Below the pieces are notes generated by a model. The model made no database searches, was not told the DNA's origin, and worked only from the letters and a program-made list of their open reading frames with translations. Source: an uncultured Planctomycetia bacterium (lineage in GTDB: Bacteria; Omnitrophota; Gorgyraeia; B26-G9). Taken from it: DNA of 64,000 nucleotides. The stretch covers positions 28,552-92,551 of the forward strand of contig CAYTGV010000001.1 in NCBI GenBank assembly GCA_964437495.1, read 5' to 3'. A program made the translations under genes and the position numbers. This document shows positions 1-64,000 of this stretch, one piece after another (positions within the stretch are counted from its first letter, which is position 1; the number at the start of each line of letters is the position of its first letter).

Positions 1-413
1 TCCCCAAGTAAAAACCTGCCTCCCTGCCCTTAAATCCAACCAGCTGACCGGAGCTAAAGACAAATTCAATAAACGCCATTGGGCATTGGTTCTTCCGTTA
101 AAATATTCATCAACGGTAAAGTCGGCCTTAGCATCTATTGCCGTCCCCCAGTCTTCAAAAATAGAATTCCAGGATGGATAAAGTTTAGTTTTAAGCTGCA
201 GTCTCTGTTCAAACAAATTAAATTCATCCCGTTTCGTACTGTCATATCCAAGTTTAATGCCAAAATCATTTTCAACAAACCCGTTTATACGCGGTCCGTT
301 TTCCCCCAACTTAAAACCAGCATAAACAGGAGTCTGCGCAGTACATAAAATAGCAATCCCTATCAAGACACTCCAGGAGAAGACTCTGTCGAAAAATGTA
401 CAAATGTAAGGCA
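1..413 (-). CDS. Putative exported beta-barrel/porin-like protein; only the N-terminal ~137 aa are in the window, the gene continues past position 1
   Basis: Minus-strand frame reads MPYICTFFDRVFSWSVLIGIAILCTAQTPVYA|GFKLGENGPRINGFVENDFGIKLGYD... The start of this run looks like a signal peptide, followed by alternating hydrophobic/polar stretches and normal composition. The + strand ORF 79..348 in the track is K/F/I-rich and looks like an antisense artefact. Confidence 0.35.
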
Positions 414-503
414 TTCGCAAACAAGTGCGAAGGCGTACTTGCTGTACGCCGCACAAGTGAGTGAATGAATAACGCCACAGATGTGCGTTTTGCAACAGTG
501 TCT

Positions 504-1307
504 TTAATCTAACCATTTTCTCGGCGGCCTCCTTAAGTAACGCTCCGTAAACACCCCATCATCAATACCCAGGTCATACTCTATATTTGAAAAATCTATT
601 ACGGTTTTTGAGTTCGTCAACAAATCTTTTGCCTGAGATTTTACTACTGTAGGATGCCCCTGTATATCTTTTACCTCTAAAGCCGTTATAACCTTATATA
701 GTTTGCCTTTTTTATCATAGTACTCCGCCTTGACCGGCAGATAACTTTCTTTATTAATATAAATTTCAAAATAAGAAAATTCTACCTCATCTGCTTTCTT
801 CGGAGTATTCTTTATCTTATACATATCCCCTTCGCTTGAAACAAGCTCATGAGTATCCAATGTCAGGCCTCTGCCTGAGATATCCTCATAAACAAAATTG
901 CTTCCTACAAAACTTGACCGCTTATCACTTGCGGCAATTCTCCTTACAAGATCAAGCGCCGGCAAATACATCCATCGATCATCGTCTTTATCTATATACT
1001 TCCAAACCATGTACACCATATCTTGCACATCCACCGGTTTATTAAAATAAACATAATATTTCTGTTCCTTGCCGTCTTCAATATCAAAACGTAATATTGT
1101 AAACTCTCGAACCCTCTTTCTACCCTGATTATCTGTAATCGTCATCTTAACTTTTGCCCGTCCGTCATTACCTCCATAATAAGCAGTATTATTAGCCTTA
1201 GTTATTATCTCTTCAAGGGATTCCTCCGCAGATACTGTCCTCGTCAACCCAAGAAAAATAATCAAGCTAAAACAAATCAGCATTCCTAAAAAAATATTTT
1301 TTTTCAT
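504..1307 (-). CDS. LolA-like / outer-membrane lipoprotein-sorting-domain protein, partner of the adjacent MMPL exporter
   Basis: 267 aa with an N-terminal signal peptide (MKKNIFLGMLICFSLIIFLGLTRTVSA). Directly abuts the RND/MMPL exporter gene; this pairing is known from hopanoid-type (HpnN) MMPL loci. Confidence 0.5.
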   Translation of the reverse strand: MKKNIFLGMLICFSLIIFLGLTRTVSAEESLEEIITKANNTAYYGGNDGRAKVKMTITDNQGRKRVREFTILRFDIEDGKEQKYYVYFNKPVDVQDMVYMVWKYIDKDDDRWMYLPALDLVRRIAASDKRSSFVGSNFVYEDISGRGLTLDTHELVSSEGDMYKIKNTPKKADEVEFSYFEIYINKESYLPVKAEYYDKKGKLYKVITALEVKDIQGHPTVVKSQAKDLLTNSKTVIDFSNIEYDLGIDDGVFTERYLRRPPRKWLD

Positions 1308-3836
1308 TTACTCCTCCTTTTTATTTTCTATGAAACAGCCTGGGTATTCCGAAGCTTTAGAACAAACACCAGCCATTATACCTACAACTACAATACTTGC
1401 TATCAACGTTATACTCCATGAGATGTTTGTATAGCCACGTAGTATATATATAAGAGCCACTGATACAGCAACAGCAATAACCTGACAATATTGACAATTG
1501 CAAAGCATCTTTACCCCTTCTTTTTTTAAGATAACCTCAGGCAGCATAATCATGAGTGCCGGCAGAATAAATAATGTGGCAATACTTGAAACAAACATGA
1601 TCGTAAACATAAAAAAACCTACTGTTCGGTAAGGAATAAGCGGTGCCAGCAAAAGCGGCAGAAATCCAATAGCAATAACAAAAGCATTCCTGCTAATTGC
1701 CCGCGCAGGACCTTTAAACATCTTCTGCACAGTCTCTTGCAAGTTATTATTCTTTCCGTAAAGCACCCTTGCCCGTTCAATAAAATGGATAGCAAAATCT
1801 ATAGACAGCCCTAAGGTCAACGCGGAAAGAACAACAACCGGCATATCATAATCCTTGCCTATAAATCCCAGTAAACTGTAAATAAAAACTATAGTCAAAG
1901 TCAAGGGGATCATTGAGATCAGTCCCCGCAAAGGAGAACGGAACAAGAAAGTCATCATAAAAAACACGATAATAAAACTGCCGATAAAATTCATAAGCAT
2001 ACCAAAAACCATCTTGTTCTGCCAAACCACATTTATAAAAGTCAGCCCGGCCCAGTTATAACTAAGCTCAAAAGGCGGCTTATTTGCCTTTATAAAATCA
2101 TCTACCTGTTTAATAACCCTGCCCATATCCTTATTATCGCCGCTTTTAAGCTGAACCCAGATATTAATCTTTCCATAATCCGGAGTAGCCATATGCCAAA
2201 GATCATCCGGTTTATGAGAATTTTCATAAGATATAAGACATTGCGCAATAGCACGCTTTGTCTTAGGCATAACATTATTGGTTTTGTCTCCTCCCAGCAG
2301 CTCATAATAGACCTTCTTTACAATATCTGTCAGCGCTGTTGTTTTCCCTACATCGCCTTTCGCAAGAAGACTAGCCTGTAATTTTTCAACATACTTAAGC
2401 ATTTTGGGTTCAAGAAAAACCTCAGCCTTTTTATCTTTAGCCTCCAGAACAAGATAAGCCATATACGTACCAGCAAAATGTTTATTTAATATCCTGTCCG
2501 CTATCCTGATTGGATGATTTTTTTTGAACCAGCGCACCGGATTATCGTTAACATTAATTTTAGAAATTCCGTAGAATGAGATTATTGCCAATAAAATACT
2601 GCTTATAATTATGCCTTTATACCTTTTCAGAACAAATCTATGTATATTTTCAAGAACCTTATTCATTAAACCCTGCTGCGTGACACCATCTTTATTTTCA
2701 ATCTTGCAATTTTTAAATGATCTTTCTCTCATCAGCGCGATATAAGCCGGAATGAATGTTAAAGTCAGAAACCAGGCAATCATCACCCCAATAGAAACAA
2801 ATACTCCAAATGTCTGCACCGGAGGAATAGGTGAAAAAGACAAGGAAAAAAATCCCACTGCTGTCGTCAATGAGGTATAAAGCATGGGCGTAAACAGTTC
2901 ATTCATAACAGCGAAAATAGTGCTGCCCTTTTCTCCCGTAACCCTGTATTTATCCGAAAACTCGCTTAAAATATGGACAGAATTAAGTACGGCTATGGGC
3001 ATTAAGAAAATAGGGATCATCGAACTCATGATATGCACAGGAAACCCCAGGCCTATCAATAGTCCCATTGTCATAACAACTGTTGAAATAGCAAGAAGCA
3101 TGGGAGAGATTATTAAGGTAATACTCCGAAAGAAAAGAAACATAAGCAGAAAAATTATCAAACCAGCTAGGGGAGCGGACATGGCCATCTGTTTAAACAT
3201 TTCAACCCCAAATGTATCCTCAGCCACCGGTAAACCCGTAATATAATACTTTTCTTCCCCCTTGAACTGTTTTACAATATTATAGATATTCTGCGAAACC
3301 CTGTAGCTTATATTTTTTCGCTCTATAGGCACATAAACACATAAGGCCTTTCCATCTTCTGACACCATCGTTCCGTTGAACATAGGATTATCCAGAGCCT
3401 CATCCCTAAGAAGAAAGGCTTCTTTTTGTGTGCTCAATGGCCCTTTCATTAGCCATTCAAAGACTACCGAACCGACCATTCCCTGGCGAATATTATCCTT
3501 TGTCGACGGAGCAATTATTTCCCGCGCAATCACACCATCAATACTCTTTATGGCTTCGGTAAGTTCATATATTTTATTTAATGTCTCAACATTAAAGACC
3601 CCGTTATCGTCATGCTCATTAACTATCCCAACAACAATAAAATCATAAATAGCAAATTCTTTTTTTACTTTGTGATGAAAAACCCTGGCAAATTCAGTTT
3701 CAGAAAGCATGTTTTCCGGGTCAGTATCGACTTTTATCTTCGAAAACTGGAACAAAGCAATACCAATTAGAAATATAGTAATCGCCATGATAGTCTTCGG
3801 ACGGTTAAAAGAAAACTTAATTATATTCTTGAACAT
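1308..3836 (-). CDS. MMPL/RND-superfamily exporter (COG1033-type)
   Basis: 842 aa with two bundles of about 6 TM helices separated by large soluble loops, typical of MMPL/RND predicted exporters. Start ATG at 3836 is preceded by a G9 run in the ribosome-binding site. Confidence 0.8.
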   Translation of the reverse strand: MFKNIIKFSFNRPKTIMAITIFLIGIALFQFSKIKVDTDPENMLSETEFARVFHHKVKKEFAIYDFIVVGIVNEHDDNGVFNVETLNKIYELTEAIKSIDGVIAREIIAPSTKDNIRQGMVGSVVFEWLMKGPLSTQKEAFLLRDEALDNPMFNGTMVSEDGKALCVYVPIERKNISYRVSQNIYNIVKQFKGEEKYYITGLPVAEDTFGVEMFKQMAMSAPLAGLIIFLLMFLFFRSITLIISPMLLAISTVVMTMGLLIGLGFPVHIMSSMIPIFLMPIAVLNSVHILSEFSDKYRVTGEKGSTIFAVMNELFTPMLYTSLTTAVGFFSLSFSPIPPVQTFGVFVSIGVMIAWFLTLTFIPAYIALMRERSFKNCKIENKDGVTQQGLMNKVLENIHRFVLKRYKGIIISSILLAIISFYGISKINVNDNPVRWFKKNHPIRIADRILNKHFAGTYMAYLVLEAKDKKAEVFLEPKMLKYVEKLQASLLAKGDVGKTTALTDIVKKVYYELLGGDKTNNVMPKTKRAIAQCLISYENSHKPDDLWHMATPDYGKINIWVQLKSGDNKDMGRVIKQVDDFIKANKPPFELSYNWAGLTFINVVWQNKMVFGMLMNFIGSFIIVFFMMTFLFRSPLRGLISMIPLTLTIVFIYSLLGFIGKDYDMPVVVLSALTLGLSIDFAIHFIERARVLYGKNNNLQETVQKMFKGPARAISRNAFVIAIGFLPLLLAPLIPYRTVGFFMFTIMFVSSIATLFILPALMIMLPEVILKKEGVKMLCNCQYCQVIAVAVSVALIYILRGYTNISWSITLIASIVVVGIMAGVCSKASEYPGCFIENKKEE

Positions 3837-3841
3837 TCCTA

Positions 3842-3850
3842 CCCCCCCCC
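3842..3850 (-). repeat. Homopolymeric C9 (G9 on the coding strand) tract inside the ribosome-binding site of the MMPL exporter
   Basis: Minus strand reads AAGGGGGGGGGTAGGA-ATG. This is the only G/C homopolymer of 8 or more in a roughly 35% GC window. Confidence 0.7.
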
Positions 3851-4012
3851 TTAAAGGATTAGATGAATTTAAAAAAATGCACTGCTTTTAAACATACAAA
3901 TATATATTTATATTAATGATTTGTTTTTAAAGTAAACATACCGCTTTAACATTAAAATATTGTTTATTATTATATTATTGCGCTTCTTATTGTCAATACA
4001 ATATTATCTTGA

Positions 4013-4246
4013 TCATACCGCGATTAAACAGCTATCAATCTTCGGCTGATCAAATCCAATAATAACAGTACCATCTATATCAATTACAGACACCCCCATC
4101 TGACCAGAAAGTTTAATCATTTCCTCTGCTTTAGTTTTATCGATGGAAACATCAATTGATTAATATGCTATGCCTTTTGAAGAAAAATACTTTTTAGCCA
4201 TTGTACAGTAAAGACAAGTTGGCATTGAATAAATTTTCACCTCCAT
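4013..4246 (-). pseudogene. Glutaredoxin-like (NrdH/Grx thioredoxin-fold) gene with an in-frame TAA at 4160..4162
   Basis: A single frame reads MEVKIYSMPTCLYCTMAKKYFSSKGIAY-*-SIDVSIDKTKAEEMIKLSGQMGVSVIDIDGTVIIGFDQPKIDSCLIAV. It has the CxxC redox motif and Grx-family hallmarks (a C-terminal ...VIDIDG...GFD... block), and GGAG lies about 8 nt upstream of the ATG. Homologues usually have E or K where the stop falls. Confidence 0.55.
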
Positions 4247-4281
4247 ATATCACTCCTCTTCTAAAAGACATAAAACGAATA

Positions 4282-4764
4282 TTAATTTGTTATTTTTTTT
4301 CTAAACTCTGTCAATACTATGACATGCCTTTTTTCTTCTCTTATAATACTATCCAGCAACTCTTTCTTATCATCTAACACATATTCCTTTAATGCTGTGT
4401 AGACAAGTATTGATTCTTTTTCTATCTGTAATCCAAAATCCAAAGCCTCCAGAGTACTCGCAAACAATTCCTCTGTTTTTCTCTTTATTAACTCAGGGGT
4501 GAATATATAAGTCACAGCTATTGCTTCTAAATAAGCATCATAATCTCCCACACCAAATTCTTTAATGAAATAATCTCCAGAGCTCTCAAGCATCTTTTTA
4601 AATCTGCTTTGATGGCCTATTTCCTGCTCTTTTAAAAACTTCCAAACAGACTTTATTTTTTTGTCCTCTGCCTTTTCTTCAAGCTTAGCGTAAAGCTACT
4701 CGCCATTTTCCTCTACCTTCAAAGCAATATCAAGAATTTCCTGCGGACTCCAATTATTATTCAT
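4282..4764 (-). pseudogene. Ferritin-like / rubrerythrin-family diiron protein with an in-frame TAG at 4696..4698
   Basis: A single frame reads MNNNWSPQEILDIALKVEENGE-*-LYAKLEEKAEDKKIKSVWKFLKEQEIGHQSRFKKMLESSGDYF...EKRHVIVLTEF. It has two E..H diiron-type motifs. The track ORF 4282..4593 is only the part after the stop; same frame, no frameshift. Confidence 0.55.
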
Positions 4765-4774
4765 CTTTGCTCCT

Positions 4775-5953
4775 TTATCCGGATATTAACTGTTTTATTT
4801 TACTGACCACACCCTTTAGGCCCTCAAGATCACTCTCATCCGGAACAAACTGCATATAAATCCCATCTTCTATAATCTGCATACCTGCCTCTTTTAATCC
4901 CTCTTCAAGCTCTTTAAATCCTATCTTTGCCCAGCCATATGAACCAAAGCTAAGCGCAAACCTGTTTTTAGGCTTTAATCCCTTTAAGTAAGTCAGGAAT
5001 CCACCCATGCTCGGCAATATCTGATTATTAAGGATAGCACTTCCCAAAAGGACAACCTTTGATCTCATAACTTCTGTTATCGCATCTGAGAAATCCGATG
5101 TTTTTAAACTAAGCTTTACAACAGGAATACCTTCCCTGTCAAGCAAATCACCTAATTCAAAAGCAATCTTTTCCGTAGAATGCCACATAGTATCATAAAT
5201 AATGACCGCTCTGTTATCAGACTCGTAGTTTGCCCATTTTTTGTAAAGTTGTAATATTTTTTTTATATTTTCTTGTTTTTTCCAAATCAGTCCGTGAGAC
5301 GGACATATCATTTTAATATCCAGGGATTTTAAAGCCTCAAGCACCTTAAGAACCTGCGCTCCGTAAGGCATCACAATATTAGCATAATACTTTGCTGCTG
5401 CCTCAAAAACTATATCCGCTCCAACCTCATGGACATAACGCTCAGAGCTTGCATGATGCTGACCGAAAGCATCGTTAGGGAACAAGATCGAATCATCCGG
5501 CGAATAGGTTGCCATTGAATCAGGCCAATGCACCATGGGCATCAGAAAAAACTTCAATATCCTTCTGCCTATTTTTAGCTCATCGCCAGTATTGACAACT
5601 TTAAACTTCCAATCTTTCTTAAAATGCCTCTTTAGCCCCTTTTCCCCAGCCAGAGAACACACGACCTCTGCCTTAGGACAAAGCTCAAGCATCTTTTCAA
5701 TGCATCCAGAATGGTCCATTTCAGTATGATTTGAGATTATATACTCTATCTTCGAGGGATCAATAACCGCTTTGATCCTAGAGGCCATCTCATCAAAACC
5801 ATAATGCTTTACAGTATCTATCAATGTCGGCTTTTCATCAACAATAAGATAGGCATTATAAGTGGATCCAGTAGGAGTGGAATACCCGTGAAAATTACGC
5901 AGTTCCCAATCAATATCCCCAACCCAATAGATATCTTTTTTTATCTCTGTCAT
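4775..5953 (-). CDS. Flavodiiron protein (rubredoxin:oxygen oxidoreductase / FprA family)
   Basis: 392 aa with an N-terminal metallo-beta-lactamase-like diiron domain (HWPDSMATYSPDDSILFPNDAFGQHHAS) and a C-terminal flavodoxin-like domain. Confidence 0.9.
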   Translation of the reverse strand: MTEIKKDIYWVGDIDWELRNFHGYSTPTGSTYNAYLIVDEKPTLIDTVKHYGFDEMASRIKAVIDPSKIEYIISNHTEMDHSGCIEKMLELCPKAEVVCSLAGEKGLKRHFKKDWKFKVVNTGDELKIGRRILKFFLMPMVHWPDSMATYSPDDSILFPNDAFGQHHASSERYVHEVGADIVFEAAAKYYANIVMPYGAQVLKVLEALKSLDIKMICPSHGLIWKKQENIKKILQLYKKWANYESDNRAVIIYDTMWHSTEKIAFELGDLLDREGIPVVKLSLKTSDFSDAITEVMRSKVVLLGSAILNNQILPSMGGFLTYLKGLKPKNRFALSFGSYGWAKIGFKELEEGLKEAGMQIIEDGIYMQFVPDESDLEGLKGVVSKIKQLISG

Positions 5954-5981
5954 TTGAATTCCTCTTAAAAGTTTCTTTGGT

Positions 5982-6122
5982 TTATTTTACTTCCTTAAAC
6001 TGATCTTTGCCTACCCCGCAATCAGGACAAACCCAGTCGTCCGCAAGCGCCTCAAAAGCCACATTATTATTCTCTGCCGGGTCATAAATATATCCGCAAA
6101 CTATACATTCAAATTTTTTCAT
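5982..6122 (-). CDS. rub: Rubredoxin
   Basis: [19 protein letters not shown]...[19 protein letters not shown] has two CxxCG knuckles. Internal start of track ORF 5982..6206, with GGAGG upstream. Confidence 0.9.
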
Positions 6123-6136
6123 ATTTCCTCCTTTAA

Positions 6137-6457
6137 TTATTTTATCAAACCGCTTAACATGCTCACCAGCTTTTCCTTTGGGACCACCCCCACTGACTCT
6201 CCGCAAACCTGTCCCTTATTAAAAATCAAAACCGTGGGAATACTCATCACTCCATATCGAGTTGCTACATCAGGAGCATCATCAACATTCAATTTACAGA
6301 TCTTTACTTTTCCATTATATTCATTAGCCATTTCATCTATAAGCGGTGTTAATATACGACAGGGACTGCACCATTGGGCCCAAAAATCTATAAGCACCGG
6401 AATGTCTGATTTAATAACTTCTTGTTCAAAATTTTCTGTACTTAGCGCTAAAGCCAT
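6137..6457 (-). CDS. trxA: Thioredoxin (variant WCSPC active site)
   Basis: 106 aa with thioredoxin-fold signature ...[13 protein letters not shown]... and ...[14 protein letters not shown]... Confidence 0.85.
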
Positions 6458-6619
6458 TCTTTTGCTTCCTCCTTATTTTTAAGATTTTAGAACAAATTAA
6501 TATCCTATTTTGCCAGCTCATATATTTTATCTTCTATTAATTCAGCATCTTTTTCTTCTTCAATCAGCAAATTTAAAAACATTTCACGCGCAACAAGCTG
6601 TTCCTAATCCAGGCGCTGA

Positions 6620-6650
6620 TAAAGATCATGCGCCTGCCTATCCTTATGAG
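6620..6650 (-). terminator. Putative stem-loop terminator downstream of the SOR gene
   Basis: Inverted repeat caggcgc...gcgcctg with a T-run nearby on the minus strand, lying between the sor stop (6662) and the trx start (6457). Confidence 0.3.
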
Positions 6651-6661
6651 AATAGCCTTAT

Positions 6662-7057
6662 TTATACAACTGTTATTTTTTTTGTGCTTTCCCACAAACC
6701 GTGTATATTACAATAACTGATTGCAATCAAGCTACCTGATTTTTCTGTTTTTATAGTCAAATTTACTGATGGCTGTGTATATATACCGCTTGTATTAGCT
6801 CCCTGCGCCGATGCCCCATGTGAAGCTAGCTCTGTACGCGCGATTTGATATGGAAATTTCTCTCCATCTGCCAGAAAATATACTGAAATCCAAGCGATAT
6901 GATGCTCTGAAGTATTGGGATGCGCTATTTCTTTACCAACCGTTATATTAAAATCCAAAGCATCTCCCTTTTTGATATTATCTGCTGATTCTATTGCCGG
7001 CACATGCTTTTCTGTTTTCCAATCTGCACTTTGAACCAGATCTTTTGCAATGGTCAT
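6662..7057 (-). CDS. sor: Superoxide reductase, 1Fe neelaredoxin/desulfoferrodoxin class
   Basis: 131 aa with EKHVPAIE, HPNTSEHHIAWISVYF and CNIHGLWES motifs (the His4-Cys iron ligand pattern of SORs). Confidence 0.85.
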   Translation of the reverse strand: MTIAKDLVQSADWKTEKHVPAIESADNIKKGDALDFNITVGKEIAHPNTSEHHIAWISVYFLADGEKFPYQIARTELASHGASAQGANTSGIYTQPSVNLTIKTEKSGSLIAISYCNIHGLWESTKKITVV

Positions 7058-7073
7058 TTAATACCTCCTTTTG

Positions 7074-7577
7074 TTAGAACTTTTTGAACATTTCCTTTTT
7101 AACGCCGCAAATAGGGCAAAAATCCGGATATTCGTTTTCTGCTGTAAATCCGCAAACAGGACACACATAGAAATCTACTGAATCGATATCCTTATTCGCA
7201 TCTACAGCAACTTTTGTTTTCTTATACATAGTCTCATGGATTTTTTCAGCCTCAAGCGCATAATGAGCTGACCTTGCTGCATTTTTTTCCCCCTGCTTTT
7301 CAGCCTCAGCCAAATAGGCAGGATACATTTCCTCTACCTCAAAATGTTCTCCGCTTATAGCCACCGGCAGATTATCCACACTTGTTCCAATGCCGCCAAA
7401 AACTTTTAGATGATTGCCAGCGTGAACTCGCTCTGCATAGGCTATGGCCCGGAAAAGCCTGGCCACATTCAGTTTACCTTCTTTTTCTGCTATATCAGCG
7501 AATATAAGATATTTCATATGCGCCTGCGATTCTCCAGAAAAAGCATTTTGCAAATTTTGTTTCGTCATTTCATGCAT
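7074..7577 (-). CDS. rbr: Rubrerythrin
   Basis: 167 aa with an N-terminal ferritin-like diiron domain (E..H pairs) and a C-terminal rubredoxin-like CPVCG...CPICG. Confidence 0.9.
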   Translation of the reverse strand: MHEMTKQNLQNAFSGESQAHMKYLIFADIAEKEGKLNVARLFRAIAYAERVHAGNHLKVFGGIGTSVDNLPVAISGEHFEVEEMYPAYLAEAEKQGEKNAARSAHYALEAEKIHETMYKKTKVAVDANKDIDSVDFYVCPVCGFTAENEYPDFCPICGVKKEMFKKF

Positions 7578-7642
7578 AATTTTCTCCCTTCAATGAGCAT
7601 ATCACTTAAGGAACAAAGTAACTTAAGCGATATATGCGAATT

Positions 7643-7697
7643 AACCCCGCCATGGCGGGGTTGATCCCCCCGCCTGTTTTGCCCTTGCAAAACAGGC
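7643..7697 (-). terminator. Two tandem GC-rich hairpins between the regulator-reductase operon and rbr
   Basis: aaccccgccatggcggggtt is a perfect 20-nt palindrome at 7643..7662. gcctgttttgc-cctt-gcaaaacaggc is an 11-bp stem at 7672..7697. Both lie just 3' of the stop of gene 7716..8426. Confidence 0.5.
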
Positions 7698-7715
7698 AGA
7701 TATTATCACTACATT

Positions 7716-8426
7716 CTAATAACCTATGAAATTTTCCGCCATTATCCAATTTTTATCACAGCCTGATTCAACACATAAGTCTTTCATGGCCTTGACCATA
7801 ACCGGTGGACCGTAAATAAAAAATCGCCTTGCCGTTAAATCCTGCAACCGGCCGCTTAACAATTCGCCAGATATATGCCCATGCACGCATATATCATCTT
7901 TAGGCTCGCAATCAGTAACCGTATATACAACCTGCATATTTTCATTAAGCCTGTTCCAGGAATCAAGTTCCCGCCTAAAGGCAATCTCCTCCTTATTTCG
8001 ATTCGAATAAAAAAGAATTATGTCTATACCCAGTTTTTTTTCCATAATATATTCCAGAATAGAAATAACCGGGGTAATGCCAATGCCTCCGATAAGAAAT
8101 CCTATCTTTTTATAATCTTCTTTAAATATACAGTTTCCCATCGGCCCCTGCATTAAAAGACTATCTCCTAGCTTTAATCCTTTCAGTCTTGCCGAAAAAG
8201 AACTCTCGCTCAAGCGCTTTGTAACCTCAACATAGTCCTTCTCAGGTGAGACTGAAAAAGAAAGATATTTATTAAGATCTTTATTCTGCAGAGCTTTATC
8301 ATCAAAAACAACTTTCACAAACTGCCCGGGCGCAAAAGTAATCTTTTCACTGGTTTTAAAACAAAAACTCTCCACGCTCGGAGTCCTTTTAATCCTTTGA
8401 ATTAGTTCTGCGGAAAATGTATTCAA
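7716..8426 (-). CDS. FNR-like FAD/NAD(P)-binding oxidoreductase (ferredoxin-NADP reductase family), candidate NAD(P)H:rubredoxin-side reductase
   Basis: 236 aa with an FAD-binding barrel (QFVKVVF...YLSFSVSP) and an NAD-binding Rossmann domain (GFLIGGIGITPV). Overlaps the upstream regulator gene by 4 bp. Confidence 0.7.
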   Translation of the reverse strand: MNTFSAELIQRIKRTPSVESFCFKTSEKITFAPGQFVKVVFDDKALQNKDLNKYLSFSVSPEKDYVEVTKRLSESSFSARLKGLKLGDSLLMQGPMGNCIFKEDYKKIGFLIGGIGITPVISILEYIMEKKLGIDIILFYSNRNKEEIAFRRELDSWNRLNENMQVVYTVTDCEPKDDICVHGHISGELLSGRLQDLTARRFFIYGPPVMVKAMKDLCVESGCDKNWIMAENFIGY

Positions 8427-8866
8427 CTCTCAGCTCTTCCTTTATTTTCACTATTAACAGCCCCAACCCGGCACTCACGGCAAATACCGTAAAAATATCC
8501 CTGAAGTTCCTGGATCACATGCCCGTCTACCTCGGATCTCTGCAGAGTCAGACAGAGAGGTATATCAACATCAAAAACTTTTTTGCATTTTTTACAATAG
8601 AAATGATGGTGAGCATCCATTCTGCTATCATAGCATGATTTATCAAAATTAATTCTTATCTCTCTCGCCAAATTTTTCTTACCGTAAAGCTCTAAAATAG
8701 TATAAATTGTAGCCAAAGAAATAGCCGGAAATTTATCTTTCATTTTCCTGTAAATCTCATCAACAGTCAAGTGCTTATTTGTATTGCACAATAGATCATA
8801 AACTCCCAGCCTTTGAGGAGTAATACGAATGCCTTTTTCTTTAAGTATTGCGATTTTATCTTTCAT
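8423..8866 (-). CDS. Fur-family transcriptional regulator (PerR-like peroxide sensor)
   Basis: 147 aa with an N-terminal winged helix and C-terminal HHHFYCKKC...CRECR metal sites. First gene of the oxidative-stress island, with a Fur/Per box upstream. Confidence 0.8.
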   Translation of the reverse strand: MKDKIAILKEKGIRITPQRLGVYDLLCNTNKHLTVDEIYRKMKDKFPAISLATIYTILELYGKKNLAREIRINFDKSCYDSRMDAHHHFYCKKCKKVFDVDIPLCLTLQRSEVDGHVIQELQGYFYGICRECRVGAVNSENKGRAES

Positions 8867-8915
8867 AGAAATATAATGTAATATATTGCTTAGGGCTTGT
8901 CAATAATTATTTTTA

Positions 8916-8934
8916 TATAATAATCATTATTATA
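8916..8934. promoter_or_regulatory. Fur/PerR-box-like 9-1-9 inverted repeat upstream of the Fur-family gene
   Basis: TATAATAAT-C-ATTATTATA sits about 32-50 nt upstream of ATG 8866. It matches the Fur box core (GATAATGATAATCATTATC) and the Per box (TTATAATNATTATAA). Confidence 0.6.
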
Positions 8935-9043
8935 AGAAGAACTTCCATGTAGCTTGCCCCCTAGACATAACGATCTGAAAAAAAAGAAGTTATGTATTTA
9001 AGATTTTATTTCAATTTAAATAAATATTTATTTTGCTTGTTCA

Positions 9044-9072
9044 TTGATATTCTCTTTAACGTATGGTATACT
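9044..9072 (+). promoter_or_regulatory. Sigma70-like promoter for the 9144 gene
   Basis: TTGATA-17 nt-TATACT, followed by a leader of about 70 nt. Confidence 0.45.
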
Positions 9073-9143
9073 TTATTACTCATTTTTCATATCCTTTTCT
9101 CAGGGGATTAAAGGGCAAAATTAAACATTAAAAACGGGGACAT

Positions 9144-12100
9144 ATGAAATACAAAAAAAACACATACAAAAAACTGCTTCTAATTATACTAGTCAACTCT
9201 TTGATTTTTTCTCATTATTTTATTGGGCAAGTTTTGGCTGAGCAGGCCTCCGACACTTATATAAAAAAATACACTAGGATAGATAGTAATGACCTTCTTT
9301 CCCCCCAAAGCAATATTGAAAAGTTAAGGGCAGGCAGCTTTTTCGAAAAAAGCCTCACTTCTGAGTTTACCGGTTCAAGACTGTCAAATAAAAAGCCAAG
9401 AAAATTAGCTGATTTAAAACTGGCCAATAAAAACCTTTTTCCAATCCCGTTCCCATTCCCTTCCGCACAATTTGATCGAGGACAATCAACTCCGGAATGG
9501 CTTGAGTCATATATTATGTCAAGAGTACTTCTAGAGCTAAGTTTCAAGCACAACAACTTGATACCTTTAAAAGCAGCCTTAGAAATTGCCCCGGAAGTTT
9601 TCGAAAATTACGGGCTAAAAGCAAATATAAAAAAAATAATCAAGCTTATTAATGGATTACAAAAAAGAGCTTTAATCTCAAATGCTGACGGTCTTGATTT
9701 CAGCTATAACCACCAGCAGATTATTCAGATTAATGTTCCTTTAAGAACTTTGGCCGTCTGGTCTGATGCCTTTAATTTTATCCGCAGTGATATTAAAAAC
9801 GCTCTTGCTTCTAGCCACTATGATTTCCTTACCATAATTGAGGAATATGCCCTCACTAGTGAATTGTGGCCTGCTCATCCAATTGAATCCCGGTATCCGG
9901 TACTAAGAGCCATTGCCAGTTTAACAGCAGAGGAACAAAAGAAACTCATAGCTATATTACTAAATAATGAACGGCTAAGAACCTATCCGCTCATAGATTC
10001 CACAATACTCATGCTGGACTTCGAGGAAGGAAAAAAAGAGTGGCTGCAAAAATATGCTCCTCAATTAGTAAATCGAAACCTTTATCTTATTGCCGCGGAA
10101 ATATCATTACTTGCCGGCGGCTTAGGAAGAGTGATGCAGTATCACGGAACAAATATGCATAAACTCGGAGCCAATGTGCTTTATGTAGAACCGTATTATC
10201 CCCTAACCAGAGATAAAACTGGATCCGTACAGCCTTTGGACTACTCAGGCTTGGCTATACCCGTTAAAGATTTGAAAAAAATCGACTACGATTTTACCAC
10301 AATAGTTCAAAATGGAAATATTTCTTTTGAAGTCTTTGTCGGGAAAAACACACTCGGCATAACCGTTTATCTGATCAGAGATAAAAAATCCGAATATGTT
10401 AATATCCTGTATGAATACGGCACTCAGGAATCTCCTGCCTCAAATTATGAATTTACCGAGTTTTTCACCAAAGCAACTCTGGAACTTATTAAATATTTGG
10501 AAGTAAAAGAACGAAAAAAATTAGGCAACAGATATAAACCTCCGCTTGTAGATGCAAACGACGGACAGGCTCTGCCCTTAAATGCTTTTAGAAGAATTTT
10601 TTATTTAGATAAGGAAAAAATAATCACAGAAGGCACAAACAAAAGAGATATAGATTTAGCACATGAGGTGTTAACTCAGGCAATTTTTAACGGTACAACT
10701 CATACTTACCGAAACCGCGGTATCATCAATGACTTTAATTACGGCCGTCATTTTTTAAGTAATGCAGGGATCCCAGAAGAATATCTATGGCTGTTTCTTC
10801 GCAAAGAAATCGATGGAACCCTTCTTTGGGATATGACTAGCGGCGGGCTTAGAAGTTCTGATACAAGCAAAGCTGTTTCCGCAATTCATGCCCATGAAAT
10901 GAATGCCCTTGATCCGATGATAAAACTTATCGGCATTACCAACGGCGATGACCGCGTGTATTCTTCCGCTTATTTCAGAGAGGCACTAAAAATTCTGGGA
11001 GTATCCGACTTTGAACATCCCACTGCACAGCAGGTTGCAAAAGCAAAAGCTATCTGCAAAAAAAATATCGGGCTTGACCCTAATCAAATGGTCATCTCCT
11101 ATTCCGGCAGGCTGGTGCAGGAAAAGGCAGGCCGAAACCGTGCTTTGACAGATGAAAACATCGAAGCTCTTGTAAAAGAAGGAATACAGGTACTTATCTA
11201 CGGCAATGTGCAGCCTTATGAAGAAAGCATTGCTATCAAAGAATCTCTTGAAAGACTACAGGAACGCTTATCAAACTCCGGATATAAAGGCAGGCTTATT
11301 TTTAAGCCAAAATTCAATATTGATGAACAAAGACAGCTTTTAGCTGCTACAGATATTCAGATCCAGGATTCTGACCGTTATACCGGAGCTGCCGAATATA
11401 CTGAAGCAGATGTTACCGCTAACGGCGGAATTCAAATGGGCGCTCCATTCTGGGAAGGAATAATTCAAAAACAAGGTGCTGTGATAAATTCAAAAACAAT
11501 GACCGGCAATACCCTTGTACCGGCCGATACAAACAGTAGCTCTTTTTTAAACTCTTTTAACTGGGCACATAAGAAATTCCTAGCTCCAAACAATGAACTT
11601 AGCGTTTATCAGGCCTCTTCTATCGAATTAAGCAGAGTTCTGGAGGCCTCTTTGACAGCTGCCGAATACTTACGCTTCTGGAATAATGCCTTCTGGGAGC
11701 AAAAAAATAAAATGCCAGCTCCGAAACCACGCGTTGCCGGAGAAGTCAACATCCTTGATTTATCCCTTATTTGCCATAGCAACTCAAAATCAGCCTCGAT
11801 TTTACGGCAAGTAAACAACTTCAGCTTGGATTATTCTCCCCAAAAAGGTGACGAATTGGAATTTACCGTTACTATAGACCGCCAGGCTTTTGATTCTCTG
11901 CATTATGGGCAAAAACATCTTGTCTCCTTTGACTTGGTTAGCGCTCAGCTTGTAAATGACTATGGACTCAGAGTACCTTTAAGCATCAAAAAAGTAGCCG
12001 AAATAACTGTAACCTTTAATGCTTTTTTACCTAAAAACCTGCCTCTGCCTTTTAATGGAATTATCGAAATAACTTCCGGATTATGGAAAAGCGCACGCAG

Positions 12101-12182
12101 TATAAGTATCACAACAAATACTATTGTAAAAAGAAAATCACCCATGGTAAATTCCACAAGTCAAGTATCGACTTCAATTTAG
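9144..12182 (+). CDS. Large exported protein (signal peptide) with a central divergent glycogen-synthase-like (GT5/GT-B) region; function unknown
   Basis: 1012 aa with signal peptide MKYKKNTYKKLLLIILVNSLIFSHYFIGQVLA|EQ. Motifs align with GlgA: NLYLIAAEISLLAGGLGRVMQ (KTGGLGDV-like), YSGRLVQEKAG (GRLxxQKG), SDRYTGAAEYTEADVTANGG (SRFEPCGL...TGGL-like). Catalytic K and E positions appear substituted. Confidence 0.5.
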   Translation: MKYKKNTYKKLLLIILVNSLIFSHYFIGQVLAEQASDTYIKKYTRIDSNDLLSPQSNIEKLRAGSFFEKSLTSEFTGSRLSNKKPRKLADLKLANKNLFPIPFPFPSAQFDRGQSTPEWLESYIMSRVLLELSFKHNNLIPLKAALEIAPEVFENYGLKANIKKIIKLINGLQKRALISNADGLDFSYNHQQIIQINVPLRTLAVWSDAFNFIRSDIKNALASSHYDFLTIIEEYALTSELWPAHPIESRYPVLRAIASLTAEEQKKLIAILLNNERLRTYPLIDSTILMLDFEEGKKEWLQKYAPQLVNRNLYLIAAEISLLAGGLGRVMQYHGTNMHKLGANVLYVEPYYPLTRDKTGSVQPLDYSGLAIPVKDLKKIDYDFTTIVQNGNISFEVFVGKNTLGITVYLIRDKKSEYVNILYEYGTQESPASNYEFTEFFTKATLELIKYLEVKERKKLGNRYKPPLVDANDGQALPLNAFRRIFYLDKEKIITEGTNKRDIDLAHEVLTQAIFNGTTHTYRNRGIINDFNYGRHFLSNAGIPEEYLWLFLRKEIDGTLLWDMTSGGLRSSDTSKAVSAIHAHEMNALDPMIKLIGITNGDDRVYSSAYFREALKILGVSDFEHPTAQQVAKAKAICKKNIGLDPNQMVISYSGRLVQEKAGRNRALTDENIEALVKEGIQVLIYGNVQPYEESIAIKESLERLQERLSNSGYKGRLIFKPKFNIDEQRQLLAATDIQIQDSDRYTGAAEYTEADVTANGGIQMGAPFWEGIIQKQGAVINSKTMTGNTLVPADTNSSSFLNSFNWAHKKFLAPNNELSVYQASSIELSRVLEASLTAAEYLRFWNNAFWEQKNKMPAPKPRVAGEVNILDLSLICHSNSKSASILRQVNNFSLDYSPQKGDELEFTVTIDRQAFDSLHYGQKHLVSFDLVSAQLVNDYGLRVPLSIKKVAEITVTFNAFLPKNLPLPFNGIIEITSGLWKSARSISITTNTIVKRKSPMVNSTSQVSTSI

Positions 12183-12224
12183 ATAGTTTTATATTGTTTC
12201 TCAACCCATGCTTTCAATAAACCA

Positions 12225-12253
12225 TTGACAATAATTTTTTTTTATGTTATAGT
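12225..12253 (+). promoter_or_regulatory. Sigma70 consensus promoter of rpmB
   Basis: TTGACA-17 nt-TATAGT; GGAGG at 12293 sits 8 nt before the GTG start. Confidence 0.55.
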
Positions 12254-12305
12254 TTTTACCTATTATTAGAAGATATTTAAATATTGATTACTGGAGGAAT
12301 AAAAA

Positions 12306-12560
12306 GTGTCTAAAGTATGTGCAATCTGTGGCAAGGGCCCGGTAGCCGGGCGATCTATCAGCGAACGCGGTAAGGCTATAAAACATGGTGGAGTTGGATT
12401 AAAAACAACCGGCATAACAAAACGAACATTTAAACCGAATCTTCAGAACATAAAAATATATATTAACGGTTCAAACAAAACAACCAAGGTCTGCACTGCA
12501 TGTATAAGATCCGGAAAAATCGTAAAAGCATCTGCCGCTAAAAAATCACAATCCGAGTAA
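12306..12560 (+). CDS. rpmB: 50S ribosomal protein L28 (zinc-ribbon type)
   Basis: MSKVCAICGKGPVAG...KRTFKPNLQNIKIYINGSNKTTKVCTACIRSGK matches the L28 signature, with CxxC...CxxC. Confidence 0.7.
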   Translation: MSKVCAICGKGPVAGRSISERGKAIKHGGVGLKTTGITKRTFKPNLQNIKIYINGSNKTTKVCTACIRSGKIVKASAAKKSQSE

Positions 12561-12872
12561 ATCTCGCGCCTTTGACTTTCCGAAGGCGCGTTTTATATGT
12601 TCACAGTCCACAACAATCAAATCAGGTCTCTTTTCTTTGATCCTATTGATCGCAAAAAGCTCTTCAGCCTTATTGTTCTTCTTGCGAAAACCTATATATT
12701 TAAAAGTTGTGCCGCATCCCGGACATTGCGCCTCTTTGAAAAAATCAATGCCCAGATGCTGACAGTTTTCACAGTTAGCCGTAAGTTCACCAGCTAAAAG
12801 TAAATGCTTCTTAACTTCCTCATTTTCAAGCTTTTGCCAAACCCTTATTAGAAACTCTTTCATAATAGGCAT
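12546..12872 (-). CDS. Hypothetical zinc-ribbon protein
   Basis: 108 aa with CENCQH...CPGCG. I recognise no family; its C-terminus overlaps the rpmB terminator. Confidence 0.35.
   Translation of the reverse strand: MPIMKEFLIRVWQKLENEEVKKHLLLAGELTANCENCQHLGIDFFKEAQCPGCGTTFKYIGFRKKNNKAEELFAINRIKEKRPDLIVVDCEHIKRAFGKSKARDLLGL
12565..12596 (+). terminator. Rho-independent terminator after rpmB
   Basis: cgcgcctt-tgactttccg-aaggcgcg followed by TTTTAT. It overlaps the 3' end of the convergent ORF 12546..12872. Confidence 0.6.
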
Positions 12873-12931
12873 CCTGGTATAACCCTCAGCCCTAGACTGA
12901 ATTATACCCTATTAAAACGATTAACGATAGA

Positions 12932-12961
12932 TTTGGAAGATTAAACTATTAATCTTCCAAA
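12932..12961. repeat. Perfect 13-bp inverted repeat (tttggaagattaa-acta-ttaatcttccaaa)
   Basis: Lies in the intergenic region between the 3' end of gene 13115..13717 and the start of ORF 12872. Candidate operator or bidirectional terminator. Confidence 0.5.
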
Positions 12962-13114
12962 TTGACAGCTTTTATTATCTTACAAAATTTTTTCATTCTT
13001 AAAAAAAATGCTGCATTATTTTCTCAATTTAAAAATCATTATCCTTAATCACTGTAATCTCTTTTTTATCTATGCAATCAAGACATCCTCTCATTTTATC
13101 ATTACAGGATGTCT

Positions 13115-13717
13115 TTAACCGACAAACCAGAAACTTCTTCTTTTTTGCTGAGTCATATCTTTGATCATTAAACCGGTATTTGTAACATAAACATAAAATT
13201 TTTTCCCGCGCTCATAGCGGACAAATGCGCTATTACCATAAACCGCTTCTATGAAAGGGATTGCTCTTTGATATTTATAAAGAAATTCCCATATTTTATC
13301 CCCAGAACTGTATAAGCTGTAAACAATCCGGGGCTTTGCCTTTTCCTTTTCAATGTCCAGGTATCGCCCGCTTAGACGCTCAAGTCGAAAATAACTCCTG
13401 GCACCGGTAATGCCCAAAAAGGATTTCCACTGCACGATTCTGCTTTCGATAACCCATTCATCCGCATTAAACAAAAATGTTCTTACTTTGGATTCTTCCG
13501 TACCCGGGAAAAACTCGATATCAAGAACAGGGCTGGACAGGTTTTCAGAAGACTTACATTCAACAACAGCAACCAAACGCCGCTCACTAAAAAATTTGTA
13601 AGAAGATAAATAAAATCTGCCTATAAGCAAAAAACTTCCAATTAAAAATAAAAACAATAATAATAATAAATTTATAGAGAATCTAGGTGTAAAAATTTTT
13701 AATATCCCTTTTTTCAT
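13115..13717 (-). CDS. Hypothetical membrane-anchored protein downstream of feoB
   Basis: Internal start MKKGILKIFTPRFSINLLLLLFLFLIGSFLLIG (signal anchor) within track ORF 13115..13879. The longer track ORF would overlap feoB. No recognisable domain. Confidence 0.45.
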   Translation of the reverse strand: MKKGILKIFTPRFSINLLLLLFLFLIGSFLLIGRFYLSSYKFFSERRLVAVVECKSSENLSSPVLDIEFFPGTEESKVRTFLFNADEWVIESRIVQWKSFLGITGARSYFRLERLSGRYLDIEKEKAKPRIVYSLYSSGDKIWEFLYKYQRAIPFIEAVYGNSAFVRYERGKKFYVYVTNTGLMIKDMTQQKRRSFWFVG

Positions 13718-13731
13718 GCCTTTACCTTTTT

Positions 13732-15462
13732 TTACAGAATCATATTCAGTACGCCGCCGACAAGCGTTGTGATTGTCAACATGATAATTGTTGCCTGAAT
13801 CAAACGTTTCATCCCAAGCTCTTTTAGAAAAATCACAAAAGTAGCAATACACGGGAAGGACATGGAAAGAACCACACATGCAATAACCAACTGCTTAACA
13901 GTTAAATCCAGAGGTATCAGCATCCCAGCGGCAATATCCTTTCGCAGTATTCCTACGATCAGCACCCAGATTGCTTCTTTGGGTAGACCGAAAACAAAAC
14001 TTAAAACCGGGCCAAATATACCGGAGATAGCTTCAAATATATGCAGCAACTGAAGTACATTAATAATTAAAACACTGGCTAAGACCACAGGCATTGCTTC
14101 TATGATAAAGCCTTTTATCCGGAAAAAAACCTTCTTTAACAGTAATCTTAACGAAGGCATTCGATACGGCGGGATTTCCAGAAATAATTCAGGGCTGTAC
14201 CCTTTTAAAAAATAATTCATTATTGCCCCCAGAAAAAGCCAAACAATAAAAAGCACAGCATATACAAGTGCTACATATCCCCCGCCAAAAGCGCCTAGAA
14301 TACCCACAATCATTGCCTGCAATGCTGCACATGGGACGCCTATTGATATAAGGGTGGAAGCAATGAACCGTTCTCTTTCGCTCTCAAGAATTCTTGTCCC
14401 CAGAATACCGGGCACATTGCAGCCGAACCCAAGCAGTATTGGAATAATCGCAAATCCGTGCAGACCTAATTTATGCATAATATTATCAAGTAAAAGCGCA
14501 AGCCTTGGGATATAGCCGCTATCTTCAAGAAAGCTCAAAAGCAGATAAAATGCTAGCAAATACGGCAGCACCATTACAATTTCCACATAAGGCGCTGTTG
14601 TCAATACGCCCATTGACTGTTGAAAATCAATTTTGCCCTCTATTAAATGTCCAATCAAGATATTATGTAAAAAACTTCCCGGCGAAAGAAATCCGCTTAA
14701 ACGCTCAAGAACCGGCAAATATACAGAATTGAAAAAAGGACCCAATACATAATTAATCAATCCTTCACCGATAAAACGCACTACTTGAAAACTCACAAAG
14801 ACAGCGCCAACCGCTATAACAGCTCCCCACCAGTGATTAACAGATGCGTCTTCAAGAATTTCCAAAAAAGTATGATGTCTGTAACTAAGATGTTGAATTT
14901 CAGCAATTATTTTTCCAATTTCCACCCAGCGCTGCTGATGTGTACGAGTTTTAATATTAGACGGCTTTGCCTGAACAATATTTTCTTTTAATTGTTTAAT
15001 TCCCACACCGGTTATACCGCTGGTAAGCGTAACTTTGACACCCAGCAGCTTTTCAAGTTCCCTGTCTTTTATCGATATTCCCCGGTGTTTGAGTTCGTCT
15101 GACATATTCAAAGCAATAATCATCGGATGATTTGTTTCTAAGAGTTCCATTGTCAGATAAAGATTGCGTTCAAGATTTGTCGCATCAAGAACATTGATGA
15201 TCAGATCAACATCATTAAGCATTTTCACCGCGACCTCTTCAGCCGGAGCACTTGGCTCAAGACTATATGTGCCGGGAAGATCAACTATCTCTACTTCATC
15301 GCCCTCTAGAGTAATTTTACTCTTTAAAAACTCAACTGTTGTGCCCGGGTAATTGGAGACAAGAACCCGCACTCCTGTAAGTCGTGAGAATAAAACACTT
15401 TTACCTACATTCGGATTTCCAATAAGAGCTATTTTTTTTATTTTTTGTTTATGGTTATCCAT
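13732..15462 (-). CDS. feoB: Ferrous iron transporter FeoB
   Basis: N-terminal G-protein domain (IALIGNPNVGKSVLFSRLTG...DLPGTYSL) followed by a polytopic membrane domain. Confidence 0.9.
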   Translation of the reverse strand: MDNHKQKIKKIALIGNPNVGKSVLFSRLTGVRVLVSNYPGTTVEFLKSKITLEGDEVEIVDLPGTYSLEPSAPAEEVAVKMLNDVDLIINVLDATNLERNLYLTMELLETNHPMIIALNMSDELKHRGISIKDRELEKLLGVKVTLTSGITGVGIKQLKENIVQAKPSNIKTRTHQQRWVEIGKIIAEIQHLSYRHHTFLEILEDASVNHWWGAVIAVGAVFVSFQVVRFIGEGLINYVLGPFFNSVYLPVLERLSGFLSPGSFLHNILIGHLIEGKIDFQQSMGVLTTAPYVEIVMVLPYLLAFYLLLSFLEDSGYIPRLALLLDNIMHKLGLHGFAIIPILLGFGCNVPGILGTRILESERERFIASTLISIGVPCAALQAMIVGILGAFGGGYVALVYAVLFIVWLFLGAIMNYFLKGYSPELFLEIPPYRMPSLRLLLKKVFFRIKGFIIEAMPVVLASVLIINVLQLLHIFEAISGIFGPVLSFVFGLPKEAIWVLIVGILRKDIAAGMLIPLDLTVKQLVIACVVLSMSFPCIATFVIFLKELGMKRLIQATIIMLTITTLVGGVLNMIL

Positions 15463-15677
15463 ATTTTTGAAGCCATTCCATATCCGAGGGCTACCACAGT
15501 TCGCCCTACTTTGATCGCCACCGGTCCGCGCATAACAAAAGCGCTCAGCTTAGTAATATGCTTACCGACATTGATCCCCATCGCACCCAGGCGCTTTTCA
15601 AACATACTGCCGCCTTCAATCTCAAAAATAGTTCCTGTTTCCCTGGCTTTCATCTTAATTAGACTTGTCTTTTTCAT
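15438..15677 (-). CDS. feoA: FeoA
   Basis: MKKTSLIKMKARETGTIFEIEGG...GAMGINVGKHI... is a small SH3-like FeoA and overlaps the feoB start. The start could instead be 15710 as in the track ORF. Confidence 0.7.
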   Translation of the reverse strand: MKKTSLIKMKARETGTIFEIEGGSMFEKRLGAMGINVGKHITKLSAFVMRGPVAIKVGRTVVALGYGMASKIWITINKK

Positions 15678-15737
15678 AGTGCACCTATTATATTGTATTG
15701 CCTCTTCCATTGCAATAAAATCAACCTACTCTTAGAT

Positions 15738-17801
15738 TCAGTATATTTTCTCTATTGAGATATCTGTATAATAAAATTTGAGGATCTCTTCGAAATTAAA
15801 TCCCCTCTCAGCCATTGTCGCCGCGCCTACCTGGCACATGCCCACGCCATGCCCCCAACCGCCTCCATAGAATAAAAAGGATTCAGCTTTTCCCTGTTTA
15901 TCAAGTTTCACATCTATATTAAACATCGAGCTACGCAGATCTCCCAGCAATCGCCTGATATTAAGCTCTTTTTCAATAATAAACTCCCCTTTACTACCTT
16001 TTATCTTAATGCTATGCACATGTGAAGAGGGATGGCGTTCCTTAATATCAATTGAATAGAGCCTTCCAATATCCTTTTTTTTGTTTATTAAGTCCTCTAA
16101 CTGAACACGCGTATATAATCTTTGCCAGCGAAAATTACTTTTACGCGAAAATGCCGCATTATTACAAAATACATCAATCTTATCCGATCCCAGCCAATCT
16201 TCAAGCTCCAGAGCCGATAAGGGGAAAAAAAACCCTAACGGCATTAATGAATCCTGTTTATGCTGTAGATAAGGCACATCCTCCCGCTGAGAAAATATAT
16301 TTCCCTGCGTATGTCCTCCGCAGCTATTGCTGTATACAGCATCAATAGGCTGTCCATTATGCACAGCAACCAAACCAGAGGTAGAATCTATAGCAGCATT
16401 AGTTACCGCTGTTTCTACTTTAGCGCCATTATATGCCTGGCAATGGACACCAGAACAAAAATTATATCCATCCGCTTTATGCCTGTTTATTTTTCTGTAT
16501 GCCTCAGAACGCGCAGCAACTGCCTGGGCCTTCAAAGCTTCCTGCGGCCAGGAACTCGGCATCTCACTAGGAAGGACTCCGTAAAGATATTCCTCCATAT
16601 TAAGAACATTCACAATGCGGATATACCCCCCATCACTTATTTCGATCTTAAGCTTTCCTCTATATAACCTGTCACTTTTGCTTGCCCAGTATTGCCCCTT
16701 GCCTGCTTCAATATCAAAAATTAATATTGTAGAACTATCATCATGTTGATCTATGAAAACACCTTTTTTGAAATACAGAATCTCATTGTCTTCTTCGGCT
16801 AAAGCAATCCCCTCTTTTTGCTGCAAAAGAGCATAAAGCTTATTCTTTTTCCCCTCATATAGAACAGCCTCTGAGTCGATATCCTTAATAAAAAAATCTG
16901 CGCCTGTTTTAAAACGAAGCCTTTTAACATCACCTATATGCACCCCCACAACCGGAGCATTGGGTACTTTTTTCAAGGATACTTTTTTAGCAAAAGAGTC
17001 CTTCATCCTGGAATATTCTCTTTGCTCTAATTTTTTGCCCAATTCTTTTCCTAATATCTCATGAATTTGACTGATATATTCCTTTGCTAAGATATTATCA
17101 GAATCCACCGCCTGAACCTTTCTTGCCGCCTTCAAAGACTCTTCATAACGGCTTTGATTAAAATATACGCTCATTAATGATGGATACACCTCTTTTATGC
17201 TTGGGTCAAGCGCCTGGGTTTTTTCAAGTTCCTGCTGCGCCTGTTTCCACATTTTATTTCTTATATAAATATTGGAAACAGCAAGATGAGCTATGGCAAA
17301 TTCTGCGTCTTGCCTTATTGCCTGACGGTAAGCATCAACTGCTTTCTGCATCTGAGCTTTTTCCTCAAAACAACGCCCCAGCCAAAAATAAATACCCGCA
17401 TCTGAGAATCCCATTTCCAGGGCTTTATTAAATGATTCAATCGCTTTATCCGCCATAGAATCAAGATAGTAAACCTCTCCAAGATTTTTTAATAGAATTG
17501 CACTTTGCCCATATTTAAGCAGTTTTTTGTAAATTCCCGCTGCCTTTTTATAAAGGCGCATATTTTTATAAACAAAAGCCTTATTCAATTGAACAATCTT
17601 TGTCTCGGGTTTTATTTTCGCGGCTTTATCATATTCAGACAGCGCTTGTTCATACTCACCCAGGTTGAAGAAGACCCTTGCTCTGTATAAGTAATTATGA
17701 AAAATATCTGCTTCTTGAGCCCCACTCTTAGAAGACAGCAAACAAGTAAAACATAAGAAAATAAAACCGGCGATTATTTGTTTTTTATTTAATTTTATCA
17801 T
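15738..17801 (-). CDS. Exported TPR-repeat protein with C-terminal SpoIID/LytB domain
   Basis: 687 aa with a signal peptide and multiple TPRs. C-terminal ...SNSCGGHTQ...GGGWGHGVGMCQVGA... is the SpoIID/LytB signature. Confidence 0.75.
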   Translation of the reverse strand: MIKLNKKQIIAGFIFLCFTCLLSSKSGAQEADIFHNYLYRARVFFNLGEYEQALSEYDKAAKIKPETKIVQLNKAFVYKNMRLYKKAAGIYKKLLKYGQSAILLKNLGEVYYLDSMADKAIESFNKALEMGFSDAGIYFWLGRCFEEKAQMQKAVDAYRQAIRQDAEFAIAHLAVSNIYIRNKMWKQAQQELEKTQALDPSIKEVYPSLMSVYFNQSRYEESLKAARKVQAVDSDNILAKEYISQIHEILGKELGKKLEQREYSRMKDSFAKKVSLKKVPNAPVVGVHIGDVKRLRFKTGADFFIKDIDSEAVLYEGKKNKLYALLQQKEGIALAEEDNEILYFKKGVFIDQHDDSSTILIFDIEAGKGQYWASKSDRLYRGKLKIEISDGGYIRIVNVLNMEEYLYGVLPSEMPSSWPQEALKAQAVAARSEAYRKINRHKADGYNFCSGVHCQAYNGAKVETAVTNAAIDSTSGLVAVHNGQPIDAVYSNSCGGHTQGNIFSQREDVPYLQHKQDSLMPLGFFFPLSALELEDWLGSDKIDVFCNNAAFSRKSNFRWQRLYTRVQLEDLINKKKDIGRLYSIDIKERHPSSHVHSIKIKGSKGEFIIEKELNIRRLLGDLRSSMFNIDVKLDKQGKAESFLFYGGGWGHGVGMCQVGAATMAERGFNFEEILKFYYTDISIEKIY

Positions 17802-17888
17802 TTTAATTGGCCAATAATTGGATTGAACAGCACGAAAAAGAGAAGTTTAACTCCTGTTTTACGCAAAACACCCGCTAAATTAAAAAAA

Positions 17889-18563
17889 TCATGCATTGCG
17901 GAAAATACACAGGATTGAATTCAGTTTTTCATCTTTGTTTTTTATCGCAAACATTTTCAGGCTCACAATCGCTTTTGCTTTCAATATAGGCAGGAATAAC
18001 TCCAAGTCAGCAGAAATAGTATTCGCGCGTCTTTCAACAATGTCATAATACATCTTCCTGAATTCCACATTTGATTCCAGTTTTATCACCGAATCAACGC
18101 TGAGTTCATCTTGAGAAATACTAAAAATATCCTGAGCTGCCTTATTTATCTTAATACGTGAAGATGTAATATCCAAAAGCATTATACCGTTTTGAATATT
18201 ACGGCTTATCGTTAAAAGCAGCCGGTTTATCATATCTACCCTATTTTCCCTTAAAACATCGAATTCATTGATTCGGTCTATAACCTTATTGAATTTTTCC
18301 GCCATATTCGAGAACTCATCTTTACCATGCATAGAAATACCTGTTTGAAAGTTATTCTCCATTATATGTTTCAAGGCAAGTTCAAATTTCTTTCTGAAAA
18401 TTATAAACCGGTCTAAGATAACAAGAGTTATAACTACACCAATGCCAACTAAAAACACAAGGCTATCCTTATAAAAATTCGGCAGATGTTCATTACCTAC
18501 AAACCATATAGACAAAAATATCACGATCAAAATTCCAAACAGTATATTTATCTCTCTTTTCAT
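17889..18563 (-). CDS. Membrane protein with 2 TM helices, a HAMP-like and a PAS-like segment, and no output domain
   Basis: 224 aa. FRKKFELALKHIMENNFQ...DEFSNMAEKFNKVIDRINE is HAMP-like; GIMLLDITSSRIKINKAAQDIF is PAS-like. Confidence 0.45.
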   Translation of the reverse strand: MKREINILFGILIVIFLSIWFVGNEHLPNFYKDSLVFLVGIGVVITLVILDRFIIFRKKFELALKHIMENNFQTGISMHGKDEFSNMAEKFNKVIDRINEFDVLRENRVDMINRLLLTISRNIQNGIMLLDITSSRIKINKAAQDIFSISQDELSVDSVIKLESNVEFRKMYYDIVERRANTISADLELFLPILKAKAIVSLKMFAIKNKDEKLNSILCIFRNA

Positions 18564-18573
18564 TTTTATTCCC

Positions 18574-19263
18574 TTAATTATGTTTGATTAATAAATTTAT
18601 GCTTTCCTGCTTACCAACCACAATCAGACAATCACCTTCTTCAAGCATATCCTCAGCTTGCGGCAGATCATTGATCTCTTCGTTTAATATTCGCTGTCCT
18701 CTTTCATCTATAGCCGCAATCTGTTTTTTTATCGCCACAACATTAACATCATAGCGTTTTCTAAGATTAAGCTCTTTAAGGGAACGTCCATAAAAATCCG
18801 CAGGAATTCTTATCTCAGCCATAGTATGTCCGGAAGACAGCTTCATGCTTACCTGTATATTGGGGCTGGTAAGACTTTTACCCACCGATTCCCCCATTTC
18901 CTTTTCCAAATTCAGGATCTTTGTAATATCAAGCGCTTTAAGGATCTCTTCCTGCAGAGGATTAACCGAGCGTCCATAAATATTTTTTATGCCCATTTTC
19001 TTCAGCAAAGTAGTTGTCAGAAGATTAGCCTCAACATTTTCCCCAATACAAACAATTGCCGCATCTACCTGCTCGAGCCCAATAGAGCGCAATGCCTTTT
19101 CATCCGTAGCATTCAAAGCAACAGCCACAGCCACATAATCCTTAATATCCTCAACTTTTTCTTTATCAGAATCAACAGCAATAACCTCTACGCCCTGATC
19201 AGTTAAAGTCTTAGCTACTGTTGACCCAAAGCTACCTAATCCAAAAACAGCAATTTGACGCAT
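18574..19263 (-). CDS. TrkA/KtrA-type K+ transport regulatory protein (TrkA-N plus TrkA-C)
   Basis: MRQIAVFGLGSFGSTVAKTL...VIAVDSD Rossmann domain plus a C-terminal TrkA-C domain. No KtrB/TrkH gene is adjacent. Confidence 0.8.
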   Translation of the reverse strand: MRQIAVFGLGSFGSTVAKTLTDQGVEVIAVDSDKEKVEDIKDYVAVAVALNATDEKALRSIGLEQVDAAIVCIGENVEANLLTTTLLKKMGIKNIYGRSVNPLQEEILKALDITKILNLEKEMGESVGKSLTSPNIQVSMKLSSGHTMAEIRIPADFYGRSLKELNLRKRYDVNVVAIKKQIAAIDERGQRILNEEINDLPQAEDMLEEGDCLIVVGKQESINLLIKHN

Positions 19264-19295
19264 CTTTTTCCTCCTAAGATAAAGCTACAGTTAGT

Positions 19296-20465
19296 CTAAG
19301 TAATCTCATTTTCCGTTAAATAACAGCAGGGATCTTCCTCCCATAGATCATTATGAACAACAAGCGCTCTGATTCGGCATCCGCCGCAATATGACTTATA
19401 CTGGCAGCGACCACATTTACCCTTCAAATGACTTGCTTTAGAGCGCAGCTGACAAAGAGACTCATCGCTTTTATTAAGCCATATCTTGCTAAACTCAGTC
19501 TTTTTTATATTTCCCATCGACTCCTGCTGCCAAAATTGACAGGCAAAAACATCACCGGTTGGTGACACATCCACAATTTTACTGCCCGCAGAACAACCTC
19601 CGTGAAACTCTAATAATTTCAAAACCTCCGCGGCAATCTGCGGCTTTATTTTTTTCAGATAATTATATATATACACACCGTCAGCATGATTATCTACAGT
19701 AAGTATCTCAAAATCAAACTTCTGCTTATTATATTCTAAGGCACGATGTACTAAAAAATCAACAACTTTACGTCGGCCCTTATTATCAATATCAATATTT
19801 GCTATATTCTTGCCGCGTCCTGAATAGACTAAATGATACATACAAAAACGCGGAATTTTTTCTTTTATACATAAATCCAGCACAAACGGCAAATCCGCTG
19901 CATTAGCCTTGCTTATGGTAAACCTTAATCCCGTCTTGAGTCCAGCCTCCTGAGCATTAATAATGCCCTTCATTGCCATGTCATATGCACCTTTTACTTT
20001 GCGAAATTTATCATGCAGATCTTTTCGCCCGTCAATGCTGACCCCGACATAGTCCAGACCTGATTTTGCTAGTTTTTTAGCAAGCCCCTTTGTTAGCAGT
20101 GTACCATTAGTAGACAACCCCACCCTGATTTTTTTTCCTTTGGCATACTCGATCAACGGCAGAATATCCTTATGCATCAAGGGTTCTCCTCCGGAAAAAA
20201 GCAAGATAGGAATATCTATTCTAGCTAAAGAATCTATAACATTCTTGATTTGCAACGTGGTAAGCTCATTTTTATAATTTATATTCTTTGATTCAAGATA
20301 ACAATGCTGGCAATCCAGATTACAACGTCGCGTTAAGTTAAAAACCACCAAAGGACTTGATGTATTACAGCTTATAAATAAAGGATCTTTCCTTTTTTTA
20401 CTCACAGCCCTTAAGGCATCGGATATTGTCGGTTTGCCGCCTAGAAGTTTTGTGAAATTAATCAT
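19296..20465 (-). CDS. Radical SAM/SPASM enzyme, AhbC/AhbD/NirJ family (alternative heme biosynthesis)
   Basis: CNLDCQHCY is a CxxxCxxC motif; a C-terminal Cys-rich SPASM-like segment (GKCGRCQYKSYCGGCRIRA) follows. Sits inside the hem cluster. Confidence 0.65.
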   Translation of the reverse strand: MINFTKLLGGKPTISDALRAVSKKRKDPLFISCNTSSPLVVFNLTRRCNLDCQHCYLESKNINYKNELTTLQIKNVIDSLARIDIPILLFSGGEPLMHKDILPLIEYAKGKKIRVGLSTNGTLLTKGLAKKLAKSGLDYVGVSIDGRKDLHDKFRKVKGAYDMAMKGIINAQEAGLKTGLRFTISKANAADLPFVLDLCIKEKIPRFCMYHLVYSGRGKNIANIDIDNKGRRKVVDFLVHRALEYNKQKFDFEILTVDNHADGVYIYNYLKKIKPQIAAEVLKLLEFHGGCSAGSKIVDVSPTGDVFACQFWQQESMGNIKKTEFSKIWLNKSDESLCQLRSKASHLKGKCGRCQYKSYCGGCRIRALVVHNDLWEEDPCCYLTENEIT

Positions 20466-21987
20466 TTTTTGTCCTTTTATTTAATATTGCCTTAATCAGA
20501 CCTTCAATCGTAAACACCTTTGCTACCGCAGCAGCTTTTAATCCATAACTTTGCAGTGTATTGGCAGTAACCGGCCCAATACAGGCAAATCTCTGCCTGC
20601 TTAATAATTCCTTATCTTTTTGTAAAAATTTCACAAACTGATGCACACAGCTTGAGCTGGTAAAGGTAATAAAATCAAATTGTTCAGCCTTAACAATCTT
20701 TCTCAATGTGAGGGCATTGGCTTGCTTTGGACGACAAATACTGTAAATAAACATTTCTTTGATAATCGCACCCTGCTTAGACAATTCATCTACCAGTAGC
20801 TTTCTGCCCTGTCTTGAATGAGGAATAAATATCTGCTTTTGGCAAATATCAATTTTTTTAAATTCCGCCACCAGGCTTTCCATAAAAAATTTTTCAGGCA
20901 TAATATCCGCGCTTATCCCCTTGCCCTTAAGCTCTCTTTGGGTTTCTATGCCAAGCACCGCAACTTTTGTATGAGCAAACAATCTGGCATCAAGATTATT
21001 GTTAGCTAGCTCACAAAAACAAATATCCACAACACTCCTGCTTGTAAATATTACCCAATCACTCTGTTTTATGGCATCTATCAAGTGCTTGGTATTAAAC
21101 TTGTTTGTTTTTACAACCTCAATCATAGGATAAATATAGGTTTGCGCACCAAAAGATTGCAGTTTCGAACTAAAAATTCCGGCCATTGCTTTAGGCCGGG
21201 TTATTAATATTTTCTTAGCAAACAGCGGCTTTGATTCATACCAGTTAAGTTTTTTTCTTAAATTAACCACTTTACCAATAATCACTATCGCCGGATTATC
21301 TAATTTATGCCTTTTAATAATATTTGTAATATTACAGAGCGTACCTGTCAGGGATCTTTGTTTGGGCAGTGTTCCCCATTGACTTACACACACAGGCATG
21401 TCTTTTTTCATGCCAAAATGCATTAGCTGGCTTATGATCTTTTTCAATCTGGCCATGCCCATAAAAACCACAAGCGTCCCTTTAATCTGAGCCAGTGCAG
21501 CCCAATCGATACCGCTATCCAGCTTACCAGGATCCTCATGTCCGGTGACAAAGGTTACCTGCGAAGATAGGCCCCTTTGAGTTAAAGGAATACCCGAATA
21601 AGAGGCCACAGCTATACCAGAACTAATCCCTGGGATGATTTCAAATGCCAACTTTGCTTTTTTAAGTGCAAGCGCTTCTTCACCACCGCGTCCGAATAAA
21701 AAAGGATCCCCTCCTTTAAGGCGGACTACAATCTGATATTTTTTTGCTTCCTTTATAAGAATCCTGTTTATTTCTTCCTGTTTCAAACTATGTCTGCCTG
21801 GCTTTTTTCCAGCATAGATCAGCTTTGCATGATTTGGCGCATTAACTAAAAACTCTGGAGACATTAAATAATCATAAATTATCACATCCGCGGACTTTAT
21901 ACACTCAAGCGCCGCAAGTGTTATCAAGCCCTCATTACCAGGGCCTACCCCAACCAGAAACACCTTGCCTTTAATTTTTCTTTTCAT
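20458..21987 (-). CDS. Uroporphyrinogen-III C-methyltransferase / uroporphyrinogen-III synthase fusion (CobA-HemD)
   Basis: N-terminal SUMT motifs (VFLVGVGPGNEGLITLAALE...) with a C-terminal HemD-like half; 509 aa. Confidence 0.85.
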   Translation of the reverse strand: MKRKIKGKVFLVGVGPGNEGLITLAALECIKSADVIIYDYLMSPEFLVNAPNHAKLIYAGKKPGRHSLKQEEINRILIKEAKKYQIVVRLKGGDPFLFGRGGEEALALKKAKLAFEIIPGISSGIAVASYSGIPLTQRGLSSQVTFVTGHEDPGKLDSGIDWAALAQIKGTLVVFMGMARLKKIISQLMHFGMKKDMPVCVSQWGTLPKQRSLTGTLCNITNIIKRHKLDNPAIVIIGKVVNLRKKLNWYESKPLFAKKILITRPKAMAGIFSSKLQSFGAQTYIYPMIEVVKTNKFNTKHLIDAIKQSDWVIFTSRSVVDICFCELANNNLDARLFAHTKVAVLGIETQRELKGKGISADIMPEKFFMESLVAEFKKIDICQKQIFIPHSRQGRKLLVDELSKQGAIIKEMFIYSICRPKQANALTLRKIVKAEQFDFITFTSSSCVHQFVKFLQKDKELLSRQRFACIGPVTANTLQSYGLKAAAVAKVFTIEGLIKAILNKRTKND

Positions 21988-21997
21988 AAATTATCAA

Positions 21998-23455
21998 TCA
22001 AATAATATTATCAGCAACAATATTAACAAACACATCCACTATCTCAGGATCAAACTGACTTCCGGCACATCTTTTTAACTCTTCAACTGCATCTTTTTGT
22101 TTTAGGCTTTTACGATATGGCCGAACTGATACCATTGCTTTATACGCGTCGCATACAGCCAAAATACGCGCTCCCAAAGGAATAGCGTATGCACGCAGAC
22201 CTTCGGGGTAACCAGTGCCGTCATAACGTTCATGATGATAGAGCACCATAGGCAATATTTGCTTATTTATATCCATTTTGCGCAGTATAGTTGTAGACGC
22301 TATACTATGCATTTTAAGCTTCACTAATTCATCAACCGTCAATTCCTGCTTTTTTAAGAAAATGTTTTCGCTAATGGATATCTTTCCTATATCATGCATC
22401 AGCCCCGCAATCCGAAGAAGCTCTATCTGCTCAGATGGTAGATTCATTTTCTTGGCAACTTTTACTGCAAGTTGAGCAACTGCCGCTGAATACCCCTTAT
22501 GATATTCATCCTTATCCTCTACCGCGCCGACCAATGCCGTAATTGACCCTAGATAATCGTGCTTAAGTTTTAAATACCGGTTAGCATTTTCTATGCATAT
22601 TGCAGCTTGAGTAGTTACAGTCTTGACTGTTTCCAGAGTATCTTGTTGCATTGTTACCAAACTGCTGCCGACAAACAAAGCAAGCCCCATAGACTTGTCT
22701 CGAGCAATCAGAGGAAAAATAAATAATGCTTTCGGATTATTTGCCGGTATATATTTCAAGATATCCGGCCTTGTCTTAAGTTCTGGGATTAATACTGCTA
22801 AGTGTTCCTCCATTAACCTCTGGTACATCTTTTTATCCAGCCTAAACCGCCTTTGGGCTATTTCCTCTATGTTATATTCAACACCGCTCAGGGCACCAAA
22901 GAAAAATTCCTTTGACTGTTCTTCAAAAAGCAGTAAAGCACAGATCTCAATTTTTGTTATCTCAATCAAATAACGCGCTGTTAAACTGGCAATACTTTGA
23001 AGCTCAACCATCCCCTCCATTTCCCTGTTCACCTGATGCAGCAAAGAAAGATTATTTAAAAGTCTATGCTTATTGCTTTCCTCCGCCTGGACCTTTAACC
23101 CCCGCTCTATAAGATCGCTGAGCTCCTGGACTTCAAAAGGCTTGCTCATATAAGAATACGCCCCTTGATTCATTAGATTTACAGCTGTTTCAACAGAAGC
23201 AAATGCAGTAATTATAATAACAACAGTATTTGGATAGGTTATTTTTATTTTTTTCAAAATCTGCGCACCGTCCATGTCCGGCAATTTCAGGTCCAAAAGA
23301 ACAACGTCAAAACCCTCCGCAAGCCACTCAATTCCCTGCTTACCAAAAGCAGTAGTTTTAACATCATATCCCTGCTGCTGCAATATTGCCGAAAGGCTTT
23401 TTGTTAAAAGCTGTTCATCATCAATAATAAGAACCGATATCTTATTGTCCCGCAT
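21998..23455 (-). CDS. Response regulator with receiver, GAF-like and HD-GYP domains (c-di-GMP phosphodiesterase type)
   Basis: N-terminal receiver (VLIIDDE...DVVLLDLKLPDMDG) and C-terminal HD-GYP (HDIGKISI...YHHERYDGTGYPEGL). Confidence 0.8.
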   Translation of the reverse strand: MRDNKISVLIIDDEQLLTKSLSAILQQQGYDVKTTAFGKQGIEWLAEGFDVVLLDLKLPDMDGAQILKKIKITYPNTVVIIITAFASVETAVNLMNQGAYSYMSKPFEVQELSDLIERGLKVQAEESNKHRLLNNLSLLHQVNREMEGMVELQSIASLTARYLIEITKIEICALLLFEEQSKEFFFGALSGVEYNIEEIAQRRFRLDKKMYQRLMEEHLAVLIPELKTRPDILKYIPANNPKALFIFPLIARDKSMGLALFVGSSLVTMQQDTLETVKTVTTQAAICIENANRYLKLKHDYLGSITALVGAVEDKDEYHKGYSAAVAQLAVKVAKKMNLPSEQIELLRIAGLMHDIGKISISENIFLKKQELTVDELVKLKMHSIASTTILRKMDINKQILPMVLYHHERYDGTGYPEGLRAYAIPLGARILAVCDAYKAMVSVRPYRKSLKQKDAVEELKRCAGSQFDPEIVDVFVNIVADNII

Positions 23456-24408
23456 TATTTTAATCCCCTTTTCTCTGAGTTTTTTTTCGCTAAACCAAAT
23501 TTTATCTTTTTAGCCAGCCTTTGAGCGGCTATTTGAGGAAAGCCTTTACTGCCCTTAACTTGAGCTCTATAAAAATTATTTTTATTTCTTATCACAATCG
23601 CTTCGAGATACAAACCATCTGCTTTTACCCTGGCCAGAGCCCCTATCGGCACTCTACAGCCTCCCCCCATAGCCCGAAGGAATTCACGTTCAGCAATAAC
23701 CTCTATTTCCGTTTTTTTAAAATTTAACTTCTTTATTAGAGGCTTAATTTTTTTATCGCCCTTTCTGATCTGTATACCCAATGCTCCCTGAGCAGGCGCA
23801 GGCAGCATTATATCATCACTTAAATATTCTGTGATGCGCTCTGAACATCCAAGCCTTATAATTCCTGCCGCAGCAACAATTATGGCATCATAATCCCCTG
23901 TTTCAAGCTTTTTAAGACGCGTGTCCAAATTTCCCTTTATATCTATTATTTTCAGATCCGGCCTAAAAAGCAAAAGCTGCATTTTCCTTCTGGGGCTGGA
24001 TGTACCCACACAGCTGCCAATTTCCAAATCAGACAACTTTTTAGCATGTCGGGAAATCAAAACATCGCTGTATTTTTCTCTTTTTGTAATCGCAGCGATC
24101 TCAAGCCCTGGAGGCATGTCAACCGGCATATCCTTCATGCTATGCACGGCAAAATCAATTCCCCCACACATAAGCGCCTCTTCAATTTCCTTAACAAACA
24201 TTCCCTTCGCCTGATCCCCCGCCCAGGTTTCAAGATGGTCTCCGCTGGTCACGATCCCTTTGATTGCAAAATCATTATACGGAAATAATGCCTCAAGCTT
24301 TTCTACCACTAATTTTGACTGTTTCATAGCCAAAAGACTTTTGCGGCTTCCGACAATTATTTTTTCTCTCTCATTAATCATTAACCAACCCCTGAAGTTT
24401 AGATGCAA
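23455..24408 (-). CDS. hemC: Porphobilinogen deaminase (hydroxymethylbilane synthase)
   Basis: 317 aa, KIIVGSRKSLLAMKQSKLV..., conserved HemC fold, overlapping hemA. Confidence 0.85.
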   Translation of the reverse strand: MHLNFRGWLMINEREKIIVGSRKSLLAMKQSKLVVEKLEALFPYNDFAIKGIVTSGDHLETWAGDQAKGMFVKEIEEALMCGGIDFAVHSMKDMPVDMPPGLEIAAITKREKYSDVLISRHAKKLSDLEIGSCVGTSSPRRKMQLLLFRPDLKIIDIKGNLDTRLKKLETGDYDAIIVAAAGIIRLGCSERITEYLSDDIMLPAPAQGALGIQIRKGDKKIKPLIKKLNFKKTEIEVIAEREFLRAMGGGCRVPIGALARVKADGLYLEAIVIRNKNNFYRAQVKGSKGFPQIAAQRLAKKIKFGLAKKNSEKRGLK

Positions 24409-25402
24409 TTTTCTTTAAATGAATATCAATAATACCTTCAATCTTATGGGCTTCTTTCAGCCTATCTTCCAGATTTGCATCCTTAATTTTTTTTAAATCA
24501 TCAAGGTTATATACATAAACATTATCAAGCGTATTTACATCCGGAGCGATATTTCGCGGCAGACCCAAGTCAATGATAAACACCGGACGGCCATTACGAC
24601 CTGAGATAACCTTCCTCAACATATCCTTGTCAAGCAAGATATGCGGCGAATTTACCGAACTGATAATAATATCCGCCTTAATTATAGCCTGCGGGAATTC
24701 ATCAAAAGCTATTGCCTGGCCTTTAAACTTTTTTGCCAGATGCTGCGCCCGTAAAAAAGTTCTATTGGCAACCAATACCATCTTTGCGCCTCTTGAATAA
24801 AGGTATTCTGCTGTTAGTTCTCCTATTTTACCGGCTCCTATTATCAATATCTTCTTTTGGGATAACCCCCCAAATATCTTACGGGCCATTTCTACGGCAG
24901 CCGTACTTATAGAAACCGCTCCATAGCCTATCTGAGTTTGAGAGCGCGCGCGTTTTCCTATCTTTATAGCCTGCTCAAAAACAAAGGGAAATACACGTGT
25001 TGCCGTGCCGGTTTGCCTGGCCTTAAAATAAGCATCCTTTACCTGCCCCAGTATCTGGGTTTCTCCTAAAATTTGCGAATCAAGGGAACTGCTTACCCTA
25101 AACAAATGTTTTACAGCATCTATGCCATTAAAATAATACAGATATTTTGCATAGGTTTTGTTTGTTATTTTATGAAATGAATTTAGAAATTCAGTTACTG
25201 CGCCATTTAATTTTTTACCGGGAAGTCCAAGCGCATAAATCTCCACCCTATTACAGGTAGAAAGGATTACTGCCTCTTGTATCTGCCTATTAGTTTTTAA
25301 CCGCGTTAAAGCCTCAGATAAAGAGGCCTTGCCAAAAGCAAACTTCTCTCTTGCCTCAATAGGCGCGGTACGATGATTAAGTCCTACTATTGTAATATTC
25401 AT
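24374..25402 (-). CDS. hemA: Glutamyl-tRNA reductase
   Basis: MNITIVGLNHRTAPIEAREKFAF... matches the canonical HemA N-terminus plus the NADPH-binding region. Confidence 0.9.
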   Translation of the reverse strand: MNITIVGLNHRTAPIEAREKFAFGKASLSEALTRLKTNRQIQEAVILSTCNRVEIYALGLPGKKLNGAVTEFLNSFHKITNKTYAKYLYYFNGIDAVKHLFRVSSSLDSQILGETQILGQVKDAYFKARQTGTATRVFPFVFEQAIKIGKRARSQTQIGYGAVSISTAAVEMARKIFGGLSQKKILIIGAGKIGELTAEYLYSRGAKMVLVANRTFLRAQHLAKKFKGQAIAFDEFPQAIIKADIIISSVNSPHILLDKDMLRKVISGRNGRPVFIIDLGLPRNIAPDVNTLDNVYVYNLDDLKKIKDANLEDRLKEAHKIEGIIDIHLKKIASKLQGLVND

Positions 25403-25410
25403 AATTTAAT

Positions 25411-26226
25411 TTATAGATAAGAATGTAATCCCGGAAGCAGATAACTTACTCCCAAGTAAGTAAACATTACACAGACAAATCCGATTATTGACAATATTGC
25501 CGCTCTTTTACCTCTTGAACCGTACATCAAACGTGCATGAAGATACCCTGCATATATCAACCATGTAATAAATGACCATGTTTCCTTTGGGTCCCAACTC
25601 CACCAGCTCCCCCATGCCTGTTGAGCCCAGATTGACCCGGTAATAATTCCCACGCTTAATAAAATAAATCCAAAAAGTACCATATTGTAATTTATCGAAT
25701 CCATAACTTCCAGCAAAGGCAGCATCTCCAGCAATTTTCCTGTATGTTTAAGCTTTAACTGCCTCCCCCGCATAAGATACATAACCCCTAAACAGAAGGC
25801 ACAGGCAAAACAGGCATAACTCAAAAAACAACTCACAACATGGATACTCAGCCAATAGCTCTGTAAAGCAGGCATAAGCGGAGTAACTGTATCATCAAGC
25901 AAAGCGGAATATCCTGTAATCAAAAAAGCAAGCGGCATAATAAAAGCCCCTATTATGCTAACCCGGAATCTATATTCAATAATCAGAAAAACCAAGACAA
26001 CACACCAGGCAAACAATGCCATGGATTCATACAGGTTAGACATAGGCGGGAACCCGGAAATCTGCCATCGGACGATCAATGCCAGGCATTGCGTTAGAAA
26101 GCCCAAAATTGCCGCCCATAAAGCAATCTTGGCAAGAAAACCTTTTTTACTAATAGCATAAGCAATAAACACAACAGCGCTAATTAAATATGCAATAAGC
26201 ACCCCGACAAATAATAGTGTGTACAT
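25411..26226 (-). CDS. CcsA/ResC-family cytochrome c assembly membrane protein (HemX-like position next to hemA)
   Basis: 271 aa polytopic protein with the W-rich heme-handling WWD-domain motif WGSWWSWDPKETWSFITW. Confidence 0.75.
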   Translation of the reverse strand: MYTLLFVGVLIAYLISAVVFIAYAISKKGFLAKIALWAAILGFLTQCLALIVRWQISGFPPMSNLYESMALFAWCVVLVFLIIEYRFRVSIIGAFIMPLAFLITGYSALLDDTVTPLMPALQSYWLSIHVVSCFLSYACFACAFCLGVMYLMRGRQLKLKHTGKLLEMLPLLEVMDSINYNMVLFGFILLSVGIITGSIWAQQAWGSWWSWDPKETWSFITWLIYAGYLHARLMYGSRGKRAAILSIIGFVCVMFTYLGVSYLLPGLHSYL

Positions 26227-26243
26227 ACAAATTCTCCAATAAG

Positions 26244-26873
26244 TCAGTATAATTTTAAATATGCTTTAAGGCCATCAACATTACAAATTTTTTTATTTTC
26301 GATCATTTCCAAAATATCAGGCCGCATCAATCTTTTTGCAAGCATCACCTTATGCTTATATGTGCCTTGCCCGCTATAGATATCTTTTCTTAATCCTGTA
26401 AGCTTTTTAAAATACTTTGCGTATTTTTTAAAAATAGGGCTGCAGTCTTCTTTAATCCTTTTAGACATTCCCGGAAACTTCCCTTGAGTTGAAATTGCCA
26501 TTGATAACCCCTTTCTGGACAATAAAGACGGGACATAAAAGCTGCACTCCAGAGGACTATCCACAACATTGACCAATATCCTTAAATCATTAGCATCCGC
26601 TGATATTATTTTATTTACCCACTCATCATTTGTTGCCGCAATAACAAGCATCTGCTCTTTAAGAAAAGTTTTTTTATATTTATTTTCCTTATATTGAAAA
26701 AGTTTTTTCTTCTCCATCCGCTTAAGTCCTAAGCATAATGCAGGACTCACAACAGTTACTAGAGCATTGCTTTTAAGCAAGGATCTTACTTTTCGCAAGG
26801 CTACCGCCCCTCCTCCTATTACGCAGCAAGGCAGGTTTTCAAGCTTTATAAATATCGGATAAAGTCTCATCAT
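26244..26873 (-). CDS. Precorrin-2 dehydrogenase / sirohydrochlorin ferrochelatase (siroheme synthase N-domain, SirC/Met8-like)
   Basis: 209 aa with a Rossmann GGG motif (CVIGGGAVALRKVRSLL) as in the CysG N-terminal domain. Confidence 0.7.
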   Translation of the reverse strand: MMRLYPIFIKLENLPCCVIGGGAVALRKVRSLLKSNALVTVVSPALCLGLKRMEKKKLFQYKENKYKKTFLKEQMLVIAATNDEWVNKIISADANDLRILVNVVDSPLECSFYVPSLLSRKGLSMAISTQGKFPGMSKRIKEDCSPIFKKYAKYFKKLTGLRKDIYSGQGTYKHKVMLAKRLMRPDILEMIENKKICNVDGLKAYLKLY

Positions 26874-27421
26874 GGCTCTATTTTTTTTACTTTAAAAAAT
26901 TCCTCAATACCCCTGTGCACTTCGTCAACAACTGCACGCGATGAAACCGTAGCACCGGTAATCGCCTGGATATTACCTTTAGTTTCACCTTTTACCAATA
27001 CAATGTCCTTGAAAACCTTACCCTTGAACTGGCTCAAAAAAGCTGCCTCCTCCTGCCCATATTTCACCTCATTTATCTGAGAACCAAGGCCAGGAGTTTC
27101 CATATGTTCAAGCACCTTTACTCCGGTTATATTTTTACTGCTGTCTAATCCGACCAGAAGATTGATATCTCCTCCGTATCCTTTGCCTTTTAGAGAAAGA
27201 CACCAGCCAACAACTATTCCCTCCTTGTCATATGCCTCAAAATAAACCATCCCATTCTCATACCTTTCATATCTATGGGCACTTAAAACTGAATTCAGGG
27301 AACGAACAAGTAGCATCTTTTTCTGCTCTTCAATCCTGGGGGCTGTATTATAATAAATAACTGCCAGTGTTAATGCGCAACAAAGCGCCACAATCAATAA
27401 AGCAGAACTCAAACGCAACAT
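26870..27421 (-). CDS. Membrane-anchored FMN-binding domain protein (RnfG/NqrC-like)
   Basis: N-terminal TM helix; ITGATVSSRAV is the FMN covalent-attachment signature. Confidence 0.55.
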   Translation of the reverse strand: MLRLSSALLIVALCCALTLAVIYYNTAPRIEEQKKMLLVRSLNSVLSAHRYERYENGMVYFEAYDKEGIVVGWCLSLKGKGYGGDINLLVGLDSSKNITGVKVLEHMETPGLGSQINEVKYGQEEAAFLSQFKGKVFKDIVLVKGETKGNIQAITGATVSSRAVVDEVHRGIEEFFKVKKIEP

Positions 27422-27468
27422 ATTTTTCTCCCTGTGTTTTTTTAAAAATCATATCTGACATGATCAAA

Positions 27469-28431
27469 TTAAGCCTTTTTCTTTACCCCCAGCATTATCA
27501 ATCCCCAAAACATCAAGGCAAACCCGCTCATCACAAAACCTAATCCCGGGTCCCTGATCGACTGAATTACTGTCTCATAAACAGGCGTAATTTTTTTTAC
27601 CTTAAAATCAAAAATCCCTGTTTGGCCCTCCGTTTGCGTCATATCTGTATTAAACGGAAACACCCATTGCTCATGAACCATTACTTCTTTTCTATATACA
27701 CTTATCAGCATTGCCACATTACCCAGTTTATATGAGCGCAGTTCTATGATTCCCTGCTTATTCACTGACACATCAGGCAGGAAATGAGTCATTTTTATAT
27801 TTAAAGCATTTTCGCCTTTTAATTGCAAAGGCTTTGCATGCGCCCACAATCCTTTCCACAACAGCTTATTGTGATGGAATATTTCAATTTCAACATCAGC
27901 CAGAACATTAAAGCTCGATTGATAAAAACTAAATCCTTTATATTTAAGCGGATGATTTACCCGCAGAGAATACTCTTTTTTAAAATCTCCCCCATCGAAT
28001 AAATCAATCTGACTTCTGTATTCTTTAGCTATTTGGCCTCCCGGATAATATTCAATACTTAACTTTTTAAAAACAATTTCTACTCCCTGATCAAGCAGAA
28101 CTATCTTCTCATTAGGCAGTAAAGTATATCGCTGCTCTTGTTTTGTATATCGACTAATCAAAGCTCCCGCAAAAACGACCAAAACGCCGCAATGCAAAAG
28201 GAAAATTGCCATTTTTCGCCAATCTTTTAAAAGAACAAATTTAAAACTATTCACAGTACATACAAGAAGATTTAAACCCAGACAAAAAAGAAGCAAATTA
28301 TAATAAGAGCTGTTAAAAAAATCATCCGCCTCATGCTGCGCAATCACTGTCCCAAACATTGAACTAAGGGCAAGAATAAACAATAAAATTAAAGTTATTC
28401 TCAAAGAACCAATTTTTTTAAACATTATCAT
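27469..28431 (-). CDS. ResB/CcsB-like cytochrome c biogenesis protein (short form)
   Basis: N-terminal TM segment (KIGSLRITLILLFILALSSMFGTVIAQ), a large periplasmic domain, and a C-terminal TM with a ...RDPGLGFVMSGFALMFWGL motif. Confidence 0.6.
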   Translation of the reverse strand: MIMFKKIGSLRITLILLFILALSSMFGTVIAQHEADDFFNSSYYNLLLFCLGLNLLVCTVNSFKFVLLKDWRKMAIFLLHCGVLVVFAGALISRYTKQEQRYTLLPNEKIVLLDQGVEIVFKKLSIEYYPGGQIAKEYRSQIDLFDGGDFKKEYSLRVNHPLKYKGFSFYQSSFNVLADVEIEIFHHNKLLWKGLWAHAKPLQLKGENALNIKMTHFLPDVSVNKQGIIELRSYKLGNVAMLISVYRKEVMVHEQWVFPFNTDMTQTEGQTGIFDFKVKKITPVYETVIQSIRDPGLGFVMSGFALMFWGLIMLGVKKKA

Positions 28432-29305
28432 CCCTGCTGCTTTTATTGGCTTTCTTCTGAATAATCCTTTCGCCTAAATCTACTTTATTAAAAAACTCCT
28501 CTTTAACCTCCATTAAGCTTTCTGTTTTTCCGACAACGATAAATCCCAAGGCAACAAGAGATTTATAAAAATTGGCAAAAACTTTTTCCTGTAACGCTTT
28601 ATTAAAATAAATAAGAACATTACGACATAATATTAAATCTATAACTGAAGGCGGCTCATCACTGATCATATTATGAATCATAAATTTAACCCTCGCTTTT
28701 ATCTTGGTCTTAATAGAATACTTATCTTTATCTTTTTCTTTATCAAAATAATCATCTATTTGAGAACTCGTGAGTTCTCTTAAGGACTTTTTCTCAAAAA
28801 CACCTAGTTTTGCTTTTCTTAATGCTTCCCTATCAATATCTGTGGCAATAATATTAATTTTAAACTTTTTATTAAGCTCTTGTAGAGCTTCTTGGAATAA
28901 AATAGCCAGCGAATAAGGCTCTTCTCCCGTTGCACAGCCAGAGCTCCATATCCTTATATTATAACTTCCCATTTGCTCCTTACGCTCAATAAGCACCGGA
29001 ATAACTTTTTCGCGTATTGCCTTAAATGCCTTGGGATTGCGAAAAAACTCAGAAACATTAATCGTTATTTTATCCAGCAATCTATCGTATTGCTGCGGAT
29101 TCTTGTTCAAAAAATCCAAGAAAGCGCAGAAACTCTCAACCTCCGCATCATGCATTCCTACCACAATCCGCCTTCTGAGACATTTTGGCCGGTATTGACG
29201 AAAGTCAATGCCTCTTTTTTGATAAATATTCTGCAAAATCATATTAAAAGCACGCAATTCCTCCGGGCGCATATCCTTAAAATCTATAAAATTATCAGAA
29301 CTCAT
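28418..29305 (-). CDS. cheR: Chemotaxis protein methyltransferase CheR
   Basis: Contains the CheR motifs FFRNPKAF and the SAM-binding IWSSGCATGEEPYSLAIL. Confidence 0.8.
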   Translation of the reverse strand: MSSDNFIDFKDMRPEELRAFNMILQNIYQKRGIDFRQYRPKCLRRRIVVGMHDAEVESFCAFLDFLNKNPQQYDRLLDKITINVSEFFRNPKAFKAIREKVIPVLIERKEQMGSYNIRIWSSGCATGEEPYSLAILFQEALQELNKKFKINIIATDIDREALRKAKLGVFEKKSLRELTSSQIDDYFDKEKDKDKYSIKTKIKARVKFMIHNMISDEPPSVIDLILCRNVLIYFNKALQEKVFANFYKSLVALGFIVVGKTESLMEVKEEFFNKVDLGERIIQKKANKSSRDDNV

Positions 29306-29349
29306 AATTATTCATCTTTTCTGGCAATAATAATTCTTCCGAATTATCG

Positions 29350-29613
29350 TTAACGAGGATTATCCTCAACAATTTTAATTGCTCTTACCATTTCCCGCAA
29401 TATATCCGCCTGAAACTGAACCTCTGTCTCCTTAATCTTGGTCATGATCCAGCCTTTCTCGGTTACCACATATCTGGCTGGCAGACGATTAAGTATAAGC
29501 GCCATGATATCAAGCTTACGCCTTGCGTCATTTATCCATTTTTTATCGATTTTTTTCAATTCCAGCTCTACAACATCTTTTACTACAACTTCCATATAAT
29601 TTGTAATTTCCAT
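29350..29613 (-). CDS. ComFB-like small protein
   Basis: 87 aa; ...ALILNRLPARYV... resembles the ComFB domain. Sits immediately upstream of dprA. Confidence 0.4.
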   Translation of the reverse strand: MEITNYMEVVVKDVVELELKKIDKKWINDARRKLDIMALILNRLPARYVVTEKGWIMTKIKETEVQFQADILREMVRAIKIVEDNPR

Positions 29614-29615
29614 TT

Positions 29616-30731
29616 CTATCCCTCCTTTTTTATAAATCTTTTTCCATCAACTTCTCTGACCATTCCTTTTAGCTGAAGATCAAGCAAGTTTTTATAAACA
29701 CAAGCAGCGCTCAAAAAACTAGTTTTTATAAGCAGATCAATATGCATTGGCTCACTGCTTAGAAATTGAAGCAGCTTTATTTCTTCTGGATTTAGATCCT
29801 CCCTCAAGGCAGACAGCTGTTCATTCGCCTGAGACTTTCCCCCGTAAATATAAGCGCTGATATTGAGTTCTGATATAATATCCTCTACATTTTCCACAAG
29901 TTTCGCCCCTTCTTTGATCAGCTTATTTGTCCCTTTAGCATTCACTGAATTCGCCGCTCCCGGCATAGCAAAAACTTCTCTGTTTTGTGATAATGCCAGA
30001 TTCGCGGTGATCAATGACCCGCTTCTTTGCGCCGCTTCGACAACAACAACTCCAAGGCTCAGGCCGCTTATAATTCGATTGCGTCTGGGAAAATTTCCTC
30101 TATGCGGAGCAGTATTCAAGGGAAATTCAGACATCACAATGCCTTTGCTGCTGATTGAATCAAATAGATCTTTATTTTCCTGCGGGTATATACATTTCAG
30201 TCCGCTACCCAACACCGCGATTGTACTACCGGACTGCTTTAGTGCACCCCTATGCGCAGCAGTATCTATTCCACGCGCAAGGCCAGAAACAACACAGATA
30301 TCCAGTTTTGAAAGAGCTTCTGCAATACTGGCTGATAGGCATACACCGTTAAAGCTCGCTCTGCGACATCCTACGACAGATACAGTTGCTTTATCCAATA
30401 AAGACATATCGCCTTTGACATACAGGCAGATCGGAGGGTCATATATCTCCTTTAATAGTGCCGGGTATGAAGCATCCTCTGGGCATAAAACCTGAACCCG
30501 ACCATCATTGATCTGCCGGATTTCATTATTAAAGATATCCGAAGTCAGTATATTTTTAATATCCCCAGCAATTCGCTCGTTTATACCCTGCACCTTTATC
30601 AAATTCTCTGCTGAGGCTTCAAATATTGCTTTTACACTGCCAAATCCATCCAACAATCGTTTTGTTAACAGCGGGCCTAAACGATTTACCATATTAAGAG
30701 CAATATAATATTTATTTTGTTCCTGATTCAT
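29616..30731 (-). CDS. dprA: DNA processing protein DprA (Smf)
   Basis: 371 aa with a Rossmann-like DprA core (...VVSGLARGIDTAAHRGAL...VVVVEAAQRSGSLITANLA...). Confidence 0.85.
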   Translation of the reverse strand: MNQEQNKYYIALNMVNRLGPLLTKRLLDGFGSVKAIFEASAENLIKVQGINERIAGDIKNILTSDIFNNEIRQINDGRVQVLCPEDASYPALLKEIYDPPICLYVKGDMSLLDKATVSVVGCRRASFNGVCLSASIAEALSKLDICVVSGLARGIDTAAHRGALKQSGSTIAVLGSGLKCIYPQENKDLFDSISSKGIVMSEFPLNTAPHRGNFPRRNRIISGLSLGVVVVEAAQRSGSLITANLALSQNREVFAMPGAANSVNAKGTNKLIKEGAKLVENVEDIISELNISAYIYGGKSQANEQLSALREDLNPEEIKLLQFLSSEPMHIDLLIKTSFLSAACVYKNLLDLQLKGMVREVDGKRFIKKEG

Positions 30732-31242
30732 TTGACATCTGCCCTTCTACCCAGTTCAATATCTGGACTATAACCTCCTGAGTGCTCAACTCAGACGTAT
30801 CTATACTATAATCTGCTTTTGCGTAATAGAGCTTGCGTTTTTCTAAAAGGTCCTTTATCTTTGACTTGGGATCTGCTATATTAAGCAAAGGTCTATGCAT
30901 ATAATTTTTCGTTCTGTTTAAAATAACTTCCGGCGTCGCCTCAAGGCCGATTATAAATCCGTTTTTTTTAAGATTCTTTATATTTTCCTCATCCAGAACC
31001 ACTCCTCCTCCGCAAGCAATGATCAACCCAGTCCCCGATGCGATTTCCGCAACAATATCTTTTTCCACTTTGCGGAAATACGATTCACCTTTATGCAAAA
31101 AGATATCCACGATCACCATGCCTTCTTTTGCTTCAATTTTTTCATCAAGATCGACATAAATCCCATGCAGTTTACTTGCTAAAAGTTCAGCTATGGTTGT
31201 TTTGCCTGTACCCATAAACCCGACTAGCGCAATATTTTTCAT
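30712..31242 (-). CDS. aroK: Shikimate kinase
   Basis: MKNIALVGFMGTGKTTIAELLASKL (P-loop), using the internal start of track ORF 30712..31305. Confidence 0.8.
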   Translation of the reverse strand: MKNIALVGFMGTGKTTIAELLASKLHGIYVDLDEKIEAKEGMVIVDIFLHKGESYFRKVEKDIVAEIASGTGLIIACGGGVVLDEENIKNLKKNGFIIGLEATPEVILNRTKNYMHRPLLNIADPKSKIKDLLEKRKLYYAKADYSIDTSELSTQEVIVQILNWVEGQMSNESGTK

Positions 31243-31255
31243 TTTCTCTGCCTTA

Positions 31256-32662
31256 CTATTTTCCAATACAAAAACGGTTGAAGATATTATCCAGGATATC
31301 TTCATTAATATTATCGCCTACTAATGACCCAAGTGCATTTAAGGCCTGTCTTATTTCAAAAACAAGGCATTCGTCGAATCCTTTATTTTTAATCAGCAAA
31401 ATCGCATTATTGATGAACGACAGACATTCAACAAGTGATTTTTTCTGGCGCAAATTACTAATGGCTAATTCCTCCGGCGCAGTAGCCCCCTCCTTAAAAA
31501 ATTGCGCAATTATCTGCTTCTCAAGCTGCGCCATCCCCTGCTTGCGCAGTGCAGAAATTTTAACCTTTGACGCGCCGGGAAATATTTTTGCAATATCTGC
31601 AGGGTTGATTCTGTTTTTTAAATCAATTTTATTGATAACAATAACAACCCTTTTATCCTTTAGTTTTCCCGCCACTTCAATGTCTGTTTTATTGATCGCC
31701 CGCGATGAGTCCAAAACAAAAAGAACAAGATCTGCTTTTTGAAAAAAAGCCAGACTTCGCGCAACACTCTTTCGTGTTATAACACAAGAGCTGTCCATTA
31801 TCCCAGCAGTATCCGCAATCCTCACAGGGATCCCGTTAATATTGATAAGCTCCTGGACAACGTCGCGTGTAGTGCCTGATATATTTGTAACAATAACTCT
31901 TTCATACTCAACTAATGCATTCATGATGCTTGATTTACCTACATTGGCAGCACCGGCCAGCGCAATACTTATTCCATTCTGCAGCATAATCCCCTTATCG
32001 GCGCTAGCAATAAATTGCTGAAGATCATTTACTGTTTTTCTCAGAACTTTGTTCAGCCTTGCCCCTGACGCCGAAGATATTGACTCCTCCGGAAAATCAA
32101 TTGCTGCTTCAAGCGAAGAAATAAATTCAATAAGCCCTGAGCGTATTTTATTAATAATAGACGAAAGCCTGCCTTCAAGCTGATAAACCGCTGGCTTGAG
32201 CGCTGCTTCTGTTTTAGCATTAATAATATTTAATACTGCCTCTGCCTGTAACAGATCAATGCGTCCATTTAAAAAAGCCCTTTGGGTAAATTCACCCGGA
32301 GCTGCAAGGCGTGCCCCATTACCTATTACCAATTCCAACACTTTCCTTGAAGTAACAATGCCGCCATGACAATTTATTTCCAAAACATCTTCTCTGGTAT
32401 ATGTATGAGGCGCACGCATTACAGTAAAAAGCGCCTCATCAAGTATTCGTAGCTTGGTTATTGATTTATTATTTCCCTCAATAATATGTCCATAGTGTAC
32501 CGTAAAACCCAAGGCCTTTGAAAGCTTTTTGCCGTTTTTTGAGCGGCAAATTTTATCGCCGATTTTTAAAGCCTTTTTACCGCTAAGGCGAACTATCCCA
32601 ATACCTCCTACTCCAGGAGGGGTCGAGATAGCCGCTATTGTATCATCTGGATTTATCTGCAT
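31256..32662 (-). CDS. mnmE: tRNA modification GTPase MnmE
   Basis: 468 aa with an N-terminal THF-binding domain, G-domain (GAANVGKSS...) and C-terminal CIGK. Confidence 0.9.
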   Translation of the reverse strand: MQINPDDTIAAISTPPGVGGIGIVRLSGKKALKIGDKICRSKNGKKLSKALGFTVHYGHIIEGNNKSITKLRILDEALFTVMRAPHTYTREDVLEINCHGGIVTSRKVLELVIGNGARLAAPGEFTQRAFLNGRIDLLQAEAVLNIINAKTEAALKPAVYQLEGRLSSIINKIRSGLIEFISSLEAAIDFPEESISSASGARLNKVLRKTVNDLQQFIASADKGIMLQNGISIALAGAANVGKSSIMNALVEYERVIVTNISGTTRDVVQELININGIPVRIADTAGIMDSSCVITRKSVARSLAFFQKADLVLFVLDSSRAINKTDIEVAGKLKDKRVVIVINKIDLKNRINPADIAKIFPGASKVKISALRKQGMAQLEKQIIAQFFKEGATAPEELAISNLRQKKSLVECLSFINNAILLIKNKGFDECLVFEIRQALNALGSLVGDNINEDILDNIFNRFCIGK

Positions 32663-32673
32663 CTATAAACTTT

Positions 32674-34017
32674 CTAGTAATTCGGAATTTTTAACTCTTT
32701 TAAAGCAATATAAGCTTCTCCAATAAGATACAAACTGCCAGCAACCAAAATAAGGTCATCTTTATTAGAAGTATTTTTAACAGCCAGGCACAATGCCTCC
32801 TGTACTGTTTTAGTTTTTTTTATTATCCGCTTAAACTGAAACATTTTTTGCTCAAGCGTATCAACATCCATTGCTCTGGGATTATCAGCCTGAGTAAGTA
32901 TAATAAGATTTTGACTGCGGGCAATATGGGGGATCATTCCCCGGACATCCTTATCCTTAGAAACACCGAATATCAAAATAGATTTCTTAGGAATAAACAG
33001 CATATTTATCGCTGCCCTTAGGGCATGCGCAGATGCAGGATTCTGCGCGCCGTCAAAAACAAGAAACGGATTACGGTGAACAATATGCATCCGGCCAGGC
33101 CATTGCGCGTTTTCTAAACCCTTTTTAACCGCCAGTGAGGAAATAACGACTTCATGCTGACTTAATAATTGAATTACACTCAGAGCTAATGCGGCATTAA
33201 GGGTTTGGAAATGACCGACAAGTCTTATATGCAGATTCTGATATGAATCCATAATCCCTTTAAAATCAAGGATACTTCCATCCAGATTTTGGCCAATAAC
33301 ATCATAGATAAAATCTTTTCCTATTCTATAATATCGAACATTTTTTTCTTTGCAGATCTTTTCAATTTCACGCCAAGCCTGCAGAGGCTGCGCAACGCTC
33401 ACAACCAAACTATTTTCCTTTATAATTCCCGCTTTTTCACATGCGATCTTTTCCAGAGAATTTCCGAGTATTGCCATATGATCAAAACTTATGCTCGAAA
33501 GTGCGCAGACAAGAGAATCAACAACATTAGTCGCATCAAGCCTACCCCCCATTCCAGTCTCAATAACAGCAAATTCAATTTTTTGATGGGCAAAAAACAA
33601 AAAAGCTAATACCGTATATACTTCGAAGAAGGTCAATCCCTTGATTTCATCTGCATAGGGCTTAATTTCCTCGACCAGAGCAATAACCTCATTTTCTTCA
33701 ATAAGCCGCTCTCTAATCTCAGCCATATCATCTTCGTAGCTTATCTTTATCCGCTCTTTGAAATCAATCAGATGCGGCGAAGTATATAAGCCCACTTTAT
33801 ACCCAGCCTCCATTAAAATAGAAAAAATAAACGCACAGGTAGACCCCTTGCCCTTAGTGCCGGCTATCTGAACTGATCTGAATTGTTCATGCGGATTATC
33901 CAGCTTCTTTAATAAAGCCTTGACCCTTTCCAGAGTAATATTCTTATATTCATAATCAGTGATTTTTTCATAATCAGTAAATGAGTTTAAATAGTTTATT
34001 GCCTCCTGGTAATTCAT
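32674..34017 (-). CDS. folC: Folylpolyglutamate synthase / dihydrofolate synthase
   Basis: Mur-ligase P-loop IAGTKGKGSTCAFIFSIL; 447 aa. Confidence 0.8.
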   Translation of the reverse strand: MNYQEAINYLNSFTDYEKITDYEYKNITLERVKALLKKLDNPHEQFRSVQIAGTKGKGSTCAFIFSILMEAGYKVGLYTSPHLIDFKERIKISYEDDMAEIRERLIEENEVIALVEEIKPYADEIKGLTFFEVYTVLAFLFFAHQKIEFAVIETGMGGRLDATNVVDSLVCALSSISFDHMAILGNSLEKIACEKAGIIKENSLVVSVAQPLQAWREIEKICKEKNVRYYRIGKDFIYDVIGQNLDGSILDFKGIMDSYQNLHIRLVGHFQTLNAALALSVIQLLSQHEVVISSLAVKKGLENAQWPGRMHIVHRNPFLVFDGAQNPASAHALRAAINMLFIPKKSILIFGVSKDKDVRGMIPHIARSQNLIILTQADNPRAMDVDTLEQKMFQFKRIIKKTKTVQEALCLAVKNTSNKDDLILVAGSLYLIGEAYIALKELKIPNY

Positions 34018-34031
34018 AAAGCTTCCTCTTT

Positions 34032-35603
34032 TTAATGCTTAAAATGTCTAACTCCGGTTACAACCATTGCAATACCGGCTTCTTCTGCGGCCTGAACAAC
34101 CTCCCCATCCCTTATAGACCCGCCGGGTTGAATAATAGCACAAATTCCGACCTTTGCCGCGACTTCTATTGAATCTGCTTTTGGAAAAAAGGCATCACTT
34201 GCCAATACCGTCCCTTGTGTCTTGCCCTGTGCTTTTCTTATAGCAATTATCACACTATCCACTCGACTCATCTGCCCTGCGCCTATACCAACTGTCTTTG
34301 TATCAGATGCTAAGACAATAGCATTTGACCTAACGTGTTTTGCCACTGTCTGCGCAAATAAAAGCGACTTAATCTGCTCCTTTGTTGGTTGGTTGCTGGT
34401 CACAACCTTCAGGCTTTCATCATAGATACTCACATTGTCTTTAGTCTCAACAAGTAAACCTCCGGCTACACGTTTAAAATCCAATTCTCTGCTGAACTCG
34501 TTTGGCTTGATAATTTCATCCGTTTCCATGATCCGCAGGTTTTTCTTTTTTCTGAGTATCTCAAGCGCCGCAGCGGAAAAACCCGGGGCAATAACGCATT
34601 CCACAAAACCGCCGGAAAAAATCGCCTCAGCTGTCATCTGATCGACCTGCCGGTTTAACCCGACAATACTCCCGAATGCAGAAAGGGCATCACAGGCGAG
34701 GGCATCCTTATAGGCCAAAGATAAATTTTCTCCCGCAGAAACCCCGCAGGGATTATTATGTTTGATTATGCTTACAGCCGGCATATTGAAATCTTTAACA
34801 ATATTTAAGGCCGCATCCAGATCCATGATATTATTAAATGACAATTCCTTGCCATGCAGCTGACGGGCTTTAACAATCCCCTGTAAGGCTACTGCTTTTT
34901 CTTTATAAAAAGCAGCCTTTTGATGCGGATTTTCACCATAACGCAATTCCTGCACTTTTTCAAAATCAAGGCTTAGATTTTGCGCTAAGGCCTGTTTTTG
35001 CTGCCCCGGTGATCTTCGGCTACTGAGATAAGCTGCAATGCTTCTATCATATGCGCAGGTTCGATCAAAAACCTCAACTGCAAGTTCCAAGCAGGTTGAT
35101 TTTGAAATCTCTCCCTTATTCTCCTTCATTTCATTCATTACCTGATCATAACGCTGCGGATTACATATAACAGCAACGCTTCTGGAATTTTTAGCAGCAG
35201 AGCGCAGCATTGAGGGACCGCCTATATCAATATTTTCTATTGCCTCATCAACAGTTGTCTTAGGATCAGCAATCGTCTTTTCAAATGGATACAGATTTAC
35301 GATCACCAAATCAATAAGCTCTAGCCCAAACGTTTTAACCTGCTCACAATGCTCTTTATTATCACGCAATGCCAACAATGCACCATGAATTTTGGGATGT
35401 AATGTTTTCACTCGACCATTAAGCATTTCATCGCTATTGGTTAACTCACTGACCAGTCTAACCGGCACTCCAAGCTCACGAATAAATTTCGCCGTGCCGC
35501 CAGTTGAAACAATCTCAATCCCATACTCATGTAAAAATTTTACAATTTTCTCCAAACCGCTCTTATCTGATACGCTAATTAAAGCCCTTCTAATCTTAAC
35601 CAC
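34032..35603 (-). CDS. purH: Bifunctional AICAR transformylase / IMP cyclohydrolase
   Basis: MVKIRRALISVSDKSGLEKIVKFLHEYGIEIVSTGGTAKFI (MGS-like N-terminus); 523 aa. Confidence 0.9.
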   Translation of the reverse strand: MVKIRRALISVSDKSGLEKIVKFLHEYGIEIVSTGGTAKFIRELGVPVRLVSELTNSDEMLNGRVKTLHPKIHGALLALRDNKEHCEQVKTFGLELIDLVIVNLYPFEKTIADPKTTVDEAIENIDIGGPSMLRSAAKNSRSVAVICNPQRYDQVMNEMKENKGEISKSTCLELAVEVFDRTCAYDRSIAAYLSSRRSPGQQKQALAQNLSLDFEKVQELRYGENPHQKAAFYKEKAVALQGIVKARQLHGKELSFNNIMDLDAALNIVKDFNMPAVSIIKHNNPCGVSAGENLSLAYKDALACDALSAFGSIVGLNRQVDQMTAEAIFSGGFVECVIAPGFSAAALEILRKKKNLRIMETDEIIKPNEFSRELDFKRVAGGLLVETKDNVSIYDESLKVVTSNQPTKEQIKSLLFAQTVAKHVRSNAIVLASDTKTVGIGAGQMSRVDSVIIAIRKAQGKTQGTVLASDAFFPKADSIEVAAKVGICAIIQPGGSIRDGEVVQAAEEAGIAMVVTGVRHFKH

Positions 35604-35623
35604 TTTTTTCTCCTTAAAGTTTA

Positions 35624-36622
35624 CTACTTAACAAAAACCTTCTTTGATTGAAAATCAGGCATATAGGCATCACTGCTTTTTAACGCTTGTATCCAGCACT
35701 GTTCAAAACCGATTTTTTCTACATACTCAACTAACTCATTATAAAAAACACTATCAATTCTCTTATTTAACTCATCTATTTCACTCGCCTGATAACAGGG
35801 AGCATACTGACTCATCAGGCTAAGACCAATATTGCTTCCAATATCATTCTTTAAAAAATCAAGCACTTCAAAACTGCCGGACAAATTCCCCGGCAATACT
35901 AAATGTCTTATAAGCAGCCCTCTATAAGCACAACCATCAGAATCTTGAGCAAAATCACCCACCTGATTATACATGATCTTAATTGTCCGCTTTGCCGTAC
36001 TCACATAATTCGTGATACCCGAATATCGCAAAGCTATAGAATCATCAAAATATTTCAAATCAGGCATATAGATATCAACGATTCCATCCAATAATTCCAA
36101 GGCTGTTTTGCTCTCATAAGCATTTGTATTATATAAAATCGGCAGGCAAAGTCCCTGCTGCTTAGCCAAATAAATCGCCTCGATAATCTGCGGCAGAAAG
36201 TGTGTCGGCGACACCAGATCAATATTCTGCGCTCCCTGTTTCTGCAATTTTAGCATTATCGAGGCTAACTGCCCAGGACTAAATTCATCTTTTATCTGCT
36301 TTTGCCTGGAGATCTGAAAATTCTGGCAATAAACGCATTTAAAGTTGCAATGGCTAAAAAAAATAGCACCAGCCCCGCCTTTATCAGCAAACGGAGGTTC
36401 TTCACCTTTATGAATCCCCCAATAAGCCACTTCGACATTTTCCCCTGCCTGGCAAAAACCCAGTTCTGCTATGCTTCTGTTAACCGAACATATATGTTCA
36501 CATAAGCAACAATCATTGAGTACCGTCTTCGCCTGTTCTATCTTTTGCAAAAAAACATTCTTATCAAGACCTATATAACTTGCCTGAATGCCCATATTTA
36601 ATTCTTTTTTTGAGCTCCGCAT
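35624..36622 (-). CDS. Radical SAM enzyme, PFL-activase-like; AmmeMemoRadiSam-type N-terminal Cys cluster
   Basis: CLCEHICSVNRSIAELGFC followed by CNFKCVYCQN (a CxxxCxxC motif). No AMMECR1 or Memo gene in the window. Confidence 0.65.
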   Translation of the reverse strand: MRSSKKELNMGIQASYIGLDKNVFLQKIEQAKTVLNDCCLCEHICSVNRSIAELGFCQAGENVEVAYWGIHKGEEPPFADKGGAGAIFFSHCNFKCVYCQNFQISRQKQIKDEFSPGQLASIMLKLQKQGAQNIDLVSPTHFLPQIIEAIYLAKQQGLCLPILYNTNAYESKTALELLDGIVDIYMPDLKYFDDSIALRYSGITNYVSTAKRTIKIMYNQVGDFAQDSDGCAYRGLLIRHLVLPGNLSGSFEVLDFLKNDIGSNIGLSLMSQYAPCYQASEIDELNKRIDSVFYNELVEYVEKIGFEQCWIQALKSSDAYMPDFQSKKVFVK

Positions 36623-38097
36623 ATATCCTTAACCAGTTGTTTCGCTTCTTTCTTATTTTGAATTATCTTAAGCGCCTGCGCCTCTTCTACTTCTTTCAGG
36701 AGCTTCCCGATTAAAGGTGAAGGCTTTAAGTCCAGTAATTTTATTATTTCATTTCCATCTAGCAATCGTGGCCTTGCTTGATTCTTAGCCGCATTTTTAA
36801 ATAATGCAATTATCATGTTAACTAGTTCATCTTCTAAAAAAATAAAACTCTTTTTACGGCTCAAAACACCCTGCATCGCATTGCGGTCGGCAATAGTCAA
36901 GAGCAAGATCATTATAGCATTATCAGCCGTATCCCGGAAAAATCTAAATTTCGCTTTATTGCTGGGAACATAGTTTACAATCTGCCCTGCACGTAAATGA
37001 TACCGCACAAGACTTTTAAGTACACCAACCTCTTTAGCTGAAAGTTTCAGTCTTTGGCCAATATCCTTGACTATATTCGCACCCTCTTTTTCATGTCCAT
37101 AAAAATGTATTTTCCCATCAACCCCCGTAAATCTTGTTGCCGGTTTTCCAATATCATGTAAAATACAAGCTAGTTTCAACAGCCATAAACGCGAATGTGC
37201 CCCGGATATCTTTTCATTTAAGTAAATATGTGTAAGACGCGAATATTTTTTATAGATCTTCTTATCCAATATCCTTAAAAGTTTCTCCAGCTCAGCCAAG
37301 GTCTGAAGTGAATGATCCCATGCATCCAAATGGTGAAAGCCGCCCTGGTCAAGCCCGATCAGACTTATTGTCTCGGGGAGAATCACCGCTAAAACCCCAA
37401 GCCTGTTCATCTCAACAATATATTTAAAAGAGTTCTCACTGGAAAAAATTTTCACCAGCTCTTCACAAATCCGTTCTGGTGAAGTCATTTTTAACCGGTA
37501 AACACTCTTTTTAGCAAGCTCCTTTGATCTTTCATCAAAATCGAAACCAAACGTAGCACAGAAAGTGAATCCTCTTAATATTCGCAAAGGATCACTGATA
37601 AAGTTACGCTCATATGTCAATCGAACACATTTATTTTTAATATCCCGTAATGCCGAAAAATGATCTAAAAAAGCCTTTTTCACAGGATTTCTCATCAGCG
37701 CATGAAGATCAAGGCAAAGTGTATTTATAGTAAAATCTCGCCGCCTAAGGTCTTCTTTAATATTTATTCCTTTAAAATTACTAAAGTCAAGTTCACAGGG
37801 ATTGCCTTTGCTTTTACAAATCACTCTCGCCGTTGAACCAGAGCGATCAAAAATAAAGAATGAAGCTCCCAGCTTTTTTGCTACCCGTTTGCCAAGTAAC
37901 AAAGCTTTGTGACTTACAGCAAAATCCCAATCAAATTTTTTATATAATCTTTTGCTTAAAAACAGATTGCGTAAAGCCCCGCCGACAAGATAAACATTTA
38001 CATTAAGCTCTAAAGCAATAGACTCTATGAGCTTCAGTATCATGTTTTGCTTTAACGCTTTTAATCTAGATGCTGTGATCCTTGTAGTTTTAGCCAT
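36598..38097 (-). CDS. cca: CCA-adding tRNA nucleotidyltransferase / poly(A) polymerase family with HD domain
   Basis: Polymerase-beta head (LVGGALRNLFL...) and an HD motif (ACILHDIGK). Confidence 0.75.
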   Translation of the reverse strand: MAKTTRITASRLKALKQNMILKLIESIALELNVNVYLVGGALRNLFLSKRLYKKFDWDFAVSHKALLLGKRVAKKLGASFFIFDRSGSTARVICKSKGNPCELDFSNFKGINIKEDLRRRDFTINTLCLDLHALMRNPVKKAFLDHFSALRDIKNKCVRLTYERNFISDPLRILRGFTFCATFGFDFDERSKELAKKSVYRLKMTSPERICEELVKIFSSENSFKYIVEMNRLGVLAVILPETISLIGLDQGGFHHLDAWDHSLQTLAELEKLLRILDKKIYKKYSRLTHIYLNEKISGAHSRLWLLKLACILHDIGKPATRFTGVDGKIHFYGHEKEGANIVKDIGQRLKLSAKEVGVLKSLVRYHLRAGQIVNYVPSNKAKFRFFRDTADNAIMILLLTIADRNAMQGVLSRKKSFIFLEDELVNMIIALFKNAAKNQARPRLLDGNEIIKLLDLKPSPLIGKLLKEVEEAQALKIIQNKKEAKQLVKDICGAQKKN

Positions 38098-38494
38098 TTA
38101 AGAATTGTAGTTTTTTAAACACTTCTTCTTCAACAAAAATCGGCGCTTGTGTACGCAAAGCAAGCGCAATACTATCACTTGGACGCGCATCGATATTTAT
38201 AACCCTTTTATCAGCAGTGCGCAAAAATAGCTGTGCATAAAAAGTGTTTCCCTCCAGTTTATTTATAATAACACTTTGAATCTGTGCTCCCATCTGATCA
38301 AGAATATTTTTTAGTAAATCATGCGTTAGCGGACGAGGCGGCCTAATATTACTTACTTTCATTTTAATTGCCGCCGCCTCTGCCACTCCAATAATTATCG
38401 GTATCTGCCTCTGGCCATCCTTCTCTTTTAGAATAATTATTTGATCATGCTTATTCTCATGCATAATAATTTTATAAAGGCTTACGCTTACCAT
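38090..38494 (-). CDS. Bifunctional-nuclease-domain (DUF151) protein
   Basis: 134 aa; ...[23 protein letters not shown]...RPLTHDL... is the DUF151/BFN pattern. Confidence 0.6.
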
Positions 38495-38922
38495 TGGGGC
38501 TCCTTCCCGATTTTAGAACAAAAATAGTCTTTAAGTATTTTTTTGTGATCAAAAGCTATATCCACCGGCAGATTTTCCAGACTGAAAACTACGGCATTTT
38601 TTGCGTCACTACCAGCACACAGATCCCCCCTGCCAACAGCAGTGAAAACAACTGATATTGTATGCCCTCTCGGGTCACGCTCTGGATCAGAATAAGCATG
38701 AAATTGCTTCAGATCGTAAACAGCCAAATTAGTTTCTTCCTTTGCTTCTCGGATTGCTGCTGTTTCCAGACTTTCCTTATAATCGACAAATCCTCCGGGG
38801 ATCGCCCATCCATAGGGAGAATTCTTTCTTTCAACAAGAATAACTCCGTTTCCGCATTCAATAATAATATCTACAGTCGGCAATGGATTTCTATTTTTCA
38901 ACATAAAACACTCTAGCCTCAA
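38488..38922 (-). CDS. NUDIX hydrolase
   Basis: Nudix box [24 protein letters not shown]. Confidence 0.8.
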
Positions 38923-38925
38923 ACA

Positions 38926-39570
38926 TCAAGTCACCAGGCCAATTGCCCGGAAAAATATATCCACACTATTCGGATCAGGTATAAGCATAAAATTTCCGTT
39001 AAGCTGCTGATTATCTGTAGCAAAAGAAGTATTAATGCTTATGCCCTCATTTGATTTCATGGTATTCTTAATAAAATCAGCAAACTCATCATCCCCAAAA
39101 CTTACCGCGGGAATACCGCAATTAGTCTGCAAATTAAACATAGAATCAACCGCAGAAAAATAAGTATTTGCAATAATACTTACAATCTCACCGAAAATAC
39201 ACTTTTGGTCCTCCATGGACAGACAGTTAACATCAGTAGAGTCTAGTCCCTCACCATTAACAAATTTATTCATCAGATCCAAGGCATCATTTTTTGAGAA
39301 TATGATCAAAGTTTCCGTGAAATCAGATATCCCCTCAACAGTAAGATATGCTACTACCATCATACTTGTGTCATTTGAGACTAGACGTGATTTATAAAAA
39401 TCACTCATATCAGGCAAAGAAATATCAATTTTTTCTCCGGATATTTCTCCGATAGCTTTTGCTACATGACTAATGCCGATATTGGCAAGTTCCTTCAGCG
39501 CAGAGCTCTTTAATTCATCAAACTGGCTAACACACTCCATTTCATCTAACCCCTTTTTCTCTTCATCCAT
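38926..39570 (-). CDS. CheC/CheX-family chemotaxis phosphatase-like protein
   Basis: ELANIGISHVAKAIGEISG matches the CheC E..N-IG..-AA-ALS motif. Confidence 0.55.
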   Translation of the reverse strand: MDEEKKGLDEMECVSQFDELKSSALKELANIGISHVAKAIGEISGEKIDISLPDMSDFYKSRLVSNDTSMMVVAYLTVEGISDFTETLIIFSKNDALDLMNKFVNGEGLDSTDVNCLSMEDQKCIFGEIVSIIANTYFSAVDSMFNLQTNCGIPAVSFGDDEFADFIKNTMKSNEGISINTSFATDNQQLNGNFMLIPDPNSVDIFFRAIGLVT

Positions 39571-39935
39571 CTGGTAAACATCCCCTTAGATCTAATATCA
39601 TTTCTTACATTCAGAAGATCCTGATCAATGTTCATATAATCAAAATCATCATACCCTAGATTAACCGCTTTTTTAAGCGCCTCAATCGCTTCGTTTATAT
39701 TTGCCGTTAAAGAATAACTGCAAGCAAGGTTATAATATACAATAGCATCATCCGGCCTAAGCGTGCTAAGACGCTTATCAATAACCAGTCCTCTATCGTA
39801 ATCTCCGGCTTTCGTATAGGCCTCAGCCAGAGGAATAAGCACATCTACAAAATCAACATTTTCTTTGATAAGCTTTTCGAAAAATTCTATTTCAAAATCC
39901 ATTATATTTTTATCGCTTTCGCTATTTTTCTTCAA
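39546..39935 (-). CDS. TPR-repeat protein
   Basis: 129 aa with TPR-like A..Y..LA..Y repeats. Confidence 0.5.
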   Translation of the reverse strand: MKKNSESDKNIMDFEIEFFEKLIKENVDFVDVLIPLAEAYTKAGDYDRGLVIDKRLSTLRPDDAIVYYNLACSYSLTANINEAIEALKKAVNLGYDDFDYMNIDQDLLNVRNDIRSKGMFTRWMKRKRG

Positions 39936-39947
39936 TTTCTTGCTCCC

Positions 39948-41309
39948 TTAAAAATCCGTTTCTTTAACTTTAAGTTTTCTACTCAGTTCTCTTGTCAGTT
40001 TTTTTAGACCGGGGCTTCGAATTACCGGGTAAACTTTTTCTGCCTTTAATTTCTTATAAGCTGCAGGCAGATCGTCGATCTGTCTTTTTACAAAGCTTCT
40101 GACCTGTGCCATCTTCGGCTGCGGCCTTAATAATCTGCCCTTTTCAATCATTTTCAACAAAAGCGGTTCACCTTTTTGCCGCTCAGTTTCTAAAGCCAGA
40201 ATATCTTTCATGAAATTACCCTTCCTATCCCTTAGGCGATAGATCTTTTTTCTACCCGGATAAGTAGCCTTATTTGAACTTAATTTCATTGTTGGGCAAA
40301 ATTTAGCTTTCCCATTATTAATCTCGCTTAGCTTATAGACAATATCACAATATGGCGCATCTGATGAAACCCCCATATTTGTTCCTACACCAAAACTGTC
40401 AATCGAAGCTTTAGCCCTTACTAGTTTTTCAATCTTATGCTCATCTAAATTACCGCTTGCCAGTATCTTTACATAGGCAAAACCATGCTTATTCAGCAAT
40501 GCCCTGATCTTTTTACTCTCTTTTACCAGATCTCCGCTATCTAAACGTACTCCAAGCAATTGAAACCCTTTTTTTTCAAGTTCTCTCGCAACTATTAATG
40601 CATTATTTATCCCCTGGCGATAACTATATGTATCCAGCAACAGCACTGACTCTTTAGGAAAAGTCTCTGTATATGCACGAAAACTCTCAAGTTCACTGTC
40701 AAAAGACATTACAAAAGAATGCGCCATTGTTCCTGCTAACTTAATGCCCAAAATCTTTCCAGCCAAAACATTTGAGGTTCCGCTACAACCTGCGATATAA
40801 CTGGCTTTGGCGACCTGCAGACTTGCAGCCGGCCCCTGAATTCTTCGCAGCGAAAAATCAAAAACAGGCCGCCCTCCTGCTGCAATAACAACCCTTGCCG
40901 CTTTAGAAGCAATTGCAGTCTGAATATTAATTGTGTTGAGAAGATACGCTTCAACGAGCTGTGCCTGAGCTAAAGGAGCAGTGATTCTCATTATAGGCTC
41001 TTGCGGAAAAATCAAAGTCCCCTCTCTGAGAGCCCAAACATCCCCGCTAAATTTAAGCCGGCTTAAAAATCTAAAGAAATCACTTTCAAAATTGTATTGT
41101 TTTAAATAAGCAATATCATCTTTTGTGAACTGGAAATTTTTCAAATATAAAAGAGCATCATTAATTCCGCAAGCAACCAAAAAAGACCTGTCTTTCGGAA
41201 GATTACGGATAAACAAATCAAATGTTGCCTCTGCCTGCGGCAAGAACCGCTTATATCCATTAGCCATTGTCAGAGCATAAAAATCCAGGATTAGGGCAGT
41301 TTTTCTCAT
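39948..41309 (-). CDS. pncB: Nicotinate phosphoribosyltransferase
   Basis: 453 aa; N-terminal LDFYALTMANGY motif and overall NAPRTase layout. Confidence 0.7.
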   Translation of the reverse strand: MRKTALILDFYALTMANGYKRFLPQAEATFDLFIRNLPKDRSFLVACGINDALLYLKNFQFTKDDIAYLKQYNFESDFFRFLSRLKFSGDVWALREGTLIFPQEPIMRITAPLAQAQLVEAYLLNTINIQTAIASKAARVVIAAGGRPVFDFSLRRIQGPAASLQVAKASYIAGCSGTSNVLAGKILGIKLAGTMAHSFVMSFDSELESFRAYTETFPKESVLLLDTYSYRQGINNALIVARELEKKGFQLLGVRLDSGDLVKESKKIRALLNKHGFAYVKILASGNLDEHKIEKLVRAKASIDSFGVGTNMGVSSDAPYCDIVYKLSEINNGKAKFCPTMKLSSNKATYPGRKKIYRLRDRKGNFMKDILALETERQKGEPLLLKMIEKGRLLRPQPKMAQVRSFVKRQIDDLPAAYKKLKAEKVYPVIRSPGLKKLTRELSRKLKVKETDF

Positions 41310-41310
41310 A

Positions 41311-41985
41311 TTACCTCAATCCGAGCAAGAAATACTCTCCTGCCCCGATTAATAAAAGGCCGAATATTTTCTTTATGCGAATCATCCACATGCCTGATTT
41401 TGGCATCTTTTTAAGCAATCCGACAAATGCACCGAGTATTAATAAAGGCAGACCTAATCCCAGTGCATATGTAAACAACAATGTTGTTCCTAAAAACAAA
41501 TCCCCCTGCGAAGCTACATAAGTAAGTATTCCGCCTAAAACCGGTGTTGTACATGGCCCGAGAACTAAACCGGAAACTGCACCTAATAAAAAGGCACCTC
41601 CTATACTTGTTGTAGCTTTCGCTTTATTTGGCTTAAAGAAAGTGATCTGAGGGAAATGAAAAACATCAAGCATGAACAGCCCCATAAAAATAAATACATT
41701 TCCCACAAATACACTAAGCCAAAAATTATTCTGAAAGGCACCAAACAAAGAGCCGCTAAGGGCAGCCACTGCGCCCAAGACAGAGTAAACAAGAGCAAGA
41801 CCTAAAACATAGCTTAAAGAGCGGATAAAACCCTCTTTTTTAGTTTTTATCTCCGCACCACCCATATAACCAACAATAACCGGCAGTATCGGATAGATGC
41901 ATGGGGTAAAACAAATCACAATCCCTGATACAAATACAATGAAATATGTTAAAAAAGAAATATTCTCTAAAGAAATCTGCTGCAT
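41311..41985 (-). CDS. ccdA: Cytochrome c biogenesis thiol-disulfide transporter CcdA (DsbD core)
   Basis: 224 aa, 6 TM, with CFTPCIYPILP in TM1. Confidence 0.85.
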   Translation of the reverse strand: MQQISLENISFLTYFIVFVSGIVICFTPCIYPILPVIVGYMGGAEIKTKKEGFIRSLSYVLGLALVYSVLGAVAALSGSLFGAFQNNFWLSVFVGNVFIFMGLFMLDVFHFPQITFFKPNKAKATTSIGGAFLLGAVSGLVLGPCTTPVLGGILTYVASQGDLFLGTTLLFTYALGLGLPLLILGAFVGLLKKMPKSGMWMIRIKKIFGLLLIGAGEYFLLGLR

Positions 41986-42009
41986 CTGTCCTCCTTTTCA
42001 GGATTCGAT

Positions 42010-42690
42010 TTATCGCTTCCTATTGCGTAAAAAAGAAGCAAACACAAATCCCCCTGTGAAACCACCTATATACGCCCACCAGGCTACCTTAACCAGGCCT
42101 TGCCTTGAACCCGGCAAAGTAAAAAATCCATTTAAGAACTGGATAAGAAACCATATACCTAAAAAGAAATATACCGGCATCTCCGCCACAGTCCAAAAAA
42201 TAAACACCGAAAACAAAATTATTATTTTTGCCCCAGAAAAAACAACAAATACGCTCCAGGGACACCAGAAATACATCCGCTTGCCCCCAAAGCAGGCACA
42301 TTAGAATGAATATTTAAATATATGCGTAAAATTTCCAACAAGACCACACAAAATATAAAAGATTAAAAATTTAAAGTGCCCTAATTTATCTTCGGCATTA
42401 TCTCCCAATATCCACAAATACCACATATTCCTCAGTCAATGAAGCCAGCCGGCATGCAGAAAAAGTGAACTTATCAAAGATATTATTCCGGCAATAGCCT
42501 GCGATAATGTCCAGGCCCGCATATTTAAAAAAGCCTCAGGAACTACCGCAAATCTAGAAATCACTTCTTTAAGTTACGATCCAAGCAAAATTTCCTTTAA
42601 AAATATATATATATGCGATTATCAGCAAAATAGTTACCAGCGCCAACCTTCTTGCCTTAGCCTTATCGCGCAAAGGTATCAATATGAAAC
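42010..42690 (-). pseudogene. Decayed rhomboid-family intramembrane protease gene (frameshift plus in-frame TGA and TAA)
   Basis: One frame from 42573 to 42010 reads ...SLFLHAGWLH-*(TGA 42436..42438)-LRNMWYLWILGDNAEDKLGHFKFLIFYILCGLVGNF...-*(TAA 42301..42303)-...VFSGAKIII...VAWWAYIGGFTGGFVF. It carries the rhomboid H..N, GxSG-like and AHxxG motifs. The TM1-like piece RRLALVTILLIIAYIYIF sits upstream in another frame. Track ORF 42010..42276 is the C-terminal fragment. Confidence 0.55.
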
Positions 42691-43348
42691 TCCTTACTAA
42701 TATTTAGCTTAGAATAATATTTTAACAAATTGCTAGATATTCTGCAACACAATTAACTTTTTATAATTAATCTGTTTTTTTAAAGACCCGTCAAAATAGA
42801 AAAATGCTGTAACCTATTAATAATAAAATTGTTATGAATTCAAAAAAGCCTTTATTTTTAAACCCTGGCTTTACTTATTTAATAAAACTCTATTTCTACA
42901 TAAAAAAAAGGAGCTTTTAATACTTACTCTTAAACAAATCCTTGTATGCCTACAAGATCTATGGATCACGACATTAAAACTGTTGATTTTAGAAAATCCA
43001 CATTCAAAAACACAAAAATAAGCTTAAATTAAGAGATCATAAAGCTGCTTGGACAAAAATTCAGCATCAAAAGAGTTCTAACCGCAATTTTTTCAGCCAT
43101 GGGCAAAAGTGTACAATATATAAATAAAGTTCCCCGCGCATTAAAATTAATGAAAAACAGAAATATAAATCGCCAAGGAAATGGGATATTATAGAATCTT
43201 CACTGTATCACCTCAATATAGAGAATAAGGTCTATGCCTTATTAATGGCAAGAAATGCAGGCCATTTACAAAAAGCATCAGTATTAAAGCCCCATAACTA
43301 TGTTTTTAACATAATATACAACAAGACATCTGCCGCCAGAAACTTAGT

Positions 43349-44845
43349 CTAGTTTGCATTCCCCGCACCATAATCGTGAAAATACTCCATTATTATTGCC
43401 GCAATATTTTCGGCTATTATCCGATATCCATGCTTTGTACAATGCCTGTCTTCTTCTGAGACAAAGTAATATTTATAAGGCCGATGCCTTAAGAGCTGAA
43501 CAAATCTCTCTTCATGCCGAATAATCTCAATCTTATACCTGAAAGCCACTTCCATTATTTCAGATGAAACCCCATCAGGATATCCCGAAAAGAAAAGCCT
43601 TATATTGTTACGCTCACAAGACTCTACCATTTCTTTTAAATTAGCAGACAAAATTTCAGAAACATTGCTTTCTTTCATAAGAACATTCGCGAAATATAAA
43701 TTTGCTATTTTAAAAATACTGTTCCTGCCTCGAAGTTTATCCTGAAAGTAATCACGCCTTAATTTTGCGTTCTTGTCTACCATTTCTATAGCTAACTCAA
43801 TACAATCTCTACTTTTCGGATCCAGCTTCAAGGCCTTCAGATAATAAGCCCTGGATTCTATAAAAAAATTATCCATATAAAGGTCACCTGCCATACGAAT
43901 ATACGCCTGAGATAAAAATTTTTTAGCCATATTATTTTTTGGAAATTTTAATAAGAATTTTTCGTAAAATAAAACAGTTTTTTCAATAATATCCATTCTC
44001 ATAAAGACATCCTCCAGTTCTTGATGCCAGATTCGAGCCTCAGGATTCTTATTCAAAGCAACCGTTAAACGATTTAACGCTTTAGCATATTCTCTGTTAA
44101 GCTTATAACAACGAATTAATTCAAGTACGCTCAGATCATCATTGCCATCGATCATTATTGCTTTATAATAAAATCGTTTTGCCAATCCATAATAACCAAA
44201 GTCTCTATATATATTTGCGTAACGTATTAAGATAGGAACAGTTTGGACTTGGGCCAGCTTTAACCGGGCGAAATGATTATATTTTTCTTTCGAATTGATT
44301 TGTGCACTCTTCAATTTTAAGTTTTGCAAAATCACAGAAAAAAACTTAGAGATTCTAAGCCTTCCCATAAGAAACTGAAACAGTTTTCTATCTAATCTGA
44401 TATTACTATCATCAAAATTCCAGGTATCATTTCCGCCGCACATAATAATCACTGCCTCGGGCTTAAGATCAGAGACCGCTTTTTTAAGCTTTTTAAGAAC
44501 CTGGGTAGAATTGCTGCCGGGAACTCCCAAATTAATAATATTGAACTTTTTCCCATTTTTTTGTTGATTTAATATCTCCTGCATCTGCACAGGATAGCTA
44601 AATTTGGCTTTTGCTCCAATTCCGTAAGTAAACGAATCGCCAAAACAAAGAATTTTTATTGCTTGATATTGGGCTTCCTGGCCTTTTGCTCTATAAATGT
44701 GCTGCATAAAATAACTGCACACAGACAGAACCGTTTCCATGCTCAGAAGCGCAATACTGATTCCAAGAACGATGAGCAATATTTTTAAACGCAATTTTAT
44801 TGATTTTTTCTTATTCTTCATTTCGGGAATTTTTCCAGTATTCAC
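43349..44845 (-). CDS. Membrane-anchored SGNH/GDSL-hydrolase-like protein with TPR repeats
   Basis: FGDSFTYG (GDS block) and IIMCGGNDTWNF (GGND block) with TPRs in the middle; 498 aa. Confidence 0.6.
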   Translation of the reverse strand: MNTGKIPEMKNKKKSIKLRLKILLIVLGISIALLSMETVLSVCSYFMQHIYRAKGQEAQYQAIKILCFGDSFTYGIGAKAKFSYPVQMQEILNQQKNGKKFNIINLGVPGSNSTQVLKKLKKAVSDLKPEAVIIMCGGNDTWNFDDSNIRLDRKLFQFLMGRLRISKFFSVILQNLKLKSAQINSKEKYNHFARLKLAQVQTVPILIRYANIYRDFGYYGLAKRFYYKAIMIDGNDDLSVLELIRCYKLNREYAKALNRLTVALNKNPEARIWHQELEDVFMRMDIIEKTVLFYEKFLLKFPKNNMAKKFLSQAYIRMAGDLYMDNFFIESRAYYLKALKLDPKSRDCIELAIEMVDKNAKLRRDYFQDKLRGRNSIFKIANLYFANVLMKESNVSEILSANLKEMVESCERNNIRLFFSGYPDGVSSEIMEVAFRYKIEIIRHEERFVQLLRHRPYKYYFVSEEDRHCTKHGYRIIAENIAAIIMEYFHDYGAGNAN

Positions 44846-45455
44846 AGTATTTATTTATAACACATTCTTTGCATCTGGGTTTTCGCGAAATACAAATTTC
44901 ACGGCCATGAGCAATGAGTAAATGATTTATTGCCCCCCAATCCCTGCGCACAAAAAGATCCATAAGATCTTTCTCTATCTTCACCGGATTGTTATTTTGC
45001 GTTAAGCCTAGCCTTTGAGCAAGACGCCGCACATGTGTATCCACAGCAATTCCTTCATTTTTCGAAAAAGCATTATATAAAATAACATTTGCGGATTTTC
45101 TGGCAATACCCGGAAGGCTAACTAAATCAGCCATATTCTCCGGAATATGTCCTTTAAACTTGTCTCTTAACATAATAGCTACTGCAATAATATTTTTTGC
45201 TTTATTGCGAAAGAATCCTACAGAACGGATATCCTGTTCTAATATTTCAACTTTAGCATTTGCCCAATCAGATAGAAAGCGATATTTTTGAAACAAAGAG
45301 TCTGTGACAATATTAACGCGCCTGTCAGTACACTGTGCAGAAAGCATCGTGGCGACAAGAAGCTCAAAATTATTTGAAAACCTTAAAGCAATTTTAGCCT
45401 CAGGGTATTTTTTTTTAAGTACTTTGATCAATTTTGCTTTTTTACTTCGATACAC
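44811..45455 (-). CDS. nth: Endonuclease III
   Basis: HhH-GPD motif and a C-terminal 4Fe-4S Cys cluster CISRKPRCKECVINKYC. Confidence 0.9.
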   Translation of the reverse strand: MYRSKKAKLIKVLKKKYPEAKIALRFSNNFELLVATMLSAQCTDRRVNIVTDSLFQKYRFLSDWANAKVEILEQDIRSVGFFRNKAKNIIAVAIMLRDKFKGHIPENMADLVSLPGIARKSANVILYNAFSKNEGIAVDTHVRRLAQRLGLTQNNNPVKIEKDLMDLFVRRDWGAINHLLIAHGREICISRKPRCKECVINKYCEYWKNSRNEE

Positions 45456-45521
45456 GTAGAATCACCTTTTTTAAAAATTATTCAATATTATTGATATTGT
45501 ACCAAAATTTACAAAAAATAT

Positions 45522-45550
45522 TTGCATTAATTTATTTTTGTGCTTATAAT
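45522..45550 (+). promoter_or_regulatory. Sigma70-like promoter of the ferredoxin gene
   Basis: TTGCAT-17 nt-TATAAT; AAGGAGGA lies 4 nt before the ATG at 45581. Confidence 0.45.
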
Positions 45551-45580
45551 AAAATTAATCATGAACTTAAGGAGGATAGC

Positions 45581-45769
45581 ATGAAAGCAATTATAGACAC
45601 AGAAGCTTGTGTAGGATGTGGATTATGCGCTAATATGTGCGCAGAGGTATACCAGATGGAAGACGACAAAGCAATTGTTATCGGCAATTCCATTCCAGAG
45701 GAACTCTTGGATTCAGCAAAAGAAGCAGCCACAAGCTGCCCTGTAGAAGCAATAAAAATAGAGGGTTAA
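45581..45769 (+). CDS. 4Fe-4S ferredoxin (small monocluster type)
   Basis: MKAIIDTEACVGCGLCANMCAEVYQ...ATSCPVEAIKIEG, 62 aa; internal start within track ORF 45434..45769. Confidence 0.8.
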   Translation: MKAIIDTEACVGCGLCANMCAEVYQMEDDKAIVIGNSIPEELLDSAKEAATSCPVEAIKIEG

Positions 45770-45790
45770 TTTTTTTAACCCTCTATTTTA
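45761..45790 (+). terminator. Hairpin plus T-run after the ferredoxin gene
   Basis: gagggttaa-ttttt-ttaaccctc followed by tatttta. Confidence 0.5.
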
Positions 45791-45830
45791 TAAATACCCT
45801 GATCTCTTGATTTATAATAACTCTTTAAAT

Positions 45831-46637
45831 CTAATATTTTAGGCCAATTAAATATTCCAAATCATCCCATGGTTTACGACTCCCTTGGATAGCCACGATA
45901 AATTCCTTATTCCCCTTGCTGAATGCACCAAGAAAACAGTGTTTTGCCGCTTGAGTATAGCCTGTCTTTCCAATAAGATTATTGGTTGTACGCCAAAGAA
46001 ACTTATTATGATTGCGTAATTTAATTACTTTACCGTCACTGCCGGATATACTGGCATACTTCTTCCCCAATATTTTAGTCAATGCCGGATATTCAAGACA
46101 TTTCTTCATAAATAAAGCCAGGTCATAAGCAGTAGAATACTGTCGTTTTTTATGTTCAGGCAATCCTGTGGCATTGAGGAAAAAGCTGTTTTTCGCTCCC
46201 CATGATTTTGCCTGTTTATTCATTAATAATGAGAACTTAAACTCAGTTTCCGCCATAGCCTCAGCCAAAACAACCCCGGCATCATTAGCCGAACTCATCA
46301 AAAAACACAGAAGCAGATCCTTAACCTTATATTTTTTCTTTTCGCTTAAATACACCTTACTCGGAGCTATCCCCGCAGCCCTTTTACTGATAATTAAACT
46401 CCTTTTAAAATCCAGATTATCAGCGGCCATAACTGCAGTCAGCACTTTTACCGTACTTGCCGCAGGCATCCTTAAAGAGGAGTTTTTTTCAAACAGAACA
46501 GCTCCGCTATGTGCATCCATAATAATAGCAGATCTTGCCGTAAGTCCTGCACTTTGCTTAGAAAGCCCTACCCTTGCAAAAAACTGGCCCATAATAATTA
46601 CGGCTAAAAAGCATATTATATATTTAGTGAATTTCAT
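45831..46637 (-). CDS. D-alanyl-D-alanine carboxypeptidase (S11 penicillin-binding protein)
   Basis: Signal peptide, SxxK motif (ASTVK) and SxN-like motif; 268 aa. Confidence 0.8.
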   Translation of the reverse strand: MKFTKYIICFLAVIIMGQFFARVGLSKQSAGLTARSAIIMDAHSGAVLFEKNSSLRMPAASTVKVLTAVMAADNLDFKRSLIISKRAAGIAPSKVYLSEKKKYKVKDLLLCFLMSSANDAGVVLAEAMAETEFKFSLLMNKQAKSWGAKNSFFLNATGLPEHKKRQYSTAYDLALFMKKCLEYPALTKILGKKYASISGSDGKVIKLRNHNKFLWRTTNNLIGKTGYTQAAKHCFLGAFSKGNKEFIVAIQGSRKPWDDLEYLIGLKY

Positions 46638-46638
46638 T

Positions 46639-47058
46639 TCATTTTCCTAAAAAAGTTAGGACAATCTTTCTGTCTCTTACTCGAGTATCGAATTCTGCCA
46701 AAACAACCTGCTGCCAGGTTCCCAAAAGCAGTTTCCCGTCATTAAAAGGTACAATCATCCCGGATCCCTGAAGCGCTGCCCGAACATGGCTAAAGCCATT
46801 GGCATCATTCCAGGTCTCATTATGCAAATAGTGTTTTTCACTTGGCGCAATCCGTTCATACAAATCCCTCATGTCTGAGATCATGCCTGATTCATACTCA
46901 AAAGATGTTATTGCCGCAGTTGATCCGACAACAAACACATTCATCAAGCCTTCGCTAAGAAATGACTGCTGCAAAGCCTCCTGAAGATCACTGGTAATAT
47001 CAATTAAATCTCCGGCACCCTTTGTTTTATGCTTTAGAATCTGCGTTATAATTTCCAT
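46639..47058 (-). CDS. YjbQ/UPF0047 family protein
   Basis: 139 aa; ...GLMNVFVVGSTAAITS...NGFSHVRAAL...LLLGTWQQVVLAEFD... is conserved UPF0047 sequence. Confidence 0.7.
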   Translation of the reverse strand: MEIITQILKHKTKGAGDLIDITSDLQEALQQSFLSEGLMNVFVVGSTAAITSFEYESGMISDMRDLYERIAPSEKHYLHNETWNDANGFSHVRAALQGSGMIVPFNDGKLLLGTWQQVVLAEFDTRVRDRKIVLTFLGK

Positions 47059-47121
47059 AGTACAATTCTATCCCCAACAACTTGATCATGAAATTTTATG
47101 TTTTGTCATTAATAATATTCA

Positions 47122-47150
47122 TTGACGAAAATTGTTTATCAAGTTATAAT
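47122..47150 (+). promoter_or_regulatory. Sigma70 promoter of the pyrE-kdsB operon
   Basis: TTGACG-17 nt-TATAAT. Confidence 0.5.
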
Positions 47151-47196
47151 TTTTATAAATATTTTAACATAGATTTATCTTAACTAGGAGAAAAAA

Positions 47197-47754
47197 GTGA
47201 ACAAGAAAATATCTAAGCAAAAAAAGCAACTTTTTACCATTCTCAAAAAAAATTCATTTAAACGCAAACGCGTCATTCTCTCCAGCGGGAAAGCCAGTAA
47301 TTTTTACTTTGACGGAAGAATAAGCTCTCTTATAAGCTCAGGCGCTTATCTTATTGCAGAGATACTTCTGGATATGATAAAATATGATAAAATTGACGCG
47401 ATTGGTGGACTTACACTCGGAGCTGATCCTATAATCGGAGCAACAGTTGCCATAAGTTTTGGGAAAAGCAGGCCGATTAATGGTTTCATTGTAAGAAAAG
47501 ATGAAAAAAAACACGGCATGAAAAGAAAAATTGAAGGGCCGGCGCTGAAGAAATCAAGCAGAGTTGTAATTATCGATGATGTAGTTACAACCGGTTCATC
47601 AACGATTCAAGCTATTAAATCCGTGCAGGAAATCGGATGCAAAATTGTCCGCGTAATCGCAGTAGTTGACAGAAACGAAGGCGCAAAAGAGAATATTGAA
47701 AAATGCAAATGTAAGCTTGAATCGATTTTTACAAAAGCTGACTTCGGAGTTTAA
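47197..47754 (+). CDS. pyrE: Orotate phosphoribosyltransferase
   Basis: PRPP-binding motif VVIIDDVVTTGSS; 185 aa; GTG start. Confidence 0.8.
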   Translation: MNKKISKQKKQLFTILKKNSFKRKRVILSSGKASNFYFDGRISSLISSGAYLIAEILLDMIKYDKIDAIGGLTLGADPIIGATVAISFGKSRPINGFIVRKDEKKHGMKRKIEGPALKKSSRVVIIDDVVTTGSSTIQAIKSVQEIGCKIVRVIAVVDRNEGAKENIEKCKCKLESIFTKADFGV

Positions 47755-47768
47755 CTTAAGGATCTATT

Positions 47769-48512
47769 ATGGATGTTATTGGTATAATACCCGCGCGTTA
47801 TGGTTCAACCAGGCTTGCTGCAAAAGCACTTGCTAACATATTGGGCAAGCCTATGATACAGCATATATATGAAAGAGCCAAGGAAGCTTCTGTCTTAGAT
47901 GAAGTTATTGTGGCTACAGATGATGAAAGGATAAAAAAGGCCGTAGACTCTTTTGGAGGAAAAGCTTTACTTACATCTAAAGAGCACACATCGGGAACAG
48001 AACGGCTTACTGAAGTAGTTTTCGACATGGATGTGAAGGTTATTGTTAATATCCAAGGCGATGAGCCTCTTATTCACCCATCCATGATTAATGATGTTGC
48101 TTATGCCATACTCGAAAATCAAAATATCGTCATGGCAACCCTAAAACAACTTATCACTGATATAAATGAGTTTAATAATCCAAATGTAGTAAAGGTAATC
48201 ACGGATAAAAATAACTTTGCTATTTATTTTTCCAGGTCTCCTCTGCCAAACATATTAAGGAAAAAAGAAGGATTAGATATACCGATTTACAAGCATGTCG
48301 GGATTTATGCTTACACAAAAGACTTTTTACTTACTTTCAAAGGATTGAGATCCTCAAAGCTAGAGCTTGCAGAATCACTGGAGCAGCTAAGAGCAATAGA
48401 GAACGGCTATAAAATAAAAGTGCTGGAAACCAGACACGAAACTATCAGCATAGATACGCAGGAAGATCTCGATAAGGTCATAGACTATCTTAAGAATTCA
48501 ATTAATAGCTAA
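47769..48512 (+). CDS. kdsB: 3-deoxy-manno-octulosonate cytidylyltransferase (CMP-KDO synthetase)
   Basis: MDVIGIIPARYGSTRLAAKALANILGKPMIQHIYERA... is the canonical KdsB N-terminus; its presence implies LPS/KDO. Confidence 0.9.
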   Translation: MDVIGIIPARYGSTRLAAKALANILGKPMIQHIYERAKEASVLDEVIVATDDERIKKAVDSFGGKALLTSKEHTSGTERLTEVVFDMDVKVIVNIQGDEPLIHPSMINDVAYAILENQNIVMATLKQLITDINEFNNPNVVKVITDKNNFAIYFSRSPLPNILRKKEGLDIPIYKHVGIYAYTKDFLLTFKGLRSSKLELAESLEQLRAIENGYKIKVLETRHETISIDTQEDLDKVIDYLKNSINS

Positions 48513-49945
48513 ATAGACTGATTTAGCCACTCTTGCTGTGTCTGCTCAAGAAGCTGTTCTGCTTTCACCTTATCTTCAAGCGGAACATACAGATAATAAC
48601 CGGACGCAATGGTTCGAATCGGCAAGCCCCAGCTAAAATGGGACGGTTTAATCTCATTCATAATGCTTCTGCTTCTAAGACATGCCTTCTTCACCTCTGC
48701 CTCAGTTTCATCAATGGCAATATCTAAAAGGGTCCATTGTTTTGAAGGAAGGCTGCAGATTTTACGGAAAAATTTCAGTTGTCTTTTTATGTCATGGTAT
48801 ACTCCGACCAGAACTATCAAACCAAAAGCACCAAAAATACCTGCACTCATAAAGGAAATCTTAAGGATCAACGGTAAAGCAACTGGAAGGTAATAAATCG
48901 CTACAAATAATATCACGCTTAATGTTATCGTTTTAGTAATGGAAGCATTCAAATAATCTATTATCTTTTTATTTTGGCTTTCCTTTATTTTGCACTTATG
49001 CGCCAAAATGAGCTCATAAAATCTTCTGGGCCGATAGATTACTTTTGCGTAAACAAGCGTAAAGAAAATTATAGCAATTAAAACCATTGCAAAAGAAGCA
49101 AGATCAAACGAAACCTCAAAATAAGAGAATACTGTCTCTGTAATAATCAAAGGCCATACCCCCATCCATACCGGCCTTATTGAAATATGAAAATGCTCAT
49201 TATTTTCAGTACACATATCTATTCTATTTACAATTCTAGTAACTTTTCTGGCAAAATAAATAAAAGCTATTGTTATAACACTGAAAATAAACAAATGTTT
49301 CAAGCCTATCAGATTCCTGCCCCAGAATACAACCAATTGATCCCCGGCAAAAATAAATCTTAATATCACTTCTACGGCAAAAATCATACCCACTCCATTA
49401 CCAAAACCATATTTATTTATAACCTGCGTAAGCATTATAAAAATAAGCGTCATTACACAAAGAGAAAGAATGGTAGTTATCTGAAAAGGAAGTCCGGCAA
49501 ATTTCAGCAGGTTAATATCCGGGAATTGATTCAAAAGCTGCAAATCCATACTTGCCTGATATCCGGAAAACACACTTAAAATCAGGGCAATAATTACAGT
49601 CCCATACATCATTTTAGAACGCCCATGTTGTTCATGAAAAAACTTTCTATTTAACCCAGGCACAAGAAAAGCTATTATTTGAAGCATTACACAGGCATTA
49701 ATAAAAGGCATTATCCCTAAGGAACTTACCGATACATTACGCAGTTTTCCAATATGCACAAGAGCCATCAAATCCATTAAGCCCCCGCCTTGCGTCCTAA
49801 TATGCTGCTTATAGAGCTCAGCCAATGCGCTTAAATCAACCCCTGGCAGAGGCAAAAAATAAAGCACACGTACAAGCACAAGAACAGCTATGGTAACTAA
49901 AATCCTCTTCCATATGCCACATTCATCACTTTTTTTTATCGTCAT
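48509..49945 (-). CDS. Divergent SecY-family translocon protein with a C-terminal cytoplasmic DUF2007-like domain
   Basis: Aligns with the SecY N-terminal half: ...LPLPGVDLSALAELYKQ...SLGIMPFINACVMLQIIAFLVPGL...GRSKMMYGT... and ...GFGNGVGMIFA.... The last ~90 aa (WTLLDIAIDETEAEVKKACLRS...YYLYVPLEDKVKAEQLLEQ) match the DUF2007 pattern. Not in a ribosomal-protein (spc) operon context. Confidence 0.6.
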   Translation of the reverse strand: MTIKKSDECGIWKRILVTIAVLVLVRVLYFLPLPGVDLSALAELYKQHIRTQGGGLMDLMALVHIGKLRNVSVSSLGIMPFINACVMLQIIAFLVPGLNRKFFHEQHGRSKMMYGTVIIALILSVFSGYQASMDLQLLNQFPDINLLKFAGLPFQITTILSLCVMTLIFIMLTQVINKYGFGNGVGMIFAVEVILRFIFAGDQLVVFWGRNLIGLKHLFIFSVITIAFIYFARKVTRIVNRIDMCTENNEHFHISIRPVWMGVWPLIITETVFSYFEVSFDLASFAMVLIAIIFFTLVYAKVIYRPRRFYELILAHKCKIKESQNKKIIDYLNASITKTITLSVILFVAIYYLPVALPLILKISFMSAGIFGAFGLIVLVGVYHDIKRQLKFFRKICSLPSKQWTLLDIAIDETEAEVKKACLRSRSIMNEIKPSHFSWGLPIRTIASGYYLYVPLEDKVKAEQLLEQTQQEWLNQSI

Positions 49946-49969
49946 CTTATCCCACCCTTCAAAAGAAGA

Positions 49970-50815
49970 TTAAAATTCTCCGTTTACTATCTGGGCATCG
50001 CCCGCTAATTTCTTCACCCCTTGAATCCTGCGTTTTAACTTATTGTCTCTGGGATAAAGTTCTAAAATTTTCTTATAATAATGAATGCTTTGTTCATAAT
50101 CCTTTATCCTTTCAAAAGAAGCCGCGAGTAGTGTCAGAACATGCCTTTTTTCGATATTATTGACCTCCCTTGGCAGAAAAAGATAAGCCTGTCTGAAATA
50201 GGCTATGGACTTGACATAATCATTATTCATAATAAAGTAAATATCACCTATTTGCGAATAAATTTCCCAGGCTTTGGGGTTATATCTCAATCCATTCTTC
50301 AAGAATCTAATTGCCTTATCAGACTTACCCAGGCGTATGCCCAGCCAATAACCACCCACAATATATGCCTTAATATAATATGGATCCGCTAATACAGCAA
50401 GTTCAAACCAAGGCATTATCTCGGCACTTTTGGCATTATTAAGATGTTGAACCGGCTTGTAAGAAATAGCCTTGTTTAAGCGTGAAAAAATATCCTGATC
50501 ATCATTCACAGGCTGCCAAATTTCATTATTCTGCTTAGAGACATGCTCGTGGGGTACTTCACCTTCTAGACAAGAATGTCCTGCATTGTGCTTTGGATGC
50601 GAAGTCCCGCCGTGAAAATATCTATCTGCTTTTAAATACAAAATTGCCGCTATACTGCTGCGCAGCTGTCCAAACATCTTATAGAAAATATCGTTTTGAC
50701 AAATAAGGGAATTATTATTTGCCATAAAAAAAACATCAAGGTGTGCTGAACTACAAACTAAAATCAATACCACGATGATAACAATTAAGCTAGAATGGAA
50801 TTTGCCTAAAGCCAT
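49970..50815 (-). CDS. Membrane-anchored TPR-repeat protein
   Basis: 281 aa with an N-terminal hydrophobic anchor and TPR repeats; last gene of the ABC transporter operon. Confidence 0.5.
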   Translation of the reverse strand: MALGKFHSSLIVIIVVLILVCSSAHLDVFFMANNNSLICQNDIFYKMFGQLRSSIAAILYLKADRYFHGGTSHPKHNAGHSCLEGEVPHEHVSKQNNEIWQPVNDDQDIFSRLNKAISYKPVQHLNNAKSAEIMPWFELAVLADPYYIKAYIVGGYWLGIRLGKSDKAIRFLKNGLRYNPKAWEIYSQIGDIYFIMNNDYVKSIAYFRQAYLFLPREVNNIEKRHVLTLLAASFERIKDYEQSIHYYKKILELYPRDNKLKRRIQGVKKLAGDAQIVNGEF

Positions 50816-51564
50816 CTCTTTTGAAACCTCTTAAAAACAAAAAAAAGCAAGCAAGCCACATAAAGAGTCGCATACCCAAATATAGACAACATAACCCACA
50901 GCGGTAATGGACTCCATTCATATATAAGTCGATGGCGCAAATCAAAAAATTCAAAATGAGGCAAGAGATAATAAGCAATTTCCCCCAGAATAGGCAGGCG
51001 GTAAAATGCTTCTCGCATATTAGCGCCAAACCAACTCATTAAAAAGAAAATAGTATATGACAAAGTAACTGTAGTGGAAAATGTACAAAATACGGAAAGG
51101 CATATAGTCATTGCATTCAAAACAGCAAGCATAATAATACCACCCATAAATACCTGTGTATAAAGCAGCCAATCTCCTTGTCCTTGTTTAAGTAAGCTTA
51201 TAACCGTAAACAGCAAAAAAAATAAACCGAAACTAATCCAGCTTATAAACAAACTTCCCAAAAATTTACCGGCAATCACATGAACTCTCTTTATCGGTTT
51301 TGCCAAAAGAGGATATATTGTCTTTCCGCTTATCTCTTCTAACATAAGTCTTGCCGCATTAGGTACTGCAATAATTATGGAAAATAAAAATACAAGCCCC
51401 AGTCCTATTTCATTCATATATCTATAAATATGCTTAATTTCAAAAAAAGCGGCATTTGCTAGATAGACCATTAAAATAAGCAGCATTGTAATAAACACAT
51501 ATATATCTTTTTTACGGAATATTTCACGCATTATATTTATTGCGATCAGTTTAACTATCAACAT
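50806..51564 (-). CDS. ABC-2-type transporter permease
   Basis: 252 aa, about 6 TM; translationally coupled to the ATPase. Confidence 0.55.
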   Translation of the reverse strand: MLIVKLIAINIMREIFRKKDIYVFITMLLILMVYLANAAFFEIKHIYRYMNEIGLGLVFLFSIIIAVPNAARLMLEEISGKTIYPLLAKPIKRVHVIAGKFLGSLFISWISFGLFFLLFTVISLLKQGQGDWLLYTQVFMGGIIMLAVLNAMTICLSVFCTFSTTVTLSYTIFFLMSWFGANMREAFYRLPILGEIAYYLLPHFEFFDLRHRLIYEWSPLPLWVMLSIFGYATLYVACLLFFVFKRFQKRWL

Positions 51565-52304
51565 AGGTCACCTTTTATTATAATGTCTATAAAATACCTT
51601 TCTAGACTCATATCATCTCCCTTTTGCTTAAAAATATCCTCTACCTTATCTGTTTTTACCAGGACACCTTTATTTATAATTCCAATCCTGTCACAGACAA
51701 GCTCAACTTCTGAAAGCTCATGAGAGGAGAAAAAAATTGTTTTCCCTTTTGCCTTTAACCCTTTAATTATCTCACGTACGCTGCTTCTCGCCAGAGGATC
51801 AAGTCCGCTTGTAGGTTCATCAAAAATTAGCAAGTCAGGATCATTTATTAGGGATTGGGCCAGGCTTATCTTTTGCATCATTCCTTTAGAAAAATTTTTC
51901 ATCAATACATTTGCTTCTGCCTCCATACCAACAAGACTTAGCAAGTTGTCAATTTTTTTATCCGCAGTCTTTTTTCTAAAGCCAAAAAATCCGGCATACA
52001 TTCTAAGCAGTTCCCGTGGGGTTAAATACCAGTAATAATTAGCAATCTCCGGCATATAGCCCATACGTGAACGCACAGAGTAATCAGAAGAATCTTGTCC
52101 AAAAATGCTTATTTGACCCGCGGCTACAGGAAGAAAGTTAAAGATTGATTTTATGGTAGTAGTTTTGCCAGCACCATTAGGGCCAAGAAAGCCAAACACT
52201 TCTCCAGAGACAATCTTAAGCGTAAGATGAGCAATTGCCTTTTTCAGGAAATTGCTTCCTTTATAAGTAACAGATAAATCATTCAATTCCAACGCATATT
52301 TCAT
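51558..52304 (-). CDS. ABC transporter ATP-binding protein
   Basis: Walker A GPNGAGKTT, a signature-like FSKGMMQK, and Walker B LLIFDEPTSGLD. Confidence 0.85.
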   Translation of the reverse strand: MKYALELNDLSVTYKGSNFLKKAIAHLTLKIVSGEVFGFLGPNGAGKTTTIKSIFNFLPVAAGQISIFGQDSSDYSVRSRMGYMPEIANYYWYLTPRELLRMYAGFFGFRKKTADKKIDNLLSLVGMEAEANVLMKNFSKGMMQKISLAQSLINDPDLLIFDEPTSGLDPLARSSVREIIKGLKAKGKTIFFSSHELSEVELVCDRIGIINKGVLVKTDKVEDIFKQKGDDMSLERYFIDIIIKGDLC

Positions 52305-52334
52305 GAGCTTATTATACCAAAAAAAAATTGATTA

Positions 52335-53705
52335 TTAAAGCTGCTTGAAAAACTTATCCTCAAATATCGTCCCTTGATTAAGAACAAGATCAGGATCTAT
52401 TGTCTTTTTAATAATAGCCATTTCACGCAACCCTTTAACGCCAAGCATAATTTTAAGATATTTCCGTTTTAATTTACCGATTCCATGTTCTGCTGAAACA
52501 GTTCCTCCCAATCTAAGGCCTTCCTTGACAAACTCAAGGTAAAGATTTTTAGCCCTTTGAAAATCGTTTTTAGTTTTCGGCATTAAATTAACGTAAAGAT
52601 GATTTTCCCCGATATGGTCGAATACGCAATATTGCATACTGCTGTTTTCAAGTGCGCGTTCATAGAAATCAAACATCCCCGGAAAATGCCTATCTGAAAC
52701 CGCAATATCAGTATTAATCTTCGAAAACCCGTTTTCTTTAACTCTTTCATTTATAAAAACCGGCAAATCGTAGCGCATTGCATTAATAGGAATCTAGCGG
52801 TATTTCGGCCTGAGCATATCAAGAGAGAAGACGTCAAAATATTCAATACAACTAGCATCAATATCGTTATTTTTAGCAGATTTTCGGCTGGTATATGTTA
52901 GTTTTTTAGATTAAAAACAAATTCCAGTGCCTGCATTTTGGTTTTAAAAAAGACTACTCCGTTAAACTCCTGTTCCGGCAATTCACAGAGGATTACTTTG
53001 ATCTTACTTATCATACCTAAAATACCCTCACAACCAATAAACAAGTCAATCAGATCACTACCGGAAAAGATATAATAATCGACAGAATTTTTAACTTTAG
53101 GCAGGCGGTAGCCGGGCAAAGCACAGAATAATGGCTTGTTTTTAATAGGAATATAGAGCCTGTTTTTAACAAAACAATTACCTCTTTGGATATCAAGTAA
53201 TTGCCCTGTGGACAGGATAATATACAGGCCAAGGATATGCTTTCTTGTTGAACCGTATTTAAAACCTTTAGCCCCGGAGGCATTGGTAGCTACGGTTCCC
53301 CCCAAGATATGCATTTTTTTCTGTAGGATCAAGTAAATAGGTGAGTCCGTATTTAGCAGCCTCCAGGCATAACTGCTCAATGCTCACGCCAGGCTCTATA
53401 ACTGCAAATCCCCCAGGCTTGTCCGGAAATTTTTTAATATCAACTATTTTGTTTAGTTTTTCAGTTGAAATTATTGAACCACTCAAGGAAATTCTACCTC
53501 CCACAATACCGGTTTATGCTTCGAATATAGTCAGGGGCATTTTTCCAGAAGCAGCTTCTTTAAAATAAGCAATTGCCTCATATTCAGTTTTAGGAAAAAC
53601 TATTTCCCGGGCATTTCCACAACTCAACCCAGAACTATCCTGTAAATAATCTTTGAATGTATCTATATTCTTTTTTCGTAACATAATTAACCTAATTACC
53701 TTCAT
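52335..53705 (-). pseudogene. FAD-linked oxidase (GlcD / D-lactate dehydrogenase family) gene broken into at least 4 pieces
   Basis: Track ORFs 53514..53705, 53268..53504, 52898..53380 and 52335..52778 together span an FAD_binding_4 domain (...GGNxxTNASGAKGFKYG...) and the C-terminal ...SAEHGIGKLK...DPDLVLNQG. Lesions: an in-frame TAA at 53514..53516 (...LTIFEA*TGIVGGRISL), a frame change inside a G6 homopolymer at about 53299..53304, and a stop/frame break in 52779..52897. Confidence 0.6.
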
Positions 53706-53745
53706 TATAGAATAAAATAGTCATTAACCGCTACAAATAAAAGAC

Positions 53746-53774
53746 TTGACATAAAGTGGCACTTGTGATATTAT
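53746..53774 (+). promoter_or_regulatory. Near-consensus sigma70 promoter of small ORF 53823..54059
   Basis: TTGACA-17 nt-TATTAT; AAGGAGGT lies 9 nt before the ATG. Confidence 0.5.
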
Positions 53775-53822
53775 TTTAATATTGAACGGAGTCATCTGAC
53801 ATTTACAAGGAGGTAAAAAAAG

Positions 53823-54059
53823 ATGCCTAGCAAGAAAAGCCATCCAGAATCATCTGACCAATCAAAGAAAAACGAAATATTGCGTAATTCTACGAGTAAA
53901 AAATTCAATGCAAATAATACCCAATTAAAGCTGGTATGCTTTGAGAATTCAATTGCCTCAAAGATGCGCGAAGAAGACATTATCCGTGCTTGTTCTATCT
54001 ACAACAAGACTCAGGAAAAAATCATTAAACTCAAGATATCACAGATCTATTTTAATTAG
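53823..54059 (+). CDS. Small basic hydrophilic protein of unknown function (78 aa)
   Basis: Strong SD and promoter. Sequence MPSKKSHPESSDQSKKNEILRNSTSKKFNANNTQLKLVCFENSIASKMREEDIIRACSIYNKTQEKIIKLKISQIYFN. Divergent from csrA. Confidence 0.45.
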   Translation: MPSKKSHPESSDQSKKNEILRNSTSKKFNANNTQLKLVCFENSIASKMREEDIIRACSIYNKTQEKIIKLKISQIYFN

Positions 54060-54186
54060 AAACTGTTTGTCCTCTTTTAAAATCCCAAAATTTACCTTAT
54101 ACAATCATATATTGAAAATAATGAACTGAACCGACATCACGCCATACAGATATTAGCGTTTAAAGGCAGCATTTAGAATACTATCT

Positions 54187-54432
54187 CTATTGGGAAGGAT
54201 CTTTTTTCTTCTTAAATATATTAGAAAGCTTTTCTAAATTAGTATGTTTTTTTTGTACTGCGCTTAGATTTTGTTTATGAATAGAATCATATATTTCTTT
54301 TCTATGAACAGGGATATCTCGCGGAGCAGTTATCCCCAGCTTAACTTGCTCACCGCGGACTTCCACAACCTTCACTTCAACATTGTCCCCGATAATTATA
54401 CTTTCATTTGGCTTGCGCGAAAGAACTAACAT
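54187..54432 (-). CDS. csrA: Carbon storage regulator CsrA
   Basis: [48 protein letters not shown]. Confidence 0.9.
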
Positions 54433-54880
54433 TTTTATCCTCTATTTTTTTAAGCATTTCATCCAAAACTAAATGTTGTATCGAATAATCCTGTTCTTGT
54501 AAGACTACCTGTCTACATATATTTTTCTCTTTATTAATCATCAGCGGTGCCAGTAAATTAGCGCTGATTTGATCTGAGCCTTGAGGCACACACACAATAA
54601 CATAACACATGCATTCCTCAATATCGCTGATCTGCAATGCTGTTTTATCCAGTAATGATACTACGGGTTTATAATCCAGTTTAACTTCCAGAGGATCCAT
54701 AATGATAAAATTTATTCCAGAGTCGCTTTGCGACTGCATCCAAAAGAAAGGCTCCTTTGATTTCTCACTCACAATTCTATACTCTTTATGTGTTTCAAAC
54801 CCGATAATCCCTTCCGGAAAAAACATTTTGCTCCCATTGAGCGATGAAGCCCGCTCTTCATGTTTAATAGTTGTTTTCAT
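54404..54880 (-). CDS. fliW: Flagellar assembly factor FliW
   Basis: [43 protein letters not shown] matches the FliW pattern; overlaps csrA as in the Bacillus-type fliW-csrA pair. Confidence 0.85.
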
Positions 54881-55209
54881 ATAACTACTTACCCCCTTTC
54901 TTCATAAACGAACTCATCCATTTATGATCATCATTTTTTGTTTATTAAAAATTTAAACTCCCCAGCATATTGATTGTCATTTGGTTATCCGGCTCAATTA
55001 ATAAAACCTCTTCTAATTCGTACTTTGCGCGCGCATAATTCTTTTTTAATATCGCGCTCATTGCCCTAGCAAAATAAGCATCCGCTTACCCTCCTGCTCC
55101 TTTTTAAAACCGCTGAAACCTTCTGCATTATCTTTGCCTTACTTAAAAGCATTTCCGCTAAAAGCACCATCTGATTTTCCTTAACAACGCTTAAGTTATT
55201 TCTTATTTA

Positions 55210-56847
55210 TTAGTCTCTATCCATCTTTTCACGTAATTGCTCAGAAACATTTTCCATCTTTCTTTCATAATAACTTTTGAGCTTTTCATTTTCTTTTTCA
55301 AGAATGCGAATCTGTTTTATATATTTAGCCTCTTCAATGCGCAGCTTCTTTTCCCATTCAAAAGAATTATGCAGAATCTCTGCTTCAGCGTCTCCTTGGA
55401 GGTTCAGTATCGTTTTTTTCTGTTTAGCCAGTTTTGTCTCTAATGTGCTCTTCTGGTCGGCAATTTTATCTTGCAGTTCTGCTAACTCGCGTTTTTGTCT
55501 TTTATTCTCCTTCTTTACATTTCTAAGCTCATCCTTTACGATTTTAGAAATTTTGTATGCCTCTCTTGTCTCTTCTCCGGAATAAAGCGCTAATTTCTGA
55601 TTCAATATTTGGATCTGATTGTTTTTTTCAGAGACGACTATCGCCTTTGTTTTTATCTCCTCTTTGAGCTTTAGAATATACATCCTCAACTGTTCAGATG
55701 ATTTTTTTAAAACCTCATTTTCTTCTAAATATTTATTTTTTTCCTTCTCTATACTTTGCCCATACTCAAGCTCTTTTTCCGCTGTCAACTGCCTCAGAAT
55801 CTTTTCCTTTTGCTGAGCCTGCTGCTTTGTTTTTTCGATCTCTTGCTCTCTCTTAAAAATTTCCTCAGCATACTTATTTTCTTTACTGCGAATTATTTCA
55901 TCCAGTTTTTCGTATTTTTGATTCAATTTATATTCTAATACTTTTACTTCCTGCTCTGTTTTAATCCTGTATCTCTCTTCAAGCTGGAGATGTTTCTGTT
56001 TATATTCTTCTTCTTTTATTTCCAGTTCTTGATTAAATACGCTTCTTTGTTTTTCTATTTTTTCATTAAAGTCTTTAACCCGCTGCGCCAAAACTCTTAT
56101 CTGAGAGTCTCTCTGAACAATCGAAGTCCCAGCGTCTCCTATTTCCTGTTCCCGGACCATACCCTCTACGCCTTTAGATTCATCCATAATCTGCTGCAGA
56201 CGGGCATCATATTCCTTTTCCTTGCGTTTTAGAACCTCTTTATGCAAATTATCCTTTATTTTTAATTGTTCGCTCAAGCTGTCAACCTTTGCTGTAAGCT
56301 CAATTATCTTTTTCTCACCCCTGTTATCCAGTACGGATTTATCCTTTTGCTTTGCCTGCGCCATAACTTTCTCAAACTGCCCTGATAAGCTTTTCACTTT
56401 CATGTTGAACTCAAGCTCTTTTTGGATAAACGCTTCTTCGCTGGCTTTCTTCTGCTGAACAAAGTCATCCTCAGCCTTAAGTAATTTCTTTTCAAGGCTT
56501 TCAATTACCGGATAAGAAGACTCTTCTACGGCTTTTTGAAATATCAACTGCTGCTTTTTAAGCAGCTGTTCATATTTCACTTTCTGCTTACTGAGTGCCT
56601 CTTCCTGTGCCTGTTTCTGCTTATTCAATTCTTCCTTCAAAAAAGCTATTTCATTATCAAGTATCTTTTTCCAATAATAGCTTTTATTATCCCCAGCATT
56701 TTCATTAACACGATTTGATTGATAGATAACAGTCGGTTCATTAGATTTGACTGTCGCAACTGCCAAGCTAGGGATAAAAACCATCAACGCAATAATTGCA
56801 AGAATCATCTTTAACAAAATATCCGCAGATTTAATATCTCTTTTCAT
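55210..56847 (-). CDS. Membrane-anchored, E/K/Q-rich long coiled-coil protein, co-oriented upstream of fliW-csrA
   Basis: 545 aa with an N-terminal hydrophobic anchor (ILLKMILAIIALMVFIPSLAVA) followed by about 480 aa of heptad-like charged repeats. The many + strand ORFs across 55237..56941 are antisense low-complexity artefacts. Confidence 0.55.
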   Translation of the reverse strand: MKRDIKSADILLKMILAIIALMVFIPSLAVATVKSNEPTVIYQSNRVNENAGDNKSYYWKKILDNEIAFLKEELNKQKQAQEEALSKQKVKYEQLLKKQQLIFQKAVEESSYPVIESLEKKLLKAEDDFVQQKKASEEAFIQKELEFNMKVKSLSGQFEKVMAQAKQKDKSVLDNRGEKKIIELTAKVDSLSEQLKIKDNLHKEVLKRKEKEYDARLQQIMDESKGVEGMVREQEIGDAGTSIVQRDSQIRVLAQRVKDFNEKIEKQRSVFNQELEIKEEEYKQKHLQLEERYRIKTEQEVKVLEYKLNQKYEKLDEIIRSKENKYAEEIFKREQEIEKTKQQAQQKEKILRQLTAEKELEYGQSIEKEKNKYLEENEVLKKSSEQLRMYILKLKEEIKTKAIVVSEKNNQIQILNQKLALYSGEETREAYKISKIVKDELRNVKKENKRQKRELAELQDKIADQKSTLETKLAKQKKTILNLQGDAEAEILHNSFEWEKKLRIEEAKYIKQIRILEKENEKLKSYYERKMENVSEQLREKMDRD

Positions 56848-57341
56848 ATTCGTAATTTTCCCTTATTTAATTCGCCTGCAAATAAAGAAAAAACCGAACG
56901 TCATCTTTATGTTTAAAAGACAACTTTCGGTTTTACTTTAAATCTTCCTAATTTTACAAGTATAGATTTTGAAGCCAATTTTATATTACCCCTTAATCCT
57001 GGAACTTTTTGCCATAAAAAACAGTCTGGTATCTTAGAGAAATAAGCCCTACTTCCCCCTACACTACGCCACCCCTATTAACATAAAAAAATATTAATTA
57101 GTAGACATTTTCAGCTTAGTGCTATCTATTTACTAATTATGACTTTAAAGAAGGGAAAAGTCAAGTAAAAATTAGCTTTTTTAAAGGATTTTACACAATA
57201 TTTTGAACAATTTGGTATGCTTGATACAAGATATAGATATTGGGAAATTTGAGAGATTAAAAAAATGCGGTTATTCATTGTAGAAGAGATGTAAATCAAA
57301 CACTATATCTAGTGCCTATTTTTAGGCAATATCAACTGAAA

Positions 57342-58091
57342 TCACTTGAGTTTTAGCCCCAAATCAAGCCCTAATCGAACAATCTCCAAAGCCTTGCCTT
57401 TCATGGCCGATCTCTCTGTCTTGGAAAATTCTCCCCAAAAAGGCCTGGATATTATATTGTCACTGACAAAGCAAAAAGCAATAGCTTTAATCTTTTGCCG
57501 GGATGTCGCTGCATAAAAAAACGCACACTCAAGATCTACACTCTGTACTCCGTTTTTAGCCAATTCCTCGACTCTTGGCTTTTCCTGATCCCAAAACGTA
57601 TGAATGCTCAAAACATTAGCTTGTTTTAGATCATATCCTTTCTCAATTGCTGTGGCTAAACTATTTTTGAGCATTTGCGGATCGGGATAGAAAACATTTT
57701 TGCTATCTGATTTAAAATTTATTCCAAACTTCTTATGATATTGCGTATCAAAAACAGCCTCCTTTAAAACAACAGCATCGGAGATTTTCAAATTCTGAAC
57801 AGCTCCAATAGCTCCGAGGAAAATCACTGCTTTTAATTTTTGCGGGTCTTGGGCCAGAATACAATCCACTACCATAGTCTGTCCCATGCCTGTATTGACA
57901 AATGTTATTTGTTTATTTTTATAAACCCCGCTCACCCCATGAAAAATAAGCCCTTTAAAGAATTTCTGCCTCTTGAGCTCAGAGGCGATGATCTTTGCAT
58001 GGAAAAAAGGGCTAATTATAAGCACTTTGCCTATATCATGACGACTTATTCCGAATATTTTTTCAAACTTCTTTTCTTCTATATCCTTCAT
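57342..58091 (-). CDS. PNP/UDP/MTA-nucleosidase-family nucleoside phosphorylase or hydrolase
   Basis: 249 aa; ...VNTGMGQT...FLGAIGAV...DLECAFFYAA... matches PNP_UDP_1 fold motifs. Confidence 0.55.
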   Translation of the reverse strand: MKDIEEKKFEKIFGISRHDIGKVLIISPFFHAKIIASELKRQKFFKGLIFHGVSGVYKNKQITFVNTGMGQTMVVDCILAQDPQKLKAVIFLGAIGAVQNLKISDAVVLKEAVFDTQYHKKFGINFKSDSKNVFYPDPQMLKNSLATAIEKGYDLKQANVLSIHTFWDQEKPRVEELAKNGVQSVDLECAFFYAATSRQKIKAIAFCFVSDNIISRPFWGEFSKTERSAMKGKALEIVRLGLDLGLKLK

Positions 58092-59167
58092 CTTGCCCTC
58101 ACAAGTTCATAATCCATTTTACCCAGTCCAATGCTTTGAGCATATATCAATTGATCCATATAAAAAGCCGCCTGCGGGTATCCCTTTTTAAAAATATCCT
58201 CATTGGCATTTTTTACAACCATATCTGCCGCTGCCTTATCACATGCTACGGGATCATCCGACGCAAAGATCCCAATATCATCTACGATAAACGGCTCATC
58301 CTTGGCCATACAATCGCAGTTCTTCGTAACATTTACAGCAAAATTAAAGAAAACCTTTTTCTTTATATTAAGCAAAACCCCGTAAGCATATTCGGCTATC
58401 TTTTCACTGAGCACTTTTGCATCTTCTCCATAATCATCGGCAATAGCTCCAAATTTACAGGCCGCAATACATTCGGCGCAACCAATACACAAATCCTGTT
58501 TTATGAACGCCTTTTCCTGGTATTCTATTATCGCATTCGCTGGACAATTTTTTATACAGCGCTTACAGAATGTACAATTTTCTGGCTTTACCCGCGGTTT
58601 TATATTTGAATGCTGTCTTAATTTCCCTGACCTGGAGGCAAAGCCCATTCCCATATTTTTCAAAGATGCCGCAAACCCGCTTAAAAGATGTCCGGTAACA
58701 TGAGCTATACTCACTACGGAATCAAAATACATTACCGGCTTTGCAATGCTCACTGATTCAAAATGTTTTTTTTTGATCTGGACCTCCATAGCATTTTCCC
58801 CCCAAAGTCCATCAGCGATAATAACCGGTGCCCCCAAAGAAACCGGATCAAACCCATGCACTGCCCCAAGCATAAGATGATCCACGGCATTAACCCGGCT
58901 GCCCTGATACAGAACATTCGTTTCAGCTATGAAAGGCTTTGCTGCCATTGACTTTATCTTATCAATGGCCACCTTAGCTGTTTTTGCTCCAACATGCCCG
59001 GTATTGCCTTTTTCCCCCATATGTATTTTTATAGGAACGATCTCCCCTTTTTTAAAACCATTTAAAAGCCCGCTCAGCTTTATCAGGTTTTTAAACAAAT
59101 ACGCAACCTGGACTTTATCCTTGGAATTTGCAACTGGTTGAAAATAAACAATACTTTTTGACATCAT
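58088..59167 (-). CDS. DUF362-domain protein with a 2x[4Fe-4S] ferredoxin insert
   Basis: CTFCKRCIKNCP and CIGCAECIAAC cluster motifs within a DUF362-like scaffold; 359 aa. Confidence 0.7.
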   Translation of the reverse strand: MMSKSIVYFQPVANSKDKVQVAYLFKNLIKLSGLLNGFKKGEIVPIKIHMGEKGNTGHVGAKTAKVAIDKIKSMAAKPFIAETNVLYQGSRVNAVDHLMLGAVHGFDPVSLGAPVIIADGLWGENAMEVQIKKKHFESVSIAKPVMYFDSVVSIAHVTGHLLSGFAASLKNMGMGFASRSGKLRQHSNIKPRVKPENCTFCKRCIKNCPANAIIEYQEKAFIKQDLCIGCAECIAACKFGAIADDYGEDAKVLSEKIAEYAYGVLLNIKKKVFFNFAVNVTKNCDCMAKDEPFIVDDIGIFASDDPVACDKAAADMVVKNANEDIFKKGYPQAAFYMDQLIYAQSIGLGKMDYELVRAR

Positions 59168-59448
59168 CTACCTCTTTCTTATTTTAACTCTAAATAATTA
59201 GTTTCTATGATAGCTAAGTACGCCTAAAAATACAATCAATTTATCATCGCCTGCTTCTTTTACACTCGACATTTCATTTTTTGTGTATTAGTATGTAATT
59301 TGATGGTGTTCAACTATATATATGCAGGGCTCACTTAACGATCCAGACTTTTTGATGAATTTTACTTTCAATAAAAAAATACTGCCCTGATCAACAACTG
59401 TTACAAAAAAATCATTCCCGAAAAATACACTTTACAGAAAAATTTAAA

Positions 59449-61044
59449 ATGAAAAACAAAACAAGGACACAAGTCATAATATTTTTATCTGCTTTAATTT
59501 TATTTCATTTGGCAGTAAATTGCTTGTGGCATAGCAGCAATAAAATGCCTCAAGGCAAAGGTGCTTTTGAGCATTTAAATAAAACAGCTAATATGCTCCG
59601 CATATTTGAGGGAGATTTGAAGCCACATTTCTACAGTCAAAACCATTCCTATGTATATAATATAATATTCCTCACAAAAAAATGGCCCCCTTTTTATTAT
59701 TTTAGCGGATTATTGTTTTACATATTATTATTTCCTCTAGTAGGAATGGCCTCGATATATGCAGCTTCTAGTTTTTTCTTCGCACTTCTAATAATATTTT
59801 CTTACAAAACAAGCAGGCAAAACTACAATCACAAAATTGGCTTGTTTTCAGCTTTCTTTTGTTCCTTCATCCCTTATATCTCCTATGCAAGCAGACAGTA
59901 TAATTTGGAGATAGCCTCAACAGCTTTTATTTTTATAAGCTACTATTGCTTATTAAAATCAAATAAATTTACAAATAAAAAATTCTCCATTATTGCCGGC
60001 TTATTCGCTGGGATTAGCCTGCTATTCAAATACACCTCGCTGGTTTTCATTTTAAGTTACTTACTACTTACAATACGTCAACTGCTTCAAGATTCCAAAA
60101 AATATGATTTAAAAATCTGGGCGAGAAATTTAGCATTGTTCTCGACGATTACAACCATTATCAGTATGCTCTATTACAGCAACCCTATGGTCATAAAATC
60201 GCTATTTAAACGCGCCCTGCATCCTGACTTTATAAGCACTCAGATAAGCAGAGTTTATTTTTATCTCAATGGAATGGTCTTTGACTTGTTAGGAACAATT
60301 ATAACATCCATATTCCTGGTTTCTTCTGTTATATTTTTAAAAAGAAAAAAGGAAAGAAACATCTTTATTTTTCTTATAGGTATTCCTCTGCTCGTAATCT
60401 CGTCTGTTCCAAAAAGCGACCTGCAAAATCATCTAGACTATCTGATCCCTGTTCTGCCGATAATAGCCATGTTATGTTCTGCGACTTTATTAGGCATAAG
60501 GAAAAAAATAGTTAGGCTGGCCCTCTTAACATTTACTATTACAGTTTTAGTATTTCAATTCTTCGCAGTTTCATTTATTATTCCTGAAGGCAGACCGATT
60601 TTTGCGCATCATGGGTTCAATGATATATCTACCTTCTTCGCTTTTTCACGGCCTCCTATAAAAAAATCACCTTATACAGATGTTGCCGAATACATTTCCA
60701 AGAGCAGCGCAGGAAAAAATATTAAGATCGGCCTTATCTCTGATAGTAGCGATATTTTTGCAGTAATCTTTGAATCTCATATTTTCTTCAGACAAGATAC
60801 CTGGAAAATGATAAATTTTGCTTTAGACAAAAATCGTTTTTATAGACATTTAGATACATATGATTACTTGATCTACTCTTCAGACACCTTGCAGGATTTT
60901 TTAAATAAAGATAAACGGCTGACCACCATAAAAGACCGCTTTAAGTTGAAAAAAGCATATTTTTTCCGATCAACAATCCCCTTTTTCAATTTTGAAGAAA
61001 AAGTATTCCTATTTAAAAATACCTATGATCATAAAATTGATTAA
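59449..61044 (+). CDS. Polytopic membrane protein, GT-C-fold glycosyltransferase-like (ArnT/PMT-like)
   Basis: 531 aa, more than 10 TM helices with aromatic/loop-rich spacing typical of GT-C (GT39/GT83-like) enzymes; the only long + strand gene nearby. Confidence 0.45.
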   Translation: MKNKTRTQVIIFLSALILFHLAVNCLWHSSNKMPQGKGAFEHLNKTANMLRIFEGDLKPHFYSQNHSYVYNIIFLTKKWPPFYYFSGLLFYILLFPLVGMASIYAASSFFFALLIIFSYKTSRQNYNHKIGLFSAFFCSFIPYISYASRQYNLEIASTAFIFISYYCLLKSNKFTNKKFSIIAGLFAGISLLFKYTSLVFILSYLLLTIRQLLQDSKKYDLKIWARNLALFSTITTIISMLYYSNPMVIKSLFKRALHPDFISTQISRVYFYLNGMVFDLLGTIITSIFLVSSVIFLKRKKERNIFIFLIGIPLLVISSVPKSDLQNHLDYLIPVLPIIAMLCSATLLGIRKKIVRLALLTFTITVLVFQFFAVSFIIPEGRPIFAHHGFNDISTFFAFSRPPIKKSPYTDVAEYISKSSAGKNIKIGLISDSSDIFAVIFESHIFFRQDTWKMINFALDKNRFYRHLDTYDYLIYSSDTLQDFLNKDKRLTTIKDRFKLKKAYFFRSTIPFFNFEEKVFLFKNTYDHKID

Positions 61045-61345
61045 AGATCTCCCCCTACAAATTAGCATTGCTGCAGCAGTTTACTAACAGAGAGTTATCT
61101 CCCTTATATGTACAAGACCAATTTTACTATATTTATCCATTAGATAATTCGAAAAATTGGATTAGTCCGCAAAAAGTTTATCAGGGCATAGACAAGGATT
61201 TACTTAAGAAGATGAATATCCCCTGAGATTTTTCCTTGAGAGAAAAGGAAGAGGCTCTTTTAATACATAAATCATTGCTAAGCTCAGGGCAATATTATTA
61301 TTTATACAAGAAATTGTGATAAAAAAAGCTGCGCTTGAAATAAAT

Positions 61346-61373
61346 AAAACCTCACAAAAAATTGTGAGGTTTT
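61346..61373 (-). terminator. Rho-independent terminator after tRNA-Gly
   Basis: Minus strand reads aaaacctcac-aatttttt-gtgaggtttt followed by a T-rich tract. Confidence 0.6.
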
Positions 61374-61378
61374 GAATT

Positions 61379-61452
61379 TGGAGCGGGAGAAGGGAATCGA
61401 ACCCTCGTAACCAGCTTGGAAGGCTAGTGTTCTACCACTGAACTACTCCCGC
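61379..61452 (-). tRNA. tRNA-Gly (anticodon UCC), CCA encoded
   Basis: Reverse complement is GCGGGAGTAGTTCAGTGGTAGAACACTAGCCTTCCAAGCTGGTTACGAGGGTTCGATTCCCTTCTCCCGCTCCA. It folds as a cloverleaf with anticodon loop CTTCCAA. Confidence 0.85.
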
Positions 61453-61719
61453 GTAATCTTTACATATCAAAAAATTCGATATTTCACAGCTTGACAAATG
61501 AGACCACAATTTACGGAGTGAAACGAACGAAAATTGTCTGGTCGAATTTGATCCCACCTACGCTTTCTTCTGTACCTTTATGGAGCTCAGCTACGGCGGG
61601 CACGCCCGCCATTTAACTGTTCATTCTTAAGGATAGCCTGCCATCTGCCACTTTGTTTCTACAAAGCAATTTTTATAGATGGCCTGCCATCCATAGCTTT
61701 GGTTTACCAAAGCGAAGGA

Positions 61720-61803
61720 TGGTGGGCAGGATAGGATTTGAACCTATGTAGGCGTCGCCGGCAGATTTACAGTCTGCTGCCATTTCCACTCGGCCACCTG
61801 CCC
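61720..61803 (-). tRNA. tRNA-Tyr (anticodon GUA), class II long variable arm, CCA encoded
   Basis: Reverse complement is GGGCAGGTGGCCGAGTGGAAATGGCAGCAGACTGTAAATCTGCCGGCGACGCCTACATAGGTTCAAATCCTATCCTGCCCACCA. Confidence 0.85.
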
Positions 61804-61891
61804 AATAAAAGTATAAAGTAAAAAGGTAAAAGTAAAAGGTTAACAATTTTGCCGCTTTTGCCTTTTTCCTTTTGCCTTTTTACTTACAAAA

Positions 61892-61966
61892 TGGAGCTGG
61901 CGAGAGGAATCGAACCCCCAACCAGCTGATTACAAATCAGCTGCTCTACCGTTGAGCCACGCCAGC
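61892..61966 (-). tRNA. tRNA-Thr (anticodon UGU), CCA encoded
   Basis: Reverse complement is GCTGGCGTGGCTCAACGGTAGAGCAGCTGATTTGTAATCAGCTGGTTGGGGGTTCGATTCCTCTCGCCAGCTCCA. Confidence 0.85.
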
Positions 61967-61973
61967 AAAATCT

Positions 61974-62846
61974 CTATTTATTACCGCTTATTTTCTTTAA
62001 AACAAACGGTAGTATATTTAATATATCAGTGGCCAGTAAACTTAATTGGCCTGTATGTTTTACTGCCTCATCCCCAGCCATTCCATGTACATATACAGCT
62101 AATTTTACCGCATCAAATACATTTGGTGATTGACCTAAAAAAGCAGCTGTAATCCCTGTAAGCACATCCCCGCTGCCTCCCTTAGCCATACCGGGATTTC
62201 CTGTATTGTTTTCAAAGACTTCACCACTTGAATCTGCCACTACTGTTCTGTGGCCTTTTAATACAGTTACAATATTATACATACCTGAAAACTCTTTTGC
62301 AAGCATTCTTCGATTTTTCTGCACATAGCTTGTTTTTCTGTCTAAAATACGGCCCATTTCACCTGGATGGGGGGTGATCACTGTCAAGGCCCTGCGATTT
62401 TTTAAAATGTCCATATAACCCACAAGAGCATTCAATGCGTCTGCATCTATGACCATGGGAATATTTATACTACTTATGATCTTTCTTATAAGAGCCTGCG
62501 TTGACTTATTCCTTGATAGGCCAGGGCCGATAGCCAATACATCCTTATCTTTAGCAAATCTCCTTATTTGCGAAAAAGACTTTAAGGCCAGGCTACCTTG
62601 GCTTGTTTCCGGTAATGGCAAGGTCATTGCTTCTGTAAGTTTTCGGCTTACTATTGAATACTGGCTTTGAGCAATGCCAAGCGTCACCAACCCTGCCCCG
62701 CTAAGCAATGCACCTTTTGCGCATAAGACAGCTGCACCGGTCAATCCCTTTGATCCGGCTATAATAAAAATATGCCCAAAATTACCTTTATGGACATCTT
62801 TTTTTCTTTTTAAAAATTCCGTATTAAGACCCTTTTTACTTTTCAT
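61974..62846 (-). CDS. nnrD: ADP-dependent NAD(P)H-hydrate dehydratase (YjeF C-terminal domain)
   Basis: GNFGHIFIIAGSKGLTGAAVLCAKGALLSGAGLV... and ...GGSGDVLTGITAAFL. Confidence 0.8.
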   Translation of the reverse strand: MKSKKGLNTEFLKRKKDVHKGNFGHIFIIAGSKGLTGAAVLCAKGALLSGAGLVTLGIAQSQYSIVSRKLTEAMTLPLPETSQGSLALKSFSQIRRFAKDKDVLAIGPGLSRNKSTQALIRKIISSINIPMVIDADALNALVGYMDILKNRRALTVITPHPGEMGRILDRKTSYVQKNRRMLAKEFSGMYNIVTVLKGHRTVVADSSGEVFENNTGNPGMAKGGSGDVLTGITAAFLGQSPNVFDAVKLAVYVHGMAGDEAVKHTGQLSLLATDILNILPFVLKKISGNK

Positions 62847-63222
62847 TTTTCCCGACTAAAATAGCCATTGCCTGTGCATAATTACGGGTATGCGACATGC
62901 TTACACAGATTTCACTGATATTCTTCTTTTTTCTTAATTTCTCCATTGCCCGTTTTAATGTTACAACCGGCCGGCCATGCTTATTGTTTATAATCTCTAC
63001 ATCCCTAAGGTTAACAATTGAAAAACCATCACCAAATGCTTTTAATACCGCTTCTTTCGCGGCAAATCTCGCAGCCAGATGCTCACAATAGAATTTCCGG
63101 CTCATAGAATAATTTATTTCCTGCTCTGTGAATATTCTTTTAAGAAATGAATCCTTCCATTTTTTAATAGCATTCTTCATTCTTTTTGTTTCGATGATAT
63201 CAGTCCCACAACTTATAAACAT
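62836..63222 (-). CDS. acpS: Holo-[acyl-carrier-protein] synthase
   Basis: 128 aa; ...GTDIIE...FAAKEAVLKAFG... matches AcpS motifs. Confidence 0.85.
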   Translation of the reverse strand: MFISCGTDIIETKRMKNAIKKWKDSFLKRIFTEQEINYSMSRKFYCEHLAARFAAKEAVLKAFGDGFSIVNLRDVEIINNKHGRPVVTLKRAMEKLRKKKNISEICVSMSHTRNYAQAMAILVGKNEK

Positions 63223-63237
63223 CTTAATTCCTTTGAT

Positions 63238-63969
63238 TTACCCGATTTGAGCACTAGCTATAATTACTTTCATTTCAGATACCGCCTGATATAATCCCAC
63301 CAGCACCGCTCTTGATATTATTGAATGTCCAATATTAAGTTCTTCTATCTCTGGAATAGCCTCGATTATAGACCTTGTATTTAAATATGTTAAACCGTGT
63401 CCGGCATTAACTCCCAACCCAATCTCTTTTGCAAAAGATGCTGCCTTGGCCAGTCTGTCCAACTGTTTTTTAACCGCTTTTGAAGCCACTGCATTGGCAA
63501 AGGCACCTGTATGCAATTCAATAAAATCCGCTCCGATATTTTTTGCAGCTTCTATCTGCTTCTTCTCAGGTTCGATAAATAAGCTTACAATAATATTTTT
63601 TTCTTTTAGGCGTTCTATAACACTTTTTATCCTGCCCTGTTTGCCTGATACGTCCAAGCCCCCTTCAGTAGTAACTTCCTGCCGCTTTTCCGGGACTAAA
63701 GTTGCCTGTTCAGGCTTAATTTTTCTTGCAATAGTTACAATTTCAGGAGCAATAGACATTTCCAGATTTAGCCGTGTACGCAAACTCTTACGCAATAAAC
63801 GAACATCCCGATCATTAACATGACGCCTGTCCTCCCGGAGATGAACTGTTATCCCATCTGCCCCGGCATTCTCTACAATAGCTGCTGCCTCTAAAGGGTC
63901 AGGCTCTATTGTCTGCCTTGCCTGTCTAAGGGTAGCCACATGGTCAATGTTTACGCTAAGCTTTATCAT
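63238..63969 (-). CDS. pdxJ: Pyridoxine 5'-phosphate synthase
   Basis: [51 protein letters not shown] matches PdxJ; pdxJ-acpS order as in many bacteria. Confidence 0.9.
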
Positions 63970-64000
63970 TTTGGGACTCCTAGCTCATTCTCTATAACCT

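Follow-up and report, generated by a model that had tools for sequence, protein, structure and literature searches.

Nine consecutive G residues lie just upstream of the start codon of a predicted exporter gene in the stretch of DNA analyzed here (64 kb, hereafter the window). Their position raises the question of whether changes in the length of the run switch or tune the translation of that gene, or whether the run is a mutated ribosome-binding site (RBS) that works at any such length. The features on which the question turns are as follows.

3842..3850, minus strand: G9 homopolymer (C9 on the plus strand), found by direct reading and a run census.
1308..3836, minus strand: gene for an MMPL/RND (HAE3-like) transporter, 842 aa, intact (Pfam MMPL, 5e-34).
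3834..3836, minus strand: ATG start codon of the exporter, the first start after the upstream stop, with a conserved N-terminus.
504..1307, minus strand: LolA-like/TP_0789-like gene, abutting the exporter stop (Pfam LolA_like, 1e-55).

From reading of the open reading frame, no in-frame start lies upstream of the exporter ATG, and the N-terminus MFK(K/N).I.FSF..P (M1, F2, P13 onwards) is conserved in 30 homologues; on both grounds the start codon is secure. The protein matched Pfam MMPL with 118 bits (cutoff 20.5), with further matches to ACR_tran and the sterol-sensing domain. Because its score against NCBIfam HAE3 TIGR00921 (3.8e-63, 214 bits) was below the subfamily cutoff of 352, it was assigned to the RND superfamily with no subfamily given. 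More than 7000 homologues were found, mostly in Candidatus Omnitrophota MAGs, which places the window in an uncultured member of that phylum. The family-invariant residues were all aligned in the exporter and in the LolA-like gene, and both genes are intact. The LolA-like gene has its own canonical Shine-Dalgarno (SD) sequence, AAAAAGGAGGAGTAA-ATG, its pairing with the exporter is kept in orthologous loci, and it is predicted to be part of the same operon. A plus-strand ORF spanning the tract (3709-3891) was judged spurious, having no family match and being antisense to the exporter start.

The plus strand around the tract reads ...CATTCCTA-CCCCCCCCC-TTAAAGG..., with C9 at 3842-3850, and the minus strand across it is TTTAAGGGGGGGGGTAGGA-ATG, whose ATG occupies 3836..3834, such that G9 stands 5 nt upstream of the exporter start. 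In a census of G/C homopolymers of 7 nt or more, the C9/G9 tract was the only run in the 64 kb; the next-longest were C6 (ten runs) and G6 (one run), and there were no C7 or C8 runs in the window. The plus strand is C-rich (22.6% C vs 14.9% G), with a GC skew of about -0.2 throughout the window. A sequence-only reading that preceded this analysis had described G9 as lying inside the exporter RBS and as the sole long G/C homopolymer in a window of about 35% GC. Direct reading and the orthologue SDs at the aligned position (below) bear out the location, and the census agrees as to the run, whereas the GC content was measured as 37.6%.

The analytical expectation for G/C runs of 9 nt or more was 0.08 per window for independent, identically distributed bases and 0.21 for an order-1 Markov model. 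The probability of at least one such run is about 0.19 for windows of this kind, so several would be expected by chance in a genome of a few Mb, and G9 exceeds chance expectation only modestly. On the coding strand, G runs of 5 or more were enriched about 5-fold in the 20 nt or less upstream of starts (4/50 vs 1.6% of sequence), which makes SD motifs natural seeds for G runs.

The identity of the tract was established by comparison with orthologous loci, in combination with a pairing model, which delimited one further feature.

3841..3852, minus strand: derived SD region AAGGGGGGGGGU, from alignment to the orthologue sequence AAAGGAGGGATAA and from the pairing model.

The closest orthologues (68-78% amino acid identity; loci L005, L006, L008, L009, L091, L092 and L093) carry AAAGGAGG(G/A)ATAA directly before the start codon at the aligned position, the start being ATG except in L092, where it is GTG. 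Where the window has G9, they have the canonical AAAGGAGGGATAA-ATG. Because a canonical SD occupies the aligned position in the closest orthologues, G9 is the SD of the exporter in a derived state. Relative to the orthologues, GGAGGG has become GGGGGG (A-to-G), the run has been expanded, and the spacer ATAA has been replaced by TAGGA. An expansion by three G's beyond G6 would be unusual if neutral, in a window lacking C7 and C8 runs, and this counts against the reading favored below.

Genes in the window commonly use canonical AAAGGAGG, and wobble SDs of four or five G's also occur, an example being AAAGGGGGT upstream of the gene ending at 54880. In anti-SD complementarity, spacing, positional homology and the SD usage of the genome, the tract corresponds to an SD. 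Like the canonical SD (AAGGAGG, with 16S 3′ CCUCCUU), it is purine-rich, has 8 bp of predicted pairing and lies 4-5 nt from the AUG. It differs in having G for the central A, which gives a G-U wobble, and in its expansion to a length of nine G's, and these two changes together create several sliding pairing registers.

None of 86 orthologous loci had six or more consecutive G's in the 30 nt preceding the start. These comprised 82 loci from species-representative genomes and metagenomes, in which the longest pre-start run was G5 (two loci), and four further close relatives, in which it was G4. By this comparison the G9 tract appears to be lineage-specific and no conserved feature of the exporter operon.

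The upstream region has also changed in the lineage of the window. Its features are the following.

4013..4246, minus strand: glutaredoxin-like (YruB-type) gene, probable pseudogene, with an in-frame TAA at 4160-4162.
4282..4764, minus strand: rubrerythrin/ferritin-like gene, probable pseudogene, with an in-frame TAG at 4696-4698.
3969..3996, minus strand: predicted sigma-70-type promoter, TTGACA-16-TATAAT, 12/12 consensus, from a promoter scan.
3837..3962, minus strand: AT-rich leader in place of the lost ArsR/SmtB gene, from alignment, folding and Rfam.

The orthologous loci run from thioredoxin through rubredoxin, flavodiiron protein, rubrerythrin-like (160 aa), glutaredoxin-like (75 aa) and ArsR/SmtB (102 aa) to MMPL, and the ArsR/SmtB gene overlaps the MMPL start by 16 nt. 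At least 20 of the retrieved loci, distant ones included, have an ArsR-type gene directly before the exporter. At the position of this gene the window has an alignment gap of about 300 nt, and an ArsR/SmtB gene is absent from the 64 kb, since tblastn with the L005 ArsR protein gave E values of 1 or more everywhere. The arsR gene is also decayed in L006 and L093 and absent in L094; AAGGAG-type SDs are kept at these loci, so loss of arsR alone gives no G run. With its dedicated repressor gone, the exporter could have come under some other form of control, and this possibility, too, counts against the favored reading.

Both genes preceding the lost regulator are interrupted. The glutaredoxin-like gene has 80% amino acid identity to L005 Grx over 74 aa, with its stop codon where orthologues have E/Q. 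The rubrerythrin-like gene aligns in one frame with the whole L005 orthologue (161 residues, 73% amino acid identity), and its TAG falls at the His of the E-x-x-H motif. Comparison with the orthologues thus indicates that the region upstream of the exporter is decaying. The predicted promoter is conserved in the alignment of L005, L006 and L008 and precedes arsR in orthologues. Because it is retained at 3969..3996, the predicted 5′UTR of the exporter mRNA is about 126 nt, and the tract lies 119 nt downstream of the predicted -10 element, outside the ORF.

To predict SD strength as a function of tract length, pairing was modeled with the anti-SD 5′-ACCUCCUUA-3′, ViennaRNA energies and the Salis spacing penalty. 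The spacing penalties are derived from E. coli, the 16S 3′ end was assumed to be canonical since AAAGGAGG is common and the window holds no 16S gene, and the model ignores transcriptional slippage and the kinetic effects of over-long SD pairing. For G9, the best register paired GGGGGGGGU with 3′-AUUCCUCCA-5′ (8 bp including G-U pairs) at a predicted -11.0 kcal/mol and an aligned spacing of 4. The orthologue SDs were predicted to pair with -11.6 to -12.1 kcal/mol, the aligned spacing again being 4 in L005, L006, L008 and L009. Tracts of G8 to G14 retained the same register, energy (-11.0 kcal/mol) and aligned spacing (4), those of G5 to G7 gave -11.2 to -11.6 kcal/mol at an aligned spacing of 4 to 6, and pairing was clearly weaker at G4 or shorter. 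With local mRNA folding included, the predicted rate varied less than 1.5-fold over G8-G14. Pairing is constant over this range in the model because the G run is itself the SD and ends toward the AUG at a fixed edge (G-U, AGGA, AUG), whatever its length. Length changes had been expected, in the sequence-only reading, to alter both the strength and the spacing of the SD; the model gives identical pairing and spacing for G8-G14 and equally good pairing for G5-G7. As modeled, the arrangement would be buffered against changes in length and would behave in the opposite way to a switch.

Together, these results favor, with a probability of about two in three, an ordinary, lineage-specific, mutated SD that came about through decay and remodeling upstream of the exporter and that is slippage-prone but buffered. 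The ancestral state would have been AAAGGAGGGATAA-ATG within the 3′ end of an ArsR/SmtB-family gene overlapping the exporter start. In the lineage of the window, the regulator gene was deleted and the two preceding genes gained nonsense codons, and an A-to-G substitution (GGAGGG to GGGGGG) would have been followed by expansion to G9 through slippage. As G pairs with both C and U, the run could still pair with the CCUCCUU anti-SD in several registers, of which the one nearest the AUG (GGGGGGGGU, 8 bp, 4-5 nt from the AUG) would have approximately the ancestral SD strength, independently of tract length. Transcription would begin about 126 nt upstream, from the consensus promoter that has been kept, with the tract serving as a normal, strong RBS. 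The tract is probably mutable, and gains or losses of a few G's would be buffered rather than switch expression. Of this account, the sequence comparisons show directly where the tract lies, its homology to the orthologue SDs, the loss of arsR and the interrupted genes, while the order of the mutations, the use of the promoter and the consequences for translation are deduced.

The principal alternative is a contingency locus, in which slipped-strand mispairing would change the tract length at high frequency and thereby switch or tune translation of the exporter operon; in a variant of this proposal, random changes in the tract may stand in for the lost ArsR-type repressor. A run of nine G's is inherently prone to slippage, and G9 is presumably long enough for hypermutability, by a threshold taken from other bacteria. 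Poly-G/C contingency loci are found in Campylobacter, Neisseria, Haemophilus and Helicobacter, and a poly-G tract occurs in the tpr promoter of Treponema pallidum. In these systems the tract either lies within an ORF, so that changes in its length shift the reading frame, or lies between or close to promoter elements and alters their spacing. The tract described here shares with them a G/C homopolymer of a length that slips (G9 is within the hypermutable lengths of known phase-variable bacteria), beside a gene that functions in the envelope or in export. It differs in lying about 120 nt downstream of the predicted promoter and in being itself the SD, on account of which a length change leaves the functional edge unmoved; the host, moreover, is an uncultured environmental member of the Omnitrophota. 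A literature search combining RBS, homopolymeric tract, phase-variable and spacing returned no match, the nearest analogue being the 5′UTR poly-G of M. tuberculosis espR, in which an indel changes translation efficiency, with one additional G reported to raise it (PMC11898584). This precedent likewise places a poly-G tract in a 5′UTR, but the espR tract acts through a distal hairpin and not as an SD (PMC11898584), whereas the tract in the window is itself the RBS and lies in a leader without significant structure. The location in the RBS of an envelope/export operon and the deletion of the cognate regulator gene would suit a contingency locus. The predicted pairing, which is the same for G8-G14 and as good for G5-G7, argues against it, as do the absence of such a tract from the 86 orthologous loci and the lack of any second G/C run of at least 7 nt in the 64 kb, which gives no sign of a phasome within the window.

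Tract length was also compared between assemblies. An identical exporter protein is present on nine public contigs, and G9 was found in the window and in all four contigs compared (two from ENA, JGI 3300031645 and Logan SRR8862235; L001-L004), which are consensus assemblies and hence blind to minority lengths. Over 3-6.8 kb the four contigs do not differ from the window (100% identity), and they represent one population, possibly through overlapping read sets, such that their agreement is a weak test. The protein collection contained no near-identical strains, the 90%-identity cluster of the exporter being a single sequence. A variable-gap DNA pattern, ATCTAATCCTTTAA-N4-18-TAGGAATGTTCAAGAA, gave no matches in JGI metagenome contigs, a collection that lacks this population; an N-terminal protein scan of JGI metagenomes returned relatives at 64-71% only, and a look-up of the neighboring 103-aa ORF returned the same long contigs only. 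Of the phase-variation or tuning device proposed by the sequence-only reading, the RBS location and the slippage-prone G9 stand; the switch does not fit pairing that is independent of length in the model, and the comparison of tract length across related genomes, which that reading had suggested, found no run above G5 in the 86 orthologous loci. The phase-variation hypothesis is weakened rather than refuted by these results, and a contingency locus now seems unlikely. Less likely again is the composite proposal that a hypermutable G tract in the SD governs the exporter operon following deletion of the ArsR/SmtB repressor, which we regard as quite improbable. Possible routes by which a tract could nevertheless exert control are the kinetics of over-long SD pairing, transcriptional slippage and large contractions.

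The tract could instead be a side effect, neutral or mildly harmful, of selection having relaxed over the entire 5′ part of the cluster, with the exporter operon itself heading toward inactivation. The nonsense codons in the two adjacent upstream genes and the deletion of the regulator are what such decay would produce, yet neither the exporter (842 aa) nor the LolA-like gene is disrupted and the locus still has a consensus promoter and an SD predicted to be strong, and we consider progression to inactivation improbable. Another candidate is a structural RNA in which the G run pairs with upstream AUCCUUU in a G-U-rich hairpin, or with downstream U/C-rich coding sequence, and occludes the SD in the manner of a thermometer. 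The minimum free energy fold of the 5′UTR plus 60 nt does contain a small hairpin (UCUAAUCCUUU/AAGGG/GGGGGGUAGGA) over part of the tract, but it is missing from the centroid structure, the z score of the fold is +1.0 (166 of 200 shuffled sequences fold as well) and the leader is not conserved in orthologues. Rfam gave no match at the locus, its matches in the window being three tRNAs, far away. A role of this kind is very improbable. Homopolymers are also error-prone, and a poly-G artefact of two-color Illumina sequencing or a homopolymer miscall could be perpetuated if the contigs, all 100% identical, came from overlapping read sets. The contigs, however, are up to 147-217 kb long and carry the tract in their interior, between unique flanks; assemblies from ENA (2 contigs), JGI and Logan, which were produced by different pipelines, agree on its length, and its position coincides with the G-rich SD of orthologues. 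An artefact is the least credible of these explanations and is highly unlikely.

In M. tuberculosis, Rv0678/mmpR5, which encodes a MarR-family repressor, lies beside the MMPL operon mmpS5-mmpL5. The orthologues of the operon described here resemble this arrangement in that a gene for a small winged-helix repressor adjoins an MMPL exporter, and differ in that the repressor belongs to the ArsR/SmtB family rather than the MarR family. By analogy, the exporter may have become derepressed after loss of its regulator, as suggested by the gene deletion together with the retained promoter.

Were the tract to vary in length and to change expression, repeat-mediated phase variation would be extended both to the Omnitrophota and to the SD, where such tracts are rarely on record. 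An uncultured, possibly host-dependent candidate phylum would then have a translational contingency locus, with genetic noise replacing a lost transcription factor. The analysis also carries a caution, that a G tract in an RBS is not automatically a switch: a homopolymer that is itself the SD would be buffered because the ribosome can pair with it in any register while its AUG-proximal edge stays fixed. The gene decay at this locus is a small, clear case of regulatory streamlining beside an MMPL exporter, in which the regulator has been deleted, two redox genes have acquired nonsense codons and the promoter has been kept.

An ArsR/SmtB-family regulator gene was found directly upstream of the MMPL/RND exporter gene in at least 20 loci, and in the closest intact orthologues (contigs L005, L091 and L092) it overlaps the exporter start. 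In the window, the regulator gene was deleted at 3837-4012 (minus strand; counterpart region L005:2619-3016), while its consensus promoter, at 3969-3996, was retained. Among other contigs carrying orthologous exporter loci, fragments of the regulator gene were detected in L006 and L093, and the gene was absent from L094. The regulator has therefore been lost repeatedly beside the exporter.

The following genes contained in-frame stop codons:

Window 4282-4764, minus strand: rubrerythrin/ferritin-like gene, single in-frame TAG (4696-4698) that falls on the ExxH His.
Window 4013-4246, minus strand: YruB-type glutaredoxin-like gene, single in-frame TAA at 4160-4162.

Both stops were present in every retrieved contig covering these genes, which are probably recent pseudogenes. 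The genes are adjacent and, apart from the stops, share 73-80% identity with intact orthologues from end to end; the surrounding oxidative-stress cluster encodes desulfoferrodoxin, thioredoxin, rubredoxin and a flavodiiron protein. Window position 4275, which falls between the glutaredoxin-like and rubrerythrin-like genes, was the exact end of three short contigs, each from another assembly (ENA ERZ27317826, JGI 3300031645 and Logan SRR8862235). Such a shared end points to structural variation between strains at this site, or to a graph branch.

The third gene of the exporter operon lies outside the window:

L001:6321-7748 (a retrieved contig identical to the window over the stretch compared), just past window position 1, minus-strand side: third exporter-operon gene, 475 aa.

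No Pfam or NCBIfam match was found for its product, which may serve the MMPL/LolA-like pair as an uncharacterised outer-membrane partner. The next gene encodes a YgaP-like TM protein.

Strand asymmetry across the window was very strong: GC skew was approximately -0.2 in all 2-kb bins of the whole window, and the minus strand held 51 of the 55 long ORFs. The sole Rfam matches in the window were:

Window 61382-61966, minus strand: cluster of three tRNA genes.

The exporter carries a C-terminal extension of approximately 65 residues (window 1308-1500, minus strand), in which cysteines C779, C784, C825 and C834, within CNCxYC..., were invariant across 30 homologues. Such an extension with invariant cysteines is uncommon among RND/MMPL proteins. 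Together with the ArsR/SmtB-family regulator and the redox gene neighbours, the extension cysteines hint at metal or redox sensing.

Follow-up and report, generated by a model that had tools for sequence, protein, structure and literature searches.

Within an oxidative-stress operon, a glutaredoxin-like gene is found whose reading frame is open from start to end except for one in-frame TAA. This raises the question whether the gene has been inactivated, whether the stop is an artefact, or whether it is read through during translation. Here, this question was addressed in the window, i.e., the whole stretch of 64 kb of DNA that was analysed. The gene is very probably a recently inactivated pseudogene within an ongoing decay of accessory oxidative-stress genes. 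The following features define the locus:

4013..4246, minus strand: YruB-family glutaredoxin-like gene, very probably a pseudogene, 77 codons plus TGA, CxxC motif CLYC.
4258..4253, minus strand: intact Shine-Dalgarno sequence GAGGAG, 6 nt before the ATG (read from the sequence).
4162..4160, minus strand: in-frame TAA, codon 29, followed by a T (TAA-T).
4088..4090, minus strand: codon 53, TCT (Ser), CCT in orthologues, at the position of the thioredoxin-fold cis-proline.

The gene starts with an ATG at 4246..4244 and ends with a TGA at 4015..4013 on the minus strand. Its translation reads MEVKIYSMPTCLYCTMAKKYFSSKGIAY up to the TAA and SIDVSIDKTKAEEMIKLSGQMGVSVIDIDGTVIIGFDQPKIDSCLIAV from there to the TGA, and no frameshift is found when the 77-codon frame is read in this way. 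The sequence-only reading of this DNA had described exactly such a frame, with a TAA at codon 29 (4160..4162), no frameshift, a CxxC motif and a good Shine-Dalgarno sequence, which is confirmed here. Also the half behind the stop, where conserved glutaredoxin blocks had been placed, is homologous. A tblastn search of the product against the orthologous loci aligned residues 1–74 with 76–77% identity, and the blocks SGQMGV, IDG, and GFD of the post-stop half align with the homologues. Furthermore, the Pfam family Glutaredoxin (PF00462) is matched with 52.7 bits (E = 5e-14; gathering threshold 22.9 bits), where residues 3–62 cover profile positions 1–60 of 60 and span the stop, written as X. Taken alone, the half 3' of the stop gives a weak Pfam match (E = 0.12).

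The redox motif consists of C11-L-Y-C14, and all 64 homologues compared have both cysteines. At the second position of the motif, they differ from each other (P 43, G 6, S 5, V 4, and others), a leucine being unusual. A change of Pro12 to Leu, turning CPYC into CLYC, was considered as a further lesion and dropped since this position is variable. A second, paralogous glutaredoxin that could compensate for the loss was not found within the 64-kb window.

The nearest homologues are 72–80% identical, 74–76 aa long and all uninterrupted, and those with a name originate from Candidatus Omnitrophota MAGs. No interruption is present in any of the 13 database homologues or in any syntenic orthologue, and every homologue has a sense codon at position 29. 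In the three relatives whose DNA was at hand, this codon is GAA (Glu) without exception. This reveals the lesion as a single G-to-T change and agrees with the one-nucleotide step from GAA proposed earlier. The ten closest homologues all carry Glu29, and among 65 distinct homologues the residue is E in 21, R in 12, T in 11, K in 6, and N in 6 cases. The earlier expectation that homologues usually have Glu or Lys at this position is thus correct in substance, as Glu is the most common residue, with the qualification that Arg and Thr are both more frequent than Lys.

A second change concerns codon 53. Here, all 62 distinct homologues compared and all 32 sequences of the alignment A2 carry proline, and serine is found in the window copy only. 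In an alignment with E. coli Grx3 (PDB 1FOV), this residue corresponds to the proline of TVP. The effect of the exchange is visible in the family assignment. The best NCBIfam model for the product is the YruB family (TIGR02196), whose curated cut-off is 88.55 bits. The window product scores 84.4 bits with X at position 29 and 86.1 bits with Glu29, both below this cut-off, and the orthologues P0001 and P0007 reach 99.9 and 100.9 bits. Reverting Ser53 to Pro, together with Glu29, lifts the score from 86.1 to 91.9 bits and thereby above the cut-off. Pro53Ser alone therefore pushes the product out of the YruB range. Two more changes, Thr8Met and Val44Ile, occur in the window copy only, at columns that show no variation among the ten closest homologues. 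In total, the window copy shows four unique changes at otherwise invariant columns in comparison to zero to two in the relatives, a count that is confounded by the window copy being the outgroup.

Of the hallmarks of the YruB family, the window copy has the CxxC motif and the association with rubredoxin and stress genes, since genes for rubredoxin, a flavodiiron protein, rubrerythrin, desulfoferrodoxin, and thioredoxin lie on the same strand and in the same cluster. The family score, the cis-proline, and an unbroken frame of about 75 codons are lacking. The gene is therefore best filed as a YruB-family pseudogene.

Seven core genes of the operon are intact, as judged from their open reading frames and from precomputed Pfam families on identical contigs:

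8866..8423, minus strand: Fur/PerR-like gene, intact.
8426..7716, minus strand: FAD/NAD oxidoreductase gene, intact.
7577..7074, minus strand: rubrerythrin gene, intact.
7057..6662, minus strand: desulfoferrodoxin gene, intact.
6457..6137, minus strand: thioredoxin gene, intact.
6122..5982, minus strand: rubredoxin gene, intact.
5953..4775, minus strand: flavodiiron protein gene, intact.

These seven genes (4775..8866) are 66–87% identical to the syntenic genes of a relative (locus L043). The sequence-only reading had placed the glutaredoxin-like gene inside an otherwise intact oxidative-stress operon. This is contradicted by two more damaged genes among them:

4282..4764, minus strand: rubrerythrin-like (ferritin-like diiron) pseudogene of 160 codons, adjoining the glutaredoxin-like gene on its upstream side.
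4696..4698, minus strand: in-frame TAG, codon 23 of the rubrerythrin-like gene, CAT (His) or Lys in relatives.
6505..6645, minus strand: ferritin-like gene remnant (58 aa in the relative), located between the desulfoferrodoxin and thioredoxin genes.

The frame of the rubrerythrin-like gene aligns without gaps and with 73% identity to an intact 161-aa orthologue of L043, and its product matches the Pfam family Rubrerythrin (E = 2.3e-9). Gene callers give just a tail of 103 aa (4593..4282), which leaves a gap of 181 bp, and in public gene calls this tail is carried as a protein without a Pfam match. In the relatives, the 161-aa gene begins 10 bp past the flavodiiron gene. The ferritin-like remnant was recognized by tblastn with 79% identity over 47 residues to a gene of L043 that is intact and encodes 58 aa. 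The remnant lacks a start codon, contains an in-frame TAG at 6606..6604, and has lost the histidine of its E-x-x-H motif to aspartate. Thus, three accessory genes of one operon stand at different stages of decay. In L043, the 58-aa gene is preceded by a short ferritin fragment, which is absent from the window.

The order of the operon is conserved. The window shares with L043 the succession of Fur, oxidoreductase, rubrerythrin, desulfoferrodoxin, thioredoxin, rubredoxin, flavodiiron protein, rubrerythrin-like, glutaredoxin, and MMPL genes, and the synteny is also kept in L006. In one relative (L043–L046 and L005), the order also comprises the ferritin fragment and the 58-aa gene after desulfoferrodoxin, a 48-aa ORF after the glutaredoxin gene, and a DUF1329-like gene after the MMPL gene. 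Judged by homology and by this synteny, the organism of the window most likely belongs near the Omnitrophota. Even at a distant locus (L049), the rubrerythrin-like and glutaredoxin genes are adjacent, with 51 and 57% identity, respectively. Relative to L043, the glutaredoxin-like gene has an identity of 77% and the rubrerythrin-like gene of 72.5%, and the intact neighbours range from 72 to 87%. Since both values lie within the range of the intact neighbours and the 48 codons behind the TAA are still open, the decay is probably young.

Some irregularities were also observed in the relatives. The 106-aa ferritin of L043 (2076–2396) looks N-terminally aberrant, and the spacer between its glutaredoxin and MMPL genes (5229–5571) seems, by eye, to contain fragments of an ArsR-like regulator. 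From L043, the erosion of accessory genes may be common across the clade. An uncalled rubrerythrin-like gene in L044 was considered as a recurrent disruption and rejected, because the site is a scaffold gap of Ns.

Decay is not confined to the stress operon. Two larger genes elsewhere in the window are broken:

42682..42010, minus strand: rhomboid protease pseudogene, spread over three frames by at least two frameshifts.
53705..52335, minus strand: GlcD-like FAD-linked oxidase pseudogene, with stops and at least two frameshifts, in at least four pieces.

For the rhomboid gene, Pfam Rhomboid positions 24–59, 59–87, and 81–141 are found in different frames, an in-frame TGA lies within the conserved WLH-x-x-x-N-M-W block, and a TAA follows further on. 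The GASG serine motif is located in another frame than its flanks. The pieces of the oxidase gene match FAD_binding_4 and FAD-oxidase_C. Altogether, about five of the roughly 68 genes in the 64 kb are decayed, by TAA, TAG, TGA, frameshifts, and deletion. Four pairs of neighbouring ORFs in the same frame (38488–39570, 39546–41309, 62836–63969, and 43349–45455) were examined as further genes with in-frame stops and rejected, as they carry unrelated Pfam domains and are separate genes. The larger intergenic gaps of the window contain no further gene remnants.

Small intact-looking ORFs are present in these larger gaps, e.g., a 4Fe-4S ferredoxin-like ORF ending at 45766. On the plus strand and divergent from the stress operon, positions 9144–12182 encode a protein of 1012 aa, for which a hydrophobic leader is predicted at the N-terminus. 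Its precomputed Pfam match is Glyco_transf_5 (starch/glycogen synthase-like), and it is unusually long for this family. At 54187–54880 on the minus strand, an 81-aa CsrA-like ORF overlaps the end of a 158-aa ORF, FliW-like by eye, by 29 nt.

The option of a recent nonsense mutation, which the sequence-only reading had offered among others, is therefore backed by a real TAA and by intact orthologues. The TAA could be real but unfixed, as a loss-of-function allele that segregates next to coexisting intact strains. This would be in line with a young lesion of one stop in a frame that is otherwise undamaged, and with the clonal nature of the contigs. The window is 100% identical to contigs of four public assemblies (ENA ERZ27316756, with a contig of 147 kb, ENA ERZ27317826, JGI 3300031645, and Logan SRR8862235), and the number of truly independent samples behind them may be as low as two. 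Against it stands the search for an intact allele from this species. None was found in a collection of 5.8 billion protein clusters, where the best match to the conceptual product was 80% identical; the genomes of the GTDB species and the metagenome contigs of JGI contained nothing closer than 78%. A segregating allele is therefore unlikely.

A functional gene whose stop is read through would be a more far-reaching explanation. Here, the TAA and the neighbouring TAG would be decoded by an ochre-type suppressor tRNA or owing to their context, perhaps keeping expression low or conditional. A tRNA with the anticodon UUA reads UAA as well as UAG and would thus serve both stops. Two adjacent genes, which may act together as their adjacency suggests, each have one early stop (codons 23 and 29) within a frame that is otherwise open and conserved, both ribosome-binding sites are intact, and the 48 codons past the TAA are about 75% identical to those of the orthologues. 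However, the window uses its stops in the normal manner. Of 59 intact genes, 32 terminate with TAA, 14 with TAG, and 13 with TGA, making TAA the main terminator, and the context TAA-T ends eight of the 59. In E. coli, UAAU terminates translation more efficiently than any other known signal. Also the rubrerythrin-like gene directly upstream itself terminates in TAA.

Furthermore, no suppressor tRNA was detected in the 64-kb window, where tRNA-Gly, tRNA-Tyr, and tRNA-Thr are the sole tRNAs, and no Rfam match beyond these tRNAs that could represent a recoding RNA element. The tRNA scan covered these 64 kb of the genome, and a suppressor encoded elsewhere would fall outside of it. TAA is not known as a codon for selenocysteine or pyrrolysine. 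The invariant cis-proline is lost, all orthologues have a sense codon at position 29, the same operon harbors a clearly dead remnant with a TAG, and other genes of the window are broken by TGA and frameshifts. Since the lesions comprise all three stop codons as well as frameshifts, no single recoding mechanism explains them. Functional read-through of the codon-29 TAA, another option of the sequence-only reading, thus finds no support and is very unlikely. The extended version, in which both adjacent redox genes are alive at low or conditional expression through stop read-through, e.g., by an ochre-type suppressor encoded elsewhere, has a very slim chance of being correct. If read-through were true, these would be natural stress genes depending on nonsense suppression in an uncultured phylum.

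A third explanation is an error of sequencing or assembly, with GAA as the true codon and an intact gene. A substitution of one base is the smallest possible artefact, and the four assemblies are not all independent. The contigs of ENA ERZ27317826, JGI 3300031645, and Logan SRR8862235 start exactly at window position 4275, and another contig ends at 4287. Because of this common start, the three assemblies probably share one read set of low coverage, and the break at 4275–4287 is probably a coverage gap at an AT-rich spot in that set; a strain-level structural variant might also account for it. Nevertheless, the assemblies come from different pipelines (megahit k141, JGI, Logan) and all four read TAT TAA TCA at codon 29. 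The 147-kb contig, from a separate ENA analysis, crosses the break at 4275, so that at least two data sets agree on the TAA. Two ORFs depend on the stops, the C-terminal one of 35 aa and, in the neighbouring gene, the tail of 103 aa. By exact look-up, both were found in records of NCBI, JGI, Logan, or ENA. In addition, Pro53Ser and the four other disrupted genes of the window lie beyond any single error. A base-call error, which had been left as a possibility before, is very unlikely.

Lastly, a reassignment of TAA to an amino acid in this organism, suggested by the in-frame TAA itself and nothing more, is ruled out by the stop usage of the 59 intact genes, as the 32 ending in TAA, the rubrerythrin-like and MMPL genes among them, do so where homologues and tight packing predict it, and the orthologues use GAA at the site.

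For the recent inactivation of the gene, the following course would fit the data. In this lineage, one G-to-T transversion changed codon 29 from GAA (Glu) to TAA. Translation would still start normally, as the Shine-Dalgarno sequence and the ATG are intact, and would stop after 28 residues comprising strand β1, the CxxC motif, and part of helix α1. Neither this peptide nor the 35-aa ORF starting at Met43 would be expected to fold as a thioredoxin domain, and no working redox protein would result. The exchange of Pro53 to Ser would fit a gene freed from purifying selection and may have come before or after the TAA. The loss is part of the wider accessory decay in the PerR-type operon, seen in the TAG of the rubrerythrin-like gene and in the 58-aa remnant. 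If the glutaredoxin cooperates with the rubrerythrin-like protein, as the recurring adjacency of their genes suggests, the loss of one may have relaxed the selection on the other.

Downstream of the gene, the following element was found:

3969..3996, minus strand: perfect sigma-70 consensus TTGACA-16-TATAAT (12 of 12 matches), between the stop of the glutaredoxin-like gene and the MMPL start.

The spacer in which it lies is AT-rich and has a length of 176 bp in the window, in comparison to 343 bp with the 48-aa ORF in L043. From this sequence, the MMPL genes are predicted to have their own promoter, so the TAA need not be polar and the downstream MMPL transporter genes would probably be unaffected. 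The MMPL gene of the window aligns end-to-end with an orthologue of 844 aa and, as noted, terminates in TAA. A run of nine G on the minus strand (3842–3850) abuts the TAGGA-ATG of the MMPL transporter gene, which encodes 842 aa. All assemblies agree on the length of this run, and L043 has AAAGGAGGAATAA at this place. This run could be a putative slippage-prone tract acting on translation initiation.

For annotation, this means that the locus should be treated as a glutaredoxin-like pseudogene and not as a candidate for recoding, and that the neighbouring 103-aa protein corresponds to the tail of another pseudogene. The lineage appears to shed accessory parts of the operon, i.e., the glutaredoxin, the rubrerythrin-like protein, and the mini-ferritin, and to keep the core detoxification enzymes. 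About five decayed genes out of roughly 68 hint at relaxed selection or genome reduction in this organism.

Among the known systems, the YruB family (TIGR02196) is the closest. Its name comes from a gene of Clostridium pasteurianum that was cloned from a rubredoxin operon, according to the TIGRFAMs description. The window copy has in common with this family a length of about 75 aa, the fold family, the N-terminal CxxC, the GFD block, and the location in a rubredoxin and stress operon. In contrast to the SGQxGVP block of the family, it has a serine in place of the cis-proline and, in addition, the TAA at codon 29. It is a disrupted descendant of the YruB family and no working member. A literature search on YruB, on pseudogenes in Omnitrophota, and on SRR8862235 yielded nothing useful.

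By sequence, the closest solved structures are E. coli Grx3 (PDB 1FOV/3GRX, E = 9e-11) and NrdH-redoxin (PDB 1R7H, E = 2e-9). The similarity is distant, and the alignment of residues 3–67 includes the CxxC as well as the loop with the TVP motif and the cis-proline. Both proteins carry the aligned proline, which the window copy lacks. They act with glutathione, thioredoxin reductase, or ribonucleotide reductase, and the partners of YruB may differ from these.

The UXX-star selenoproteins (NCBIfam NF041212 and relatives) are also members of the glutaredoxin-like superfamily. In these proteins, an in-frame TGA encodes selenocysteine at the redox-active position and is genuinely decoded. The stop of the window copy is instead a TAA. 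It lies 15 codons past the CxxC motif, on the surface of the protein, where residues vary and the closest orthologues have Glu. With 57–59 bits, the window protein stays below the cut-off of 66. A kinship with the selenocysteine-containing UXX-star proteins was therefore rejected, due to the score, the TAA instead of a TGA, and the distance from the active site.

The inactivation of a gene by a nonsense mutation during gene decay is a well-known kind of event. Pseudogenes arising from nonsense mutations and frameshifts are known from bacteria in which selection is relaxed or the genome is being reduced, such as Mycobacterium leprae and symbionts that have recently become restricted to a host. 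Unlike in the M. leprae type of genome, the pseudogene load is known here from 64 kb alone. As in such genomes, neighbouring as well as unrelated genes of the window are found at varied stages, from a single stop, a stop with the loss of a key residue, and frameshifts to a remnant without a start codon, with the core of the operon remaining intact.

Follow-up and report, generated by a model that had tools for sequence, protein, structure and literature searches.

The window analysed here, a 64,000-nucleotide stretch of a metagenome-derived contig, carries genes disrupted by premature stop codons, frameshifts, and deletions, which we interpret as genuine pseudogenes of a nearly clonal, uncultivated Omnitrophota population using the standard genetic code, in which accessory genes are under relaxed (or negative) selection (probability of roughly 0.9). 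Homology continues across the lesions, intact orthologs occupy syntenic positions, the lesions are reproducible, and signs of relaxed constraint accompany them, although these differ gene by gene, being present in the glutaredoxin (Grx)-like and rhomboid genes, amounting to a trend in the FAD-oxidase gene, and lacking in the ferritin-like gene. The cause is probably a relaxation of selection that goes with the reduced-genome lifestyle of the phylum, with none of the remaining fragments likely to be functional. All top protein matches are to Omnitrophota, and the genome nearest to it is a metagenome-assembled one from Ca. Omnitrophota. Decayed genes account for 6 of approximately 80 genes within the approximately 79 kb sampled, which is a local figure.

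Decayed genes and their lesions

The four genes that the earlier note had described as disrupted by in-frame stops (Grx-like, ferritin-like, rhomboid, and FAD-oxidase) were all found where it had placed them, on the minus strand and with the lesions lying within Pfam homology (Table 1). Its list of stops was accurate but incomplete, omitting the second stop and the indels of the FAD-oxidase gene as well as the rhomboid deletions, and its count of four held for the genes it named but missed the 3′ end of a coiled-coil gene and an ARMT1-like relic. Pfam homology runs through the lesions, with E-values on conceptual translations of the four named genes ranging from 2e-9 to 5e-27, and tblastn searches with intact orthologs also cross them; every broken gene has an intact ortholog at a syntenic position in related Omnitrophota. 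In total, we counted 8 premature stops (5 TAA, 2 TAG, and 1 TGA), and, against a single insertion, 9 deletions of small or medium size in addition to the loss in the ARMT1-like gene, a deletion bias.

Table 1. Coordinates of the decayed loci in the window.
Feature	Position	Strand	Evidence
Glutaredoxin-like (YruB-family) pseudogene	4013..4246	-	PF00462, 5e-14
Ferritin-like/rubrerythrin-family pseudogene	4282..4764	-	PF02915, 2e-9
Rhomboid protease pseudogene	42010..42682	-	PF01694, 5e-27
ARMT1-like damage-control phosphatase relic (PF01937)	42911..43285	+	tblastn and synteny
FAD-linked oxidase (GlcD/D-lactate-dehydrogenase-like) pseudogene	52335..53684	-	PF01565, PF02913
Coiled-coil gene, severed decaying 3′ end (~95 codons)	54945..55212	-	ortholog comparison

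The ferritin-like gene contains one in-frame TAG (4696-4698) in place of a lysine codon (AAG). Because the remainder of the gene is intact, with all E/ExxH ligand motifs kept, this is the youngest lesion of the set. The orthologs, 155 to 160 aa long and located downstream of FDP in approximately 15 to 20 metagenome loci, are uninterrupted and carry K at the position of the stop, except for three with S or Q. Intact orthologs of the Grx-like gene, approximately 19 in number, occur in approximately 15 to 20 metagenome loci, 3′ of the FDP and ferritin-like genes. In the window, the Grx-like gene is interrupted by a single in-frame TAA (4160-4162, codon 29) in place of E/Q, its active site has changed from CPYC to CLYC and its cis-proline motif from GVP to GVS, and it scores 84.4 bits against TIGR02196, slightly below the cutoff of 88.55.

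The rhomboid gene, the TTG start of which is common to its relatives, is more heavily damaged, with 2 stops (TAA at 42574-42576, from GAA, and TGA at 42436-42438, from TTA) and, according to nucleotide alignment, 3 frameshifting deletions (2 nt at 42615, 2 nt at 42316, and 1 nt at 42235); the catalytic histidine has been replaced by tyrosine (AHIGG to AYIGG). Its orthologs are intact, 225 aa long and 62% to 67% identical, and adjoin the same CcdA gene. Next to it lies the ARMT1-like relic, which contains several stops and frame changes, has lost approximately 450 nt, and is recognizable from 3 collinear, weak tblastn matches (9e-6, 2e-3, and 3e-3) to a 286-aa ortholog in L103 and L104. The intact ortholog, which matches NF040824 at 4e-40, is located between the GDSL and rhomboid genes, in the same position and orientation as the relic. 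The relic itself is below Pfam detection, and Pfam searches of six-frame translations of the gaps at 42683-43348 and 56848-57341 gave no match.

The FAD-oxidase gene, with matches to FAD_binding_4 (8e-22) and FAD-oxidase_C (1e-24), combines 2 stops (TAA at 53514-53516, from GGA, and TAG at 52794-52796, from CAA) with 2 frameshifts placed by nucleotide alignment (+1 near 53300 and -1 near 52912) and deletions of 3 nt at 53135 and 150 nt at 52790; the motif GHIGENHLH has become DHIGENHLY. An intact ortholog of 500 aa (P0121) lies between the CsrA and ABC genes in the fully syntenic locus L103. The coiled-coil gene has been severed by tandem stops (TAA TAA at 55207-55212, from GAA AAA), beyond which 1 nt is missing at each of 55112, 55088, and 54957. 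The upstream part is still open as a 545-aa reading frame (55210-56847), whereas the orthologs measure 640 aa (L010) and 642 aa (L103), and the last 46 codons remain 85% to 89% identical to them.

Under the pseudogene interpretation, the affected set comprises, besides the C-terminal domain of a coiled-coil protein, a damage-control phosphatase, a FAD oxidase similar to GlcD, a protease of the rhomboid family, and two helpers against oxidative stress. Decay would begin in each gene with a point nonsense mutation, continue with the accumulation of small deletions, several of them within short repeats, and proceed through larger deletions to the eventual erasure of the gene. The loci can be placed in an age series running from the ferritin-like gene through the coiled-coil 3′ end and the Grx-like gene to the rhomboid and FAD-oxidase genes and, as the oldest, the ARMT1-like relic.

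Housekeeping genes are spared. Gene lengths and alignment coverage match those of orthologs in genomes A or B for the 38 comparable genes, and two housekeeping blocks, from 13 to 42 kb and from 64 to 74 kb, are free of pseudogenes. A candidate assignment of the 24-42 kb region to a nuo operon proved wrong, the genes there serving haem biosynthesis and cytochrome c maturation, among other housekeeping roles.

Relaxed constraint and losses in related genomes

A three-taxon comparison of protein distances that included genomes A and D returned the window lineage as the outgroup (control RR-HD ratio of 2.73), and N:S values from polarised codon counts were used instead of three-taxon distances. 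This substitution-rate check, of the kind called for by the earlier note, bore out relaxed constraint for the rhomboid gene, in which window-specific N:S changes number 18:25 (0.72) versus 261:881 (0.30) across a control set of 28 genes (p = 0.009), but gave only a trend for the FAD-oxidase gene (0.47 versus 0.25 in controls, p = 0.08). In the Grx-like gene, 5 of 31 otherwise invariant sites carry private changes, compared with 0 to 2 in relatives; the 2 private changes among 36 such sites of the ferritin-like gene are conservative and within the range of relatives, giving no signal of relaxed constraint.

Related genomes have decayed genes of their own. In L099, the NAPRTase gene contains a stop and is truncated past residue 176, nth has acquired 2 stops along with a frameshift, and L099 also contains an nth-like relic; a search of the window for a relic of this type found none. 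In L010, both the FAD-oxidase gene and nth are decayed with different lesions, so that the loss of the FAD-oxidase represents an independent second event, and the ABC, ABC2, and TPR genes beside the FAD-oxidase gene are missing as well. In GCA_054039915.1, all the genes decayed in L099 and L010 are intact. Across the clade, the FAD-oxidase and the DNA-repair gene nth have each been inactivated in two lineages, alongside losses of the NAD-salvage NAPRTase and the oxidative-stress helpers.

Parallel losses of this kind could indicate that inactivation was adaptive, with gene loss favoured, for example, because the products were costly or deleterious or because the bacterium came to depend on a host or community, and not neutrally tolerated. 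The independent loss of both FAD-oxidase and nth in two lineages, together with the absence of the adjacent ABC, ABC2, and TPR genes from L010, would fit such a scenario, but dispensability of the function predicts parallel loss equally well, the lesions belong to ordinary mutation types and are multiple and dispersed, and there is neither a sign of a sweep nor a recurrent identical mutation. We therefore regard adaptive inactivation as unlikely and neutral tolerance of the losses as the better account.

It is less probable still that the ferritin-like and Grx-like genes are not yet dead, either because the null alleles are segregating or because truncated products or low-level readthrough provide some function. 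The preserved ligand motifs of the ferritin-like gene and its lack of surplus private substitutions agree with this possibility, as does a polymorphic 11-nt tract (4276-4286) between the two genes, across which three assemblies remain unjoined. However, every assembly covering the two genes has the same stops, the Grx-like gene has also lost the proline of its CPYC motif and its cis-proline, and the 103-aa ferritin-like fragment, which is on record in NCBI, JGI, Logan, and ENA, is missing helix 1 and some of helix 2 together with the E/ExxH ligands of both. Judging solely from the loss of helix 1, the ferritin-like gene is probably non-functional, and we retain both genes among the pseudogenes.

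Recoding and sequence error

The genes could in principle be kept functional if stop codons had been reassigned, if selenocysteine or pyrrolysine were inserted, or if readthrough or frameshifting were programmed, an explanation that we consider very improbable. As the earlier note had asserted, intact genes end in all three stops (TAA in 36, TAG in 15, and TGA in 13 of 64), so that no codon is unused as a terminator in conserved genes, and none of the stops occurs in frame inside the approximately 64 intact genes. Nor is there one consistent amino acid of the kind that reassignment would impose proteome-wide: the 8 premature stops stand in for E/Q, K, E, L, G, Q, E, and K. By codon, TGA aligns to L, TAG to K and Q, and TAA to E/Q, E, G, E, and K. 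The TAG replacing lysine in the ferritin-like gene is a point in favour of recoding, but the residues replaced elsewhere vary. The sole TGA, in the rhomboid gene, stands for leucine (TTA) rather than aligning with a conserved Cys/Sec, as expected of a selenoprotein. A programmed frameshift site would be kept in orthologs, whereas relatives are unshifted at the frameshift sites of the window, genomes A and B at every one of them. No suppressor tRNA was found within the window; Rfam searches of the whole window and a permissive run on 56800-57400 detected 3 tRNAs and nothing else.

The closest approach to recoding is the resemblance of the Grx-like gene to the UXX-star families of glutaredoxin-like selenoproteins, which consists of a weak model match (NF041212, 57 bits, below the cutoff of 66) and a natural TGA followed by 2 codons and TAA (TGA-S-R-TAA). 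We rejected a UXX-star reading of this C-terminus. The TGA-X-X-TAA pattern is missing from 19 of 20 relatives, with only L045 possessing it, and the TGA-X-X-stop arrangement is not conserved, because the Grx genes of 16 of the 20 end in TAA or TAG, with TAA the terminator in most relatives; the pattern is most likely due to chance. Unlike UXX-star genes, moreover, the Grx-like gene is disabled by the TAA at codon 29, not at a C-terminal TGA. It is the YruB family that it resembles, both in its similarity to TIGR02196 and in its location in an operon of the rubredoxin/oxidative-stress type.

Bacteria are known that reassign UGA to glycine (code 25, in Gracilibacteria/Absconditabacteria) or to tryptophan (code 4, in Mollicutes). 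The window resembles them in having in-frame stops in recognizable genes of a metagenome-derived bacterium but differs in that three stops are involved, all of them also serving as terminators, varied residues are replaced, frameshifts are present, and the damage is confined to a few accessory genes. Likewise, the frame changes fall inside homologous coding sequence, as in programmed frameshifting of the prfB or dnaX type, but there are several per gene, without a conserved slippery site, and they occur alongside stops and deletions in genes whose orthologs are unshifted. On the sequence evidence, recoding is refuted for the window, and the view of the earlier note that the stops reflect decay rather than reassignment is upheld by the syntenic intact orthologs, the variety of replaced residues, the accompanying indels, the lost key residues, and the N:S of the rhomboid gene.

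Artefacts of sequencing, base calling, or assembly, raised earlier as systematic base-calling problems, are effectively refuted: although the sequence comes from a metagenome and some indels lie near runs or repeats (a TA-repeat at approximately 42615, and homopolymers of G and A close to 53300 and 52912), contigs from four datasets (ENA ERZ27316756, ENA ERZ27317826, JGI 3300031645, and Logan SRR8862235), compared as assembly contigs whose read sets are not certain to be fully independent, are 100% identical over every lesion, although intact alleles may occur at low frequency. For each gene, 3 to 4 assemblies agree, from five overall that derive from different samples and assemblers; the Grx-like gene is identical across L109-L112, the ferritin-like gene across L001-L003, the rhomboid gene across L004-L007, and the FAD-oxidase gene and coiled-coil 3′ end in L007 and L008. 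An NCBI record carries identical fragments, and two samples differ by one SNP in 20.7 kb, at 42790, in relic DNA. Deletions of 2, 3, and 150 nt and codon changes that need two steps (GGA to TAA and CAA to TAG) are atypical of errors, and the neighbouring housekeeping genes are free of errors over approximately 40 kb.

Gene decay in an Omnitrophota clade

Pseudogenes build up during reductive evolution in Mycobacterium leprae, Sodalis glossinidius, Shigella, Salmonella Typhi, and Rickettsia. The window follows these cases in that accessory genes and those for stress defence and repair undergo nonsense mutations, small frameshifting indels, and then deletions of larger size, in the deletion bias of its indels, in the sparing of housekeeping genes, and in the loss of different or sometimes the same genes by different lineages. 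It departs from them in that the Omnitrophota bacterium concerned is environmental and uncultivated, with no demonstrated host, and from the extreme cases in that the proportion of decayed genes, being approximately 6 of 80 locally, is well lower and no expansion of IS elements was seen in the window. Reduced genomes and host-dependent traits have been reported for the Omnitrophota. Pseudogenes are unmentioned in the phylum-wide genome papers PMC10066038 and bioRxiv 10.64898/2026.06.07.730766.

For annotation, the loci should carry a pseudogene flag, as the fragments of 103, 56, 72, 138, 147, and 88 aa figure as separate proteins in public calls. The finding is modest and confirmatory, providing a new example of a known, ordinary process rather than a new mechanism, but it is a clear snapshot of ongoing gene loss: since sister genomes have different genes at different stages of decay, they provide direct evidence of such loss in at least one clade, and the decayed set shows which functions are dispensable there. 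We tentatively suggest, while holding it to be somewhat less probable than its opposite, that the clade is in an active reductive phase, in which related species repeatedly and independently inactivate similar accessory genes; such a phase may stem from a recent host- or prey-dependent nanobacterial lifestyle or from a small effective population. If this is true, the clade would offer a natural time series for the origin of the small genomes of the phylum.

Decayed genes and their intact counterparts

The window has a GC content of ~37%, and the majority of its tightly packed genes lie on the minus strand. For three different window genes, the top protein matches were proteins of Omnitrophota/Omnitrophica MAGs, and the closest match in the species-level genome collection was the Candidatus Omnitrophota MAG L010 (JAZDHG010000001.1; ~76% nucleotide identity), referred to below as genome C. 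Sequence distances suggest that the window lineage is a rough outgroup to genomes A (GCA_054039915.1) and C, with genome B (L099/L107, GCA_030627865.1) nearby.

Three-frame translation of suspect regions, with the conceptual products scanned against Pfam, confirmed that four genes, encoding glutaredoxin-like (Grx), ferritin-like, rhomboid and FAD-linked oxidase proteins, carry premature stops, each codon being as named in the earlier note; Pfam homology is recognisable in all four products. For the last two genes that note had placed the stops correctly but understated the damage, leaving out frameshifts, deletions and an extra TAG in the FAD-oxidase gene. The rhomboid gene has also lost its catalytic histidine codon (CAT to TAT), and its TTG start is natural, since relatives have the same one. 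Using open reading frames (ORFs) of relatives as queries against the intergenic DNA of the window, we found two further decayed genes: a truncated coiled-coil gene, in which three single-nucleotide deletions interrupt the ~95 codons downstream of the new stops while the last 46 codons retain 85-89% identity to orthologs, and a heavily eroded ARMT1-like relic in the seemingly empty 666 bp between the GDSL and rhomboid genes.

Decayed genes and neighbouring features. Positions are those of the window unless a locus in another genome or metagenome is named; rhomboid lesions are from nucleotide alignment with intact orthologs and FAD-oxidase lesions from alignment. The last column lists contigs of other assemblies that cover the lesions.
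Feature	Position	Strand	Match or extent	Premature stops	Indels	Contigs
Grx-like	4013-4246	minus	PF00462, 5e-14	one TAA, 4160-4162		L109-L112
Ferritin-like, rubrerythrin-family	4282-4764	minus	PF02915, 2e-9	one TAG, 4696-4698		L001-L003
Rhomboid protease, broken	42010-42682	minus	PF01694, 5e-27	GAA to TAA, 42574-42576; TTA to TGA, 42436-42438	-2 nt, 42615; -2 nt, 42316; -1 nt, 42235	L004-L007
FAD-linked oxidase, broken	52335-53684	minus	PF01565 + PF02913	GGA to TAA, 53514-53516; CAA to TAG, 52794-52796	+1 nt near 53300; one-codon deletion, 53135; -1 nt near 52912; clean 150-nt deletion, 52790	L007, L008
Coiled-coil ORF, 545 aa	55210-56847		truncated form of 640/642-aa protein	GAA AAA to TAA TAA, 55207-55212	1-nt deletions, 55112, 55088, 54957	
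ARMT1-like damage-control phosphatase relic	42911-43285	plus		several	~450 nt missing	
Sister-genome pseudogenes, L099	7378-7905; 353-981; 5213-5572					
Sister-genome pseudogenes, L010	9234-9916; 14796-15253					
Ferritin-like, L018	7207-7353		first 49 residues			
SecY homolog	48509-49945	minus	478 aa; PF00344, 8e-27			
ABC ATPase/ABC-2 permease/TPR trio	49970-52304					
78-aa ORF	53823-54059	plus	no family match			
Noncoding stretch	56848-57341	minus	~490 nt			

Intact orthologs occupy syntenic positions in relatives. Querying metagenomes with the flavodiiron protein (FDP) encoded beside the Grx-like and ferritin-like genes returned 80 loci, ~15-20 of which keep the trio of FDP, ferritin-like and Grx-like genes with both small genes intact. 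Most close orthologs have Lys where the ferritin-like stop falls, and three have S or Q, pointing to AAG to TAG; where the Grx stop falls, orthologs have Glu or Gln, pointing to GAA or CAA to TAA. Intact rhomboid proteins (225 aa, 62-67% identity) are encoded beside the same CcdA/DsbD gene, with gene order preserved, at loci L099-L102 and L104, and an ARMT1-like gene stands at exactly the position and orientation of the relic in L103 and L104. The completely syntenic locus L103 encodes an intact 500-aa FAD-oxidase (P0121) in the order PMT_2, DUF362, PNP, coiled-coil, FliW, CsrA, 78-aa ORF, FAD-oxidase, ABC, ABC2, TPR, SecY. Between csrA and the pseudogene of FAD-oxidase, the 78-aa ORF runs on the opposite strand. 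It is conserved at 70-76% amino acid identity in both L103 and L010, and is probably a genuine small gene. At metagenomic locus L018, the ferritin-like match is partial and no Grx lies downstream, with both genes intact in the sister locus L021; this may be another independent loss.

Decay in the window is confined to accessory genes. The block at 13-42 kb, which includes genes for haem biosynthesis, cytochrome c maturation, PurH, FolC, MnmE and DprA, among others, is lesion-free and colinear with relatives, and the 10 kb past the window end (GlmM, CdaA, FolP, FtsH and others), judged from its own gene calls, contains full-length, packed gene calls and no fragment series. The SecY homolog, flanked by the TPR/ABC cluster and kdsB/pyrE, lies outside any ribosomal-protein operon at a location kept in relatives, and gave odd weak Woesearchaeota matches in the genome scan. 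The noncoding stretch, with 84% column identity to L103 and L010, contains a TTGACA-N17-CATAAT promoter, a ~240-nt G-rich (AGGGG/AGGA) structured region and, immediately before the coiled-coil, fliW and csrA genes, an intrinsic terminator. RNAalifold, with three sequences as its only input, predicted 79 pairs, 11 with compensatory changes, and Rfam gave no match to this region even at E≤1. The stretch may be a new sRNA or a regulatory leader; a connection to CsrA is speculation.

Authenticity of the lesions and the genetic code

The fallback explanation in the earlier note, systematic base-calling problems, is rejected, along with misassembly, because of identity across assemblies, the types of lesion and the lesion-free neighbours. 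Exact-protein look-ups located the window sequence in ENA ERZ27316756 (147-kb contig) and ERZ27317826, JGI 3300031645, Logan SRR8862235 and an NCBI record with a 217-kb contig, and every contig recovered from other assemblies matched the window at 100% identity across the lesions. Over 20.7 kb, the two ENA samples differ solely by a G/T SNP at 42790, within relic DNA, and are therefore not one read set; Logan contig L006 ends immediately before this site (42789) and JGI contig L005 three bases beyond it (42793). Among the lesions are deletions of 2, 3 and 150 nt and codons with two substitutions, which do not look like platform errors, and adjacent housekeeping genes have zero lesions over ~40 kb. 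In other assemblies, contigs are interrupted at 42790, 4276-4286 and ~50685 or no more than a few bases away; the first two sites are in decaying DNA, and the second is an 11-nt gap around the ferritin-like stop codon, unbridged in three assemblies.

Recoding is excluded, bearing out the view that stop-codon reassignment was unlikely. All three stops end intact genes (TAA 36, TAG 15 and TGA 13; n = 64), with gene lengths and alignment coverage matching orthologs where available, and the eight premature stops in ancestral frames (TAA 5, TAG 2, TGA 1) replace varied residues (E/Q, K, E, L, G, Q, E and K). The lone premature TGA replaces Leu and is thus not selenocysteine. A member of the YruB family (TIGR02196, 84 bits), the Grx-like protein weakly resembles UXX-star selenoprotein models and ends in a U-X-X-stop-like pattern (4007-4015; natural TGA-TCA-AGA-TAA), which we judged to be chance because 16/20 relatives have TAA or TAG at the same terminal point.

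Constraint, age and parallel decay

The Grx gene has five private substitutions at 31 sites invariant in nine orthologs (0-2 in any relative; 5/175 in the FDP control), including CPYC to CLYC and the thioredoxin-fold cis-proline to Ser. The ferritin-like gene has no excess of private change (2/36, conservative) and keeps all ligand motifs, which makes its TAG the most recent event. Window-specific single-nucleotide codon changes, counted at codons identical in two sister genomes, gave a nonsynonymous-to-synonymous ratio of 18:25 for the rhomboid gene versus 261:881 pooled from 28 control genes (Fisher p = 0.009), and of 14:30 for the FAD-oxidase gene versus 114:457 (p = 0.08); these modest elevations indicate that the inactivations are young relative to the divergence of these species. 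Indels are deletion-biased (nine deletions plus the ARMT1 loss versus one insertion).

Sister genomes show decay of their own. Genome A is intact for everything over the ~52 kb compared. In genome B, the NAPRTase pseudogene carries a single stop and breaks off after residue 176, yet retains 85% identity, and nth has a frameshift and two stops, with a second nth-like relic also present (all in L099). In genome C, nth has lost its start codon and carries a frameshift, lesions differing from those in L099, and the FAD-oxidase relic, with a ~1-kb deletion, has lesions entirely different from those of the window. As genome A is intact, independent losses of FAD-oxidase occurred in the window lineage and genome C, and of nth in genomes B and C. 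The ABC, ABC2 and TPR genes adjoining FAD-oxidase, present in the window and L103, are absent from L010, where the relic abuts secY (~9955-9971); FAD-oxidase and this transporter trio may form one dispensable module.

Pseudogene formation in a phylum with reported small genomes

Intact syntenic orthologs, frameshifts and deletions alongside the stops, and signs of relaxed constraint support gene decay rather than recoding, as the earlier note proposed. The best explanation is ordinary pseudogenisation under relaxed, or possibly positive, selection for loss, with six genes of a single, almost clonal population each caught at a different stage. Six decayed genes among ~80 over ~79 kb, a small local sample rather than a genome-wide figure, is rather high for a bacterium. 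Such decay is consistent with the reduced genomes reported in Omnitrophota (0.86-3.2 Mb; PMC10066038), and pseudogenes are unmentioned in the phylum-wide genome papers PMC10066038 and bioRxiv 10.64898/2026.06.07.730766. This is a further instance of a familiar process; some value is added by the decay in sister genomes, which is parallel and lineage-specific.

Follow-up and report, generated by a model that had tools for sequence, protein, structure and literature searches.

Gene content of the cluster

The window (the whole 64-kb stretch of DNA analysed) comes from a genome of Candidatus Omnitrophota, and its gene cluster at 4013-8934 lies entirely on the minus strand. Pfam matches bear out the first-pass annotation, which had recognised here an oxidative-stress cluster of the anaerobe type; gene order and strand are as it described them. 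The genes, in order of transcription, are the following.

8866..8423, minus strand: perR-like gene of a Fur-family regulator (147 aa; PF01475)
8426..7716, minus strand: fnr, FNR-like stand-alone flavoprotein (236 aa; PF00970 and PF00175)
7577..7074, minus strand: rbr, rubrerythrin (167 aa; N-terminal diiron domain PF02915, C-terminal rubredoxin-like PF21349)
7057..6662, minus strand: sor, 1Fe superoxide reductase (SOR) of neelaredoxin type (131 aa; PF01880; TIGR00332 above cutoff)
6508..6657, minus strand: remnant of a 58-aa rubrerythrin-like gene (5' end gone; in-frame TAG)
6457..6137, minus strand: trx, thioredoxin (106 aa; active site WCSPC, as against WCGPC in relatives)
6122..5982, minus strand: rd, rubredoxin (Rd; 46 aa; PF00301)
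5953..4775, minus strand: fdp, class-A flavodiiron protein (FDP; 392 aa; PF19583, PF00753, PF00258)
4764..4282, minus strand: rubrerythrin-fold ferritin-like gene, disrupted (in-frame TAG 4698..4696)
4246..4013, minus strand: YruB-type glutaredoxin-like pseudogene (in-frame TAA 4162..4160)

The oxygen-defence gene cluster itself is of the ordinary anaerobe type; the small flavoprotein is its less usual part.

The ferritin-like and glutaredoxin-like genes had been located correctly, but both are broken by in-frame stops. The TAG of the former stands where relatives have His, Gln, Ser or Lys, and the same stop is found in two assemblies. The TAA of the latter stands at a position occupied by Glu in the closest relatives, and this gene has also lost two prolines (CPYC to CLYC, GVPV to GVSV). 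Decay is seen between sor and trx as well. The ferritin gene that precedes the 58-aa gene in relatives is deleted in the window, while relative L094 retains both genes intact and L005, L008 and L013 have the 58-aa gene. The sor-trx spacer, previously taken for a hairpin terminator, is the remnant of this deleted gene pair and folds no better than its shuffles (z -0.76), so we rejected it as a terminator.

The regulator and its predicted operator

Upstream of the regulator gene we distinguish three features.

8916..8934, minus strand: predicted operator site 1, perfect palindrome TATAATAAT-g-ATTATTATA
8899..8911, minus strand: candidate operator site 2, half-degenerate, AATAAT-T-ATTgac (a sequence reading, with putative binding)
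8875..8903, minus strand: sigma-70-type perR promoter, TTGACA (8903..8898), 17 nt, TACATT (8880..8875)

The palindrome TATAATAATCATTATTATA is present as annotated, 50 bp 5' of the Fur-family start codon (8866), and is the sole perfect 9-1-9 palindrome in the 64 kb. By itself it is within chance, because 39 of 100 dinucleotide-preserving shuffles of the AT-rich window contained some perfect 9-1-9 palindrome, whatever its sequence (mean 0.54); its significance comes from its conservation in other genomes. The string nnttaaacAATAATnATTATTAtnTAAAAATAATTaTTGACA is common to 24 distinct promoters with no indels, its centre base being free and nothing further upstream being conserved. Throughout these promoters the core box AATAAT-n-ATTATT (8919..8931 in the window), the A-tract, site 2 and TTGACA-N17-TAnAnT keep invariant spacing, and a Fur-family gene lies downstream of each one wherever the sequence extends far enough. 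Across 916 kb of Omnitrophota loci, 32 sites match the core box with no more than one mismatch; some 15 of them lie 36-65 bp, mostly 48-56 bp, 5' of the Fur-family gene. A metagenome search for the box plus the -35 hexamer returned nine sites, and a Fur-family gene came next in all seven that could be assessed. Judged from these sequence comparisons, the PerR-like Fur-family regulator encoded next to the palindrome very probably uses it as its operator.

The proposed fit to a Fur/Per box is good, the box matching 12 of 14 positions of the B. subtilis-type Fur consensus and likewise 12 of 14 of the PerR consensus, but DNA alone cannot separate the two types. At the half-site's second base, which discriminates the two types, the window has A, as against T (PerR) or G (Fur). 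It is the protein, not the DNA box, that points to PerR. Among PDB entries it matches B. subtilis PerR best (2fe3, E 1.5e-22), most other top matches being PerR or Fur-labelled, and its top NCBIfam match is a PerR model (115 bits, under the 180-bit equivalog cutoff), the Irr and Fur models scoring 65 bits. Residues H32, D80, H86, H88 and D99 align to the five PerR regulatory-site ligands (H37, D85, H91, H93, D104), and C91, C94, C129 and C132 to the zinc Cys4 site. All 14 orthologues compared have Asp at the position of Asp104, where Fur proteins have Glu (PMC4866751). By these residues and matches the regulator is PerR-like.

The -10 element ends close to the regulator gene. Since the ATG follows it by 8 nt and has no Shine-Dalgarno sequence, the perR mRNA is predicted to be leaderless or nearly so; a short distance to the start codon recurs in the aligned promoters, in which TTGAC and T-A-x-A-x-T of the -10 are invariant. 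Counted from the predicted transcription start, the strong palindrome spans -66..-48 (centre about -57), that is, upstream of the -35 and off the core promoter. The centre of site 2 lies 20 bp downstream of that of site 1, its right half merging into the -35 hexamer, and the conserved TAAAA A-tract sits between the sites. Owing to this position of site 1, simple steric repression would depend on the weaker site 2 or on blocking of the UP-like A-tract.

Two other accounts of this regulator and its upstream region were weighed. The AT-rich block might serve as an UP element or as a site of activation, the regulator then activating its own promoter from about -57. Site 1 indeed lies off the core promoter, in the usual place of class-I activators and UP elements, and TAAAAA resembles a proximal UP subsite. 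Perfect dyad symmetry around a free centre base is, however, the signature of a dimeric operator and not of an UP element, and the block is found solely before the regulator's own gene. The half-sites, moreover, are those of Fur/PerR boxes (PMC545781), and the PerR proteins characterised so far are repressors (PMC8546684), which leaves self-activation improbable. We give equally little credence to the regulator being a Fur that senses iron, or some other Fur-family sensor, with an iron-responsive cluster. The equal consensus matches, the missed PerR cutoff with Irr and Fur models at 65 bits, and the ferritin and ferritin-like genes ancestral in the cluster would suit such a sensor. Against it stand the top structural and family matches, the invariant Asp, and the regulator gene's constant place at the head of genes for peroxide, superoxide and oxygen detoxification. 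The box scan of the 64-kb window tells in the same direction, having found no second box near feoAB or at any other useful position; as the first-pass annotation had stated, there is none 5' of rbr or trx.

Spacers and the probable extent of the operon

The start codon of fnr (TTG) overlaps the perR stop (TTGA), a 4-nt overlap found here and in five other loci, and all spacers of the cluster but two measure 10-35 nt. The spacer between fnr and rbr is highly structured.

7578..7715, minus strand: structured fnr-rbr spacer (dG -58.3 kcal/mol, z -6.4; three parts)

It consists of a hairpin at about 7699..7670, a GC hairpin AACCCCGCC/GGCGGGGTT at about 7662..7643, and a long imperfect hairpin at 7644..7590 that ends just 5' of the rbr Shine-Dalgarno sequence. 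In L099, L005 and L007 compensatory changes preserve the long hairpin; an Rfam search of the spacer gave no match.

Three units separated by hairpin terminators, as first annotated, are not upheld: the sor-trx element is pseudogene debris, and the fnr-rbr hairpin has no U-tract in the window and is missing in distant relatives. At least two transcription units could still be envisaged, perR-fnr ending at the GC-rich hairpin and rbr-sor-trx-rd-fdp having an internal promoter of its own, a long structured leader and no PerR control. The three stable hairpins argue for such a division, and a GC hairpin right after fnr recurs in L094, L096, L099, L005 and L007, with a U-rich tail behind that of L094. 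If these hairpins of the close clade terminate transcription, the five genes from rbr to fdp would fall outside PerR control, for they have no box of their own. The only sigma-70-like site that the promoter scan found on the coding strand around the two long spacers is weak (7730..7702, TTCATA-17-GATAAT); it might serve as the internal promoter. This site, however, matches at just 9 of 12 positions, with a -35 that falls within conserved codons; the L094 spacer leaves little room for a promoter, and the promoter scan found no sigma-70-like site inside the sor-trx spacer. The consensus scan called no coding-strand terminator-like site in either spacer, and in the more distant L008, L013, L016 and L017 the fnr-rbr spacers are short (40-80 nt) and unstructured, the genes being contiguous with perR. 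A division into separate units appears to us the less likely reading. We prefer a single promoter, which most likely drives fnr, rbr, sor, trx, rd and fdp, the structured spacer modulating or processing the transcript rather than cleanly terminating it.

Proposed electron supply and comparison with known systems

The FNR-like protein has an FNR fold without a fused Fe-S domain (AF2 pLDDT 93; TM 0.8-0.86 to FNR-superfamily structures at an identity of at most 23%). Of the 71 Omnitrophota loci compared, 55 carry a gene for SOR, FDP or Rd on the same strand no more than 4 kb downstream of fnr, rubredoxin being the commonest downstream partner (38 loci). No canonical NROR-type cluster was found among the conserved neighbours. 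Gene linkage and this absence agree with the earlier proposal of an NAD(P)H:rubredoxin reductase, which makes the protein a candidate for this role, and it probably feeds electrons into the cluster. An FNR is able to reduce a rubredoxin domain (PMC6697814), and class-A flavodiiron proteins normally depend on rubredoxin (PMC6033852).

The protein might instead be a direct donor to SOR, hybrid-cluster protein or flavodiiron protein, or a flavin/ferric reductase, and we take this seriously as the less probable choice. The gene directly after fnr is SOR in 13 loci, FDP in 13 and Rd in only four, and several loci have SOR after fnr but lack a rubredoxin gene in the vicinity. The hcp gene precedes fnr in about ten loci, and the protein bears a weak similarity to the hybrid-cluster protein reductase of E. 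coli, Hcr (PRK10684); in size and fold it resembles Fre and LuxG. Direct reduction of a rubrerythrin-like peroxidase by FNR is also known (PMC3317640). Throughout most of the Omnitrophota, what lies ahead of this fnr cluster is a gene for an Rrf2 regulator, for a hybrid-cluster protein or for SufBD, so the reductase may serve several acceptors. What speaks for rubredoxin, nevertheless, is its leading place among downstream partners and the requirement of class-A flavodiiron proteins; a free-flavin reductase, furthermore, would presumably generate peroxide with oxygen, odd in a defence cluster.

On balance we lean towards a PerR-type self-regulated oxidative-stress operon with an FNR-fold electron supply. 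In the scheme we propose, the leaderless perR mRNA would initiate at the conserved sigma-70 promoter. A PerR-like dimer would bind the AATAAT-n-ATTATT palindrome, and probably also the half-degenerate site 2, two helical turns downstream and overlapping the -35. Under anoxia, the bound regulator would shut off its own promoter; peroxide would oxidize the His/Asp iron site and release it. The flavoprotein would draw on NAD(P)H and reduce rubredoxin in one-electron steps, and rubredoxin would in turn reduce superoxide reductase, flavodiiron protein and rubrerythrin.

Operons headed by perR, containing rbr or roo and carrying predicted boxes, are already known (PMC545781). In perR-rbr-rdl of Desulfovibrio vulgaris and perR-rbr-roo of Geobacter the same Fur-family perR heads a rubrerythrin and rubredoxin-linked defence operon, likewise with a palindromic candidate operator just 5' of perR that implies autoregulation (PMC545781). 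The box in the window is near the B. subtilis type, whereas these delta-proteobacterial sites are not (PMC545781); the window further differs by the FNR-fold reductase in second place, the predicted leaderless perR and the main site upstream of the -35. The window has the five regulatory ligands and the Cys4 zinc site of Bacillus subtilis PerR and matches 12 of 14 positions of the Per box TTATAATNATTATAA, but the proteins are only 33% identical across aligned residues, and peroxide sensing here is a prediction. In Clostridioides difficile, too, an anaerobe's oxidative-stress operon, rbr1, is repressed by a PerR that regulates its own transcription, its DNA binding having been shown by EMSA (PMC8546684). 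There PerR binds 5' of rbr1; the cluster of the window, by contrast, begins with perR and includes an FNR-fold gene.

The electron route proposed is that of the canonical chain, NAD(P)H to FAD reductase to rubredoxin to terminal enzymes, as with C. acetobutylicum NROR, P. aeruginosa rubredoxin reductase and E. coli NorW (PMC6033852). Those rubredoxin reductases belong to the NirB superfamily, are about 400 aa long and have two GxGxxG motifs, whereas that of the window is a 236-aa FNR fold with no Pyr_redox domain. For RBD1 (PMC6697814) and ferriperoxin (PMC3317640), an enzyme named FNR moves NADPH electrons to a rubredoxin domain or a rubrerythrin-like peroxidase, a likeness drawn from name and acceptor. 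Those FNRs are housekeeping enzymes that served in vitro or act as general partners (PMC6697814, PMC3317640), whereas across the Omnitrophota a dedicated FNR-fold gene lies inside the defence cluster.

Gene content and decay of the island

Positions 3600..9600 of the window are identical to contigs of four public assemblies, and homologues of the window proteins nearly all carry the Candidatus Omnitrophota label. Searches against Pfam and NCBIfam confirmed the gene identities and minus-strand positions proposed by the first-pass annotation, with the correction that its ferritin-like and glutaredoxin-like genes carry in-frame stops. No paralogues of the island genes were found elsewhere in the 64-kb window.

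Genes of the island
8866..8423, minus strand: Fur-family regulator (perR), 147 aa (Pfam/NCBIfam)
8426..7716, minus strand: FNR-like flavoprotein (fnr), 236 aa; TTG start overlaps the TGA of the regulator gene
7577..7074, minus strand: rubrerythrin (rbr), 167 aa (Pfam/NCBIfam)
7057..6662, minus strand: 1Fe superoxide reductase (sor, SOR), 131 aa (Pfam/NCBIfam)
6457..6137, minus strand: thioredoxin (trx), 106 aa (Pfam/NCBIfam)
6122..5982, minus strand: rubredoxin (Rd), 46 aa (Pfam/NCBIfam)
5953..4775, minus strand: class-A flavodiiron protein (FDP), 392 aa (Pfam/NCBIfam)
4764..4282, minus strand: rubrerythrin-fold ferritin-like gene, disrupted
4246..4013, minus strand: YruB-type glutaredoxin-like gene, disrupted

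The ferritin-like gene is interrupted by a TAG (4698..4696) at a codon that specifies His, Gln, Ser or Lys in relatives. In the glutaredoxin-like gene a TAA (4162..4160) replaces the Glu codon of the closest relatives, and the prolines of CPYC and GVPV are both gone. A third casualty lies in the 204-nt gap between sor and trx, which holds the 3' remnant (6508..6657) of a gene for a 58-aa rubrerythrin-like protein. The remnant is itself interrupted by an in-frame TAG, whereas the gene is intact in the Omnitrophota loci L005, L008, L013 and L094. The window has lost the ferritin gene that stands 5' of it in L013 and L094, and the counterpart of that ferritin gene in L005 (2375..3158) is frameshifted and carries a TAG. 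Locus L096 has a transposase after sor (4816..5829); L094 has kept the intact gene order. Judging from the disruptions in the window, L005 and L096, erosion of the cluster's iron-storage genes and distal thiol genes is therefore under way in the clade to which the window belongs. Stop recoding or an alternative genetic code does not credibly account for the in-frame TAG and TAA codons, because neighbouring genes terminate normally in TAA, TAG or TGA. It is also contradicted by the loss of two essential prolines from the glutaredoxin gene and by the frameshifted or deleted ferritin genes of related genomes.

Two further observations concern this end of the island. The thioredoxin active site (6358..6372) reads WCSPC in the window, WCGPC in six relatives and WCAPC in L008, so that the Ser may be a tolerated variant or a further sign of relaxed selection. 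Seventeen bp past the glutaredoxin-like stop, a promoter matching the sigma-70 consensus at 12/12 positions (TTGACA-16-TATAAT, 3969..3996, minus strand) would drive a MMPL/RND-type transporter gene (3836..1308). L007, L008, L013 and L016 show the same synteny of this gene and the island, and no terminator separates the two.

A PerR-like regulator and its predicted operator

The perR product contains the Fur-family DNA-binding and dimerisation domains (PF01475, E 6.4e-23). Among solved structures it is closest to B. subtilis PerR (2fe3, E 1.5e-22), and the remaining top structure matches are mostly PerR entries or Fur-labelled. The top NCBIfam model, the clostridial PerR equivalog NF052545, scores 115.3 bits, below its cutoff of 180. 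Ungapped alignment places H32, D80, H86, H88 and D99 at the PerR regulatory-site ligands His37, Asp85, His91, His93 and Asp104, and C91, C94, C129 and C132 at Cys96, 99, 136 and 139, the two CxxC motifs of the structural zinc site of B. subtilis PerR (PMC4866751). The four cysteines are invariant in 14 Omnitrophota orthologues, as are the three histidines and the Asp104 equivalent; at the Asp85 equivalent D, E or N occurs. Fur proteins have Glu at position 104, a residue thought to govern peroxide access (PMC4866751). Because the gene invariably heads detoxification genes, we call the regulator PerR-like, with putative peroxide sensing.

Upstream of perR lies TATAATAATCATTATTATA (8916..8934), the sole perfect 9-1-9 palindrome of the window. 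When this AT-rich window was shuffled 100 times with dinucleotides preserved, 39 of the shuffles also contained a perfect 9-1-9 palindrome of some sequence; considered in the window only, the palindrome is weak evidence and not significant. A chance origin is ruled out only through comparative analysis, and here the evidence for a conserved candidate operator is decisive. The core AATAATNATTATT, allowing at most one mismatch, was found 32 times in 916 kb from 80 Omnitrophota loci; some 15 of these are located 36-65 bp, most of them 48-56 bp, 5' of the Fur-family start codon. Alignment of 13 such upstream regions revealed one invariant block and then, in order, TTGACA, 17 bases without conservation, TAnAnT and the start codon, with no conservation upstream of the block. 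The same arrangement recurs in four further close relatives. Metagenomes scanned with a pattern joining box, A-tract and -35 yielded nine sites, and wherever downstream sequence was readable (7/7) a Fur-family gene of 40-67% identity follows. The consensus of 24 distinct promoters, nnttaaacAATAATnATTATTAtnTAAAAATAATTaTTGACA, has fixed spacing without indels and a free centre base, and the outer three bases that extend the repeat to 9-1-9 in the window are unconserved. On this comparison, the predicted functional unit is a 6-1-6 dyad.

The palindrome had originally been proposed to fit the Fur/Per box consensus, and it does. Its 7-1-7 inverted repeat agrees with TTATAATNATTATAA at 12/14 positions and with TGATAATNATTATCA at 12/14, and it agrees with the E. 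coli Fur box at 14/18 (consensus sequences for PerR and E. coli Fur from PMC545781). The element is conserved in the 24 promoters while their flanks diverge. Since it scores 12/14 against both the B. subtilis PerR and the Fur 7-1-7 consensus, the box by itself does not tell a Fur site from a PerR site.

Further candidate boxes in the window were rejected: the one at 29326 is no dyad and sits in a short spacer between co-directional genes, that at 50215 falls in coding sequence, and a three-mismatch match at 23568 is an A/T run. The single box-like site away from perR that was checked in relatives (L017, 4629) is inside coding sequence. The divergent spacer between perR and a gene for a 1012-aa starch-synthase-domain protein also contains a perfect 8-0-8 AT-only palindrome, AAATAAATATTTATTT (9018..9033). 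It is probably a product of chance in AT-rich DNA, since we saw none in the perR upstream regions of relatives.

The predicted perR promoter consists of TTGACA (8903..8898), a 17-nt spacer and TACATT (8880..8875). Because the ATG comes 8 nt past the -10 (8864..8880) and lacks a Shine-Dalgarno sequence, the perR mRNA is predicted to be leaderless or nearly so; the brief distance from -10 to start is repeated across the aligned promoters. All other island genes have a strong Shine-Dalgarno sequence. The main dyad (site 1) is centred near -57 and spans about -66..-48. Twenty bp downstream of it lies a second site, AATAAT-T-ATTgac (8911..8899), whose left half is a perfect half-site and whose right half merges with the -35 hexamer; only this site overlaps the hexamer. 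One dimer bound to the strong site 1 could aid a second dimer on the weak site 2, on the same DNA face, and so mask the -35. Alternatively, the regulator may block an UP-like A-tract or may act as an activator from -57.

Transcription units and the fnr-rbr spacer

The perR and fnr genes overlap by 4 nt (8423..8426, TTGA, comprising the stop of perR and the TTG start of fnr). The same overlap is present in five other loci and suggests translational coupling. Most other island spacers measure 10-35 nt. The first-pass annotation had divided the island into units separated by hairpin terminators. At the sor-trx gap this claim fails: the gap is a gene remnant, the stem sits inside that remnant of coding sequence, the folding energy is unexceptional (z -0.76), there is no U-tract and no terminator site was called. 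The fnr-rbr spacer (7715..7578) is strongly folded as a whole (dG -58.3 kcal/mol, z -6.4 against shuffles) and does contain strong hairpins, three of them. Their tail, UUAAUUCGC, has no U-tract, and the scan called no minus-strand terminator in this spacer.

The close clade (L005, L007, L094, L096, L099) shares a GC-rich hairpin following fnr, which L006, L008, L013, L016 and L017 lack; in these five the spacer measures 40-80 nt. Just 5' of the rbr Shine-Dalgarno sequence, the minus strand of 7644..7590 forms a long imperfect hairpin, predicted also in L099, L005 and L007. Its outer stems are conserved, a compensatory change from U-A to C-G is seen in the middle stem, and the inner stem differs in sequence by lineage, again with compensatory changes. 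The spacer has no match in Rfam, and none was obtained at an E of 1 or less for the whole region 3500..9700. The hairpin is not a dispersed repeat, being unique in the window and found elsewhere solely in the same spacer of L005 and L007. A sigma-54 promoter at a conserved TTCGCA was dropped because the GG-N10-GC spacing, which suits L005 and L007, fails in the window and L099.

The spacer structure could be a processing site, for RNase III for example, a stabiliser of the downstream message or an attenuator. The simplest reading of the island is one operon transcribed from the perR promoter, with this internal modulating structure. An arrangement in two units, to which the strong fnr-rbr hairpins would lend themselves and which the missing U-tract speaks against, is possible but less likely.

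A candidate rubredoxin reductase and related systems

The fnr product consists solely of the FAD-binding and NAD-binding domains (PF00970 and PF00175) of the FNR superfamily; no NCBIfam family reaches its cutoff. Its AlphaFold (AF2) model is confident (pLDDT 93.2) and superposes with TM 0.80-0.86, at no more than 23% identity, on FNR-superfamily modules that include those of cytochrome b5 reductase, NqrF, flavohaemoglobin, Fpr and Fre. All 50 Foldseek matches listed are FNR-superfamily modules. GGIGITP and the C-terminal Tyr236 are invariant. The rubredoxin reductases known so far have a different fold, being members of the NirB superfamily with two GxGxxG motifs (PMC6033852), and because of this difference the FNR-like protein stands outside that group. 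At 236 aa, it also lacks the two-Rossmann FAD/NAD fold (Pyr_redox_2, about 400 aa) of the canonical NAD(P)H:rubredoxin oxidoreductase (NROR).

Gene linkage is of the NROR type. Of 71 loci whose downstream sequence is long enough, 55 encode SOR, FDP or Rd no more than 4 kb downstream on the same strand (38 with Rd, 37 with FDP, 32 with SOR), which supports a putative rubredoxin-reductase role. The conserved fnr neighbours include Rrf2 regulators, PNPOx-like and TrxR-like proteins, a Tpx fusion, hybrid-cluster protein and SufBD, and no NROR-type protein is among them. FNR enzymes can reduce a rubredoxin domain (PMC6697814) and a rubrerythrin-like peroxidase (PMC3317640) in vitro. We tentatively propose, as something possible but somewhat short of probable, that Omnitrophota use the 236-aa protein as their physiological NAD(P)H:rubredoxin oxidoreductase or, in a broader role, as the point at which electrons from NAD(P)H enter the pathways to SOR, flavodiiron, rubrerythrin and hybrid-cluster enzymes. 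If true, a structurally new class of rubredoxin reductase would substitute for NROR across a candidate phylum. Direct reduction of SOR or hybrid-cluster protein by the FNR-like protein is a serious rival to electron delivery through rubredoxin, as its gene often stands directly before sor or after the hybrid-cluster protein gene.

Most Omnitrophota have the same fnr-like cluster with a Rrf2-family regulator (35 loci) in place of perR (loci L010-L084). These clusters share the neighbours named above, the Tpx partner being a pterin dehydratase, and also carry SufC, a VIT1-ferritin fusion and 2Fe-SOR. The pattern resembles a redox-defence supercluster spanning the phylum, in which lineages have exchanged one regulator for another.

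The Omnitrophota, an uncultured and mostly anaerobic group, are poorly understood, and we found no paper in the literature on their oxygen defence. The present analysis provides a motif for the operator and promoter of a PerR-like regulator at phylum level, usable for finding regulons in complete genomes, and a candidate enzyme that would couple NAD(P)H to rubredoxin-dependent detoxification without canonical NROR. The gain is incremental because systems of this logic are already familiar from clostridia and sulfate reducers; it would be more than that if the reductase truly is a new enzyme class, and this hypothesis is the part that deserves experiment.

In Desulfovibrio and Geobacter, operons have been predicted that begin with perR, carry a palindrome ahead of it and encode rubrerythrin, rubredoxin-like proteins and oxygen reductases (PMC545781), and in C. 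difficile repression of the rbr1 operon by PerR was shown experimentally (PMC8546684). The window locus is of the same operon kind and new in its phylum, for which the literature searched describes no such cluster. Three features set it apart: an operator predicted to lie mainly upstream of the -35, a regulator gene that appears to be leaderless, and a reductase of the FNR fold instead of NROR.
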